64,000 bases of DNA from Schizochytrium sp. TIO01 (taxonomy: Eukaryota; Protista; Bigyra: Labyrinthulomycetes), in the NCBI GenBank assembly GCA_004764695.1, contig SMSO01000031.1, forward strand, positions 5,686,761-5,750,760. Reading direction: 5' to 3'. Made by a program: the position numbers and the translations under genes. The notes under the pieces are model-generated. The model was not told where the DNA came from. It made no database searches and was given only the letters and a program-made list of their open reading frames with translations. How positions within the stretch are numbered: position 1 is the stretch's first letter; each line of letters starts with the position of its first letter. This document shows, in pieces, positions 1-64,000 of this stretch.

Positions 1-533
1 TCTCACCACAAGATGTTAGATGGTCAAAAGCGAACGCACATTACTAATGTTTACTCTATGTACATAGTACCTTAACAGCGAGAAAACTTGCGTTACATGC
101 AATTGATTGCTCCAGCGCAAGTCCTCTGCAGGCCGGTGTATAAAGAAGACAAACGCACAGCTGGAAGTACCAGGTAGACAAACAGGCTGTAGGCCAGCTT
201 CATGAGAGTTGCAGGCGCCAAAAGTGCCCGCAGAAAGTAATTGCTTTCTTCAAAGTCTTTGGCGGCGTCGATTACAATAGGCCATTACTTCGTCGTTAGC
301 CCGTTTGAAAGAGGCCTATCGACATTTTTTTTCACGTTGATTTAATCCAACGCTTTTTGGCGAAGCGGGCGTATCCAAATTCGCGTGAAATAATCCAACG
401 AATACAGAGTTCGTTCGATATTTTCCAACGAAATACCACCTCGCCGCCGCCGGTGCCGCCACGACAAACGCGAGTCGCCGCCGCGCCGCGCCTTCAGACG
501 CGGAGTCGAGCGCGCGATCTGTAGCCGTCGAGA

Positions 534-3443
534 ATGTCTCAGCGGCGGCCCACGGTGCGGCCACGGCCGCTGGACCCCTTCAAGCAGCTCCAGGTCATCC
601 GCGACGGGTCCCAATTCGACGCCATTAACGAGGACGACGATGCTACCAACGCCAACTCCAACTCCAGCAACACCGCCAGCGCCGCCTCTGGCGCTGCCGA
701 CGCAGGGATAAAGGCGGAGAAGGACGGATCTTCTGCAGGCAGCCGTAAGGAAACGCCTGCTCAGGGCGAGGCACCAGCAGAAAAATCGGCGTCGTCGTCG
801 TCGTCGTCGCCGCCTTCTGGGAAAGGTGCGGAAAAGGGAAACGATAAAAATGATAAAGATAATAAAGAAGGTGCCGTAAATGACGACAGCAAGAAGAACG
901 AAACTCCGGCGCAGCACACACTGTTAGGTACTTTGGTAAGTCACGATATGCTTTGTAAAGATTTGGCAAAAGCTTAGCGAGGGCTTGGGGAGATCTGGGA
1001 AAGATTTGGTGTGAATTTCGCTCATTGTACGCTGGAACCACCAAATAAGCGTATCTTGGGACTAGTTAGAATTGGTTGTACTCTCTGAACCTACGCCTTG
1101 GTGATGTCGATCTTTGCAAGCGGTTTCACTGTTCATCTGGGAAGTGATTTTCATTCCTGATTTGGATTATTGTCAAATGGGAATGTGTGCTGAAGTTCAA
1201 AGTTTGCTCATGTAAAGAAAGAAATTATGAAAACCTGTGCGAAAGATGGGGAAATGGAGTGAAATGTATGTAAATTGATTGCTGACAAATTAAACAAAAA
1301 TCTTCAATGATGCGATTGGGAAATACGTCATGGGTTGCCCCAATCCAACATTCATTTATTGAACTGTCGCGGTTGAAATCTGGATACACAGACGGAGCAG
1401 TTAGCTGAGAAAGGGCAAAGTAAGTCCCACCAGACCAAGTTCAACTTGCCCGTGCCAGAGAGCCAGCGGGTATCTACCTTTGATCAAACAGTGCCTAGCA
1501 CATTCAAGCCAAACAACGCCTACGTGCGCTACCGACCCAAGCACATTGATGACCACAACTTTTCCGGCGAAACCGAATACGAGCTGTCCGTGGAAGACGA
1601 GCAATGGCTCCGCCAACATCCCAAATATAACCCCAAAGGCCCATATCCGCTCTCTGAGGAAAACTTTGAACGCATGATAGACCTCATGGAGCGGCGCACG
1701 GGGCGGGAATTTCCTATCAATCTTGATATTGCTACGCAACTTGTGAAAAAAATTATGAATCTTGACCTGCGAAGCAAGGAGAATACAGTTGTTCACGATG
1801 TGTATGCATGGTGGTTCCAGAAACGCCAAAAACTGCGTAAACCGCTCTTACGTCGATTCTGGCCGGCCACTGCGGCAGATGACTCAAGTCCCAACTTGAC
1901 CTTTCGACCTCTGGAAAAGGAGCGCTATCGTTTACGCAAGAAGCGACAAAACAACACTGATTCATACGAGAAGATGCTGCAGCTAAAATCCGATTTTGAG
2001 ATGATGCGCTGCGTTTTAGAACTCGTTCGTCGTCGAGAACATTTACGTGAAATTGAGGCCGACTTACTTGAGGACGAATTCAACCAGAAACTCGATGATA
2101 TTATCTATGGACCTGGTCTAGCTCCAGCACGGAAACCACTTGCACCAAGCGAGATTAAGGTTGGAGTTCTTGCACCCGAGGAATACGAAGCTACCTTTGA
2201 CATTTATCCTCAACCGTCTCCGATGGCTGCTGCCATGGCTGCCCGAGGCACATCTACACCAACACCTTCAGTTATGGAGCGAGCAGGCTCTGAGGTTGCT
2301 AGTATCGATACTGGTATGGGTGATGCAGATCAGTCAAAAAAGAAGAAAAAGTCAAAGAAGTCCAGCAAAAAACGTGCTTTGGAGGAAGCAGCCCTGGCAG
2401 CTGCTCCAGCCGTCCCAGGTGCACCTGCGCCTGTACCTGGTATCTCGGGAACTATCACGCCGGTGGACCCTGCGGCTCCTCCTCCAAAAAAGAAGAAAAA
2501 GAAGAAATCGTCTACAATACCCCCAGCAGCACCTGTCCCTGGAGGACCTGTGCCCGCTGCTGTCGTGCCTAGTGCACCTGTGTTTATTCCAGGGGCACCT
2601 GCGCCAGTTACACCATTAGTACCCGAAATCGTATCAGGCGTTGGCGTGCCTGCTGTACCTGGAACCGCAAGCGCCCCCACGCCAAGTACTGCCGACCCAG
2701 CATCAATGCTGCCACCAAAGCCCAAGAAACCTACAAAGCCTCCATTGTTCTTGCGCTCGATTGAAAACTTTGCGCACTATGCCTCAGAAGACTTCGAGCT
2801 CATGCCCCCCGTTGTGCCTTCATGGCCACCTCCTAACTATACCATGCATGAGCTTCAACGGCGTCAAGCATTGCAATCGCAGGCAGAACCGAGCCTCGCG
2901 CCTACCGTGGAGAATGAGTTTCCTCGGAAGTTGTATTATCAAAATATCGCGCCGCCATTTAATAGCCAAGTGGCTGCGTTCAAGGATCGCCAAAGGTACC
3001 GATGCAGGGGTCGTATTGGTCGTGGTGGTCGTATTATTATGGATCGCATCCCTGTTGCACAAACTCAGGCTGGGCTTGGCAATACTGGTACACAAACTTT
3101 CTATCAGGCTCGCAAACAAAAAATTCGCGACGAATATGTTGGTCACTCACCTTTGGAGAGCGGCCAGGACTTTTTAGACCCGAGCAAACCGCGAAGTTCC
3201 TACGGGTTGGGCCTTGATCAAAATGCTAAACCAGTGACTTTGACTGCTCATTCACGAACTAAGTTGCAAGCTATTTATGCGCGAGAGGATAGTGAAGATG
3301 AAGAGGTAGAAATGATTGAGTATCCCTATGTAAGTGCTCCACTTCGACCTGACCCTGAGGAAGCCGCACGCCTTACGGCCATGGCCACGAAGGACCGTAT
3401 ACAAACTATTCGCGAGGCGAAATTTAGATTCTTGATTCAGTAA
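534..3443 (+). CDS. EPL1: Enhancer of polycomb-like protein (NuA4/TIP60 subunit); join(534..935,1392..3443), ~817 aa
   Basis: Exon 1 starts MSQRRPTVRPRPLDPFKQLQVIR (EPL1/EPC N-terminal RxRxLD motif). Exon 2 has NLPVPE, YVRY, EYELSVEDEQWL, LSEENFERMIDLME, VYAWWFQKRQK..KPLLRR, SPNLTFRPLEKERYRLRK, a coiled coil, and the EPC RGRIGRGGRIIMDR motif. A phase-0 GTAAGT donor at 936 and a phase-0 CAG acceptor at 1389-1391 join the two ORFs in frame (alternative CAG at 1398-1400). Confidence 0.9.
936..1391 (+). other. Spliceosomal intron of EPL1 (456 nt)
   Basis: TTG|GTAAGT donor, AT-rich body, ACACAG|ACG acceptor. Removing it preserves the reading frame between two EPL1-homologous segments. Confidence 0.75.
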
Positions 3444-3710
3444 ACTATTGAGCTAGCTTTAGCTTTTGTCTTTGTCTTCATGTTAGGTGCGATTTATTCT
3501 AATGTTTGTTCCATCTCAAATCTGCTGTTTGATTTCAAAAAACATAGGAGGTTCTGAAATAAACACTTGGATCAATCCTTCTCTAAGCATAAGTAGTCAA
3601 ATTCCTTTTCTTTTCTTTTCTAAAAATATTGATGTTACTCCTTGTGCTTATTCCCTGTGCAGTGTGGTGATTTGTGTAGAATGTTTTCATTTCTTATGCA
3701 AGGATTGAAT

Positions 3711-3728
3711 CCCCCCCCCCCCCCCCCC
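3711..3728. repeat. C18 homopolymer (G18 on minus strand) between convergent EPL1 and TBCD 3' ends
   Basis: 18 consecutive C followed by a T-rich run, read directly. Confidence 0.95.
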
Positions 3729-3944
3729 TTTTTTTCCTTTGCTATTTTACCAAGTATACGACAACCAAGTTACTTTTTTATGGAGGGGGCGGGGGGGAGG
3801 TAAGCAAGTAGGATATGTCAAGCGCAGAGAATTGGCATGTACGTAATTGAGTACCTTTTACGTTTTGATCTGAAAACGATAGAAACTGAACATCAAAATT
3901 TATGGGTGCAAGTAGGTAAGTGGCAGGTAACAATATGTTATGTT

Positions 3945-6900
3945 TTAATATCCCATTTGCGTATTGTGGATCAGAGTGGCATAGCTATCCTCCTCTTGCT
4001 GGGTTTCTGTTGCATCAGCCTTTTCAGAGGAAGAAGCGGGCTTTTTGGTTTCAGGTTTGTGCACACGCAAAAGTGGATACAGTTCATCACGACGCTCACG
4101 AGCTTGCCGAACAGAAATAGTATCCCAACGTGTCTCTGCAATCAAATCCTGTGCATCTTCAAACGCCTGCTCAGGGTCGAAGTCAGGAGATATCTCTGGA
4201 CGTTGAGCATCCACCCTATCTGCGAGTTCCTCCTCATAAAGAGCACTCTGCTGCCTCAGGAAGTCTAAAAAGTCGCTCTTACTATTGCTTGTGTCACTAT
4301 CAGACTGTTGCTCCTTCTGTTGAGCAGCGATCCGCTCAGCAGCTTCTGACGCTGAACGAGCGTCATTGCCTGGACCGCACACTGCAGTTCCATCCATAGC
4401 TAGTGCCCACATGTTGAAATCTTTGGCGCAGCTCATGCGCACACGAGGGTACTTGTGACCGAGCAAAATGAGAACAGAAGACAGCGCTACAGGTCGAATA
4501 GGACCCTCAAAAGATGCCAAATGAAACAAGACACTGCTGCAGTGAACAAGCTTAGATACATTGGATGCACCCTTAATTTCAGCCTTAATGGTGTCGTGCG
4601 TTTGCAGAAGCCAGGCCAAGCGAGGGTGTCGAGGAAACGAAAACACTTGTGCAGCCATGAGCATATCCATCGTCTTGAGAGCGGGCACAACGACGCGATC
4701 AACACGAGCATTCGATTCTAGAATGCGTACAAGCGCCTTGGCGATAATTGTTAAACGCGTGTAGTTTTGGGCTGTTTTTTGAGCCTTGCACCACTCCAGC
4801 AGCGCATCGGCTGCATTGCGGCTCACACTCTCCGTCAGATCTCCGACGCTCAACACCAATCCGGCCAACGCAGCATCTACGTAATCATCAAGTGCTAATA
4901 CCTGGGACACGCGCGGGAACGTATAGGACTCCACCTTCCAGTTCGCTTCAGTTGCATCCGAGTCCTTTTGGACGTTCTTCTGCCCCCCAAGCTGAGGCTG
5001 TTGATCAAAAATAGCGCGTAGAGTATCCACATGAGACACAGCTAAAGGAATACCCATGGTTGGGCTATCAGCGTCTTTCAAGAGTTCAACAAGTGCTTCA
5101 CCTGCGCTTTCTCTGACTTGACCCATCTTTTCGCAAAGCTGTTTGATGATGGCACACATAATCCTGTTTGTAGTTGGTTCGTCGAGCAAACTGTTGTATG
5201 AAGTTGGAACGAAGCTTCCAAGACCTTGCATTGGGCTCTGAGTCATGACGCTCTCAATTGCCTTGGCCCCAGCGTCAGGCAGGAAAATAGAGTTCCGATC
5301 GTCCTCCTTCGGAAGTTGGAAACCTGACGTCGAGACTTCAGCTGGGGAAATTGTGTCTGACATAGGAATTTTGACAGGGATAGTCTTGGACTGATCACCA
5401 TCCAAAGATTGAACCCATGCGGCGGCACCACCTGCACTCTTGCGAAGAATTCGCACACGCCCATGTTCCTTAGTTTCCACAATGGTATCTTGCTTGCTAT
5501 CTTGCACATCTTGAACAATTTGAAGAGCACGCGTGGGGAAAGTTCTGACAGCCTTGATGATAGATACAAGTCCCTTGATGGCCACTACACGAACCCACGA
5601 GCCTACATCACCACGGTTGTCTGTTTCGTAGTCTTCACACGCCATAAGAAGAGCGTCTACAACAACTGTAAAGAGTTCCTTGTCCAGAGTTGCAGTGCGC
5701 AGTAGCTGATCTGCGCCAGAAACCTCAACCCCGACTGTCTCAGTCAATTTAGCTAGAGAGACAACAGCATTTCGACGAGTTTCAGCATCACGTAAGTCGG
5801 GGTCATTCTCAAGTTTAGTGGCAGCAGCAAGGCAGTTGACCACGCGGGAAAGAACGTCTCGGTTAGCACCAAGCATCTTGGCAGGAAGAATACCGAGAGC
5901 AAGGGCGCAACCACGGCGCACAGCGGGGTTTGGGTCAGGTTGCTCAAGACTCTGGCAATAGCGGAAAATAATTCGATCAATTGTTGCTGCCGAGGCGGGC
6001 TCCATCATCTGAGGGAGGATAGGCTGTTGCAGGCGCCGTATGGTGGCCGCAATATCATCACCCACGTCATAGAATGCATCAGCGCCATCTTCAAGGTTGG
6101 CGTCGGCACCAAAGTATTCATCAGCCAAAGCTTCGAGCGCAGCAATAGCGGCATCCTTAACCTCATCCTTAGGATGCTTCATAGATTCCTCAATGGACTC
6201 AAGGAGACGAATTTGAGCACGCGATGACATCTGGTGGCTAGCTCGCGCCATTGATTCAATGAGCTTACAGGCAGCTACACGTATCCACTCACCTCCACGT
6301 CCACGATACCAGCGACCTTTCTCGATCCGCATTACAGTATTCCTTACATCTGCGCGCATATCATCGGAAAGCTGGAATGGTACCTTGGCAAGTGCTGCTA
6401 CAATGGTTGATACTGCTTGAGTAGCACCGTGGCGTACAAGAACATCAGGGCTGAGTGTTTTAGGCAATAAATCACGCAAGATTGTGTTGGCCATGAACTC
6501 CGGATCCGAAGCTGTAAGAACACTAAGTGCATCGGCCGTAAGCATACGAAGTTGAATATCCCAATGCGCGAGCTTATGTTCAACAAGGTGCTCAATCAGA
6601 GGACGGCGATAGACCTCAAACTGTGCTACAAAGGGAGCAATCTCTAGGTAGGCGTTCTTCCGAATACCGAGAGTGAAATAATCTGCTGCAGTAAGGATTT
6701 CAATGCCATGTGGAAAATTTTCATGGCCCTGGCGTCCAACATTCTCTTGAAACGCTGCAGATGCTGCACGACGGCAGTTCACTTCGCGATCAAATACAGC
6801 GGTCACCATCATCTGTGGGCAAAGATCTTTTACATGAGGAGCCATGACAGATGGCTCATATGCACGAGCAAATGCCCAACACACATAGCAAGCTGCATCG

Positions 6901-8387
6901 CGGACATTAGCACCAACTGAATTATGACCTCGGCGAACATCGTAGATTAGAGCTTGAACAACGAAAGGCACAACTGTGCCAAGTCTTTTAGGCAAGAGAA
7001 GACCACGCCGTGCAAGCTCGGCAAGGGCTAGGCAGCCTCCATGCCATGCAGCATCACCTTCAGATGCATCAAACAGCTCAAGAACAAATGCAACTACATC
7101 GTCGGCAAGGGCTTCAGGGAGGCGGCTAGTAACACGACCGATACCCTTCGCTGCCGACCAACGGACAATAGTATCACGATCGCGCAGGCCACTAAGCAGC
7201 TTTTCAATGACGTCCTCCACTTCTTCGGCGATGTCGGCATCATCGTCATCATCCTCCTGTTCGCCAGTAGAGCCACCAGTACCATCGCCAGAAGCTTTGT
7301 TCAAGTTTTGCAAGAGTGAACGCTGACCGCGTTGATAACGCCACTTGACAATTCTTGGAGGAAGGAAATTAAGACCTACACGTTGAACAAGCTTAACAGT
7401 GAGTTTGCGCTCAAGAGAACTAACTTGACCATCGCGGTTCGATACGCGAAGCACACGACTAAATATAACAGGAATGTGCGACAAAAGCTTTTCGCGGTGG
7501 CCATGCTTGAAAATCTCTACAAGAGCTTGGAAAATGCCTGTGATGAGGAATGGGTCCTCGCTACGTGATTCATTTCGCTCGCGACGGTCGCTTATTTCCT
7601 CGAGTGTGTCTGCTGCCCATGAAAGAAAAGATTCCAAATGCGCGCTTTCCATGTCGGGACGCGTAAGCAATCTAGCGAGGCAAATCGCAGCAGCTTCGCG
7701 TGTCGCCCCTGAATCATTAAGGAATGTCTTGCAAAGATCCATAACTGTAGCAACTAGCGAGCCTTGGGACGATGTACCCGAAGCACTCAGAGAGGAGTCA
7801 ACAGTTTCCAAGTCGAATGGAATGAGCACGAGCATGCTTAACCAGAGTAAAAGCGAATAACGAGTCTCCCAAGTCGTATAGTCCTTCGAATCTTGACATT
7901 GAAGAAGCCACAACGTGGGCTCCAGGTCGGCTACTTCGTGCGGTAGTTGTTTTACGATTGCTTTGTAGCCGCGAACCTTGCAGAGTAAGTATAGTGCCTT
8001 GAGTACAAGCTGGAGACCAGGGTTTCGGTACACTTGAAAAGGAAATGATGTGACAATTGCACCATCGCTAGCAAGCTGTGGCTCATTATGACGCTCTTCC
8101 TCACGGAGCCGCAGTACCTGCTTCACTGCGTTCATGATTTGCGTCACAAGGCCTTCCAGGTGGCGATCGAGCAAGTGTGCTTGCTCCTGATACTTTTCTA
8201 GGATCTTTTGCACACCATCTAGAGCACGTTCAGCATCAATCAAAGGTTCAGGCTCTGCTCCACCAGGCGAAGGTGGGGCATTTTGCAAAGTGTGTCCAAG
8301 TTCCACAGATTCGCAAACCTTGTTCAGTAATTTTATGCATTCATCTTTGTCCAAGAACAAATCACCGTCGGATTGTACAACGTTCAT
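3945..8387 (-). CDS. TBCD: Tubulin-specific chaperone D (HEAT-repeat tubulin-folding cofactor), 1480 aa
   Basis: Diagnostic motifs YQEQAHLLDRHLE, LCKVRGYKAIVKQLPHEVADLEP, WETRYSLLLWLSMLVLIPFDL, LRDRDTIVRWSAAKGIGR, AWHGGCLALAELARRGLLLP, VRDAACYVCWAFARAY, FDREVNCRRAASAAFQENVGR and DNRGDVGSWVR. A short upstream exon cannot be excluded. Confidence 0.96.
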   Translation of the reverse strand: MNVVQSDGDLFLDKDECIKLLNKVCESVELGHTLQNAPPSPGGAEPEPLIDAERALDGVQKILEKYQEQAHLLDRHLEGLVTQIMNAVKQVLRLREEERHNEPQLASDGAIVTSFPFQVYRNPGLQLVLKALYLLCKVRGYKAIVKQLPHEVADLEPTLWLLQCQDSKDYTTWETRYSLLLWLSMLVLIPFDLETVDSSLSASGTSSQGSLVATVMDLCKTFLNDSGATREAAAICLARLLTRPDMESAHLESFLSWAADTLEEISDRRERNESRSEDPFLITGIFQALVEIFKHGHREKLLSHIPVIFSRVLRVSNRDGQVSSLERKLTVKLVQRVGLNFLPPRIVKWRYQRGQRSLLQNLNKASGDGTGGSTGEQEDDDDDADIAEEVEDVIEKLLSGLRDRDTIVRWSAAKGIGRVTSRLPEALADDVVAFVLELFDASEGDAAWHGGCLALAELARRGLLLPKRLGTVVPFVVQALIYDVRRGHNSVGANVRDAACYVCWAFARAYEPSVMAPHVKDLCPQMMVTAVFDREVNCRRAASAAFQENVGRQGHENFPHGIEILTAADYFTLGIRKNAYLEIAPFVAQFEVYRRPLIEHLVEHKLAHWDIQLRMLTADALSVLTASDPEFMANTILRDLLPKTLSPDVLVRHGATQAVSTIVAALAKVPFQLSDDMRADVRNTVMRIEKGRWYRGRGGEWIRVAACKLIESMARASHQMSSRAQIRLLESIEESMKHPKDEVKDAAIAALEALADEYFGADANLEDGADAFYDVGDDIAATIRRLQQPILPQMMEPASAATIDRIIFRYCQSLEQPDPNPAVRRGCALALGILPAKMLGANRDVLSRVVNCLAAATKLENDPDLRDAETRRNAVVSLAKLTETVGVEVSGADQLLRTATLDKELFTVVVDALLMACEDYETDNRGDVGSWVRVVAIKGLVSIIKAVRTFPTRALQIVQDVQDSKQDTIVETKEHGRVRILRKSAGGAAAWVQSLDGDQSKTIPVKIPMSDTISPAEVSTSGFQLPKEDDRNSIFLPDAGAKAIESVMTQSPMQGLGSFVPTSYNSLLDEPTTNRIMCAIIKQLCEKMGQVRESAGEALVELLKDADSPTMGIPLAVSHVDTLRAIFDQQPQLGGQKNVQKDSDATEANWKVESYTFPRVSQVLALDDYVDAALAGLVLSVGDLTESVSRNAADALLEWCKAQKTAQNYTRLTIIAKALVRILESNARVDRVVVPALKTMDMLMAAQVFSFPRHPRLAWLLQTHDTIKAEIKGASNVSKLVHCSSVLFHLASFEGPIRPVALSSVLILLGHKYPRVRMSCAKDFNMWALAMDGTAVCGPGNDARSASEAAERIAAQQKEQQSDSDTSNSKSDFLDFLRQQSALYEEELADRVDAQRPEISPDFDPEQAFEDAQDLIAETRWDTISVRQARERRDELYPLLRVHKPETKKPASSSEKADATETQQEEDSYATLIHNTQMGY

Positions 8388-9841
8388 AATTCTAGCCTTA
8401 TATCAGCTTAATCTCCCGCCAGAAATGTTCTTTCCAACTGTAGCTTCTAGCTCCCTACAGGTCAGAAAGGTTGTCCTTCCGACTATTGCTCTTTGCCCTT
8501 GCCCCCCAAACAAATTGTTCTTAGGCGGAGCGTACGTTCGCCAAGGCAAGTTCAAGAAGCAAGTTTGCCAATGAACCTTGATCTTTGCGACGCCCAGTCT
8601 GTAAGGTCCACAGTCCAGAAGCGGTCTGACCCAAGCTCCAGGTCCAGTTGCGAGACGATGGAGGCGGTGCCTCCGTATTATCCTCGAGAGCCCGAAATTA
8701 AAGCGCGGGGCTACTTCGAGCAATGATTGAGGTTTGCTATCTCGACCCAATTAAACTCGTATTCCTTCGTTGAAGTATGACTACTCTTTATAACAATAAG
8801 GGCCAACGGCTGTTCCTTTTTGTTTCTCTTTCTTTTCCATGATACTAGAGTATTAATGCATATATGACTCATCATCAAAGTTCTAGTTTTGTTTAAAAAG
8901 GTGCGTCAAACTCCACCTGCATTAAACGAGGGTTTGAGCGGGGCCTCTGGTACAAGTTTTCATAGGCACCAAATGTCTGGATCAAGTTTACTTACATTGA
9001 AAGGTTCAAGGTAGTCCCGCAAAGATTGTCATTCATTTTATTTTTTTTGCAAGTGTGAACAGGTATAGGTACTGATTGTCAATTAAAAAGTCTAAGCAGG
9101 AAAATTACTCTGATTGTGACTTCTGTTGGGTTTACTATTTCTTTTGTATGAAGAAAGTATCAAATTAGTTTCTCTGTGAAACTTGGTGCCAGCAAACCTC
9201 GTTTTTGTAGTAGACTTCGAGAGACGGTGCGAGCAAAGTGAATGTTCGAAAACGTTGTGGACTGGGAAACCACTTTTTGAACAAGTTGTGTCTCCATACC
9301 TTTGTAAGAATGGGATGAATGAATGAATATATTTACGTATGTGTGTATGTGTATTTGCAAGATAAATTAGAAGACGAACAGGCCCATAGTCTTTTGCCAT
9401 GCCATTAGCGTATGTTGCTATATTTTTATGCCATTCTTTATGCTCAGCATGTGCAACAGCTAGAGGCTATGACATAGGGTGGACTCACGAGATCTCGTAT
9501 AGTGCGAGAACAAGACAGTACTTTACACAGAGGATAAAGGAGTGATTCGGAACGAGCCGGGGGCGAAGGAAAAAAGTACATTTAAGTCGTAGAAGGGAGG
9601 AGGATAATTCAAAAGAAAAATGGAGAAGCAGGATGATTGTGGCTTCATCTTCATCAAAAACTGTCAATGCTGGCAATTATTGTCGACATTTACATTAACG
9701 CCTTCAAAATATCTTCAAAACCCTTTTTCTTGGAGAAAGGAACTAGTGTGCACAGTGGCACACCTGGTTAAAGGTGAAAAGGTTGCTCTGCAACTGAAGA
9801 GTAATTCATGACATATAGAATCATGACATATAACACTCCCT

Positions 9842-11344
9842 CTACTCAGATGAGAGATTTGTGTTGTACAACTCCGTGAGCAGTTCACAAATATATGTGC
9901 GGTCAAACGCAGGGTCATTCATTTCTGTCTTGGCCTCTTTAAATTCCACTTTCTCAAGCTGATCTCTTTTGCCTGAGGCTGAATGGGTTTGCTTTCCCTT
10001 CGTAAGAATATTTTCGCGGGTATCACTCTTGAGTTTGTTCTTGGACTGTTTTGAGAAAGCGGAAGTAGAACATAAAGTTTTGGTAGATATGCCTTTCCCT
10101 AAATCCTGCTTGGATGAGACTTCAGAACTGCCAGTTGCGTCGATTTCTTTGCTGTGTGCTTCTTTCCCGGTAGAGTTGGGTTCAGGGCGGTTGCGGCGCT
10201 TCCTACGAGGAGCTGCATCAATCCACTCTGAAGATGCTAGGTTTGCAGAAGCCGCTGCGGAAAACTCTTGTTCGAGCTTTGCCTGTTCACTCAACAGATA
10301 CGAGCGAGTCTCGTCGGCCTCTGCTGGCAGGTCAGTGTTCATAGACACCAGCATAGCGATTTGGGTTACCTGGTCGTCATGAGATGACAAAGGAAACTCA
10401 AAACCATTTAACTTGACACTTTGCCTGCCATGAATATCCCCCACTGTTTCTAAATGATGAATAGACTCCGTGCCTACGCTGTTACTATCCTCCTCATCTA
10501 CATCGGACTCGTTAAAGTCATGGAGGGAAGAACCTTCAGATTTCTTTTCGGAGAAATCATCAAAATCAGTGGAGGCCTCTGTGGCACTGCACGTATGATC
10601 CGAGGGGCTCGAACTACGGCCACACACATGGGAAGTCTCAGATGCGCCGTCTTCATCTTCATCAAGTAAGGTTGTCTCACGACGTTGATTTGTTTTTCCG
10701 TTTTGCTGGATTTGCTTTCCGACAGAAGGTGAGAAGCGGGCCTCCCCTTCCCCATTTTGTGAAGATGCTTTGTTTCCTGTCTTGGATTGAATAATTTGGA
10801 ATGATGAGGATGGTGGTGATTGGGATATTGATGTTTTGTTATTGCGGGCGCTCTTCTTGTTTTTGCGGTTTACAGGTGGCTTTTGTTCAAGCTCCTCGGC
10901 AAGCCGCTCAAGTTCCGCAGCAGATACGTCAGATGAGGATTTTTCGACAGGCTTGTCTTCGAGAACCTTGACATATCCTGTGACAAAGTTGTAGTTCGCA
11001 CAGTAGTAAGAAAACACACCTGCTTCTTCAAAAGTGACGGTGAAGGACTCTCCACTACGCAAATCTTCAGACACAGGAAAGCGAGCATCCTTGAACTTTA
11101 TGCGGTGAGTCTCTACTTCAGGACCCAGAAGGGAGTCTTGAGAACAACACGTCCACGTCACAGAAGCGCCCTTAAGCACGACGACACAATTAGGGACGAA
11201 CTCAAAATTTGAGACCCTTACAAATGCCTGACGATTCCATCCTGCGCCACTGTTTGTGACAGACTTTACTGCAGCTTCCTGACGGCGTTTTTCGACTTTA
11301 GCCTTCAGTCTTGCTACGAGCTTGTCCCGTGTCTCTGTCCCCAT
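9842..11344 (-). CDS. Protein with an N-terminal cupredoxin/plastocyanin-like domain and a long disordered Ser/acidic tail, 500 aa
   Basis: aa ~40-128 (VRVSNFEFVPNCVVVLKGASVTW...THRI...SEDLRSGESFTVTFEEAGVFSYYC...TGYVKV) follows the cupredoxin pattern F.P..V.V..G..VTW / H / L..GESF..TF..AG.F.YYC. The remainder is low complexity. Confidence 0.75.
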   Translation of the reverse strand: MGTETRDKLVARLKAKVEKRRQEAAVKSVTNSGAGWNRQAFVRVSNFEFVPNCVVVLKGASVTWTCCSQDSLLGPEVETHRIKFKDARFPVSEDLRSGESFTVTFEEAGVFSYYCANYNFVTGYVKVLEDKPVEKSSSDVSAAELERLAEELEQKPPVNRKNKKSARNNKTSISQSPPSSSFQIIQSKTGNKASSQNGEGEARFSPSVGKQIQQNGKTNQRRETTLLDEDEDGASETSHVCGRSSSPSDHTCSATEASTDFDDFSEKKSEGSSLHDFNESDVDEEDSNSVGTESIHHLETVGDIHGRQSVKLNGFEFPLSSHDDQVTQIAMLVSMNTDLPAEADETRSYLLSEQAKLEQEFSAAASANLASSEWIDAAPRRKRRNRPEPNSTGKEAHSKEIDATGSSEVSSKQDLGKGISTKTLCSTSAFSKQSKNKLKSDTRENILTKGKQTHSASGKRDQLEKVEFKEAKTEMNDPAFDRTYICELLTELYNTNLSSE

Positions 11345-14300
11345 TGTGTGAATATCAGCGAGTAGTTTGCTTCTCTAAATTTTAGCACTTCTTAATCCCA
11401 CAACCTATGCTTAGGTACCTTAGTCTTGTTCCTAGTAGCCCTACAATTTTTCTTCTATAACTTCACAGCGCTCACTACTTGTGAGCCGGTAAGCTGCAGG
11501 GTTTCAAAGCAAACTTTTGTTGAAGATCTCTCGTTTCCACAACGGAGCGCTCTTGGGATCTCCTCTTGACGTTGTCACACCCGCTAGTCAACTCTTTTCT
11601 GCAAGCAGTTGGCGTTTCACGCTTCGAGTTCGATGTTCTAAATACCCCAATCGATCGCTCAGTGACCCGCGAAATGCAATCGTAGTCTGCACTGCGTCAA
11701 CTCAAGCCTCTGGACCCAACCTTATGCTTACTTGGCACAACCTCACAATATCCCAAGCTCTCCTGCTCGGGTCCTGCCTTGTTTTAGCTTCTTCTGCTCG
11801 GTCTCGAATTAGGCGAATGCTGACAAACCTAATCAATTGATCGATTGCAAGTGATATTTTGAGAGTCCGGCGTCGTCTTTGCAGCTATCTAAGACCTCCT
11901 ACGTGCACCTGTTAGCGTTTATCTTATCCCCGCACTAGTAGTATGACTTCGTCTTACAGCCCCAGCAGCGGCTGCCTTACGAGCAAGAACTTCTCGCTCG
12001 GGCCGTTCTCCGCTTCACCCAGCCAAGAAATCTTGCCTGGCAAGCCCTTGGCCCCGTGCGAGTGTGCCTTTGCACTGCCGCGACGTCCTTCACTTGTCAC
12101 AAAGGGCTTCTGCGCGCTGCGAGATGCTTTGGTTGCTAGCACTTTTCCTCTTCTTGTCTTTCTTTCTTTGACAAGTTCAATTCAATCACAGTGAAAAAGA
12201 AAGAATATGGTGGAGACAATGCAATCTCAGTGAGCCCAGGTCCCGCGGGAGGTTCCTGGCGCAGCCTTTGGGATAGAAACCGGTGTCAGCCGGTTCTTAT
12301 GGTCGCGGGGGTAGGTTGTCAGCTGTCTCTCTGGCCTTTGCTGCCGGTTGGAGCACGGGGTCGCCTTGATTCGAGCAACTCTTCGCGAGGGCACTCGCAC
12401 GCAGGTCGCCCTGCGCTTTCCTATCACCTTAATAGCCGCCTGAGGACGTATATCACTCATAGTTACCCGCAGGCATAATTAAGGCGTATCTGCACTGAAC
12501 TGCCTAAAATGAACAGAACGGATTAGAACGCAGCTTTTTTTTTTTTCTTATTTTATCGATCATTCGATATGATCGTCAATATTGCTGCGGAGTTCACTTT
12601 TTTATAGTAGACTCCTTCGAGATGGTCACCGCCTTCAAGCAAAAGCACTCTCGTGAGGCTATCGACTAATGCTGGTTGGGCTTGGAAAAGTCTGGAAAAC
12701 CTGTCCGGTGGTGCTTATTATGGGCTCAGCTGACTGTATGTTTAACGACGGTGGGTAATTTGCAGGTACTACTGGGACGCGGCGCAATTATGCCGCTGGT
12801 TTGAGCCGTGCGTTGCGACGGTTTTCTCATCTCGACGAATTGATCCTGTTGACACCAACTTGTTGTGTAGTCTGAGCAATTTGCCTGTAAACTGTAGGCG
12901 TAGCAGATGTATTAGGCATATTGATAGTGATTGCTGCCTTCAAGTTGCTTTTGACAAGCCAAGAACTTGAAGAGCATGTGTCTCGTGAAGTATAAAGAAT
13001 TTAACCAGTATAAAGAGATGCAGCCCACGGCCATCTGAGCTATGTGTTTTCAGACTAAGCTACGACGAACCATTTTGGAAGAGCTCGTCAGTCAGTCAGT
13101 GATTAGGAGTCTTCTATGTAGAACTCGTCTTTGCTGTAGATGCCATATTTTATATTCAAGTGAGATTACATACACCCACATCCCAGTTGCAGTGCTAGGG
13201 TTATCCCCTCTGTGGAGTTTTAGTGGTCGACGATTACAACGCAGATGTTGTTCTTCGCTTTTTACGAAAGGAACTTGCTGAAGCAGAAAGCTGCATTGCA
13301 AGATTTTCAAGATTATCACACTCAAATTTAACCATGGCATAAAAAGAGGTTGATTCCATCTGGTCCACTATATCACAGAGCCACGAGCATTGCGCGAAAG
13401 GAAACTATTCAGTAATCACCTCAACACGACTTCATGAAGAGTGAGCTTCGCAAGTTTGTTTGTGTAGTGCAGCGTTGCGCGTAAGTTCCTCAATGCTCCA
13501 CAGCGGTTTGCACCATGAATGCGAATGCTTCGAGAAATGTATCTCAATCAACCATTGAACTTTGAGAGTTGTGTCAGCAGACAGTGCCCGAATAAAATCG
13601 CATTTGCTCAGACTTGTGGATTGTTGTGATGTTAAATCTCCCAGAGGTCCCATAGTCGAGGCCACAATAGCGATATTGATCGTAGTGTTGCCGGACGGGC
13701 TTGAATCAGTGAGGTAGTAGCTACTAGCATCAGCAAATCATCTTGAAAATAATAGAGACAGAACAACTTCAGAAAGACGATGATAGGTATTCTTTGTAGC
13801 AGAAGTGCCAGAAAGTGAACATTGCAATTTTCGAGAGTGAAACTTCACACATTGTTGTGCCTGAAATCCCTGTAAAGTCCGCGGTGAAAGCCTATCGCTC
13901 TCCTGGGCCTTTTCCAGATCTCTAAGTAATAGCAGCAACTAGACAGCTCACAGAATTCCCACTGCTCGGTCTCAAATATACTTTGGTGAAGCGGCAACGA
14001 CACAGGCAATTTTGCTGGAACAGGTTTTGACGTGAACAAGTCAGTTCTACTAAAACACAATGCCAATACTAAACAGAACTTGCAATCAACGATGATGCTG
14101 TTGTGACGATAGTGATGAGTCATAGCATGGACAATGATTAGGAGCATGTTAAGCTCTAGAAGACCCAGACTGAGGACAGCTCTATTACAAACAGTGTCGT
14201 GTCAAAGCACGTTATATGCTCGATTTCTACTTTTGCACTCTTCGCTACCACCGCTTTCCTGTCCTCGCCATTCATCTGTACGGATGAAAGTTGTTTTTCT

Positions 14301-16024
14301 TCCCACCACACTTTTACCACGGAGACCTAGGTCCGGTAGTAGTATTCATGTAGTTCTTAGCGAGGTATTCCCTACTTTCAATTAATAGTGCTCTTATAAT
14401 ATTTGGTATCTGTTGTCATAATACGAAGTGAATAGAGATTTCTGGATAATTTCAAGCTCATGTTGCTAGCTTTTGAGTGAACACACCCCATTGAAATAAA
14501 CAGAGTTAGCTTGAGGAATTGGATAATATCAGGAGAGGCGAGTCTCCGTCAAATCCTGCACATTGCGCTTAGCAGCATTTGTGGCCAATGAAAGAGAGTG
14601 TCTTCTAAAACACCGTCAAATTTATTCTTCTCTAGAGAACTGCACGGCAAACTACCGGACACTAGTTTATTCTTTGCATGGTTTCCGTTGAGGCTCTTCT
14701 CTGATCTTGTAGTTTGATGCCAACTCGCCTCAGTGATTTGAAGCTTTTAAAAAAATACTGTACAAACCTTTGTGGTAAAAATGTAGCTTGAAGCTTTTTA
14801 CATATCTAAGTTTCTTTGAATAAACTATGTAGGAATTTAAGGTTTGCTCGCTTCATTTGGGGATGCAGCTCCTACAGAAGGTAATTTTTAGGGCCTTAAC
14901 AGGAAAGCTTGAGTTTATAAACTATTCACTGGCCTTGTCTTCAAGCTCAGGCGACAAGTCAACAGAGGATCCTGAATTTAGAAAGATAAGTTAACAACAA
15001 ACCTATGCTAAACTAAACTACATGTTCTTCATTACATAACATGATCATGGAAGCAAAGATGCAAGCAAGAGACATATCAAGATAAGCAAAACTTTATCTA
15101 CTCTTAGGAATGACCAAATGGCATTGTAAAAGCGGATGTTTTATGACCAACACGGAAGGAACCAGGTGTATGCATTAAACTATAGTATAGCTTGCTCCGC
15201 CTCTCCTCTTCCACAAAGAAATGTGCAGTCTTTTGCGATCTCGGAGTTTTTTTTACGCTATGGCACTCATGCATCGTTCTCATTGCCCTGGCAAGACGGA
15301 GTAGATTATTATAAAATCAAGGCTTGGAGGGGCTGGGCTTGTTGATAAGTGTTTACGTTTCGCACGTGCTCAATTTCTTTATTTCCAGTAACTACCAGAG
15401 CATAACATCAATACCTGCCCATATTATGCCATCGCAGCCAGAAGCGGAATTAGGCCATCAGTTCCCTCTCGCACGCTTTCAATCACGCAAAATACCTTTG
15501 TGAACTATTTGAACTATTGTCGTCTCTTTCGGTAAGAATCTATGCTGTGGCTAGACAATGACCTGGCATTTCAGCAAAAACAACTCGAGGTATGCAGCTT
15601 GCTCTAACTTTTGGCATAAAGCTAGGAAGCAAAAGCGAACCGGGCGTTTTGTAGGAATAAACACAGACAATCGAGCTGCCCCCCTCACTTAGAAGTTGTC
15701 CGTTTTCGCCTAGCCACCACACCCTCTCATGTGTATCTGGGCCCCATGTTTTGCTTTTTACCTCGCGCATCTCTCTTTGTATCTATATTCACCCCACCAT
15801 TGATAGCCATCCGCTGTCTTCACGTTACATATTTATTTGCAAGCTTTGCTGCACATCTCATATACCTCTATAGTCTCCCACATATAAATACATCCACTGT
15901 ATAATTTGCAGAGCTTCTACTCGTCACCTGTTGACATCAATGGCACTGATGCTGACGCCATTTTGTCATGCCGCCCCACTGCAAATGGTTGAAATACACC
16001 TGAGAGCGCATCAGATTCACACAT

Positions 16025-16464
16025 TCACCGGCGTGCTCCGGTACAGACGTCCTGCAGGTGATCCAGCAGCGTTTTGTCGCTGTTGATTCTTGAATATAAC
16101 CCATCGCCACTGCTCAAAGACGGTATTCCTCTTCGTAGGTCCGGGTTTGAGACACCGGTTAGTAAAGAGCAAAGAGCAAAGACATCAATAGGCACGTGTC
16201 CAAACCGGATGATCCATTCACAGTGAGTGAGTGAGTGAGTTACAAATCTGCAGCTGCCTGCTTCAAAACACTCCGCAGGATTTCTGCACAGCACCTCATT
16301 TTCGCCAGCTCTCCCCGAGCTCCTGCGCCAGGTTCAGTCCACACCCCGCGAGCCGAGGCGAGGTTGATCGGTTGTAAAGGTACTGCTGCTGTCTTCGTCG
16401 CGGTTTGATGCGTCGCCGAGTGCTGTACTTCCAGATCTGCTTTCGCGGCTTGGACTCCCTCCAT
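16025..16464 (-). CDS. Possible small spliced ORF, join(16464..16244,16130..16025), ~108 aa, unknown function
   Basis: GT donor at 16243, perfect TACTAAC branch point (plus strand 16158-16164) and AAG acceptor at 16131. Splicing fuses ORF 16240..16464 in frame to the 3' end of ORF 16025..16294. No recognisable domain. Confidence 0.25.
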
Positions 16465-17338
16465 CCAGCGGTATCCTTTTAAGCCTTTTTAATTTTTATC
16501 GATTGATTTGTTTGTTTGTTTGATTGATTGATTATAATTTATATTTTCATCACTTGTAAAATTAAATTAAACAAATAAAATAAACTAAAATCTTTTAAAA
16601 TCGTCTTATTGTCTGTGTCTCTATATAGATAGATATATATGCGCAGATTCATTTCATCCCTTAGCGAATTCATCGCAGATCACACATTTGATCGAATCGT
16701 CAAAACACGATGCAACGCAAAATCGCATGCCGAGTTAAAACGTATGGTCAGTAGGTCGGCGCTTACCCACCTACTGCCTACCTGGCCGCCTACCTAAGTA
16801 TTTGCCGATCCGTGCAGTTTGGTTTTGGCTGCACAGCAGTGGTTGGCTTATTCCCAGCTAGAGTCCGGACCGTCCTTTGCGTTCTACTTTTTAAACTAAA
16901 TTAAAAAATAAATCACTTTTTAAAACGCCTTTTTTAAAGTCTTACTAGTATGTCTTTTATTAGAGGTTCTTGGGAGTTGCAAGTTTTTACTTTTTATTTT
17001 ATTTTAATATATTTAATTTGAAATGAAATGAAGTAATATATTAATTTAAAAGAACAATACTGTTTAATTAAAAGGAATCATTTAAAAATTATTTTATAAG
17101 TTGAAGAAATGAAAAGAGGGAAAAGGGAAAGCAATGGCTCTCGCGTAATTTTAGAAAATTATCATCGTCGTCATCATCATATCATCATTAGTCTGCTTGG
17201 AGGTACCTGCATGCGCATTTTGATCAGAGAAATGACCAAACCTAAGCTTTCTGAGTCCCTCTTCGGGGTCTTTCTTGTTAACTTCGCATTTTTTTTCACT
17301 ATAACTAATTGATTAATTAACTATTAGCCAGCAAATTA

Positions 17339-17340
<2 letters not shown>

Positions 17341-17392
<52 letters not shown>
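17341..17392. repeat. (ACTA)13 tetranucleotide microsatellite
   Basis: Perfect tandem array, read directly. Confidence 0.95.
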
Positions 17393-17393
<1 letters not shown>

Positions 17394-17609
17394 AGAGGTA
17401 GCACCTCTAACAGGGAATCAAAGAGAGAGAGGTCAAGAAAATGAAATAAACTGAAATGAAATGACCAAAAATAGGGTCGCGCTGGCCCTTGGTCACGATC
17501 GACCTTGGCTTGGCTCCGACGCGCGCCCGCGCTACGCTCTGCAATGAGTTAGTGAATACTCTTGCTACCGCCTTTCCTACAGGCCTCGGGCCTCTCACCA
17601 GAGAGAGGT

Positions 17610-17860
17610 ATGTTACTTTCGTGTAATTCTAAACGAGTTCCTGCCGTCTATCCGATCCTTGCCTCGAGATCATTCATGCCAAGTGTTACATATTCACGGC
17701 AGCTATGGTCTCTAATACACCTGGCTAGCCGTTGGGCGCACTATGGCCAAAGTTTACTTGGCAAACCTTTTGCAACTTGAGCGGAATGGGATCATCAATG
17801 CAGTGCACGAGCATATGGGATGGAATTTGCTAAGAGTCGCTGCATGTGAGAACAAGTCAT
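17610..17860 (+). pseudogene. Possible frameshifted ankyrin-repeat gene remnant
   Basis: One frame gives ...QLWSLIHLASRWAHY. The next frame gives MAKVYLANLLQLERNGIINAVHEHMGWNLLRVAACENK. Both resemble ankyrin NA.D..G.TPLH.AA..GH, spaced ~38 codons apart. Confidence 0.3.
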
Positions 17861-20800
17861 GCAACAGCAGCTTCAGTGGCAATACCAGAGCTGTATCGTT
17901 TTGTCATATCCCACATGGATCTCTGTTCTTTCCTGTATTTATTACTATTAGAAGTATACATAGCCTCTGCGGCACCAAAACTTTCTCTATACAGTGGTAA
18001 TCTATCAGAAATATTGTGGCAATCATGATGCATACATGCCGTGCAGATTCCAAACCTTACAACCTCGGTTGTTGCAGCACTTTACCCGTTGATGGCAGAA
18101 ATTAGTTCAATTATTGCGAGCATGCCCCGATTCGATGGCCGTTCTAGCTTTAATTTAAATTTTAAATAGGTTTTTCATGAAACAAATGAATAATCATCAT
18201 GGTCCCGAAATAGATCCAAAAAAGAGTCTATAGCCTTTGCAAAGCTGGAGAAAGTAAGATGATATGTACTTACCTGCCGGCAGACTGATACTCGGACTAA
18301 ATGTATTGAAAATGCGGTTTGTGTTCTGGTCTGTCATGATGAGGTAACTTCCTAGCCCCTCGACAACGTCTGAGTTTGAAGGCACAAACTACACAACTAT
18401 CTATTCGTCAGGCCTCTCATTTTCATATCTGGTCGCAAGATGCGCTTCGTTTCCTCAAGAATCCACACGAGGATTCTCATAGTTCTCAATTCATCAAACA
18501 GCTCAACACACTAGAGCAAGCAAGCCCCCCCCCCCAGCTTGTTCAGATGGTGCTTCTAATACCCACCTTTCAGGGTTATAGTACTTTAAACATAACCTCT
18601 ATCGAGGTCTTATATTAAATGCACTCATCTCCTCTCCTTCCCTATCACATTACATTTTTCCAAAGAAGAACTTCTTCTTTTGCGAAACAGGCAGAAGAAA
18701 AAAAGGGCCCAGTATTTCCACAAGGCTGAGAAGCTGACAGACTTGCAGCGCAACGGAGCCGTCTGTCAGGTACCTCGTCGCTGCTTTACGGCCTTCCTGC
18801 GAGACCCTTGCGCCGGGCTCCGCTCGCACCCCGACCGGCGCTCCACAAAACCGTAAAAAGGCCCGGCAGACTCCGAGCGCGAGCCTTTGCCGGGCATTAT
18901 TCTACGCTATTTCTTTCTGTTCTCTGGTTTTCATGACTTTTTCAGTTTTCCATTCTTTCATGATTTCGGGTTATACTTTTAGAAAGAAAGAAAAATTGAA
19001 AGGGCATATCTGTGCCGACTAGGTTAATAGCAAGAAGCGAACAGACAGTTTTGCCTCGTCCTTGCCATCTCACCGTGAGACTTTCTGATCAACTGGAACG
19101 CGGACTTGAAGTTCTGGGCCGATGCGATCGTGATAGCCGCGCCTCTGGCAAAGGCGCTCTGCTTATTGCTGATAAGGATTATACGGGAGTCGCTGCGACA
19201 GTTGTAGTACGTAGTTCATGCCCGGAGAGGCAGAAGGTGGCGATGGAGGTGAGGGAGGGCGAGTTCTTTGAGCCTTTTAAAGGTCCTTTTAGACTCTTTT
19301 CAAACCTCGTATTCTACCTGTCCCATTTCCTTTCAGACAGTTGTTATTTCATTTTCAAGAAATTAATTAAAACTGAAGGAAATGGAAAGGGCTGTAAAAT
19401 TAACAAGGAATGTCTTCTTGAGCTTCTTTCGGATCTCTTTAAGAACTCTCACAGCGTATGCATATGCATATCCCTGCTCTGTTCTGCTGCTCTGCTCTGC
19501 CCTGCTCTGCCCTGCGGTAGTTTCTGTTGTTGATGGATGCTACATGGGCCACAACTTCGTTTTTGAAGTTTCTTCTGGAGCTGCTGAGGGCCTGCTGCCG
19601 TGGACTTCACCTTGTCCTCTCATTGCTAATTGAAGTTCTCTTTCATCTTTTGGGGCAAACTTAAAGAGATTGTTTTCCTGAAGGAATGAATATCTACGTA
19701 GGTAGAACTGGTTGGTAAGTTTCACGATTTCCTCATTTCCTCACTTCGCTTTCGCTTTCGCTCATGGAATCAAACTTCTCTCTTCCCTTGCCAGCGGTCA
19801 ATCATTTACATGTGCCCAAGCCGAAGTGCGAGAACTGAAGAGACTCTGTGGACTGCGTCCAAGTCCTTGCTTCTGCTGCTGTCTGCTACAAAAAGCTGAG
19901 AACCACGGTAACAGTAGGTATTAATACTTCACTGCCATGCGCAATGCGAGAGAGAGATAGAGAGGAGAGTCCTACGATTTTTGCATTTACGTATGCGACA
20001 TGAACAGCTTGTTGGAGCAGAGCTGCATCTGGGGTGGCGAAGCGGGCTCATTGAACTTGACTGTAGCGGTCGTTCTCACGTTGATGGCATTGGATCAAAG
20101 CGAGAGAAGAAGGATTTGTGGAGGACGGAGCGAAAAGAATAAGGAATGGTCGTGTACAGCGAAGAAGAGCTTCTCCGATAAACGCGCTGCACAGCACCTG
20201 TAGGAGGGAAAGATCTGTCGAGCCTTCGCGGCATTTTCGCACCGTGCGAAGCGCACCGTGGCTGGAACAGACCCTTTCAAGACAGCATCAGCGTCGTCAC
20301 AGCACAAGCTATTCACATTGCAAAGCCAAAGCTAAAGCCAAAGCGGAGACCAATGGCGATTTTCATTTCGCTTGAAAGTAATGCGGGGACGATCGGCGAA
20401 GAAAGAAAACCACAAGTCGGCGGCTGAATGATCGAAGATACATCAATGGATCCTGATTGATCAAACGGTGCAGGTTGGCGGCTTAAAACTTCAGGTCCTC
20501 TTGCTCCTGGCATTCGTCCAAGAGCGCAACTAACGACTACACCCTGCTTCTACCCATTGCCAAGGAAGCAGGCCGCTGACCTGCGGAATCACTACGGAGC
20601 CGGCCCTCGGTTTTGCCCCGTTTGCTGGTGAAGTGCCTCGCTACCCGCTGCTCTTCGTCCTTCGAGGTGGTCGTCGGCGCCCCGCTCTTCGCCACCATCG
20701 ATCAAGTCGTCCAACAAACCAGCAAAGTAAGCTCTGGCGAACGACCACCTCGCTAGTTCTCTCTGGTGGCGCAAATCGTTTTGCACGAGAGGCGGCTCCA

Positions 20801-20942
20801 GGAGATGCCCGACTAGCTAGAGTGCGTGGTGGACGGACTCGTAGCACTTCTCCAGCAGCAGCTGCTCCTGGTTTTGGCGAATACTGATTGTTTCGTATTC
20901 GATCTTTCCAAATCGCAAAACTTCGAATTTCGAAATTTGAAA

Positions 20943-20984
20943 TTTGAACTTTGAACTTTGAACTTTGAACTTTGAACTTTGAAC
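20943..20984. repeat. (TTTGAAC)6 heptanucleotide tandem repeat with degenerate flanking copies
   Basis: Six perfect copies, preceded by TTTGAAA/TTCGAAA variants. Confidence 0.95.
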
Positions 20985-21408
20985 TTTGGCTCTGTCCTTC
21001 GATTTCTTGAATTCAAAAAACTACGAATTCAAAATCCAAATTCTCAGGTGCTTTGTTCCTTTCCTTTAGACATTCCTTTTTTTCTTTGTACCTTGTTTAT
21101 TATTATTTTATTATTATTATTTTTTTTTTTAATTTGAGACGAATAGAGAGAATGATGCGCGTTGTTCCACCTACCCAAGAAAAGAAAAGTACGCAAAGAA
21201 CTACGACTACGCCCCTACTACGAGGTAGGTAGTTACTATCTAAGTGTCGATTTTGAGCATGAGGGTCGCTAGAGGGGACAGAGGGTGACTGGGCGAGACA
21301 CTTTCCGCCCGAGTTCTCCATTTTGCTCCCTTGCCATAAGCCAGAAAACTAACCGGAAAAACGCCAAGAAGCTGCAAGGAAGAGCGAAGGGATGCATAAT
21401 CAGCCCTG

Positions 21409-21431
21409 GAGAGAGAGAGAGAGAGAGAGAG
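21409..21431. repeat. (GA)11 microsatellite
   Basis: Read directly. Confidence 0.9.
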
Positions 21432-21994
21432 CCCACACATGGGGGTAGGTATGCGCTTCCTTCCCTTGGTTTACAGTCACTACTACTTTCAGGTTGTTAG
21501 GAAAGCTGAGAACCTCTCGCATTCCTGTCGTTTCGTATGTATCTAAAGAGACACATCATTTTGTTTTTCTAGTTTAAGTTTAAACTTATTTTTAATTTCA
21601 ATTTGTTTTCAATTTAGTGGAAGAGCGTGAGGGGTTTAAAATATGATTGTCGCCTTTAAATTTAAAAACAGAGTTTTAAAAATAATAAAGATTGCGCAGG
21701 GTTTTAAACTTTTAAAAACCCAAGAATAATCATTATTTTGTGAGAAAGCTGTAAATAAATAGGTAATCATTGAAAAGGGTTTAAAGAGGAAAGGACCCGA
21801 AAGAGAAAGAGAAACATCTGAAAGAGACAGAGATACAAAGAGAAAGAGGAACAAAAACAAATAACTCGAAGCAAACCATTAGTATTATATGAGAAAGTGG
21901 GAAAAGAAAGAGAGGTCCGCGAGTAGTCCAAGCAGACTCCGATCGATCGATCGCTCGCGGCTCTTGCGGTGCAGAACCAACAGAAGACAGCAGG

Positions 21995-23533
21995 ATGACG
22001 GGCGATATTGTGGCGGCAGCAGCTGCGGCGGCGGCTTCGACAGGTGCAGAAGCCAGACCCCCCTCCCGTGCGATGGATGCGCAGCTGGATGTTGCGCTAG
22101 ATGCTGATGGACGCGTGCAAGGCAGCTTCGCGAGGGACCTCGCGTTCCACTGCCGCGTTTGGGAGAACTTCTTCGATGCCGAAAGCGGTGACGGGCAGAA
22201 AACTGCAAAGCTCGCAAGGGAGGAGTCTGGTAGCGGCGATGAGACCGCCGAAGAGTCTAAGCCCGAGGAGGACGCGACCAAGCCGGAAAAAATCGAAGCT
22301 GCAGAAACTAAGGAAAAGCAGCAACAAAAATCTGAAAACAAAGACGCTGTCGTTGCTGGCACTAAGCGAGAGCGCTCTGAAAGCTCCTCCAACTCATACC
22401 TGGAAGCTGTGACCGCGGCATGCCTGCGTCTTGATGCACTCTCAAAACGCGAGGAGGACGTGGACGCTACGTTCTGGATCCCGGCCAATAGTATCGCTCG
22501 TGTGGATGAACAGGAGAACTGGAACCTTCTTGAGGCGCTTGCTAGTCGCATTTTCAGGATACATACGGCTGGAGCAGACTTTGATGCTGAGCATTCTGGT
22601 GTCGAATGGTGGGTTCAGATCAGAGATGCGCCTTCTGATGGCACCGACGGTGAGTCTTCAGATACTTCAGATGGCACCCCCAAGAGACGCCGCAGGTCTT
22701 CTTCTGGATCAGAAGCAGCAGCGTCGGCTCAGGCTGCACCGGAGGAGAATGAGTCTGATAAAAAGATAAAGACTGCAGTAACTGCGGACGCTACTGCCGA
22801 AGACGAAGACGAGGATGCTGCCAGTGAGGACAGCGAGGTGTCCAGTATCCCGTTTCACATCGATAAAGACGAAACCCTCTCCGCATTGGCTGCCGTATAT
22901 GTGACTCCTGCTTTGTCAACAGTAACTTACCTCTCAGATGTTGGCGCACCTACGGTTGTCACCCCAATTATCTATTCTAACGAAAAGAGTGAGTTCGAAT
23001 ACACCTCTGAAGCGATCCCTGGCAACATGGCCGTATGCTACCCCAAGCCGGGCCGCCATCTCGTCTTTGATGGTCGTCTGATGCATGGCGTACCGTCATC
23101 ATTTGCTCGCGCGGGCGCTGCCGTTGGTGGGCGTCGTATCACATTTCTTGCCAACATCTGGCTCAACCACGAGCCTGTGGGTATCGAGCCAATTCCTGCT
23201 CAGGTGAAACGCAGCATTTACAACCCTGAGTCGCCCTTGGCTGCCTTTAAGGGTCTTGATCTTGGACCAGAGGTGAAGCCATCATCCGTAGAGGAAGCGG
23301 GCCCCGTTGCTACCATTGCCGCTGCAGGGGATAACAACAACCCTGCAACCGAGGATTCTGCATCTCCCCAAATCTTTCCCCTAAGTGAAGCCCCTGAGAA
23401 CATTGTCGGCATCTCTCTCGCCCCGCCCTCAGCTGTTGGCACTTTTCAGGTCCATAAAGATTCCAAGTTCCGCCCCAAACTTGTCATGTGCCAGGCTCCT
23501 CAGACTGCCAACACCCGCACCGCCAGCGAGTAA
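21995..23533 (+). CDS. Putative 2-oxoglutarate/Fe(II)-dependent dioxygenase (DSBH fold) with acidic low-complexity inserts, 512 aa
   Basis: GVEWWVQIR; HxD motif in IPFHIDKDE; LSTVTYLSD..APT; PKPGRHLVFDGRLMHGV (distal His); RRITFLANIW (2OG-binding Arg strand). Confidence 0.7.
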   Translation: MTGDIVAAAAAAAASTGAEARPPSRAMDAQLDVALDADGRVQGSFARDLAFHCRVWENFFDAESGDGQKTAKLAREESGSGDETAEESKPEEDATKPEKIEAAETKEKQQQKSENKDAVVAGTKRERSESSSNSYLEAVTAACLRLDALSKREEDVDATFWIPANSIARVDEQENWNLLEALASRIFRIHTAGADFDAEHSGVEWWVQIRDAPSDGTDGESSDTSDGTPKRRRRSSSGSEAAASAQAAPEENESDKKIKTAVTADATAEDEDEDAASEDSEVSSIPFHIDKDETLSALAAVYVTPALSTVTYLSDVGAPTVVTPIIYSNEKSEFEYTSEAIPGNMAVCYPKPGRHLVFDGRLMHGVPSSFARAGAAVGGRRITFLANIWLNHEPVGIEPIPAQVKRSIYNPESPLAAFKGLDLGPEVKPSSVEEAGPVATIAAAGDNNNPATEDSASPQIFPLSEAPENIVGISLAPPSAVGTFQVHKDSKFRPKLVMCQAPQTANTRTASE

Positions 23534-26050
23534 TATTAGTACATTTCACCGGTGCCTTCCGCGGCTTTTTTGGTTTACAAGGATGCATCTGCCAAGGCAT
23601 ACGTGTGTCAGAGCCTAAACATTCTTAAAGGCTCCAACTGTTCTTGGCAGGCCAGACTTTAAACTCTTGTTAAGCTATGTGAAGGCAAGACGAACAACTC
23701 AAGTACTACTACTACTCCTCCTGACGATGATGTTGATGATATAGCTCTGCGACTGTGCTGACCATGATACTTTTGATTGATGAACGAGAGCTGTGCGAAC
23801 AGCCCGCATTTGTTGCTTGCCTAGATTTCTTCTTCCCCCTTTTCTCTCTTTACATCACTTGCCCGCCCTCAAGTGTGTCCCATTTCCTCACTACAAAACT
23901 TTCTTCCGCTCATCTTACCTGCCTCATCTGCTCGAGTGTATTTCCTCCTATGAAGGCGAGCAGAACGGTCCTTCTATAAGGATCATCCCTAGTCAAGCGC
24001 CCATTTATTATATTTTACTACGTATTTTTCCTCTTCTCTCAACAATATGTCGCGGTTCCCATTCTCTAATCTTGCCTCTTGCAGAGTGATATCCTTGTCG
24101 AGCATCGCGGGTATTGACTAGCTTGGGCAACTAAACAAACGATGGACAACCATAATTCTGGACAACTATCTAGAGGTGTGGGAAGCTCCAACAAGATTAA
24201 GTTATTTTCAAAGAGGAAGGTAGTCCTGCCAACTGACTTGCATTTGGTGAACCCTTTCGTATGTTCAAGGTTGGCCTGTGGCAGGAGATGATTTAAACTC
24301 TTTTTCTATTTCCTCTTTACATCACAACGAGAAGAATCGAAGAAGCATAATACTTATATAAGGTGACAGTAGTTTTATTCATGGCACATGAGAAGTTGGC
24401 TTTGGGATCTCTCACTCTTTCGCTCGTTCGCGCTGAGCAGCCAGCTTTCAATCGCGCGCGCAGCCTGTAATCGCAGCTTCTAAGGACTGTCTGACAAGTA
24501 TTTTTTTTTTTTAAATTAATTTTCAACTTCGAAAAGTGCTTGATGATTTATAAAACTGATACTAATAAAAATTATCATTAATAAGAGAACCGGGCCGTGG
24601 CTGGTTCCAAGAGGCCTCTAAATCCCCGACAAATGTGAAAAAGATGCCGATGGATGAACTTAGAAAGCAACAAGTTATCTTCAATTGATTACAACTTTTC
24701 AAAGCCTTCAACATTCCTGGTTATTCATTATACTCCTGCATCATGGTAAAGGCTCTAAAGCAGGCAGATTGCAATTATGTGATGTAATCCCAATTCGCAC
24801 GGGACATTACGCACTCTGTAGCAATACTCGTCAAATCAACGGCGGTGGCAGAACGCACATGTTCGATTCCGATCGAGGACATTTATAGGATTTCTCACTA
24901 CCATGAGTATATATCAGTAAAGATTGATGCTCTGATGTTCTGATGTAGTACCTACTATTGCTTTAAACCATCGTAGAAAATGAAATTTATATTTGAATGA
25001 TTCGCAGATTTTAATTTTAATTTTTAAAAACGAAGATCAAACAAAGCTTTCTTCTCGTTCTACATTCACGCGAGGGAACCCATCTGTATCTTGGGATAAT
25101 TTACCACCACTTTAGAGACAAATGAAAATAACAAAACAATTTATGAGGAGCGGCCCACTGAAGTGGTAGTAACGACTTTATTTGGGCGGATTTTGCTATT
25201 ACGAGGACACAGACAATATAACAAACCTATGCGACAGAGCCTTGCGCCAAATTGAGTGTGGTTATTAACAATGCAGCCCTCCATAGTCATCTTCAGAAAA
25301 CGTGAATTCTTTAAAAATTTCAAAAGATGGTGAATTTATTTTTATTTTATTGTTTGAATTTGGTTTCAAAATCACCCGCATGAACCCCGAAAATGGAAAG
25401 TAAATTTTTATTTGATTTTCCCTTTTTCTTTCCTTTTAAAACAAAAGAATCAGTATTCTAACTTTTAATCTATTATAATTTTTTCAAACATGACAAAAGT
25501 CTTTGCTTCGCTGTAATTCTTGGGCAGCGTAGCGCAAACCAACATTTTATTCTCCATCTTACATCACGCGTTTGTTTCTAATCCAATACAGAATTGCCTT
25601 CGCACAATCAACTTATACCAAAATAATGAGTAACTTGTGGGTTACTTACTATACAGCTCGATTGGGAATGCGCCTCATTTGAAAAGTAGAACGATGGTCC
25701 ACGAAATTGCCCGAGGAAAGGTTTTTAAATTTGTAATTTACTGGTAGACCTGTAATTTTCAAAAGGAAAAGAAAAGAGAAAAAGTAATGTTTGTTTTATC
25801 TTATCATAGAAGAAAAAATTAAGAATAAAATTATCAAGAACAAGGACGAAAAGCTGCGTCCTTCGCAATAATGGCTTGGTAGTACTTTACAGCAGCAACA
25901 ACTGCTTCTTCGAAGGCACTCATGCATTAGTGCGCCTCGACCTAATAACTGACAGTGACATAAATTTTCGCGATCTCTGCGCAGCTCGTCAGGTCTCCTT
26001 CCTTTGCGATACTGACGCAGATATCTAGGGAATTTCATAATCATTAAAGC

Positions 26051-28402
26051 TTATCGCGGAGCAGGAAAGCGACGCTTGCGCATCGCAGTAACAATTTTTT
26101 CGCGGGGGCCAAGCTTGGCAATACCAAGCTCGCGCAGAGTGTCGCGCAGCGAGGGCTCGTCCTCGGACATTTCCTCCAAAAGATCCAGATCTACCTGCTC
26201 TGCACGGAAGGCGGGGAGATATTCAGATAAATGCAACTCTTCGAGAAGCTGAGCTAGTGCATCTGGTTGCTCGCGCGAAGGCGCACCTGAACTGCCACCA
26301 GTAGCACTGCTCGATACAGATGCGGCACGTGACAAGCCAGACATCATTACATCTTGTTCTTCAAATGTATAGTTACACCGTAAAGACCAAGGAGTATTAG
26401 GACTCCAATCGATTAGACTCAGCTCAGCCACTGTGGTTGCCTTATAAGGCTCAACAAGAACTTCGCGTTTTAGCGGTGCCCCTGGCGTATGATCTTTAAG
26501 TGCAAGATTTGAAGACCCACTGAAGTCACTGCAGAATGTGACTTGTGTTGGTTTGCGCACTTCAAGCTTGTACCGAATACGCATGGGCTCACCAGGAATG
26601 CGCAGTGTTGTTAAGAATACGTTGGATGCAATCTCTTTACAGTCTGCTGAAGACTCATCTTTGTCAAACTCAGCTGGGTAATCATTCACAGGGGCCGGTG
26701 GAGCAGTCGGCAGCTTAACGTGGATAGGCGGCCTTATAATGTCCTCGCCATCGGGACCAATTCCACTTGAAGTGGAATTGTGACGCGGCTTGGATTTCCC
26801 AGGAGGTGGCATACTGCTAATGCCAACCGGATCAGCTTTAGCACTCTCCTCGCCAAGGCTGAGAGGTGCCAGATTCGGACGCCGACCTGCAAGAGATTCT
26901 GCATTAGATTTTCGATGGCCCGATGTAGTAGTAGGAGGCGAGGAAATGGGGGGCGCGGGGGGGAGCGCTTGAGGCGCTGAAGGTGCTGCAGGAGCAGGTG
27001 TTTTGGGGGCGCTTGGCTCTGGCGCTGGTGAAGGAGATGTTGCTGGAGAAGAAACGTGCTCTGGGAGTGTTGGCGCATGCCGATTCGGGATATGCGCTGC
27101 TGGTGCGCCTGATGCTGCACCTGATCTTGCAGCATTTGAACTACTGCTACTTGTGGCGTGTGTCTCACGAGACGATGATGCAACTGAGAAGGATCTTGGA
27201 GAACTTGTTGCTGTAAGACTTGGAGCCTCGCGCGACGGCGGCATTACACTAGAAGAAACACGAGGGTCCATGGTGACTGAGCCAGGTGCTCGAGGTGCCT
27301 CATCTTCATCAAGTATACCTTGGGAATTCCGTTCCACATGAACGACATTTATCTTGGCATTGTTGTCCTCCTCGGCAATGTCGAGAGACGACACCTGCTC
27401 AGTGATGGCATCAACCGCAGCATTAGCTGAGGATGACGCATCCTCCGTGGCACCAGAACCTGGCGAAGACGAAAACGTTGGTGGTTTAGGTGATCTCTCC
27501 GTCCACGAGAACTTGCACTTTAGTGACCATGGCTTGCCCGGCTGGGTGACGAGCACTGTGCCAACATCCACGCGGTCCCAAGGTTGAACTACTGTGCGCA
27601 CGGATGTTTCTCCATCGCGAAGGGACATGTTTGTACTGAATGAGCAATCAAGGCGAAAGTCAATAACTGAATTTTTAGAGCAGGCCAGCTGGTACCTAAA
27701 GGCGTCAGCACCACCAGCGTCTGTGCGGGTGGTGATGAGCACAATACCAGGGCTGAGTTCTCGGCGCTCCGGCTTCCCTAATACAGGACGGTCAGCCATT
27801 TCCTCAGACCATTGAAACTTGCATTTTAATTTCCACTGCAACATGGGATTTATCACCTGAAGGTACCCTACCTGGGCAGTGGACTCTGGCTCGACCACTG
27901 TGCGAAGCTTTAAACCACCCGTGGCTAGGTCCAAATTCTCACTTCCTGTGAAGTCCATCGTAAATACCACACGTTTCCGAACAGCAGAGCGCAGTGTGTA
28001 CTCAATTGCCGTCATGGACCTTCCCTTAGTCCACATGTCCGTGGTCTCGAGCACAATGCCGCTAGCCACCTCCTTGGCGGTGGTTTCCTTCTCTGTCCAT
28101 GTATATCTGCACTGCAAGGACCAAGGTTTAAGCTTGTCTACTACCGAGACCCTGCCTACGAGCGCTCGGTCCGTGTCGGCAGCTACACTGGTTTTTCGCA
28201 TAAGCCCGCTTCCATCGTGCAAGCGCAGATTTTCTGAGCCCGTGATGTCTACGAGAAAGACTACGTCGCGCCCAGAGCCTACACAGACATCATACTGAAA
28301 GCCCACGATTTTGTTGGAGGCCTCGGAGACCACGTCGCTCGTCACTAGTCGAACCAGCGGCGAGAGTTGCTCATCCTTTACTTCTACGGCACGCGTGGAC
28401 AT
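26051..28402 (-). CDS. Protein with four ~95-aa beta-rich repeat domains, a Pro/Ser-rich linker and a C-terminal SAM domain, 783 aa
   Basis: Repeat consensus ELxxGIVLxT...Y.L......V.F..DFSGSxNL.L....L...VEP.....VG.L.......WSLKCKFxWxE occurs three times at aa ~8-303 and once at ~aa 588-682. The C-terminus LAQLLEELHLSEYLPAFRAEQVDLDLL...LRELGIAKLGPREKI is a SAM-domain pattern. Confidence 0.8.
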   Translation of the reverse strand: MSTRAVEVKDEQLSPLVRLVTSDVVSEASNKIVGFQYDVCVGSGRDVVFLVDITGSENLRLHDGSGLMRKTSVAADTDRALVGRVSVVDKLKPWSLQCRYTWTEKETTAKEVASGIVLETTDMWTKGRSMTAIEYTLRSAVRKRVVFTMDFTGSENLDLATGGLKLRTVVEPESTAQVGYLQVINPMLQWKLKCKFQWSEEMADRPVLGKPERRELSPGIVLITTRTDAGGADAFRYQLACSKNSVIDFRLDCSFSTNMSLRDGETSVRTVVQPWDRVDVGTVLVTQPGKPWSLKCKFSWTERSPKPPTFSSSPGSGATEDASSSANAAVDAITEQVSSLDIAEEDNNAKINVVHVERNSQGILDEDEAPRAPGSVTMDPRVSSSVMPPSREAPSLTATSSPRSFSVASSSRETHATSSSSSNAARSGAASGAPAAHIPNRHAPTLPEHVSSPATSPSPAPEPSAPKTPAPAAPSAPQALPPAPPISSPPTTTSGHRKSNAESLAGRRPNLAPLSLGEESAKADPVGISSMPPPGKSKPRHNSTSSGIGPDGEDIIRPPIHVKLPTAPPAPVNDYPAEFDKDESSADCKEIASNVFLTTLRIPGEPMRIRYKLEVRKPTQVTFCSDFSGSSNLALKDHTPGAPLKREVLVEPYKATTVAELSLIDWSPNTPWSLRCNYTFEEQDVMMSGLSRAASVSSSATGGSSGAPSREQPDALAQLLEELHLSEYLPAFRAEQVDLDLLEEMSEDEPSLRDTLRELGIAKLGPREKIVTAMRKRRFPAPR

Positions 28403-31400
28403 TTTTTAAAATCGCTCAAGCCCTTTCACGTCAGCCCAATGCGCTCCGTGAGCTGCTCGCGTCTTTGCTTAGCTCGTTCGCTCGGCTCCTGCTAATCAGT
28501 AGCAATTCTTCTGCGCCTCAAGAAAGAAAGCCACGACCTCCACGCAGTTTCACCCCACCACGCTGAGATCGCTGCTTGTTAATATCGACTACTCTGCACC
28601 ACCGACACTCTTCAGCGCCTCGCGCGATCTTCTTAACGCGAGCGAAGGCGATAGTTTCTGGTCTTTTCAATCTTCATGATGATCGATCGTCCTTGCTCCC
28701 TTTGTCTCTTCTTCCATAGCTAAGTACCTAGCTAGCTAGCTACTTACTACTATGATTATTATCTTTTTGTTTCGACTTCCTCTTTATGCTACAGGAAGAA
28801 AGGAAGAAGCTGACTGCTAGTGAGAGGTAGTAGGTGCCTAGGTAGGTAGGCCTCGGTCAACAGCTTATCATAATTCCTATTTTTCATCATAAAAACATTG
28901 AAACTTTTTGCCAAAAACCTTGAGAATGGAAAAGGGCCCAGGTCTCTTCCACCTGATTGCTTCAACTCTCGCTTGCCTGCATGCCTGCTTACTTGCTTGC
29001 CTGCTTGCCTGCTCGCTTGAAGATATTTCATCGAAATTCTTGTTTTGCCTCGTGGCTACTGAGGCATCTCTCACGGTTTCAGTCAGCGTCTGACAGGTCC
29101 TCAACGCCGGTCCGCTGCGAGTGAACCAGGCAGCAGACGTTTTATTTGTCGACGAGCAGCAACTCAAGGAGGAGCGTTGAGGATGGCCAACGCGGGCTCG
29201 ATCTGGAGGTGGCGGCAGAGAAGGAGAAGAAAGGTTTGGAATTATGGATTCGGGCTGACATTCATTTACATATGGACAGGCTAGAATTGAAGGAATTAAT
29301 GTGTCCCGCACTCTCATACGGATTCACTTAAGAGTTAAAGGCTCTAAGGTCTGACAGGATTGATTGGGTTGGAGCTTGGAGCTTGCCACTCGTGCACGAT
29401 GGTGGGGACCAACCAGCCTTTTGCAGGATCTCATGCTGAGGGGCTACCTAGGCACCTTGCCTTCCAACTACGAAATGCCGTCTCGGTGCCGGTGACAGCC
29501 AATCGGATACCTACAGCTTTGCTTGCAACTGCCGGGCTGTCTGTGTCAGCGTTGGTCTCCGAGACGCTTAATTCGTCGTCGATCGCGACGGTTGCTAAAA
29601 TCTAGGTCGAGCTGGCGTACATGTCTCCCTTGTGGATCCCTTGACAGTCGAATTGATCAACCCCACATTGGCACTGGTCGTTCTAATGCCACGAGGTGGT
29701 CTCAAAGGCCTCCTCAACGCCGTGGCAGCCATAATGAGCTGCTGCTGTAGCTCTCCCTCCGTAGCCATTGCACATCCGCCATCAGCAAGCAAGCAAGTTA
29801 ACGGAGGGAAGGAAGCATTGCTTTCGCGGATTCGACGACAGCTGGGACGCTCGTATGGTGAAAAACGAAGTGGCGCACCCCCACAAAGCAATCGAGAAGT
29901 TATTGAGTAAGTACCACGCAACGCCAACGCACGAGTTCGAAAAGCGAGCTCGCCATGGACAGCGAGCCCGGCTGGCACAGAACCAAAAGATAAACGCCAA
30001 GACGAAGGTCGAAACTACGCATAGTCTGGCGTGCGGTGCGGCAGAGGCGTCGAGCTAAATGATCCGTTTCGTGGGCTTCTCCCTCTTTCTTTCCAGTCTC
30101 CATTGAAGCAGCTACCTACCTACCTACCTAGCCCACCTAGGAGTAGGCCTAAGATGGGTTCATATATATTCTACCATATGATCTTTTTCTATTCCTCTTT
30201 TGCTCTCTTTTCCTTCCAAAGGTAGTTTTCTAAGAAACAATAGATTTGCAAGTCACGAGACTGTTGCAAATGGCCTCGAAGAAAGACCAAGATCCTGGAA
30301 GGCTCGGCAGCTTCGAGAGGGTTTCAAAGACAGGCACCGCCTCGAGTTGACCTGGACTGCATGTGAACCCGTGCCGGCGATGAAGCTAAGAGGGAGCGAA
30401 TGAATGTTGGCTCTGAGCCAGCTCGCTCCAAGTTCTGTCGGGCCCATCTCCAGAAAAGAGAAGAAATATGATGAAAAACGGAGGAACCTGGAAAAGACAG
30501 GAAATCTCAATTACAAACTGATCATTGCAATGCGATTCCGACGGCCAGCCGCCTCGACACTGGATGTGGCGAGCCGCCTGGAGCCCGCGGAGACCACCTC
30601 TAGCTCCTGCATGGAATGACACCCTCTGGTGCATCTACGAGACGGTCGCAGGCAAAGGGTGGGTGGGTGAATTTTGAATTTGATGCAGTTTCGGGTTGAA
30701 TTCGTCGAGCTTTTGGCGGTAGTCACACTGGTGCCTTCTGGACATGCGGGGCACATCGATGCTGCTCTTCACGAGTATGAAGGCCGCTTCCGAAGATAGT
30801 TTTTCGTGGGTACAACCAGAAATAGAAGAAGCGCAGACGAGGCGGAGTCTCATATTTCGGGGAGCTGAGAAATCCAGGTCTCCAAGAAGGCAAAGCTTCG
30901 CCATCTCGCGTCACTGGCGTCTTCCGGTGAATTGCACCTCGAAGGAAGGTGGTTTTCCGCGGAACTACATCGCGCCTTCGCCGCCCAGTCAACCTCGTCG
31001 CGCGTTTCCATTCGAGCGCTGCGCTTCCTCGGATCCGTCATCATCTTGCATTTTCAAATTAGCGCTCTGTGGCACTCTGACTCATCTTCAAATCAATCGC
31101 ATCACTGCAATCCACTTGCGCAGCCATTTCTGCGACTGTATTGTTACTGCAATAAGTGAAGTATATATCTATAACCTAGTTGACTGCCTGTCATAAAGTA
31201 GAGAATAGCGAACCGCAAGTGAAGTATGTTAACGTCATTTGGCGCGCAGTAGAGTCACTATAATGCACCCCATGTCCTATACTACACTTATATAGGTCCT
31301 ATACACTGGGGGTTACAAAATCGGCGAAGCGCAGCGATTTGAATTCGCTCGGCGTCGATTGAAATTTGCTGCGTGAGCGGGGAAAGGATCGAGCCGAATC

Positions 31401-31477
31401 GAGAGGATCCGCAGATCTTGAACTGCGCAGGCATCGCGACCTTGGACAGGAAGCGTGTCGGGCGGAGGCTAGGCGCA

Positions 31478-34144
31478 ATGTCCTCTCGTGGCAGCGCCAT
31501 CGGTGGCGGGGAAGACGGCCTCAGCACCACCGCAAAGACGGATGCTGGCAACAACGCCGAGAGATCCAGGCCAGCATCGGCCAGGCTCGCGGAGCAGTCG
31601 CTCCGCGGAGCGCTCTCAGATACACCGCAGCTTGTGAACACATCTGTGGACGAGCTTCGCCACATGATGGAGGACCTCTTTGAGGAGAAACTGAAAGCCT
31701 TTGCCCAGCAACAGCAACAGAGCTCGACTCTATCAAGCGCAGCAGCATCAAACTTAGGCTCTCCAGCGAACTCGCAGCCAGCTTTAAGGCAGCGCGACAG
31801 TACAATGACAAGCGGTACAATCACAGCACATGGGAGCTTCAGATCTAATAGCTTCGATGAGGATGATGACGATGACGATGGCCTAATGCACAGCCCAGCA
31901 TCGAGGCCGCAATCTGGGATTTTCGAGGAGTCTAGCCAGCGCGTTGCCTCAAGAGCCGTGTCAGGTCGCACAGGAATGAGTTCAAACGTATCACTATCTA
32001 GCGGTGACGATGGTGAACGGTCACCACGTATTCCAGGTTCGCCCTCGAATGCAAGGGGACTCAAATCGTATTTGTCATCCTCTACAGCAGAGCCATCCAA
32101 CGCGATTCAGTCAGTGCTGAGTACCGTGAGTGCCACCTCAGCGCCCATTCGCAATTCAGGCACAGGAGAAGCGTATACTGAGAGCCCGTACATTTACGAC
32201 TGTGATCCGCGCGGCTGGATCTTGGCGGCAGGTCGTCTCGAAAAAAAGCGCGACGGAAGCTGGAAGGCTGGCTGGGGCAAGCGTTTTTTTGTGCTCACGA
32301 CCTCAACCTTATACTACTATCTTGTTCCCAAACGTGGTGGAAAAGGGGAGACTACCGCCTTGCTCGGCGACGAGCGTGGGCAGATCCGGATAGCGGATAT
32401 CCGTGGTATCTACAGTGAGAGACACAGCGAGGGATGCTTGATTCATCTGGAGTGTGAAGAGGTAAAAAAAAATAGTATGACTCAATCTTCCAACCCAAAC
32501 ATTGTCCTTCGTGCTAAGTCTTTGGAACTTGCAGACAAGTGGGTTGAACTGATGCGCCGTGCCCAGGCTCTGCTCAAACAGTCTTCTGATCATCACAAAA
32601 TCGGCGGTGGCACTCTTCTCGAAGGTTATGTTCCGGCTTCTATGTTTTCCGTTTTTGACCGTGAAAGGGATCCTGCAATCGAAGCATCAGTTAATGATGC
32701 TGTCACCTCTGAACTTAGCCACGAACTTGCACAGATTCAGTATGTTATTCATGAACACGTTCTCCCCATTGTGGAATCATCAAAGAATATTGTCAGGGGC
32801 GATGGCCAACGAGCAAGCCGCATTGATCCGTATTTTGCTCTCGCATGTCTTGTTGGTATTAATATGATTTGCTACATGGGACCATCCATGGGCAACATTT
32901 CTGTAGCCATGCTTCTTAACCTTGCCTTTCTGTCTTTTGTAGTGTACTATGAAAAACTTGCGAATGAGCATGACGCATCGGTATTTCGTTATAACAAGGC
33001 TATCAAGATTCTCCAGGGCAAGTTTGACCGCGTATCCCACTTTCTTAAGAACCCACAGCTGGTTGAATCTAGTGCCGAGCCAGGCTCACTTCAGTCATCG
33101 CCTATGATTCGCCCAGGCTCTCGCAAGTCTATAGGAGCGAGCTCCTTTGCTAGCGACTTCAGTGCAGCACCCTCAACCACTGTACAGCAAGACTTCGCTG
33201 GCGACAAGGCTGATGTTACGATGCCAAGTGTCGAAACGCCAACTATTCCAGAGGCCTCAGCTTCCGCGGAAGGGGCCTCGCCTGTCATTCGTAGCCCTTC
33301 TCCTTATGAGAAAAATGGCAAGCCTGCCGCCGGTCGCACAATGGACCAGGTTGATGAAGACGAGCAACAACAATGTACATGGTCGCCTTGTGATGCATCT
33401 ATTTTCAATATCCGTCAAGTTGGCTACAAGGTTAATAAATTAAAGGGACCTTCTGAGAGTGCTCTCTATGATCTTATTGGTATGGACTTTCTCAAAGGTG
33501 ATACACGTCTCGACGACATTCATACCATGATCAACATGCCGCCTCCTCGTCCATGTGACAATCTCGAGATGATCAAAAACGCAGGCTTGCCACGCATTGT
33601 CACAGTTAATATCCAGGTTCCGCTTAAAGCTCCGTCGGTCTTTGGAGGGGAAGATCCTGGTGTATCAGTTGTTTTTTACTTCTCAATTCGACCTGAAGTT
33701 GCAAAAGCTGCTGCAGAAGGCGAGGAAAGGCCAGAAATTCAGCTCTGGAAACGGTTTTACACAGAATTTGAGTATAATGAAGATATTCGTCGCCGCTTCA
33801 AAGGAATTGGTTTAGCTGCCAATATTGCAGAGTTGCCTATCCCAAAGCGGCTTCACTCCTTGAATGGCAAGCCCATCATTCTTTTTAAGTCAGCTCAAGT
33901 GCAACATGCCCAGCATGTTGAGGGTGGTGGCCTAGAGATTACTGTTATGGTTCATAAGTTTGGTATGATCGCACGGACCTTATTCAATCAGTTCCGTGAG
34001 ACAGCAGAAAACATCAAAATTCGGGCTGCCTTTCTTGTTCAAGGAGAAGAGGATTATGAACTTCCAGAATGTATTTTGGGTTGTGGCAAGATTACTCGCC
34101 TCAATTTTGATGCTGCCAAACACATTGATCATCTTGGCGCGTAA
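31478..34144 (+). CDS. PH domain + two hydrophobic segments + EDR2 C-terminal (DUF1336-like) domain protein, ~888 aa from first ATG
   Basis: PH: AGRLEKKRDG..WKAGWGKRFFVLTTSTLYYY...RGQIRI...IVLRAKSLELADKWVELM (~32216-32570). Hydrophobic pair at ~32828-32950. EDR2_C pattern WSPCDASIFNIRQVGYKVNKLKGPS..ALYDLIGMD...LPRIVTVNIQVP...RRRFKGI...NGKPII...FLVQGEEDYELPECILGC. The GTG start at 31373 in the ORF track was replaced by the ATG at 31478. Confidence 0.8.
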   Translation: MSSRGSAIGGGEDGLSTTAKTDAGNNAERSRPASARLAEQSLRGALSDTPQLVNTSVDELRHMMEDLFEEKLKAFAQQQQQSSTLSSAAASNLGSPANSQPALRQRDSTMTSGTITAHGSFRSNSFDEDDDDDDGLMHSPASRPQSGIFEESSQRVASRAVSGRTGMSSNVSLSSGDDGERSPRIPGSPSNARGLKSYLSSSTAEPSNAIQSVLSTVSATSAPIRNSGTGEAYTESPYIYDCDPRGWILAAGRLEKKRDGSWKAGWGKRFFVLTTSTLYYYLVPKRGGKGETTALLGDERGQIRIADIRGIYSERHSEGCLIHLECEEVKKNSMTQSSNPNIVLRAKSLELADKWVELMRRAQALLKQSSDHHKIGGGTLLEGYVPASMFSVFDRERDPAIEASVNDAVTSELSHELAQIQYVIHEHVLPIVESSKNIVRGDGQRASRIDPYFALACLVGINMICYMGPSMGNISVAMLLNLAFLSFVVYYEKLANEHDASVFRYNKAIKILQGKFDRVSHFLKNPQLVESSAEPGSLQSSPMIRPGSRKSIGASSFASDFSAAPSTTVQQDFAGDKADVTMPSVETPTIPEASASAEGASPVIRSPSPYEKNGKPAAGRTMDQVDEDEQQQCTWSPCDASIFNIRQVGYKVNKLKGPSESALYDLIGMDFLKGDTRLDDIHTMINMPPPRPCDNLEMIKNAGLPRIVTVNIQVPLKAPSVFGGEDPGVSVVFYFSIRPEVAKAAAEGEERPEIQLWKRFYTEFEYNEDIRRRFKGIGLAANIAELPIPKRLHSLNGKPIILFKSAQVQHAQHVEGGGLEITVMVHKFGMIARTLFNQFRETAENIKIRAAFLVQGEEDYELPECILGCGKITRLNFDAAKHIDHLGA

Positions 34145-35276
34145 GGATCTGACTTAACATTACCTTATATAAAATCTAAGTGATAGGAACCTCATTCGCC
34201 AGTTTCTTCAGGAAAAGTTAAATTTGGCATTCATTCGCCCATTTTACCTGGGGTGGTAATGTCAACATCACTTCTTTTCTTTAAAAGGTGAAGATAGAAA
34301 TAGCAGTGATGCTGCCATGTAGATCACCCAATGAATTCTGGATTTACAAAATCAGTATGCCAGCTTCTGCCAGACAGGTGCTATTCAAATCCCCCTATAT
34401 CCAAGTGGAAAAATATCTCACTGGCGCAAAATTTTTAAAGCTAACAAAATAATAATACTAAACCTAATGGAAATACATAAGACGTATCTAGTAATACCTA
34501 GGCAGGATAAAATTTATCAACCGAATGTACTGAAACCTCTTTTGTGAAGGTTATGAGAAACAGCGCTTCCTCGGCGACTGCTCGAGTTCGCCCGGTTATT
34601 TTCATGGAACATGGTGCCTATTTGTAAGTCATCTTGAAAGCAACCAAGACTTTGTGGACTATCTTCGGGTTCGGGATTTCTTTGTCTAGTTTAGAGAGAG
34701 TAGTGAGAGATAAATAAAGATCGAAAAGTTATACATTTTGATGAGATCCAGGGCTTAGGAAGTGGATAAGCAGTATCTACTTAGGTGGTAATAAGTTAGT
34801 CGTTGTAACCACAACAAAGCTAGGTAATGAATTTTTAAGTTTATATGCAAGCGGCATTTTTAGTGCTACTACTACGAACAAAAAGAAATTAACTACATCT
34901 TCTAACTAACTACTCGGCAGGTGCTGCGCTAACAGGGAGTTTCTAAAGATATAGTACACCTCTCGCACCGGGTGCACTCGCCTAATATCCAAATTTATCT
35001 CAGAAGCATGTATGGCATAATATCCATTGTACCTGATTCACCTTCGTCCATGTCTTCTGTAGACTTGATCATTTTTTTATTTGCTTTTCGTTATTGTTCT
35101 GGTCATATTATCTTCTGACCATAACAGCATTACTCATAGCAAATAGCTATAGAAAACTATAGGGGATGTAGATTAACACCCTCAAAGTAGATCTTCGTGA
35201 TGCATGAAACAAAACCCGAACCCTGCTGAGGCTTTGCCGATTGAGACCAAGAAAACGACTAGCACAACTTCTCAAG

Positions 35277-36065
35277 ATGGAGGTCATCCCTGTTCCCGTG
35301 TTGCAGGATAACTACGCCTATCTGTTGGTAGACTCTGGCAGCGAGACCTGCGCTGTGGTAGATCCTGTTGAGCCTGCAAAAGTGATTGCAGCTGCCGAGG
35401 AGCGCGGCGTTAAAATCACTCATGTTCTCACCACACACTCGCACTGGGACCACTCTGCTGGCAACGAGGAAATTGTCAAGCTTCTTGACAAACCTGACGA
35501 AAAACTCGTTGTAGTTGGTGGCAAGAATGATGGCATCCCGGCCTGCTCGCAGCCGGTCGCACAAGGAGATGTCATTTCGATTGGAGCCACCTCTGTAGAT
35601 GTGTTAGACGTCCCGTGTCACACGCCAGGACATGTCGCATTTCTGGCTAAATGCGGCGGCGAGACCCCTGCGGTGTTTACCGGAGACACCCTCTTTATTG
35701 GCGGTTGCGGTAATTTCAACTCTGGCACTCCGGAGCAGATGCACCACGCTCTTATCAACGTTCTCGGCAAACTGGACGATAACACTCGCATCTTTGTGGG
35801 TCATAACTACACTGACAAGAACCTGCGCTGGGCTCTTCACGTGGAACCGGAAAACCCTGCTGTGAAAGCTAAGCTTGAAGAGACTCGCAAAGCCAATGCT
35901 GAAAACACCTTCATTTCCAGCACAATTGGACAAGAAAAACAGTTTAATCCGTTTATGCGTTGTGTCGTGCCTGAGATCCAGGAAGCATTTCAAACTCCAG
36001 GTGATGAGGTCGCCACTTTGCTTCGTATCCGCCGTGGCAAGGATGAGTGGGGACGTAGCAACTAA
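35277..36065 (+). CDS. GLO2: Hydroxyacylglutathione hydrolase (glyoxalase II), metallo-beta-lactamase fold, 262 aa
   Basis: MEVIPVPVLQDNYAYLL, VVDPVEP, THSHWDH metal motif, PCHTPGH, VFTGDTLFIGGCG, GHNYT..NL.WA..VEPEN, STIGQEKQFNPFMR. First ATG is at 35277. Confidence 0.95.
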   Translation: MEVIPVPVLQDNYAYLLVDSGSETCAVVDPVEPAKVIAAAEERGVKITHVLTTHSHWDHSAGNEEIVKLLDKPDEKLVVVGGKNDGIPACSQPVAQGDVISIGATSVDVLDVPCHTPGHVAFLAKCGGETPAVFTGDTLFIGGCGNFNSGTPEQMHHALINVLGKLDDNTRIFVGHNYTDKNLRWALHVEPENPAVKAKLEETRKANAENTFISSTIGQEKQFNPFMRCVVPEIQEAFQTPGDEVATLLRIRRGKDEWGRSN

Positions 36066-36490
36066 GTTATGCTTTGAAGATACCAAAACAGATGCGGTGG
36101 TCACAAGGTATTCAGTTTTCATCTCCTAGTGGCCTTGTATATGCTTGTGTATCCATACTTTCTTTGGAATAAAGCCGTCATAGCGAAACCTATAATTTTG
36201 ACAATTCTTTGACTTTCTCTTTGCAAGCAAGTGTCAAATCCATCTATTCAAAAAAAACAAATATTGTGTCTCGTCAAAATCTTTTATCTTCTATCTATGA
36301 CCTCGTCGTTCTATTTTACAATTCCCCTTTCTTTATGAGGGATATAAGACTAAGCGAGGAAATAAAGTGACTCTAACGATTTCTGGGGTCCCTATTGATT
36401 CCTTGCCTATGTAACGTTTGAGTAGAACATCAAACTAATGCAAAGCTTGGGGCTTTGTATGATGAAAACACAAAGGCATGTTGAAGAAAA

Positions 36491-36735
36491 TTAGCTTGCA
36501 ATAAGACCATGTGTTCGCAACTTCACCAAGAGATCATTGAGTGTCGTTCTCAGCTCATTATTAAAATCGCGCAGCTTTTCACATTCGTCGCGCAAAGCCA
36601 TCACCTCAGATTGCGATGGAGTAGCTGAAAAGCTCAGCGAACCAATGGTACCATCGCCAGGATCATACGTAGTCCCCACACTAGTCACAGCAGCCTGCTG
36701 AGCGCCAAGCACCTGGGTACTGCCTACACTTAAGG
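36491..36735 (-). other. C-terminal non-repetitive cap: short beta segment + loop + coiled coil ending LRTHGLIAS
   Basis: LSVGSTQVLGAQQAAVTSVGTTYDPGDGTIGSLSFSATPSQSEVMALRDECEKLRDFNNELRTTLNDLLVKLRTHGLIAS. It has a heptad hydrophobic pattern and resembles the P22 gp26 C-terminus as recalled from memory. Confidence 0.7.
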
Positions 36736-39700
36736 TTGATACCCCACTCACAACGCCTCCGTTCATGGTAACTCCTTCTGCAATTAAATCGCCCCCACTA
36801 CTAATGGTAAGAGCTGTAGCCCCAGAATGAACAATACTTGCGGAAGCACTTGATAAAGTTAGATCACTACTCATCGACAATGTCGTGATACCAGACACTG
36901 CCGCAGAGTTCATAGTGACACCTTCCGCTATAAGATCACCCACGCTACTAATTGTCAAAGAGGAACTGCCTGTATGAGTGATAGCCGCAGCAGTTTTTGT
37001 GAGACTCAAGTCATCGCTCATGACCAATGTTGTGACACCAGAGACCGTGTTGTCGCTCAATGTGACACCATCCACTACAACGCCTCCCCCCGACGTAATA
37101 CTAAGAACAGATGTGTCCGCATGCGTAATGCTTTGACCTCCAATTTTACTAAGGACGATGTTACCACCTGTGTTCTCCAAATTACTGCTCATTGATAAAC
37201 TTGTAATCGAGGAAACTGCACCTGCATTTATTGTTACACCTTCGGCAATCAGGTTTCCGCCACTACTAATCGTCAGGGAGGTAGAACCTGAGTGCACGAT
37301 TGATGACGCCGCACTACTCATTGTCAACTCAGTACTCATGCCAAGAGTTGTGATTCCTGATACTGCACCTGCATTCATTGTTACACCTTCTGCAATCAGG
37401 TTTCCGCCGCTTGAAATAGTCAACGACGTAGCACCAGAGTGTACAATTGATGCTGCGGCGCTAGTAAGTGTAAGATCGTTGCCCATGGCAAGAGAAGAGA
37501 TACCACTCAGTGCACCTGTGTTGATGGTGACTCCTTCCACAACTACATTTCCTCCACTACTAATCGTTAGAGAGGTGGCCCCAGAATGTATAATTGAAGC
37601 AGCCGCACTGCTCATTGTCAAGTCACTTGTCATAGATAATGTCGAAATTCCAGACACAGCACCACTATTCATTGTTACACTTTCTGCAACAAGATTTCCT
37701 CCGCTGCTTATCGTCAGAGATGTTGCGCCTGAGTGCGTAATTGCAGCTGCAGCACTACTTAAAGTTACATCACCCACCAGGCCAAGAGCAGATATTCCAG
37801 ACATGGCGCCAGAGTTCATGGTAACTCCTTCGGCAATCAGATTTCCGCCACTACTAATCGTCAGGGAGGTAGAACCTGAATGCACGATTGAAGATGCCGC
37901 ACTACTCATTGTCAACTCAGTACTCATGCCAAGAGTTGTGATTCCTGATACTGCACCTGTATTTATTGTTATACCTTCTGCAATCAGGTTTCCGCTGCTT
38001 GAAATAGTTAACGACGTAGCACCAGAGTGTACAATTGATGCTGCAGCTTTGCTTAGACTAATGTCGTCTGTCATAGAAAAGGTACTGACACCAGACAGGG
38101 CATGATCGTTCATTGTAATACCATCTACGACAACGCCGCCACCAGATGTAATGCTCAGCACTGAAGAGTCTGAATGCACAATGTTCTGTGCGCCCACTTT
38201 ACTAAGCAATATATCACCACCGGAATTAACCAAATTGTTGGTCATCTGAATTGTTGTCACAGCAGATAAAGATGCACTGTTCATTGTGACCCCCTCCACG
38301 ACTACGTTGCCGCCAGAAAGTATCGACAAATCATTGCCTGATCCTCCAGTATGTTGTATTATTTGCGACCCAGTAGAGCTCATGAGTAGATGCCCTGCAC
38401 TAATCTGAATGTCTCCAGCCGTTGCTATTAAGTCATCTTGCAATGTCAGGGTAGAAACTCCAGATAGTGCACCGCTATTAATTGTTACGCCTTCAGCAAC
38501 CAAGTTGCCCGATGAACTAATTGTGAGTGAAGTAGCTCCAGAATGGGTAATACTTGCAGTGGCTTTAGTAAGTGTTAAGTCATCGCTAAGGGCCATAGTC
38601 GTAATACCTGCAACAGCTCCATTGTTCATAGTGACGCCTTCAGCAATTAAATTGCCTCCCGATGTAATTGTTAACGATGTTGCTCCAGCATGTGAAATTG
38701 TTGCAGCTGCCTTGCTCATAGTGAGATCTCCAGACATTGCAATGGTGCTTATAGAGGATAGGGAGCCTCCATCCATAGTAATCCCTTCAACGACAACGCC
38801 TCCACCCGAAGTTATACGTAGCTCTGATGTATCAGCGTGAGTGATAGATTGTACCGCTGAGCCAGACATTACAATATTTCCTCCAGAGTTGATATAGTTA
38901 CCAGACTGTGTCAATGTAGAAATACCAGAAACTACTCCCGCATTCATTGTTACACCTTCTGAAACCAAATCCCCTGCGCTACTAATAGTCAAAGAGGTTG
39001 TTCCTGAGTGCAAAATGCTCGCTGCACTCTTGCTCAGCATAAGATCATCAGTTATAGATAATGTTGAAACACCACTAACCATACCTGCATTCATTGTAAC
39101 ACCATCTACGATTACACTTGCAGAGCTTGTAATGCTAAGAGATGTTGCTCCAATATGGGAAATTGTTGCTGCACTTTTACTCATAGTAATATCATCCGTT
39201 AAACTGAGTGTGCTAGCTCCGGATATAGCAGCGTTATTCATCGTTACTCCGTCTATTTCAACCGCCCCTCCAGAAGAAATACTTAGCAGAGATGAATCCG
39301 CATGTGTAATACTTTGTGACCCTGATTTACCAAAAACAATATTGCCACCTGTAAGGGACAAATGGCTTGACATGTCAATTGTGCTTACGGATGATAGTGC
39401 GCCACTCTTTAAAGTGACACTTTGGACAACAACATTTCCTCCAGACGAAATCGTAAGGTCCCCCGTAGAGCTTCCCGTATGAGCAATTGACTGGGCTGAT
39501 GTTGACTGCAGTTGGATATTCCCTGCAGTAAGTTTTAGATTGCCAGAAGATGACGTCAAATCTCCAGAACTTGCTAGTGATGATATACCAGAAACAAGTC
39601 CAGTGTTTATTGTCACGCCCTCGACGACAAGATTGCCTCCGCTACTGATCGTCAGAGATGTTAGCCCAGAATGTACGATCGAAGCGGCGGCTTTACTCAG

Positions 39701-42700
39701 TGTCAAGTCGTCCGTCATAGCTAGTGATGATACACCTGACATTGCGCCCGTGTTCATCGTCACGCCCTCTGCAACCAGATTCCCACCGCTTGAGATTGAT
39801 AAGGATGTAGCTCCAGAGTGTACAATCGAGGCAGTCGCTGCGCTCATTGTCAGATCACTACTCATCCCAAGTGATGTCACAGCCGAAATCGCTCCGTTGT
39901 TCACCGTGACACCGTCCACAACTACGCAGCCCCCACTGCTGATTGTTAGCTCAGAGCTATCACTGTGCGAGATACTTTGAGCGCCAGCCTTTGACAGTAT
40001 CAGATTGCCTCCGGAGTTAGTTAGGTCACCAGAGATTCCTAGCGTTGAGACGCCGGTCACAGCGCCGGAATTTACTGTGACACTTTCAGCAATGAGATTC
40101 CCCCCACTGGTGATTGTCAAAGAAGTTGCCCCAGAATGAGAGATTACAGCTGCACTTTTGCTTAACGTGAGGTCGCCACTCATGGAGAGTGTGGATACTC
40201 CGGATACAGCACCGGTGTTAAGAGTGACCCCTTCGGCGATCAGGTCGCCCCCGCTGCTAATCGTAAGAGACGTTGCACCAGAATGACTGATGGATGCTGA
40301 AGCACCCGAGAGACTGAGGCTATTTGATAAACTCATCGATGTTGCGCCAGACATGATACCATTGAGTACAGTGACATCCTCCACGACAACACCTCCACCA
40401 CTGCTTATAATAAGCTCTGAAGTATCAGCATGAACTATACTCTGAGTACCTGTCTTACTAAGCAAAATGTTGCCCCCTGAAGTTGTTAGACTGCCGCTCA
40501 AACCCAGAGATGTTACACCAGATATAGCACCTGTAGTTACGGTCACGCCATCAAGAATAACATTGCCGCCACTAGTTATAATCAAATCTGCTGCAGCACC
40601 TCCCGAGTGGGTAATGTACTGTGAACCGCTAGATTGCATTAAAATATCTCCAACCAAAACCTTAACATCGCCACCTGAAAGTGTGATATCTCCGCTTGCG
40701 CCAATCGATGTTATTCCAGAAACTGCGCCTGCATTCATAGTCACACCTTCCGCAATAAGACTACCTCCACTACTGATCGTCAGAGATGTTAGCCCAGAAT
40801 GTACGATCGAAGCGGCGGCTTTACTCAGTGTCAAGTCGTCCGTCATAGCTAGTGATGATACACCTGACATTGCGCCCGTGTTCATCGTCACGCCCTCTGC
40901 AACCAGATTCCCACCGCTTGAGATTGATAAGGATGTAGCTCCAGAGTGTACAATCGAGGCAGTCGCTGCGCTCATCGTCAGATCACTACTCATCCCAAGT
41001 GATGTCACAGCCGAAATCGCTCCGTTGTTCACCGTGACACCGTCCACAACTACGCAGCCCCCACTGCTGATTGTTAGCTCAGAGCTATCACTGTGCGAGA
41101 TACTTTGAGCACCAGCCTTTGACAGTATCAGATTGCCTCCGGAGTTAGTTAGGTCACCAGAGATTCCTAGCGTTGAGACGCCAGTCACAGCGCCGGCATT
41201 TACTGTTACACTTTCAGCAATGAGATTCCCCCCACTGGTGATTGTCAAAGAAGTTGCCCCAGAATGAGAGATTACAGCTGCACTTTTGCTTAACGTGAGG
41301 TCGCCACTCATGGAGAGTGTGGATACTCCGGATACAGCACCGGTGTTAAGAGTGACCCCTTCGGCGATCAGGTCGCCCCCGCTGCTAATCGTAAGAGACG
41401 TTGCACCAGAATGACTGATGGATGCTGAAGCACCCGAGAGACTGAGGCTATTTGATAAACTCATCGATGTTGCGCCAGACATGATACCATTGAGTACAGT
41501 GACATCCTCCACGACAACACCTCCACCACTGCTTATAATAAGCTCTGAAGTATCAGCATGAACTATACTCTGAGTACCTGTCTTACTAAGCAAAATGTTG
41601 CCCCCTGAAGTTGTTAGACTGCCGCTCAAACCCAGAGATGTTACACCAGATATAGCACCTGTAGTTACGGTTACGCCATCAAGAATAACATTGCCGCCAC
41701 TGGTTATAATCAAATCTGCCGCAGTACCTCCCGAGTGGGTAATGTACTGCGAACCGCTAGATTGCATTAAAATATCTCCAACCAAAACCTTAACATCGCC
41801 ACCTGAAAGTGTGATATCTCCGCTTGCGCCAATCGATGTTATTCCAGAAACTGCGCCTGCATTCATAGTCACACCTTCCGCAATAAGACTACCTCCACTA
41901 CTGATCGTCAGAGATGTTAGCCCAGAATGCACGATCGAAGCGGCGGCTTTACTCAGTGTCAAGTCGTCCGTCATAGCTAGTGATGATACACCTGACATTG
42001 CGCCCGTGTTCATCGTCACGCCCTCTGCAACCAGATTCCCACCGCTTGAGATTGATAAGGATGTAGCTCCAGAGTGTACAATCGAGGCAGTCGCTGCGCT
42101 CATTGTCAGATCACTACTCATCCCAAGTGATGTCACAGCCGAAATCGCTCCGTTGTTCACCGTGACACCGTCCACAACTACGCAGCCCCCACTGCTGATT
42201 GTTAGCTCAGAGCTATCACTGTGCGAGATACTTTGAGCGCCAGCCTTTGACAGTATCAGATTGCCTCCGGAGTTAGTTAGGTCACCAGAGATTCCTAGCG
42301 TTGAGACGCCGGTCACAGCGCCGGCATTTACTGTTACACCTTCAGCAATGAGATTCCCCCCACTGGTGATTGTTAAAGAAGTTGCCCCAGAATGAGAGAT
42401 TACAGCTGCACTTTTGCTTAACGTGAGGTCGCCACTCATGGAGAGTGTGGATACTCCGGATACAGCACCGGTGTTAAGAGTGACCCCTTCGGCGATCAGG
42501 TCGCCCCCGCTGTTAATCGTAAGAGAAGTGGTTCCTATGTGCGAAATAAGTGCAGAAGTCTGTGTGAAGGTGAGAGTACCTGATGTAGTGGCTGAAGTAA
42601 TGCCAGAAAGAGCCCCATCATCGACTGTAATCCGTCGATAAGAACCCCACCGCCCGAAGTTATGCTTAACGTGGAGCTATCCGCATGAGTAATGCTTTGC

Positions 42701-45700
42701 GCACCAATTTTACTGAGTATAATGTTACCTCCAGAATTAGTAAAACCTCCTGACATTTGCAATGAAGTAATACCTGAGATTGCTCCTCCTGAGCCCACGG
42801 TAACACTCTGTACTACCACGTTTCCACCGGAAGAGATCATCAAGTCTTTATCAACAGCCCCTGTATGTGTGATGTATTGAGCTTGAGTTGATTGTAGTAG
42901 AATATCGCCCGCTCCCAATAATAGGTCACCACCTGTCGATTGAATCTGGCCGCTCATAGTCAAGGTGCTAACTCCTGACATAGCTCCACTGTTCATCGTT
43001 ATACCCTCCGCAATAAGTATTCCACCACTAGAAATCGTTAACGAGGTCAAACCTGAATGCGTGATCGCTGCAGCAGCTTTACTTAGTGTCACATCATCTG
43101 TCATGGACAGTGTACTCACTGCTGAAACGGCGCCATTATTGATGGTAATACCATCAGCAATAAGGTTCCCCCCACTGCTGATGGTCAATGATGTTGTGCC
43201 AGAGTGACTGATGGATGCTGTAGCCGCGCTCAACGTCAGGTCTCCAGACATCCCAAGGCTAGTAACAGATGATAAAGCGCCATTTGCCACAGTCATACCG
43301 TCAACAATCACGCAGCCTCCGCTACTGATAACAAGGTCAGAAGCGTCTGCATGAGTGATTGCTTGAGCCCCAGCTTTGGATAGAATGATGTTACCAGCTG
43401 AGTTGGTAAAGTCACCAGAAGTTGCTAAGCTGGACACGCCAGAGACTGCACCATTATTGACTGTAACGCCTTCCATGATCAGGTTTCCAGCACTGCTGAT
43501 TGTGAGCGATGTAGCTCCAGAATGTACAATTGATGCGGATGCTTTGGTCATACTTAGGTCGTCAGTCATCTGGAGAGACGTAACTGCAGAGACCGCTCCT
43601 GAATTAAACGTTACTGCTTCTATAATGATATTTCCGCCACTGATTAACGATAGAGATGTGGTGCCAGAGTGTACTATTGTTGCTATTGCCTGTGTCATTG
43701 TAAGACTGTCAGTCATTGATATGGTGGAAGCTCCAGATATAGCAGCATCATTGAGTGTAACTCCATCAACAATCACGCCACCACCTGATGAAATACTAAG
43801 CACTGAATTATCTGCATGACTTATACTCTGCGCGCCTGCTTTGCTGAGGATAATATTACCTCCCGAATTAGTAAAGTCGCCACTCATTTGCAAAGATGCT
43901 ATTGACGAAAGACCTCCAGAAGAACCAATCTTGACACCCTGGATTGCAACGTTTCCGCCAGAAGAAATTGTTAACCCAGCTCCAGATGCACCGGTATGAC
44001 TGATAAGTTGCTCTTGAGATGATTGTAGTAGAATATCGCCCGCTCCCAATAATAGGTCACCACCTGTCGATTGAATCTGGCCGCTCATAGTCAAGGTACT
44101 AACTCCTGACATAGCTCCACTGTTCATCGTTATACCCTCCGCAATAAGTATTCCACCACTAGAAATCGTTAACGAGGTCAAACCTGAATGCGTGATCGCT
44201 GCAGCAGCTTTACTTAGTGTCACATCATCTGTCATGGACAGTGTACTCACTGCTGAAACGGCGCCATTATTGATGGTAATACCATCAGCAATAAGGTTCC
44301 CCCCACTGCTGATGGTCAATGATGTTGTGCCAGAGTGACTGATGGATGCTGTAGCCGCGCTCAACGTCAGGTCTCCAGACATCCCAAGGCTAGTAACAGA
44401 TGATAAAGCGCCATTTGCCACAGTCATACCGTCAACAATCACGCAGCCTCCGCTACTGATAACAAGGTCAGAAGCGTCTGCATGAGTGATTGCTTGAGCC
44501 CCAGCTTTGGATAGAATGATGTTACCAGCTGAGTTGGTAAAGTCACCAGAAGTTGCTAAGCTGGACACGCCAGAGACTGCACCATTATTGACTGTAACGC
44601 CTTCCATGATCAGGTTTCCAGCACTGCTGATTGTGAGCGATGTAGCTCCAGAATGTACAATTGATGCGGATGCTTTGGTCATACTTAGGTCGTCAGTCAT
44701 CTGGAGAGACGTAACTGCAGAGACCGCTCCTGAATTAAACGTTACTGCTTCTATAATGATATTTCCGCCACTGATTAACGATAGAGATGTGGTGCCAGAG
44801 TGTACTATTGTTGCTATTGCCTGTGTCATTGTAAGACTGTCAGTCATTGATATGGTGGAAGCTCCAGATATAGCAGCATCATTGAGTGTAACTCCATCAA
44901 CAATCACGCCACCACCTGATGAAATACTAAGCACTGAATTATCTGCATGACTTATACTCTGCGCGCCTGCTTTGCTGAGGATAATATTACCTCCCGAATT
45001 AGTAAAGTCGCCACTCATTTGCAAAGATGCTATTGACGAAAGACCTCCAGAAGAACCAATCTTGACACCCTGGATTGCAACGTTTCCGCCAGAAGAAATT
45101 GTTAACCCAGCTCCAGATGCACCGGTATGACTGATAAGTTGCTCTTGAGATGATTGTAGTAGAATATCGCCCGCTCCCAATAATAGGTCACCACCTGTCG
45201 ATTGAATCTGGCCGCTCATAGTCAAGGTACTAACTCCTGACATAGCTCCACTGTTCATCGTTATACCCTCCGCAATAAGTATTCCACCACTAGAAATCGT
45301 TAACGAGGTCAAACCTGAATGCGTGATCGCTGCAGCAGCTTTACTTAGTGTCACATCATCTGTCATGGACAGTGTACTCACTGCTGAAACGGCGCCATTA
45401 TTGATGGTAATACCATCAGCAATAAGGTTCCCCCCACTGCTGATGGTCAATGATGTTGTGCCAGAGTGACTGATGGATGCTGTAGCCGCGCTCAACGTCA
45501 GGTCTCCAGACATCCCAAGGCTAGTAACAGATGATAAAGCGCCATTTGCCACAGTCATACCGTCAACAATCACGCAGCCTCCGCTACTGATAACAAGGTC
45601 AGAAGCGTCTGCATGAGTGATTGCTTGAGCCCCAGCTTTGGATAGAATGATGTTACCAGCTGAGTTGGTAAAGTCACCAGAAGTTGCTAAGCTGGACACG

Positions 45701-48700
45701 CCAGAGACTGCACCATTATTGACTGTAACGCCTTCCATGATCAGGTTTCCAGCACTGCTGATTGTGAGCGATGTAGCTCCAGAATGTACAATTGAGGCAG
45801 CTGCACTGCTTAAAGTAGCATCTCCTGCCATATCGAGGGCAGATACACCAGAGATGTGACCACTCGCAACTGTGATCGACTCTATGTGTACATTACCAGC
45901 TGTAGATGTTATGAGAAAATCTTGTCCTGAGCCTCCAGTATGCTCTATAGATTGAGCGCTAGTAGAAGTGAGCATAATGTTCCCGGCAGAGTTAGTGAAC
46001 TGGCCAGACATAGTGAGCGAGGAAACAGAGGACACTGTGTTGCCAGAAAAGGTTACACTTTCAACTGCCACTGATCCTGCTGATGAAATTGAAAGGCCAC
46101 TTGCACCAGTGTGCAAAATATTGGCGGACGCAGCTGACATCGTCAAGTCGCTATTCATATTTGCAGAGACAACTCCAGAAAGTGAGCCTTCAGAGATAGT
46201 TAATCCATCAACTATGACATTACCTCCTGAGGAGATTGTAAGATGTGAAGATGCCCCCCCGGTGTGTGTGATACGTTGAGATGATGTTGATGAAAGTAGC
46301 AAGCTACCAGACGACAACGAGAGGTCCTCCGTCATTGATAAGGTAGTAACTCCTGCAACAGCCCCACTACTGATCGTAACACTCTCGATTGCTACTGATC
46401 CTGAAGAAGAAATACTAAGAGAATTGGTGCCAGAGTGGGTAATGGTTGCTGATGCTGCTGTCAGTGTAAGAGAACCAGACATTGACAACGAGGAGACAGA
46501 GGACAGCGCACCATCATTGATAGTGACCCCATCAATGACCACATTGCCTCCTGAAGAGATACTAAGATCCTTTCCAGTTCCTCCTGTATGTGTAATCGAT
46601 TTGCTTGCAGTGGAGGTCAAACTCAGGCCTCCGCCAGATGACACAATATCTCCTGACATTGATACCGACCCCACAGATGACATATCGCCACCGGAGAAGA
46701 CAACATTTTCAACACTAACAGTACCTAACGAGCTGATTGCCAAGGAAGTAGCACCAAGATGTTGAAATGTAGCTACCGCCTGTGTCATTGTTATACCCCC
46801 GTTCATAGAAATAGATTTAACTGAGGATAAGTCACCAGCCGAGACAGTTAGGCCGTCTACAACAATATTCCCACCAGATGAAAGAATGAGATCTTCTCCT
46901 GAACCACCAGTATGCGCAATACGTTGACTTGATGTGCTTGACAAAATAATATCGCCTTCTGCATTGTCGAAGTCTCCAGTCATAGTGAAGGAATCAACGC
47001 TAGATATGTCTGCTCCAAGAAATGTGACAGACTCTAGCTGAACATAACCGGATGACGCGATAATAAGAGCAGTTGTCCCAGAATGGGAAATTCGTGAAGT
47101 AGCTTTTGTCATGGTTAGGTCGTCGCTCATGCCGAGCGAGGAAACTGCTGAAACAGCTGAATCACTAATGGAAACTCCGTCAACAACAATACCACCACCA
47201 GATGAGAGTGTTAACAGTGAGGAGTGTGCATGATTTATCACTTGTGCTCCTGATTTGGATAGAAGTATATTTCCACCACTATTTGTGATATCGCCAGTCA
47301 TGGCAATGGCGGAAACTCCGGAAATGCTTCCTGTATTCATAGTAATACTTTCTATTATAACATCTCCACCGCTACTTAGTGTCAAAGACCCGGATCCAGT
47401 ATGCTGAATTATTGAGGCAGCCTTTGACATTGTAAGGTCTCCTGTCATGGCAAGAGATGTAACACCGGAAACCCCGCCCTCGTTCAATGTTACCGCTTCT
47501 AAGATAAGGTTTCCTGAAGAAGATATAGAAAGGGATGTTGCACCGGTGTGTGAAATCACTGCATTTGCCTTGGTCATTGTCAAAGCATCGGACATAGAAA
47601 ATGTGCTGACACCACTCATGGCCCCTTCATTAATCGTCACTCCTTCTGCGATGAGGTCGCCTCCCGAAGAAAGAATCAGGTTTGATACATCAGCATGAGA
47701 TATCGTTTGTGCGCCTACCTTTGATAAAATAATGTTTCCTCCTGAATTGACAAGATTGGCGCTCATTGAGACCGATGCCACTGCTGAAATATCCGAATTC
47801 TGAAATGTTACCTGTTCAACTACAACATTTCCAGCAGATAAAATGTTGAGCTCACTGGCACCTAAGTGCTGAATGTAAGTATGGGTGCTGGTTAAAGAGA
47901 TATTCCCTGACATTGCAACCCCTGTGGCGCCAGATATAACATGTTCATTGAATGTTACGCCCTCTACCACAACTCCGCCTCCAGACTCAATGACTAGCTC
48001 AGACGCATGAGGGTGGGATATGGTCTGTCCACTCGCACTTGTTAAGAGGAATGCCTGTCCGGAGTGCGTCAAGTTTCCTGTCATAGCTAGAGAAGAAATT
48101 GCAGAAACAGAACCTGCGTTGAAGGTGACCCCCTCCACTGTAACTAGACCTGATGTAGAAGCTATGGTTAGTGCAGTCGCGCCCGTATGAAGAACAGAGG
48201 CTTCTGCCCCACTAAGAGTTAAGGTTCCCGAAGAAGTTAAGTCTACGAGCCCTGTTATAACACCTGAAGAAACCGAAATGCCCTCTACTATTACACTTCC
48301 GGTTGTACTAGTGATCGATAAGGCTACGGCTCCGGCGTGAACAATTGAAGCAGAGTCAGAAAGTAGAGTCAAGGCATTGGACATACTCATCGTGCTCACG
48401 CCAGTGACAGCCCCATCACTGATTGAAACACCATCAAGATTCAAGCCACCCCCGGATGATATAGAGAGAGTAGAGGCATCACTGTGCAGTATACTTTGAG
48501 CGCCAGCTTTGGAGAAAACCAAGTTTCCTGAGGTACTTTCTAAGTTTCCGCTTGCAGAAAGTGTAGAAACTCCCTGAACACTGCCATCATTTACCGTTAT
48601 CCCGTCGAGAATTAAGTTTCCATTTGATGCAATACTTAGTGAATCTCCTCCCTGGTGGACAATCGTTGCTGACGCATCCGTCAAGGTCAATGATGAAGCA

Positions 48701-51700
48701 GCATCTAGACTACTGACCCCAGAGATTGCGGACCCGACAAATGACACACTTTCGATCACAACACTTCCAATAGTAGAGGAGATAGCAAGAGAAGTTGCAC
48801 CTGAATGAACGATTGATGCTAAATCTGAGGCAAAGCTCAGGCTTTGGTCAACGCTTACCGAGGTTACTCCTTCCATAGACCCAGCGTTCATCGTAATACC
48901 TTCCACGATTATATTGCCTCCAGAAATCAAACTCAGGTCTTGCCCAGCACCCCCAGTATGAATTATTGATTGAGATGATGAAGAACTGAAAATTAAACTT
49001 GCAATTTGGATGTCAACGTTCCCTTCTGCAGTTGTCAAATCTCCAGTCATGGCAACACTCGCGACTCCTGAAAGTCCTGCATTATTGATTGTAACTCCTT
49101 GAGTAATAAGATTTCCACCTGATGATATAATTAAGTCCTCTCCAGAACCACCTGTGTGAGCGATAGCTTGACTTGATGTTGAACTTAATGTTATATGTCC
49201 TAAACCAAGCTCAAGTCCTCCAGATGACGAAGAAATGTCACCACTCGCACTTATTGAAGATACCGAAGACAGTGCTCCTGAATTTACTGAAACACCCTCC
49301 AGAATGAGGTCTCCCAAGCTTGATATAGACAACGAGGTCGTTCCTGTATGGGAAATAGTAGCGGTTGCACCTGTCAGTTCAAAGGAGTTAGTGAGAGAAA
49401 GTGAGGAAATAGCTGAAACAGAACTACTTTGGAACAGTACCCCCTCGACTTCAACACCTCCACCTGAGGTTATATCAAGGAGAGAGCTATCAGCATGGGT
49501 AATTGATTGGCCTCCTACCTTGGCAAGGAGAATATTTGTCCCTGATATGGAGAGATCTCCTGACATGGTGAAGCTTTGAACACCCGATACAGCACTGTCG
49601 CTGATTGTAACACTATCAAGCACAAGATCACCGCCAGAAGTGATACTCAAAGTGGATGCATCATCATGGATGATACCTTGTGCTCCAGCTCTGGACAACA
49701 GTATATCACCTCCGGAGTTAGTCAAGTCAGATGTCATATGTAAAGAAGTGACATCAGAAATTGCTTGGTCACTCAGGCTCACACCCTCTATGACCACATC
49801 TCCAGAGTTACTAGTGATAGAGAGAGAACTACTTCCAGTGTGAAGAATAGAAGAAGAATTAGCTAAGAATGTGAGGTCGCCACTAAGCGAAACGTCAACC
49901 ATGTCAGAAATGCTTCCCGCTGCAATTGTGACACCTTGAACCACCACATTTCCCCCTGACGCGATTGTCAAATCAGCCCCGGATCCTCCCGTATGAGTGA
50001 TAGTTTGAGACCCAGTCGAAGTTAGTGCAATGCTTCCTTCGCTGCTTAATTCTCCCAGGAGTGAGAGAGTCGAAACTCCAGAAATGGCACCATCATTGAT
50101 CGTTACACTTTCTGCAACTAAATCTCCACCTGAAGTAATAGCTAGTGTAGATGCATCACTGTGAGTTATGAATTGTTGTCCTGCTCCGCTTAAAACAATC
50201 CCACCCCCTATATTAGAAGACGTAACATCTCCAGAAGTTGTAAGTGACGCAACTTCCGAAATAGCTCCATTATCAAACAAAATATTCTCAATACTAACTG
50301 TACCGATTGTAGAGCTAATAGATAACGTAGTAGCACCAGAATGAATAAGAGCAACAGAATTGCCAGTCATAGTCAGCGTCTGATCCACGCTTAATGTTTG
50401 GATTCCAGAAATCTGCCCGTCATCGATAGTAATCGTTTCTAAAATTACGTTTCCACCAGATGATATCGCCAAGTCCGCACCTGAACCCCCAGAGTGGATA
50501 ATTTGTTGGGAAAATGCTGATTCAAGAATAATATTCCCTGCCTCAAGCTTCAAATTCCCTGTGGTAGATGACAAAGTACTCGACATTGACAGAGTTGATA
50601 TACCACTTATGGCAGTACCATCAAAAGTAATCTCTTCAACTAGTACATTCCCTCCAGAGCTAATACGAAGATCTTCCCCAGAGCCCCCACCATGGGTAAT
50701 TTCTTGGGAGGTCGTTGCTTGAAAGAGTAAATTGCCTGACTGCAAAATGAAGCCTCCGTTAGAAATACTTAGAGTATCGGACATATTTAGTGTAGATATC
50801 CCAGAGACAGCTCCTTCATCGACGACCACATTTTCCAAGAGCAAAAGTCCTGATGAGCTAACAAGTGATAATGATGTAGCCCCAGTATGAGAGATGAGCG
50901 CGGCGTCTTTTGCGAGAATAAGATCACCATCCATTGCGAGTGTCTGAAGATTTGAAAGTTCTCCGCTAAGAAATGTTATGCCTTCTATGACAACGCCACC
51001 CGTGGAAGAAATATCTAGCTCGCTGGAATCTTGATGAACAATAGCCTGTGCACCAGTGGCACTTAAAACAATATTTCCAGCTGTATTCGTAAAGTCTCCT
51101 GTCATGGACAAGCTAGAGACTGCGGAAACATTGCCCGCACTTAGACGAACACCATTTACTACAACATCACCCCCAGATGCAATGGCCAGGTCGCTGGTAT
51201 GAGGATGGCTAATTGATTGAGTGTCAGCTTTCGATAGCAGAATCTCCCCGTTCGAGCTAGTAAGATCTCCGGATAAGGTAAGGTCCGAAATACCACCCAC
51301 ACTGTTTGTGTTAAAAATCACTCCTTCGATGTTAACATTTCCCCCAGAGGATACACTTAAATCTGCACCATCATCGCCAATATGAGCAATGTTTTGAGCT
51401 TCCGTTGATTGCAGACTAATCTGTCCGGAAACAAGTGCAAGATCTCCTCCGCTCACAGTTAGTGAGTTACTCATTTGAAGAGTTGTAATACCAGAAACTG
51501 CCCCTCCATTTAATGTCACATCTTCTACAAGAACATCTCCTCCAGAGGATATCTGGAGGGATGAAGCCTCTGGGTGAGAAATTGTTTGAGAGCCCACCCC
51601 ACTAAGAACGAAATCCCCCGCACTGTTCGTAAGTGTTCCAAATAAGCTCAAATTGCCAAGGCCTGAGATATCTTGGTCTGCAAAAGTCACTGCTTCGATT

Positions 51701-54700
51701 GTAACTGTTCCAGAGGTTGATGCGATATTTAGGCCAGTTGTACCTGAATGAGTGAAGCTAGCCAAATTTTTACTGAGAAACACATCATCTGATGCGACAA
51801 TAGAAGTAATACCAGATAAGGAACCAGCATCCATTGTTATGCTGTCGACGATGACGATACCATTTGATGAAGAAATTGAAAATGAGGTTGATCCAGTATG
51901 GAGAATGCTCGCAGACGAGCCACTCAAGTAAAGAGTATCAGAGAGAAAAAATTCTGAAACGCCACTCATAGTTGAATCAGCATGGGTCACCCCAGAAACT
52001 ATTACATTCCCACCTGAGCTGATCGTTAGATCTTCTCCAAGGCCTCCAGCATGAGTAATTAGCTGACTTTGAGAACTTGTTAACTCAATATTGCCACCAG
52101 ATACGGATAGGTCGCTGCTTAATGCAAGGGATGTAATGGCAGATAAAGCCTGCCCATCAAAAAGAATACCCTCAATTTCAACCGAACCAAACGTAGACGT
52201 AATACTTAGAGAAGTTGCCCCAGTGTGTACTATGTCTGCAATATCTTCTGTAAGGGTGAGGGACCCGGAGGTTTCGAGGTTTGAAACTCCAAGCAAAGCC
52301 CCGCTATTCAGGGTTATGCCTTCTACAATGGTATTTCCGGCAGTAGAGCCTATAATAAGATCTCCAGAGCCGCTACCCACGTGAGTAATATGTTGACTAC
52401 TACTAGATGTTAGCTCAATATTGCCTAACCCTGAAGTGAAATCCCCAGAAACGTCCACAGAGCCAGCTGAGGTTATATTGCCTCCAATAAAAGATACGTC
52501 TTCTATTTGCACATATCCAGAAACTGATTCTATAAGAAGAGAGGTGCTGCCTTGGTGGGAGATACCAACCTCATCTCCACTTAAGGCAATACTTCCGCTC
52601 GCCTCAATTTCATTGATGCCTGTTATTGAACCTAGATTAAAACTGATACTTTCTACGATTACATTTCCTCCTGAAGAAAGTGTCAAATCTCCAGCTCCAC
52701 CAGACGCCCCAGTATGAATGATACTCTGAGCACCTGTACTTGAAAGCTTCAGCCCTCCACTTGAGCTTTCCATATCTCCAGAGACAGAGATTGAAGTTGC
52801 CCCACTAATATCACCAGAGTCAAATATTACGTTTTCAACACTAACCGATCCCAGTGTAGAACTGATGCTAACCGAGCATGCACCAGAATGGACAATACTT
52901 GAAGTATCTTCACTCAAAGTCAACAATGTCCCTAGAGAAATCTCGCTCAAACCATCTAGCGTTGTTGAGCTAAATGTCGCGCCCTCGATTGCAACAGTGC
53001 CAAACGTTGAACCTATAGCCAACCCAGTAGCTCCCGCATGTGTAATCATAGCACTGTCAGCAGAAAACTCCAGTTGCGAAGTAAGTGAAGCACTCTCTAC
53101 ACCAGTAATCACACTCTCTGCTATAGTCACCCCATCAATCTGAACGTTCCCACCAGAAGATGCAATCACAAGATCAGATCCAATGCCACCTGTATGAAGA
53201 ATGGACTGCGAACCAGTACTAGATAAAATCATGTTCCCACCCTCCATTACCAAATTATCTGTCATATCGATGTTTGAAACTCCAGATAGTCCATTGGAAT
53301 TGATTGTTAAATCTTCAATTTGAACTGTACCACTAGTTGAGGCAATGAGTAATGCTGTCGTTCCAGAATGAATAACATTAGACGTTGCTTGTGTCAATGT
53401 AATGTCTCCATTCACCTCAAGACTTGTTACTCCATTTACAGAGCCGCCATCAAACGAGACAGACTCGACAGAAACAGTGCCTAATGCTGAGCTTATGGAA
53501 AGAGAAGTAGATCCGGTGTGTGAAATAAATGATGTATCTCCTCCAAAATCGATTGAACCAAAAAGTCCAACAGAATCCACATTCGAGATACTATGGTTGT
53601 CGAATACCACGCTTTCGATAGCAACCGTTCCAGAATCAGAGAGGACATTCAAGGCAGTCCCCCCTGTGTGTCTAATGACTCCAAGATCCGCAGAAACTGT
53701 CAAAGAGCTTTCCAACGACAGCATGCTAACACCGTCTACGCTTCCTGAAGCATCGATCATTACACCCTGAATAACAACATCCCCACCTGAATTTATTTCA
53801 AAATTTTCGCCTGAGTCTCCGACATGCATAATCCCCTGTGCTGCTGTACTTGAAAGCACAATGTTGCCGGTGGAAACTTCGATTGGGCCAACTGCAAAAA
53901 GCTCCTTAACACCATTGACTTGACCATTTTCGAAAGTGATCCCTTCCACCTCTACTGTTCCAGCGTTTGAAGAAATTAACAAGGAATTTACCCCAAAGTG
54001 CGAAATGACAGCATCATCTGAAATAAAGCTAAGCTCACCGCTAATCTCCAAATCTACAATGCCTGTAAGATCTCCATTATTTACTGTCACGTCATCCACT
54101 ATAACATTCCCACCCGAGTTGATGAGCAAATCCTCTCCAACTCCCCCAACATGAGTAATACTCTGCGACAATGTACTGCTCAGCGAAATACTTCCACCAC
54201 TACTCTCAATCGTCCCAGATGCAACCATACTACCAACACCAGAAACACTATCCCCATCAAACACCACATCTTCAATACCCACCGTTCCTGATGTTGAAAT
54301 AATACTCAAAGATGTACTTCCGCTGTGAACAAACTCTGCAGAACCCGACGACATCTCCAGATCTCCAGACATCCCCAGACTCGAGACCCCCGACACAGCA
54401 CCGCTCTCCATTGTTACACCGTCAACAACAACATTGCCACCTGAGCTGATCAAAAAATCTGATCCGCTACCACCAACATGATTCAGTGACTGCGAGGCAC
54501 TGGAGCTCAGCGATATATCACTCGCAATGTCAAGCGTCGATATACCACTCACAGCACCGCCATTCACAACAACGTCCTCAACTTGTACATAGCCTGAGCT
54601 CGAGCTTACTTCGAGAGATGTCGCACCGCTATGCACAATGCTAGTGACATCTTTGGATAGACTCAGGTCATCGCTCATTGACAGTGTACTCACACCTGAC

Positions 54701-57700
54701 ACCGCACCTCCATTGAATACGATATCCTCAATACCTACCGTGCCAGATGTAGACACAACAGAGAGTGACGTCGTGCCACTATGTGTAATGTACGCTGTAT
54801 CAGCACTGAGACTCACCGGCCCACTCGCGGATATACCGCCAACGCCACTCAGTGCACCTCCATTCACGGTCATGCCGTTTACAATGACATTGCCACCAGA
54901 GCTGATGTCCAAATCTGCTCCTGTGCCACCATTATGAGTAATGGATTGTCCAAGAGAGCTCGCCATGAGTAGACTACCGGCAGAGTTTGTTAGGTCACCA
55001 CTCATTCCAAGATCACCCACTGAAGACACGTCGGTGGCGTCAAACGTGATACCCTCAATAGCTACATTGCCCCCAGATGAGATCAGTAGCTGGCTACCAG
55101 TGCCACCAGTGTGTGTGATAGCTTGCGAGCTTGTCGAAGCAAGAAGCAAACTTCCAGCAGAGGTGGTGAAGTCGCTGGTCATAGTCAAGGTTGAAACACC
55201 ATCGACAGCGGTGCCTGTAAAGGTGACGTCCTCGACTGCAACAAAGCCAGACGCCGACTCGATAGTCAACGACGTAGCGCCTGTATGCAAGATTTGTGCT
55301 TCATCTTTAGAGAGCACCAAGTCATCCGAACTGTCAACCCCGGACGCTCCAGAAATAAAACCGTCCTTCAAGGTAACCCCATTGATTACAACATTGCCTC
55401 CAGACCCGATTGTGAGGTCCTCGCCAGACCCACCTGTATGTGTAATGGCTTGTGCTAGAGAAGAGGCCAGCAAGACATTCCCTGCACTATTCGACAGGTC
55501 TCCACTCATGCTCATCTCACCTATGGAAGAAACCGATGTCCCATCAAAAATGACATCTTCCACCAACACACTTCCACTTTGCGAGCTTACGCTCAAAGAT
55601 GTGGTACCAGTATGAAGAATTGAGCTCGTATCTTTAGTCATCGCCAAATCATCATCCATGGTCACGGCCTGCACACCAGTCATTGTGCCATGATCGATAG
55701 TGATCCCGTTGATTACAACATTGGCACCAGAGCTAATAGTGAGATCTTCACCTGCGCTACCCGTGTGCGTGATGGCTTGACTACTTGCAGATGCAAGGAA
55801 TATATTGCCAGTATCAATACTGAGATCACTGGACATCTCTGCCGATGCAATGCCTGTGAGAACTCCATTTTTCACAGTGACCCCATTCACGACAATATTT
55901 CCAGCTTGAGAACTGATCAAGAAGTCTTGGCCGGCTCCTCCCGTGTGCGTGATTGCCTGAGACAGCGAGCTTGTAAGGTAGAGATTGCCAGAAGAAGATG
56001 AAATATCGCCTGACACTGAGATTGTCGATATCGAAGAAATACTTTGACCATCAAAGACAACGTCTTCAATTTGCACGGTTCCTAACGTCGATGAAAGTGC
56101 TAGAGATGTAGCTCCAGAATGCTGGATACGCGCAGTGTCTTTTGAGAGCGAAGCATCGTCACTCATGGTGATGCTGGTGACTCCAGACAGTGCTCCAGAG
56201 TTGTGCACTATGCCATTGATAACGACATTGGCTCCGGAAGATATAGTGAGATCTTGTCCTGTCGAGCCTGAATGAGTAATTGCTTGTGCACCTGAGCTGG
56301 ATAGTAGAAAGTTGCCTGTTGCAATGGTAAGAGATTCTTCTATTGCAAGATTTGCCACGCCACTAATATCGCCTTGGTCAATAGTAATGCCTTCGAGAAG
56401 GACAGAGCCTCCCGATTCAATTGTGAGACCTTCGCCAGCATCACCCGTGTGGACGATGCCTTGAGCTACAGTTGAGGTGAGCAAAATGTTGCCTAATGAT
56501 AGTTCGAGCATTCCCTCCATTTCGATTGTGGTAATACCAGAGATGTTGGATTCCTGAAAAAAAACATTCTCGATCGCAACAGTACCTGTAGATGAGGAAA
56601 TCTCGAAACCAGTTGCTCCCGAGTGAATCAATCGAGAAAGGTCGTCTGAAACTGTGAGTTCACCGGACATTGAAATATCTTGTATTCCTGAAATATTTCC
56701 TCCCTTCATTGTGACATCATTAACAACCACATTTCCATTCGAGGATATTGACAAGCCCGATGTAGTTGTTCCGGTATGGAGAATCGATTGAGAACCAGAG
56801 GAGCTCAGAACTAAGGAACCATCAGCCATTGTCAGATCTGAAGTCATGGACAAAGAACTTATTCCTGATACTGCGCCTGTCAACGAATGTGCAACTCCAT
56901 TTATCTCAACATTTCCACCTGAAGAGATTATGAAATCCCCGCCTGAAACTGAGCCCGTATGTGCAATATGTTGATCGTTTGTTGAATCAAGATAGATATT
57001 TCCATCAGAGTTTCTAAGTTGTCCAGACATTGACATATCTACGATACTATCCATACTACCACTGGCAAATTGAACAGAGTTAATATTAACATTTCCACCC
57101 GATGAGATGCTAAGATCTTCTCCTGCAGCACCCGTATGGGCAATAGTTGCAGCAGAGACTGTTTGGAGCTCAATAGTTCCTGCAGTAGAAAGAAATGACC
57201 CTGAAATAGAGAGATTTGATACTCCAGACACTTCGTTGCTATTAAACGCAACACCTTCAATGATTGAGGCCCCTGTAGCTGACGAGACAAAAAAGTCACC
57301 GGATCCAGTATGTTCGAGCACAGAGTCTGCTCCACTTATTGAAATAGAATTTGCAATTTCAACCGTTTCGATGCCATTAACGTAACCATTCTGAAAGGTA
57401 ACATCTTCAACAGTGACAACCCCACTAATGGACACAATTTGCAGTTGGGAGGCTCCAGAATGCAGTATCTGCGTATTGTCATCGACAAACTCGAGTGAGG
57501 ATGAGGCTGTAAGTGAATCGATCCCGGTCACAACTCCATCAGCAAATGTAGTACCATCAATGACTACATTTCCTCCAGACATAAGGCTCAAATCTGCTCC
57601 TACGCCTCCGGAATGACTGATTCGTTGCCCTAAATTGTTGACAAGCAAAATGTTCCCAGAACCAATAATTAAATCATCATTGATACTAGCACTCCCGATT

Positions 57701-60700
57701 TCGCTGACATCCCCGTTATTAAAGGTTACTCCTTCAACACTCACTATTCCTAATGTAGATGCAATATCGAGCGCTGTTGACCCCGTATGCATCATTTGAG
57801 TGTTCGCATTCGAAAAGGCCAAGTTTCCAGAAAGATCTATGTTTGCAATGCCTGTAAGATCTCCATTATTTACTGTCACGTCATCCACTATAACATTCCC
57901 ACCCGAGTTGATGAGCAAATCCTCTCCAACTCCCCCAACATGAGTAATACTCTGCGACAATGTACTGCTCAGCGAAATACTTCCACCACTACTCTCAATC
58001 GTCCCAGATGCAACCATACTACCAACACCAGAAACACTATCCCCATCAAACACCACATCTTCAATACCCACCGTTCCTGATGTTGAAATAATGCTCAAAG
58101 ATGTACTTCCGCTGTGAACAAACTCTGCAGAACCCGACGACATCTCCAGATCTCCAGACATCCCCAGACTCGAGACCCCCGACACAGCACCGTTCTCCAT
58201 TGTCACACCGTCAACAACAACATTGCCACCTGAGCTGATCAAAAAATCTGATCCGCTACCACCAACATGATTCAGTGACTGCGAGGCACTGGAGCTCAGC
58301 GATATATCACTCGCAATGTCAAGCGTCGATATACCACTCACAGCACCGCCATTCACAACAACGTCCTCAACTTGTACATAGCCTGAGCTCGAGCTTACTT
58401 CGAGAGATGTCGCACCGCTATGCACAATGCTAGTGACATCTTTGGATAGACTCAGGTCATCGCTCATTGACAGTGTACTCACACCTGACACCGCACCTCC
58501 ATTGAATACGATATCCTCAATACCTACCGTGCCAGATGTAGACACAACAGAGAGTGACGTCGTGCCACTATGTGTAATGTACGCTGTATCAGCACTGAGA
58601 CTCACCGGCCCACTCGCGGATATACCGCCAACGCCACTCAGTGCACCTCCATTCACGGTCATGCCGTTTACAATGACATTGCCACCAGAGCTGATGTCCA
58701 AATCTGCTCCTGTGCCACCATTATGAGTAATGGATTGTCCAAGAGAGCTCGTCATGAGTAGACTACCGGCAGAGTTTGTTAGGTCACCACTCATTCCAAG
58801 ATCACCCACTGAAGACACATCGGTAGCGTCAAACGTGATACCCTCAATAGCTACATTGCCCCCAGATGAGATCAGTAGCTGGCTACCAGTGCCACCAGTG
58901 TGTGTGATAGCTTGCGAGCTTGTCGAAGCAAGAAGCAAACTTCCAGCAGAGGTGGTGAAGTCGCTGGTCATAGTCAAGGTTGAAACACCATCGACAGCGG
59001 TGCCTGTAAAGGTGACGTCCTCGACTGCAACAAAACCAGACGTCGATTCGATAGTCAACGACGTAGCGCCTGTGTGCAAGATTTGCGCTTCGTCACTTGT
59101 GAGAGTAAAAGCATTTGCTGTTTCTAGGTTAGAAACGCCTGAAATTTCACCATCACTTATAGTCATGCCGCTGATTACAACATTGCCTCCGGAGTCGATT
59201 GTGAGGTCCTCCCCGGACCCACCGGTATGCGTAATTGTTTGTGCTAGCGACGAAGTTAACAGAATATTTCCAGATTGAATAGAAAGGTCGCTTTGCATAT
59301 TAATCAAAGAGATGCCGAAAAGGTTTCCGTCTTTAGTTGTAACACCATTGAATACTATATTTCCTCCTGAAGAAATAAAAAGGTCTTCGCCAGAACTTCC
59401 ATCATGTAAGATGCTTTGCGAGTTTGAGCTTCCTAGGTAGATATTTCCTGACGACACAGTCAAATCGTCTGCCATTGTGAGAGTGGTCACTGAAGAAATG
59501 TCTGAACCAGTAAACGCTACGCCTTCGACGAAAACACAACCCTGCGAAGAGCCAATGTATAAATCTGCTGTACCGGTGTGAATTACATTTGCCGATGCTT
59601 TACTCATTGTAATATCATCAGACATGTCAAGGGAGCTTACACCAGACACCATACTACCAACAAAGGAAACGTTCTCAATAGCTACAGATCCTAATGTTGA
59701 AACAATCGAGAGACCTGTAGAACCAGAATGCGTCAATAGAGCACCGTCATTTTGTAAAATCAGAGATCCACTCATCGAAAAGTCGGACACGCCAGAAATG
59801 ACATTGGTATTAAAGCTCACACCTTCAATGTCAACATTACCTCCAGACATAATAGTAAAATCGCTTCCAACGCCTCCAGAATGTTCAAGAAATTGAGATT
59901 CTGTTGAAGTCAAGAGGATATTTCCTGCGGTCCCGGTCAAATCTTCCGAAAAAGTAAGCGAACTAACTCCGCTCAAAGCAGAATTAGAGATCGAGATTCC
60001 CTCAATACTGATTAAACCTGCAGAAGAGCTAAGAGAAAGTCTGGTTGCACCAGAATGATGAATTGATGCTAAATCACTAGTGAACTCTAAATCTCCGCTT
60101 TGGGAGATACCAGTTACTCCTGAAAGGGAACCACTGTTCATGGTTACGTCTTGAAGAATCACGTTTCCACCAGACAAGATAGAGAGGTCGCTTCCAACGC
60201 CTCCTGAATGACTAATCTGCTGAGCTCCTGAACTTCCAAGAAGAATACTTCCATTTGCAATATTCATATTGTTGAGGATTGAAGCAGTATGAATGCCATT
60301 CAAACTATTATTGTCGAAGGTCACGCCTTCTACAATCACAAAACCTGCAGTGGATTCAATACTGAGCTCTGTCGTGCCAGTATGTTGAATGTTAGCGACA
60401 TCTCCTTCTAAGATCAGGGAGGAATCAACTATGATGCCTCCAACACCACTGATCAGATCGTCAGCAAACGTGATTTGCTCGACCTGTACAACTCCAACAG
60501 ACGAGGTTATTAAGAGTTCATTCGAGCCCGTATGTCTTAGCGAAGAGCTAGGACCACCTAAGGAAATTTCACTTTCTACATCAAGGTTTTGCACACCCAA
60601 AACATTTCCGCTAGAAACTGTGACGCTTTGCATAATCACATTCCCAAAACTGGATGAAATATTCAGATCCTCTCCAGCTCCTCCGACGTGAGAGATTGCC

Positions 60701-63700
60701 TGTCCACTTGTTGAAGACATCAAAATATTACCGCTATCAATATTCAATGACCCAGCCATAGACAATTCGCTTATACTAGATAAATCACTCGTAGGACCGA
60801 TGGATACCCCATTTATCACTACGTTTCCACCAGAAGTGATATCTAGGTCATTTCCTACGCCACCAACATGCGCAATAGATGCTTCAGATGAGCTATCCAA
60901 TACAATATTTCCGCTTTCAGATATAATATCTCCTGCTGCAGTGAAAGTTTGAACGTTGGAAACATTGCCACCATTAAACAATACGTCATCCACTAATATA
61001 GCACCAAACAAAGATGATATTGATAGAGAAGTAGTTCCACTGTGTACAATATTTGATACATCTTGTGACATAGACCAGTCACCTGACATAGCAAAGTTCT
61101 CTACTCCCTCCAAAGAGGCCTCTGAAAACGTCACTCCTTCAAGAACCACATTTCCATTCACAGAATCTATGGAAAAATCATTTCCAGAGTCTCCATAGTG
61201 TGTCATTTCTTGCGAAGACGTGGAACTAAATAGTATATTCCCAGACCTAATTTCTATGTCGCCAGTCATACTGATACTAGAAATTCCATCCATGGCCGAA
61301 TTCTCTACCGTCACGCCATCCACTATAACATTGCCACCCGAGTTGATGAACAAATCCTCTCCAACTCCCCCAACATGAGTAATACTCTGCGACAATGTAC
61401 TGCTCAGCGAAATACTTCCACCACTACTCTCAATCGTCCCAGATGCAACCATACTACCAACACCAGAAACACTATCCCCATCAAACACCACATCTTCAAT
61501 ACCCACCGTTCCTGATGTTGAAATAATGCTCAAAGATGTACTTCCGCTGTGAACAAACTCTGCAGAACCCGACGACATCTCCAGATCTCCAGACATCCCC
61601 AGACTCGAGACCCCCGACACAGCACCGTTCTCCATTGTCACACCGTCAACAACAACATTGCCACCTGAGCTGATCAAAAAATCTGATCCGCTACCACCAA
61701 CATGATTCAGTGACTGCGAGGCACTGGAGCTCAGCGATATATCACTCGCAATGTCAAGCGTCGATATACCACTCACAGCACCGCCATTCACAACAACGTC
61801 CTCAACTTGTACATAGCCTGAGCTCGAGCTTACTTCGAGAGATGTCGCACCGCTATGCACAATGCTAGTGACATCTTTGGATAGACTCAGGTCATCGCTC
61901 ATTGACAGTGTACTCACACCTGACACCGCACCTCCATTGAATACGATATCCTCAATACCTACCGTGCCAGATGTAGACACAACAGAGAGTGACGTCGTGC
62001 CACTATGTGTAATGTACGCTGTATCAGCACTGAGACTCACCGGCCCACTCGCGGATATACCGCCAACGCCACTCAGTGCACCTCCATTCACGGTCATGCC
62101 GTTTACAATGACATTGCCACCAGAGCTGATGTCCAAATCTGCTCCTGTGCCACCATTATGAGTAATGGATTGTCCAAGAGAGCTCGCCATGAGTAGACTA
62201 CCGGCAGAGTTTGTTAGGTCACCACTCATTCCAAGATCACCCACTGAAGACACGTCGGTGGCGTCAAACGTGATACCCTCAATAGCTACATTGCCCCCAG
62301 ATGAGATCAGTAGCTGGCTACCAGTGCCACCAGTGTGTGTGATAGCTTGCGAGCTTGTCGAAGCAAGAAGCAAACTTCCAGCAGAGGTGGTGAAGTCGCT
62401 GGTCATAGTCAAGGTTGAAACACCATCGACAGCGGTGCCTGTAAAGGTGACGTCCTCGACTGCAACAAAGCCAGACGCCGACTCGATAGTCAACGACGTA
62501 GCGCCTGTATGCAAGATTTGTGCTTCATCTTTAGAGAGCACCAAGTCATCCGAACTGTCAACCCCGGACGCTCCAGAAATAAAACCGTCCTTCAAGGTAA
62601 CCCCATTGATTACAACATTGCCTCCAGACCCGATTGTGAGGTCCTCGCCAGACCCACCTGTATGTGTAATGGCTTGTGCTAGAGAAGAGGCCAGCAAGAC
62701 ATTCCCTGCACTATTCGACAGGTCTCCACTCATGCTCATCTCACCTATGGAAGAAACCGATGTCCCATCAAAAATGACATCTTCCACCAACACACTTCCA
62801 CTTTGCGAGCTTACGCTCAAAGATGTGGTACCAGTATGAAGAATTGAGCTCGTATCTTTAGTCATCGCCAAATCATCATCCATGGTCACGGCCTGCACAC
62901 CAGTCATTGTGCCATGATCGATAGTGATCCCGTTGATTACAACATTGGCACCAGAGCTAATAGTGAGATCTTCACCTGCGCTACCCGTGTGCGTGATGGC
63001 TTGACTACTTGCAGATGCAAGGAATATATTGCCAGTATCAATACTGAGATCACTGGACATCTCTGCCGATGCAATGCCTGTGAGAACTCCATTTTTCACA
63101 GTGACCCCATTCACGACAATATTTCCAGCTTGAGAACTGATCAAGAAGTCTTGGCCGGCTCCTCCCGTGTGCGTGATTGCCTGAGACAGCGAGCTTGTAA
63201 GGTAGAGATTGCCAGAAGAAGATGAAATATCGCCTGACACTGAGATTGTCGATATCGAAGAAATACTTTGACCGTCAAAGACAACGTCTTCAATTTGCAC
63301 GGTTCCTAACGTCGATGAAAGTGCTAGAGATGTAGCTCCAGAATGCTGGATACGCGCAGTGTCTTTTGAGAACGAAGCATCGTCACTCATGGTGATGCTG
63401 GTGACTCCAGACAGTGCTCCAGAGTTGTGCACTATGCCATTGATAACGACATTGGCTCCGGAAGATATAGTGAGATCTTGTCCTGTCGAGCCTGAATGAG
63501 CAATTGCTTGTGCACCTGAGCTGGATAGTAGAAAATTACCAAGTGAAAGGGTAGCATCCCCGGAGACAATCTCCAGCTGGCCATTCATAGTTAAATCTGT
63601 CACCCCAGAAATATCAGTCCCATCCATTGTGATCCCCTCTACGGTGACAGAGCTAGCTGAAGAGATTGAGAGTGAACTTGTTCCAGAATGTTCGATTGTT

Positions 63701-63999
63701 GCACTGTCTTCTGTGAAGGTAAGGTCTGCGCTCATTGTAAGACTCGTGACCCCCGTAACAGTACCCTCGTTTACACTGACACCATCTAGAACAAGATCAC
63801 CGTTTGAACTAAGAACGAATGCTGAGTTATCTGTGTGCGATATTTCTTGGGATCCAGTACCTGAAAGTATGATGTTTCCACCACTATTCGTAAGGTCGCC
63901 CTCCATAGTGATGCTTATCGCACCGCTGACAGCTCCATTGTTGATCGTGACATCATCAAGAATGAGGTCCCCACCGGAGGTTACTTCTAAAGTACTAGA
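36491..63999 (-). CDS. Giant repetitive beta-fibre-like protein, at least 9,169 aa, 5'-partial, one frameshift at ~42631, C-terminal phage tail-needle-like cap
   Basis: The frame is open from 63999 (SSTLEVTSGGDLILDDVT... upstream of the ORF-track ATG at 63906) to 42631, 7,123 codons. Restoring one base (GAC GG[N] ATT ACA) continues a perfect module (DGITVDDGALSGITS...) in frame with ORF 36491..42439, adding 2,046 codons. The same module consensus runs throughout, and no introns are visible. Confidence 0.9.
37239..38044. repeat. Near-identical ~218-bp direct repeat pair (37239..37456 and 37827..38044), offset 588 bp = four 49-aa modules
   Basis: Anchors CCTTCGGCAATCAG and GTCAACTCAGTACTCATGCCAAGAG recur at a 588-bp offset. 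Confidence 0.85.
39642..42526. repeat. Intragenic tandem array, 1128-bp unit (376 aa, 7 modules), ~2.6 copies, near-identical
   Basis: CTACTGATCGTCAGAGATG occurs at 39642, 40770 and 41898. Antisense shadow ORFs 40467 and 41595 differ by one residue. Confidence 0.95.
42889..45795. repeat. Intragenic tandem array, 1131-bp unit (377 aa, 7 modules), ~2.6 copies, near-identical
   Basis: TGATTGTAGTAGAATATCGCCC occurs at 42889, 44020 and 45151. Matching shadow ORFs start at 43376, 44507 and 45638. Confidence 0.95.
54093..56310. repeat. 2.2-kb intragenic segmental duplicate, copy A (partner 61317..63534, offset 7224 bp)
   Basis: Identical shadow ORFs at 54638/61862, 54941/62165 and 55690/62914. Boundaries located by eye. 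Confidence 0.92.
57846..59091. repeat. Partial third copy (1.25 kb) of the same block (matches 54057..55302, offset 3789 bp)
   Basis: Shadow ORF 58427 is identical to 54638 and 61862. Anchor CAATGCCTGTAAGATCTCC occurs at 54057 and 57846. Confidence 0.9.
61317..63534. repeat. 2.2-kb intragenic segmental duplicate, copy B
   Basis: Matches 54093..56310 with only scattered substitutions. Confidence 0.92.
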
Positions 64000-64000
64000 G

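Follow-up and report, generated by a model that had tools for sequence, protein, structure and literature searches.

A giant gene of Schizochytrium sp. TIO01 encoding a predicted trimeric fibre with a gp26-type tip, and its possible role in flagellar hairs

The reading frame and its host setting

What could a thraustochytrid build from a repetitive protein of more than 9,000 aa, and is the gene for this protein genuine? In the window (the whole DNA stretch analysed here, 64,000 nucleotides), the fibre gene is represented by two overlapping frames on the minus strand, 63999–42535 (7,154 aa, running past the window at its 5' end) and 42676–36491 (2,061 aa). Joined, with an X at the break, they encode at least 9,169 aa, the 3' part of a single intronless ORF (36491–64000, minus strand) whose start codon lies beyond the window. 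The initial annotation had arrived at one frame by a 1-bp correction. This correction is right: a base absent from the window assembly between positions 42630 and 42631 is present in all four runs, from four studies, so that the frameshift is an assembly error. The fibre ORF is genuine. The 9,169 aa are composed of 19.6% S, 13.8% G and 10.1% T, with 0.1% each of P and C. In a simple test, the peak 19-residue hydropathy was as low as 1.62 for the whole chain and 1.11 for the last 100 aa; a C-terminal transmembrane segment or GPI tail is, therefore, absent, as initially annotated. A search with the first 165 aa for a protein of 2,200–7,000 aa that would extend upstream of the window found none in 1,770 candidates. 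A 20,198-bp contig of run X1 reaches 19,702 bp past the window on this upstream side.

The convergent glyoxalase II gene of the host (35277–36065, plus strand; Pfam, E 4e-22) ends 425 bp from the fibre gene, the spacing given originally. Single contigs of two DNA runs, X1 and X9, join it to the 3' end of the fibre gene. They place the fibre gene in host DNA and speak against an assembly chimera. As to the other neighbours cited as eukaryotic, TBCD was confirmed by Pfam (E 4e-112); EPL1 was not confirmed: of its intervals 534–977 and 1674–3443, the latter was scanned and had no Pfam match, and the label rests on a motif. No Rfam match was obtained in the 64-kb window. The fibre gene is present in 20 runs from nine studies, none of which is on record as RNA-labelled. 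Contigs of X15, guessed to be an RNA run, and of X4 stop near the gene ends, and those of X1 and X9 continue; since the break sites differ, they were given no weight as a sign of transcription.

Modules, tip and predicted trimer

The array of approximately 165 beta-strand modules of 49–66 aa (36722–63999, minus strand) is predicted to form a triple beta-helix shaft. With a threshold of 15 bits, a module HMM counted 165 modules, against none in each of five shuffles, which agrees with the roughly 170 modules and the consensus annotated earlier. The commonest spacings are 49 (66 times), 60 (27), 57 (19), and 50 (12), and aliphatic and glycine residues recur within the modules with a strand period of 8.18 residues. 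Pfam searches with four pieces of the ORF (about 5,170 of 9,169 aa) gave nothing over the cut-off.

The array contains recent internal duplications (54076–63553). Namely, 54076–56329 and 61300–63553 are 99.2% identical at an offset of 7,224 bp, and a third, partial copy (57846–59253) is about 95% identical. All of these offsets are divisible by 3. One contig of run X17 skips 54415–61640 in frame, i.e. 7,224 bp or 2,408 aa. The unique DNA between the duplicates has no cover in this one of four runs, so X17 likely carries a shorter fibre allele, lacking these 2,408 aa. A tandem super-repeat of 376 aa (period 1,128 bp; 97.9% identical) is located at 39579–42529. All of these features are on the minus strand.

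The chain ends in a gp26-type needle tip (residues 9094–9169; 36491–36721, minus strand), recognised by profile, PHROG and models. Its last strands and a loop are followed by a trimeric helix that starts at residue 9132 (position 36607) and reaches the chain end. A profile of 43 tip sequences matched six gp26 sequences of phages HK620 and P22 (E 6e-5 to 5e-4; 5BU8, 6e-5; 4LIN, 7e-5; 2POH, 1.7e-4), with the alignment extending to their C-terminal end. The last 99 aa matched PHROG 1219, ‘tail needle protein’, at E 3e-4. Other queries were negative: no family was retrieved at 0.001 with the last 199 aa, no PDB entry with a single-sequence module-plus-tip query, and nothing in 50,697 phage records searched by tblastn with the last 129 aa. 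Judged from the profile alignments, the last 80–100 aa or so are homologous to the tip of the P22/HK620 tail needle (PDB 2POH, 3C9I, 4LIN, 5BU8), i.e. to the C-terminal ~100 aa of gp26. In the gp26 homotrimer, this part forms a short triple beta-helix and a helical tip. The phage protein has 233 aa and a coiled-coil shaft and plugs the portal; it is short and encoded in a cluster of phage tail genes, whereas in the window protein the tip follows a shaft of beta modules that exceeds 9,000 aa, and the gene lies among eukaryotic ones. In a weak tree of the tips (70 rows and 91 columns, built by a quick method; no starred support), the window tip joined P0015 and P0023 before P0002. This tree does not resolve the tips and indicates no direction of transfer.

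Modelled as three copies, the last 300 aa reached a score of 0.81, compared to 0.00 for the best of three controls. The runs shared at least 84% of contacts, with pLDDT of at least 93. About 1,500 chain-to-chain contacts extend across the entire piece; close pairs are mostly offset by 4–10 residues between chains, and the helix displays heptad contacts. The score was calibrated on two copies and is applied here to three; its mark was reached by 21 of 30 solved homo-pairs and none of 23 monomers, and by 17 of 29 homo-pairs and none of 30 monomers in a eukaryotic set. Structures similar to gp26 that the model had memorised may have contributed to this score. We consider it very probable that the chains form the predicted intertwined homotrimer. 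The trimeric beta-helical needle proposed at the outset is supported by this model, by the homology of the tip to gp26, and by the S74 chaperones that relatives carry in the position of the tip. It is most improbable that the modules fold as single-chain beta-solenoids, with oligomerisation confined to the tip helix. The monomer model with an alignment does have this shape (mean pLDDT 77; 52 without alignment), its best structural match among single-chain beta-helices having Z 6.9 (rmsd 2.6 over 96 residues), but in the search concerned values of Z below 8 are common noise, and monomer runs cannot reveal intertwining of chains; confidence is far higher for the trimer model, which has contacts throughout, and relatives terminate in S74 chaperones. 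Foldseek retrieved nothing at E 0.001 with either monomer model. For the window part, a rod of 484–581 nm (about 0.53 µm) is predicted, so the earlier estimate of at least ~0.5–0.6 µm holds.

Relatives and known fibre systems

The relative P0002 shares its tip with the window protein and has 21 modules, preceded by an EGF head and an N-terminal hydrophobic stretch; read by eye, the hydrophobic N-terminus is likely a signal peptide. Every one of the six chain types of PDB 9UFE, which are tubular mastigoneme proteins (Mas/OCM), is matched by the heads of P0002 (best E 6e-32), P0006 (4e-24) and P0009 (5e-39). OCM5 (368 aa) stops at its last EGF, exactly where the fibre starts in these relatives. 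Thus, relatives that share the tip and modules start with a complete Mas/OCM subunit, an arrangement that is new here. The Mas1-3/OCM1-6 subunits themselves have 209–748 aa and are shaft-localised or developmental; these proteins were not matched by the module-plus-tip query. A profile of the post-head linker had 15 matches, three of them seeds or near-copies of seeds, and all 15 have at least the last EGF motif of the head. Hondaea and Aphanomyces are named among these matches and Aureococcus occurs in the clusters, so that the matches span both halves of the stramenopiles; against a flagellar role, Aureococcus is not known to have a flagellate stage. Within the window part of the fibre protein, neither an EGF nor a linker match was found.

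The closest modules, with 73% identity to the window, are those of a Hondaea fragment. In sliding windows, identities out of 60 were 44 for this fragment, 35 for P0006 (Hondaea, Mas head), 32 for P0014, 30 for P0002 and P0003, and 25 for P0015. Since P0006 is barely above P0014, P0002 and P0003 and well below the Hondaea fragment, it may be a paralog. Each of three P0006 modules tested had the window and the Hondaea fragment as its two best matches. One module pattern, defined after viewing both proteins, occurs only in the window (21 copies) and P0006 (four). In P0004, P0033 and P0077, the same modules precede a Peptidase S74 domain, the intramolecular chaperone of phage and giant-virus fibres; the window protein differs in this respect, as PF13884 (ICA/S74) was not matched in its last 399 aa and, therefore, no self-cleaved tip is expected. 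The nearest ESM Atlas clusters, at 0.87–0.88 (viral) and 0.89 (EGF), were all below 0.9 and serve as leads only. A metagenome locus resembling phage tail, holin and lysin genes (one of 155 stretches; 31% identity) was judged irrelevant.

The initial statement that no described eukaryotic family has this architecture was too strong. Giant eukaryotic triple beta-helices are already known from TLP-12, a glycofibril for which the accessible part of its description also names ~20,000-aa candidate proteins in Amoebophrya (bioRxiv 10.1101/2025.09.30.679562). According to the same part, the likeness includes a giant Gly/Ser-rich chain, three intertwined copies, 4.8 Å per strand and a C-terminal phage-type folding module. 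The window protein is not a member as TLP-12 is characterised there: TLP-12 is built on a GSxxSx7 repeat of 12 aa, ends in an ICA/S74 tip and has its candidates among alveolates, in contrast to the 49–66-aa modules, gp26 tip and stramenopile host seen here. No tandem 12-mers were found, the identity at lag 12 was 0.091 (0.105 expected), and GSxxS is depleted (9 versus 49 in shuffles). A trimeric autotransporter adhesin was rejected as well; the chain ends in a helix and gp26-type end and had no Pfam match to a membrane barrel, consistent with the initial annotation. A literature search revealed no paper on this fibre family (the 9UFE structure's own paper lay outside that search).

A possible terminal filament, and its alternatives

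Tripartite hairs reverse flagellar thrust and define the stramenopile lineage and its name; their shaft proteins are known. No protein assigned to the terminal filaments was found in the literature. The role of these filaments is called unclear in the accessible part of one source, which gives lengths of 0.3–0.4 µm in small marine stramenopiles (PMC9310263); the predicted window rod has 484–581 nm. The five other fibres with Mas heads or S74 domains that were sized would measure only 19–82 nm, too short for a 0.3-µm filament. The window gene is the only family member seen that is long enough.

A role as terminal thread appears likely because the closest relatives start with a building block of the stiff flagellar hair; that the window gene itself encodes a hair subunit with a trimeric fibre, forming the terminal filament of the tripartite hairs of zoospores, has about an even chance of being correct. 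Of the functions listed initially, the flagellar-hair filament gained support via the Mas/OCM head, seen in relatives rather than in the window gene. By analogy with them, it is fairly probable that this gene also begins with a signal peptide and Mas head. Given such a head, the protein would quite probably be assembled with shaft subunits in the ER and displayed on zoospores at the tips of the hairs. The head would plug into the tubular hair, and three chains, wound behind the gp26-type tip into a triple beta-helix at least 0.5 µm long, would project as a rod that forms the terminal filament. The tip would set the register of the chains and folding would zip from the C-terminus, likened to the action of the S74 chaperones that some relatives carry instead. 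Module number would set fibre length, to be altered by in-frame unequal crossing-over. More tentatively, the stramenopile terminal filament in general might consist of one trimeric protein in which a hair subunit is joined to a triple beta-helix fibre of phage type, with swappable phage tips (gp26, S74 chaperone, knob) and a repeat count serving as a length ruler that differs between strains. The idea is directly testable, since the gene is long enough, the thraustochytrid is much sequenced and a natural length variant is available. Even if the link to hairs fails, a eukaryotic protein rod of half a micrometre ending in a P22-needle tip would remain, composed of fibre parts common to hosts and viruses.

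The same trimeric needle could bear another head and serve as a spike of the cell surface or ectoplasmic net that functions in adhesion, in spacing or in protection from grazers and viruses. Such heads are linked to these modules in P0003 (TM-like segment, a putative type II membrane anchor), P0015 (FG-GAP propeller) and P0021 (signal peptide alone). We regard this as unlikely: the closest modules are those of Hondaea, the Mas-head protein included, and P0015, although a neighbour of the window tip in the tree, is distant in its modules. P0003 windows mostly match the N-terminal half of the window protein (best alignment, residues 1–1067), which speaks for such a head. Alternatively, the protein might have the Mas head but belong to lateral or fine hairs, act as a scaffold during assembly, or be a Mas paralog recruited to some other extracellular structure. 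Most Mas-head fibres are indeed short, and for PnMas3 the accessible part of a preprint (bioRxiv 10.64898/2026.09.11.750887) reports a function during development rather than in the mature hair. PPTG_14518 of Phytophthora zoospores, a possible family member by its annotation labels only (‘EGF’, ‘protein autoprocessing’), shows no flagellar enrichment (6, 5, 5, 5 versus 1, 3, 9, 5 in apparent cell-body and flagellar columns); three Mas proteins are enriched 3–6 fold in the flagellum in these data. With an entire shaft subunit as head and a predicted length on the terminal-filament scale, such a non-filament role seems improbable. Keyword searches of four supplements of the A. limacinum zoospore proteome other than its largest table, and of the P. 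infestans flagellar list, returned known mastigoneme rows only.

Finally, the possibility that the gene is a virus fibre gene acquired by recent insertion, a relic that is silent, or a product of chimeric assembly is largely refuted and very remote. Relatives with the same modules and tip do, presumably, resemble phage or giant-virus fibres, and GC3 of the fibre gene is 0.37–0.39 as against 0.43–0.54 in seven neighbours. The gene is, however, bridged to host DNA by single contigs and distributed across nine studies, and a 73% identical piece exists in Hondaea. Moreover, the 64 listed strain differences comprise 36 synonymous changes, where 25% would be expected, 28 non-synonymous changes and no stops.

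Reading frame and conservation of the fibre gene

The fibre gene is a real, conserved giant gene, whose product is predicted to form a triple beta-helix needle. It is represented on the minus strand by two overlapping frames: the first (63999-42535; 7,154 aa) is open at the window edge, and the second (42676-36491) encodes 2,061 aa. Their joined translation, with an X at the break, comprises 9,169 aa. An extra base at 42630/42631 was present in all four runs compared, each from a different study. The frame break is therefore an assembly error, as the 1-bp correction in the initial annotation had assumed. Starting at 34001, contigs of 15.2 kb (run X1) and 11.8 kb (run X9) cross the glyoxalase II gene and continue into the fibre gene, so that the 3' end is free of the chimeric join considered in that annotation.

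Between 74 and 87% of the sampled words of the gene were present in 20 runs from 9 studies (one run is possibly the window's own source). The 64 listed strain differences inside the ORF, a count that leaves aside 93 further rows, included 36 synonymous and 28 non-synonymous changes and no stops; the expected synonymous share is 25%. By this comparison of sequences, the gene is under purifying selection. In-frame duplicated blocks of 376, 1,263, and 2,408 aa were also detected. A contig from one of the four runs (X17) omits 7,224 bp, the unique DNA between being uncovered, which fits a shorter allele.

Module array, C-terminal tip and predicted trimer

An HMM built from 26 distinct 49-aa modules recognized 165 modules in the fibre protein and none in five shuffles, close to the initial count of approximately 170. 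The dominant period of aliphatic and glycine residues is 8.18 aa, i.e., six strands per 49-aa module, in agreement with the strand list of the monomer model. No hydrophobic anchor was found in the window part of the protein, as previously noted for a C-terminal transmembrane segment. Each module has one histidine at a fixed place (193 in the whole protein); in a trimer, these could be aligned as metal sites. Histidine metal sites occur in some phage fibre tips. Serine and threonine constitute 30% of the protein and N-glycosylation sequons number only 16; by analogy with TLP-12, a described eukaryotic triple beta-helix fibril, heavy O-glycosylation is possible.

The last 99 aa match PHROG 1219 (tail needle protein; E 3e-4), and a profile of 43 tip sequences matches six gp26 sequences of P22 and HK620 (E 6e-5 to 5e-4) in an alignment spanning the last beta strands through the C-terminal end. 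The protein's own sequence, used singly, had no significant match in the PDB, tblastn of the tip against phage records gave nothing, and a 199-aa C-terminal piece had no match in PHROG at 0.001, although four of the 43 tip members did. Judged from these profiles, the homology to gp26 is real but distant: the fibre protein would work like a gp26-tipped phage fibre, yet it is not a gp26.

Modelled in three copies, the last 300 aa scored 0.81 (0.80-0.82) versus 0.00 for the best of three controls, a value that may be aided by memory of gp26-like structures and is read against a calibration on two copies, in which 21/30 homo-pairs and 0/23 monomers pass (17/29 and 0/30, respectively, for eukaryotes). 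The pLDDT was 93-95 and agreement between runs at least 84%. Approximately 1,500 contacts are distributed along the whole piece; in most of the closest inter-chain pairs the partners are 4-10 residues out of register, and the helix has heptad contacts. The monomer was modelled with less confidence (pLDDT 52 and 77); the better model collapses to a single-chain solenoid (best Z 6.9), and Foldseek found no match for either. In the comparison of monomer and homotrimer proposed initially, the trimer model was the more confident. Independent support for a triple beta-helix comes from three database relatives (P0004, P0033, P0077), in which the same modules precede Peptidase S74 chaperones. Together with the tip homology, these results favour the trimeric beta-helical needle of the initial annotation, as a predicted structure.

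At 0.48 nm per strand, the window part would form a rod of 484-581 nm (532 nm at 8.2 aa per strand), matching the earlier estimate of 0.5-0.6 um. The available part of the TLP-12 report gives a rise of 9.6 A per two strands (bioRxiv 10.1101/2025.09.30.679562). As far as that part goes, TLP-12 shares its architecture class with the fibre protein, which nevertheless fails both tests defining TLP-12. The view that no described eukaryotic family has such an architecture is therefore too strong.

Relatives and the head of the fibre protein

With the last 399 aa as query, 11 of 7,994 candidate proteins (700-2,000 aa long) were matched, and representatives matched at E 0.001 numbered 113. The best relative, P0002, consists of an EGF head, a linker, 21 modules, and the same gp26-type tip. 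This head, like the heads of P0006 (from Hondaea) and P0009, matches each of the six chain types in the stramenopile tubular mastigoneme structure 9UFE; the next matches of the P0002 head are teneurins (E 2e-4). Since the mastigoneme protein OCM5 ends at the last EGF, exactly where the fibre starts in these three proteins, each of them is an entire hair subunit extended by a fibre at its C-terminus. When 7,990 candidates were searched with a profile built on the post-head linker, 15 matched, and every one carries the last EGF of the head; the C-terminal end is a gp26-type tip in five, S74 in four, and another or truncated end in six. Named members or cluster mates belong to Hondaea, Aphanomyces, and Aureococcus.

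Other heads on the same modules are TM-like (P0003), a propeller (P0015), or a signal peptide (P0021). Some unnamed proteins with these modules resemble phage or giant-virus fibres. The propeller of P0015 is of FG-GAP type and is combined with a gp26-type tip. A third interchangeable tip is a beta-rich knob at the C-terminus that has no match in Pfam; it occurs in P0010, P0011, P0012, and P0157, and also in P0022, P0086, and P0102.

The N-terminus of the fibre protein lies beyond the window. The X1 contig extends 19.7 kb upstream, and no protein of 2,200-7,000 aa extending the gene was found among 1,770 candidates with the first 165 aa as query. The three P0006 modules tested each had their best matches in the window and a Hondaea fragment (70-80 bits; next at most 58), which speaks for a mastigoneme-type head. 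One module type has 21 copies in the window, 4 in P0006, and none in the other proteins compared, by a pattern that was written after the fact and does not capture a variant found in the Hondaea fragment. The P0006 record is marked partial, which is what a short-read assembly would be expected to leave of the beginning of a giant repeat gene. Against such a head, P0006 is only modestly closer to the window (35 of 60 identical) than P0014 (32), P0002 (30), and P0003 (30), and may be a paralog; also, the weakly resolved tip tree sets P0015 and P0023 beside the window. On balance, we regard a mastigoneme-type head as fairly probable.

Possible position at the hair tip, and genomic neighbourhood

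Most likely, the chain would enter the ER, three tips would register with the beta-helix zipping up behind them, and the heads would assemble together with the subunits of the shaft, so that a thin rod remained at the end of the hair. In the accessible parts of earlier studies, hairs are described with one to three terminal filaments and with shafts that assemble in the perinuclear continuum (Bouck; PMC2108286), and terminal filaments of 0.3-0.4 um with an unclear role are reported in small marine stramenopiles (PMC9310263); for thraustochytrids, no such measurement was found in the literature. The estimated lengths of five other family members (19-82 nm) count against this location, as does a possible Phytophthora member, present in zoospores without flagellar enrichment according to the available part of PMC12223298. 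Overall, the chances that the fibre protein forms the terminal filament appear about even. The locus adds a family member of the right length for a hair filament, with a length variant.

No paper on fibre proteins with mastigoneme-type heads or on a terminal-filament protein was found in the literature covered, from which most subscription papers (including the 9UFE paper and Harada 2026) were absent. It included, each in part, an editorial on Harada 2026 (PMC13109109), PMC12221091 (four supplements by keyword, without its largest table, which may list the fibre protein), PMC11412368, PMC9068220, PMC3471859 (supplement by keyword only), and bioRxiv 10.64898/2026.09.11.750887, 10.1101/2024.02.19.579948, and 10.64898/2026.10.13.758971.

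The fibre gene is surrounded by long eukaryotic genes, each a single ORF (TBCD, PH-EDR2, SAM-domain, glyoxalase II), and the nearest named sequence to its product is a Hondaea fermentalgiana fragment (91/124 identical), which makes a thraustochytrid host likely. Of the two neighbours initially called clearly eukaryotic, TBCD was confirmed by Pfam and EPL1 was not: ORF 1674-3443 (+) has no Pfam hit. This ORF and 534-977 on the same strand may be pieces of one gene, which would be EPL1-like. In the 783-aa protein encoded at 26051-28402 (-), an unassigned domain rich in beta structure is present in several copies, accompanied by a Pro/Ser-rich linker; a SAM domain forms the C-terminus. Within the otherwise gene-dense window, the region 11400-21700 (about 10 kb) has no stop-to-stop frame above 177 aa and no Rfam match; it may hold small spliced genes. 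Short tandem repeats occur there at 17340-17393 (AACT) and 20919-20988 (7-mer).
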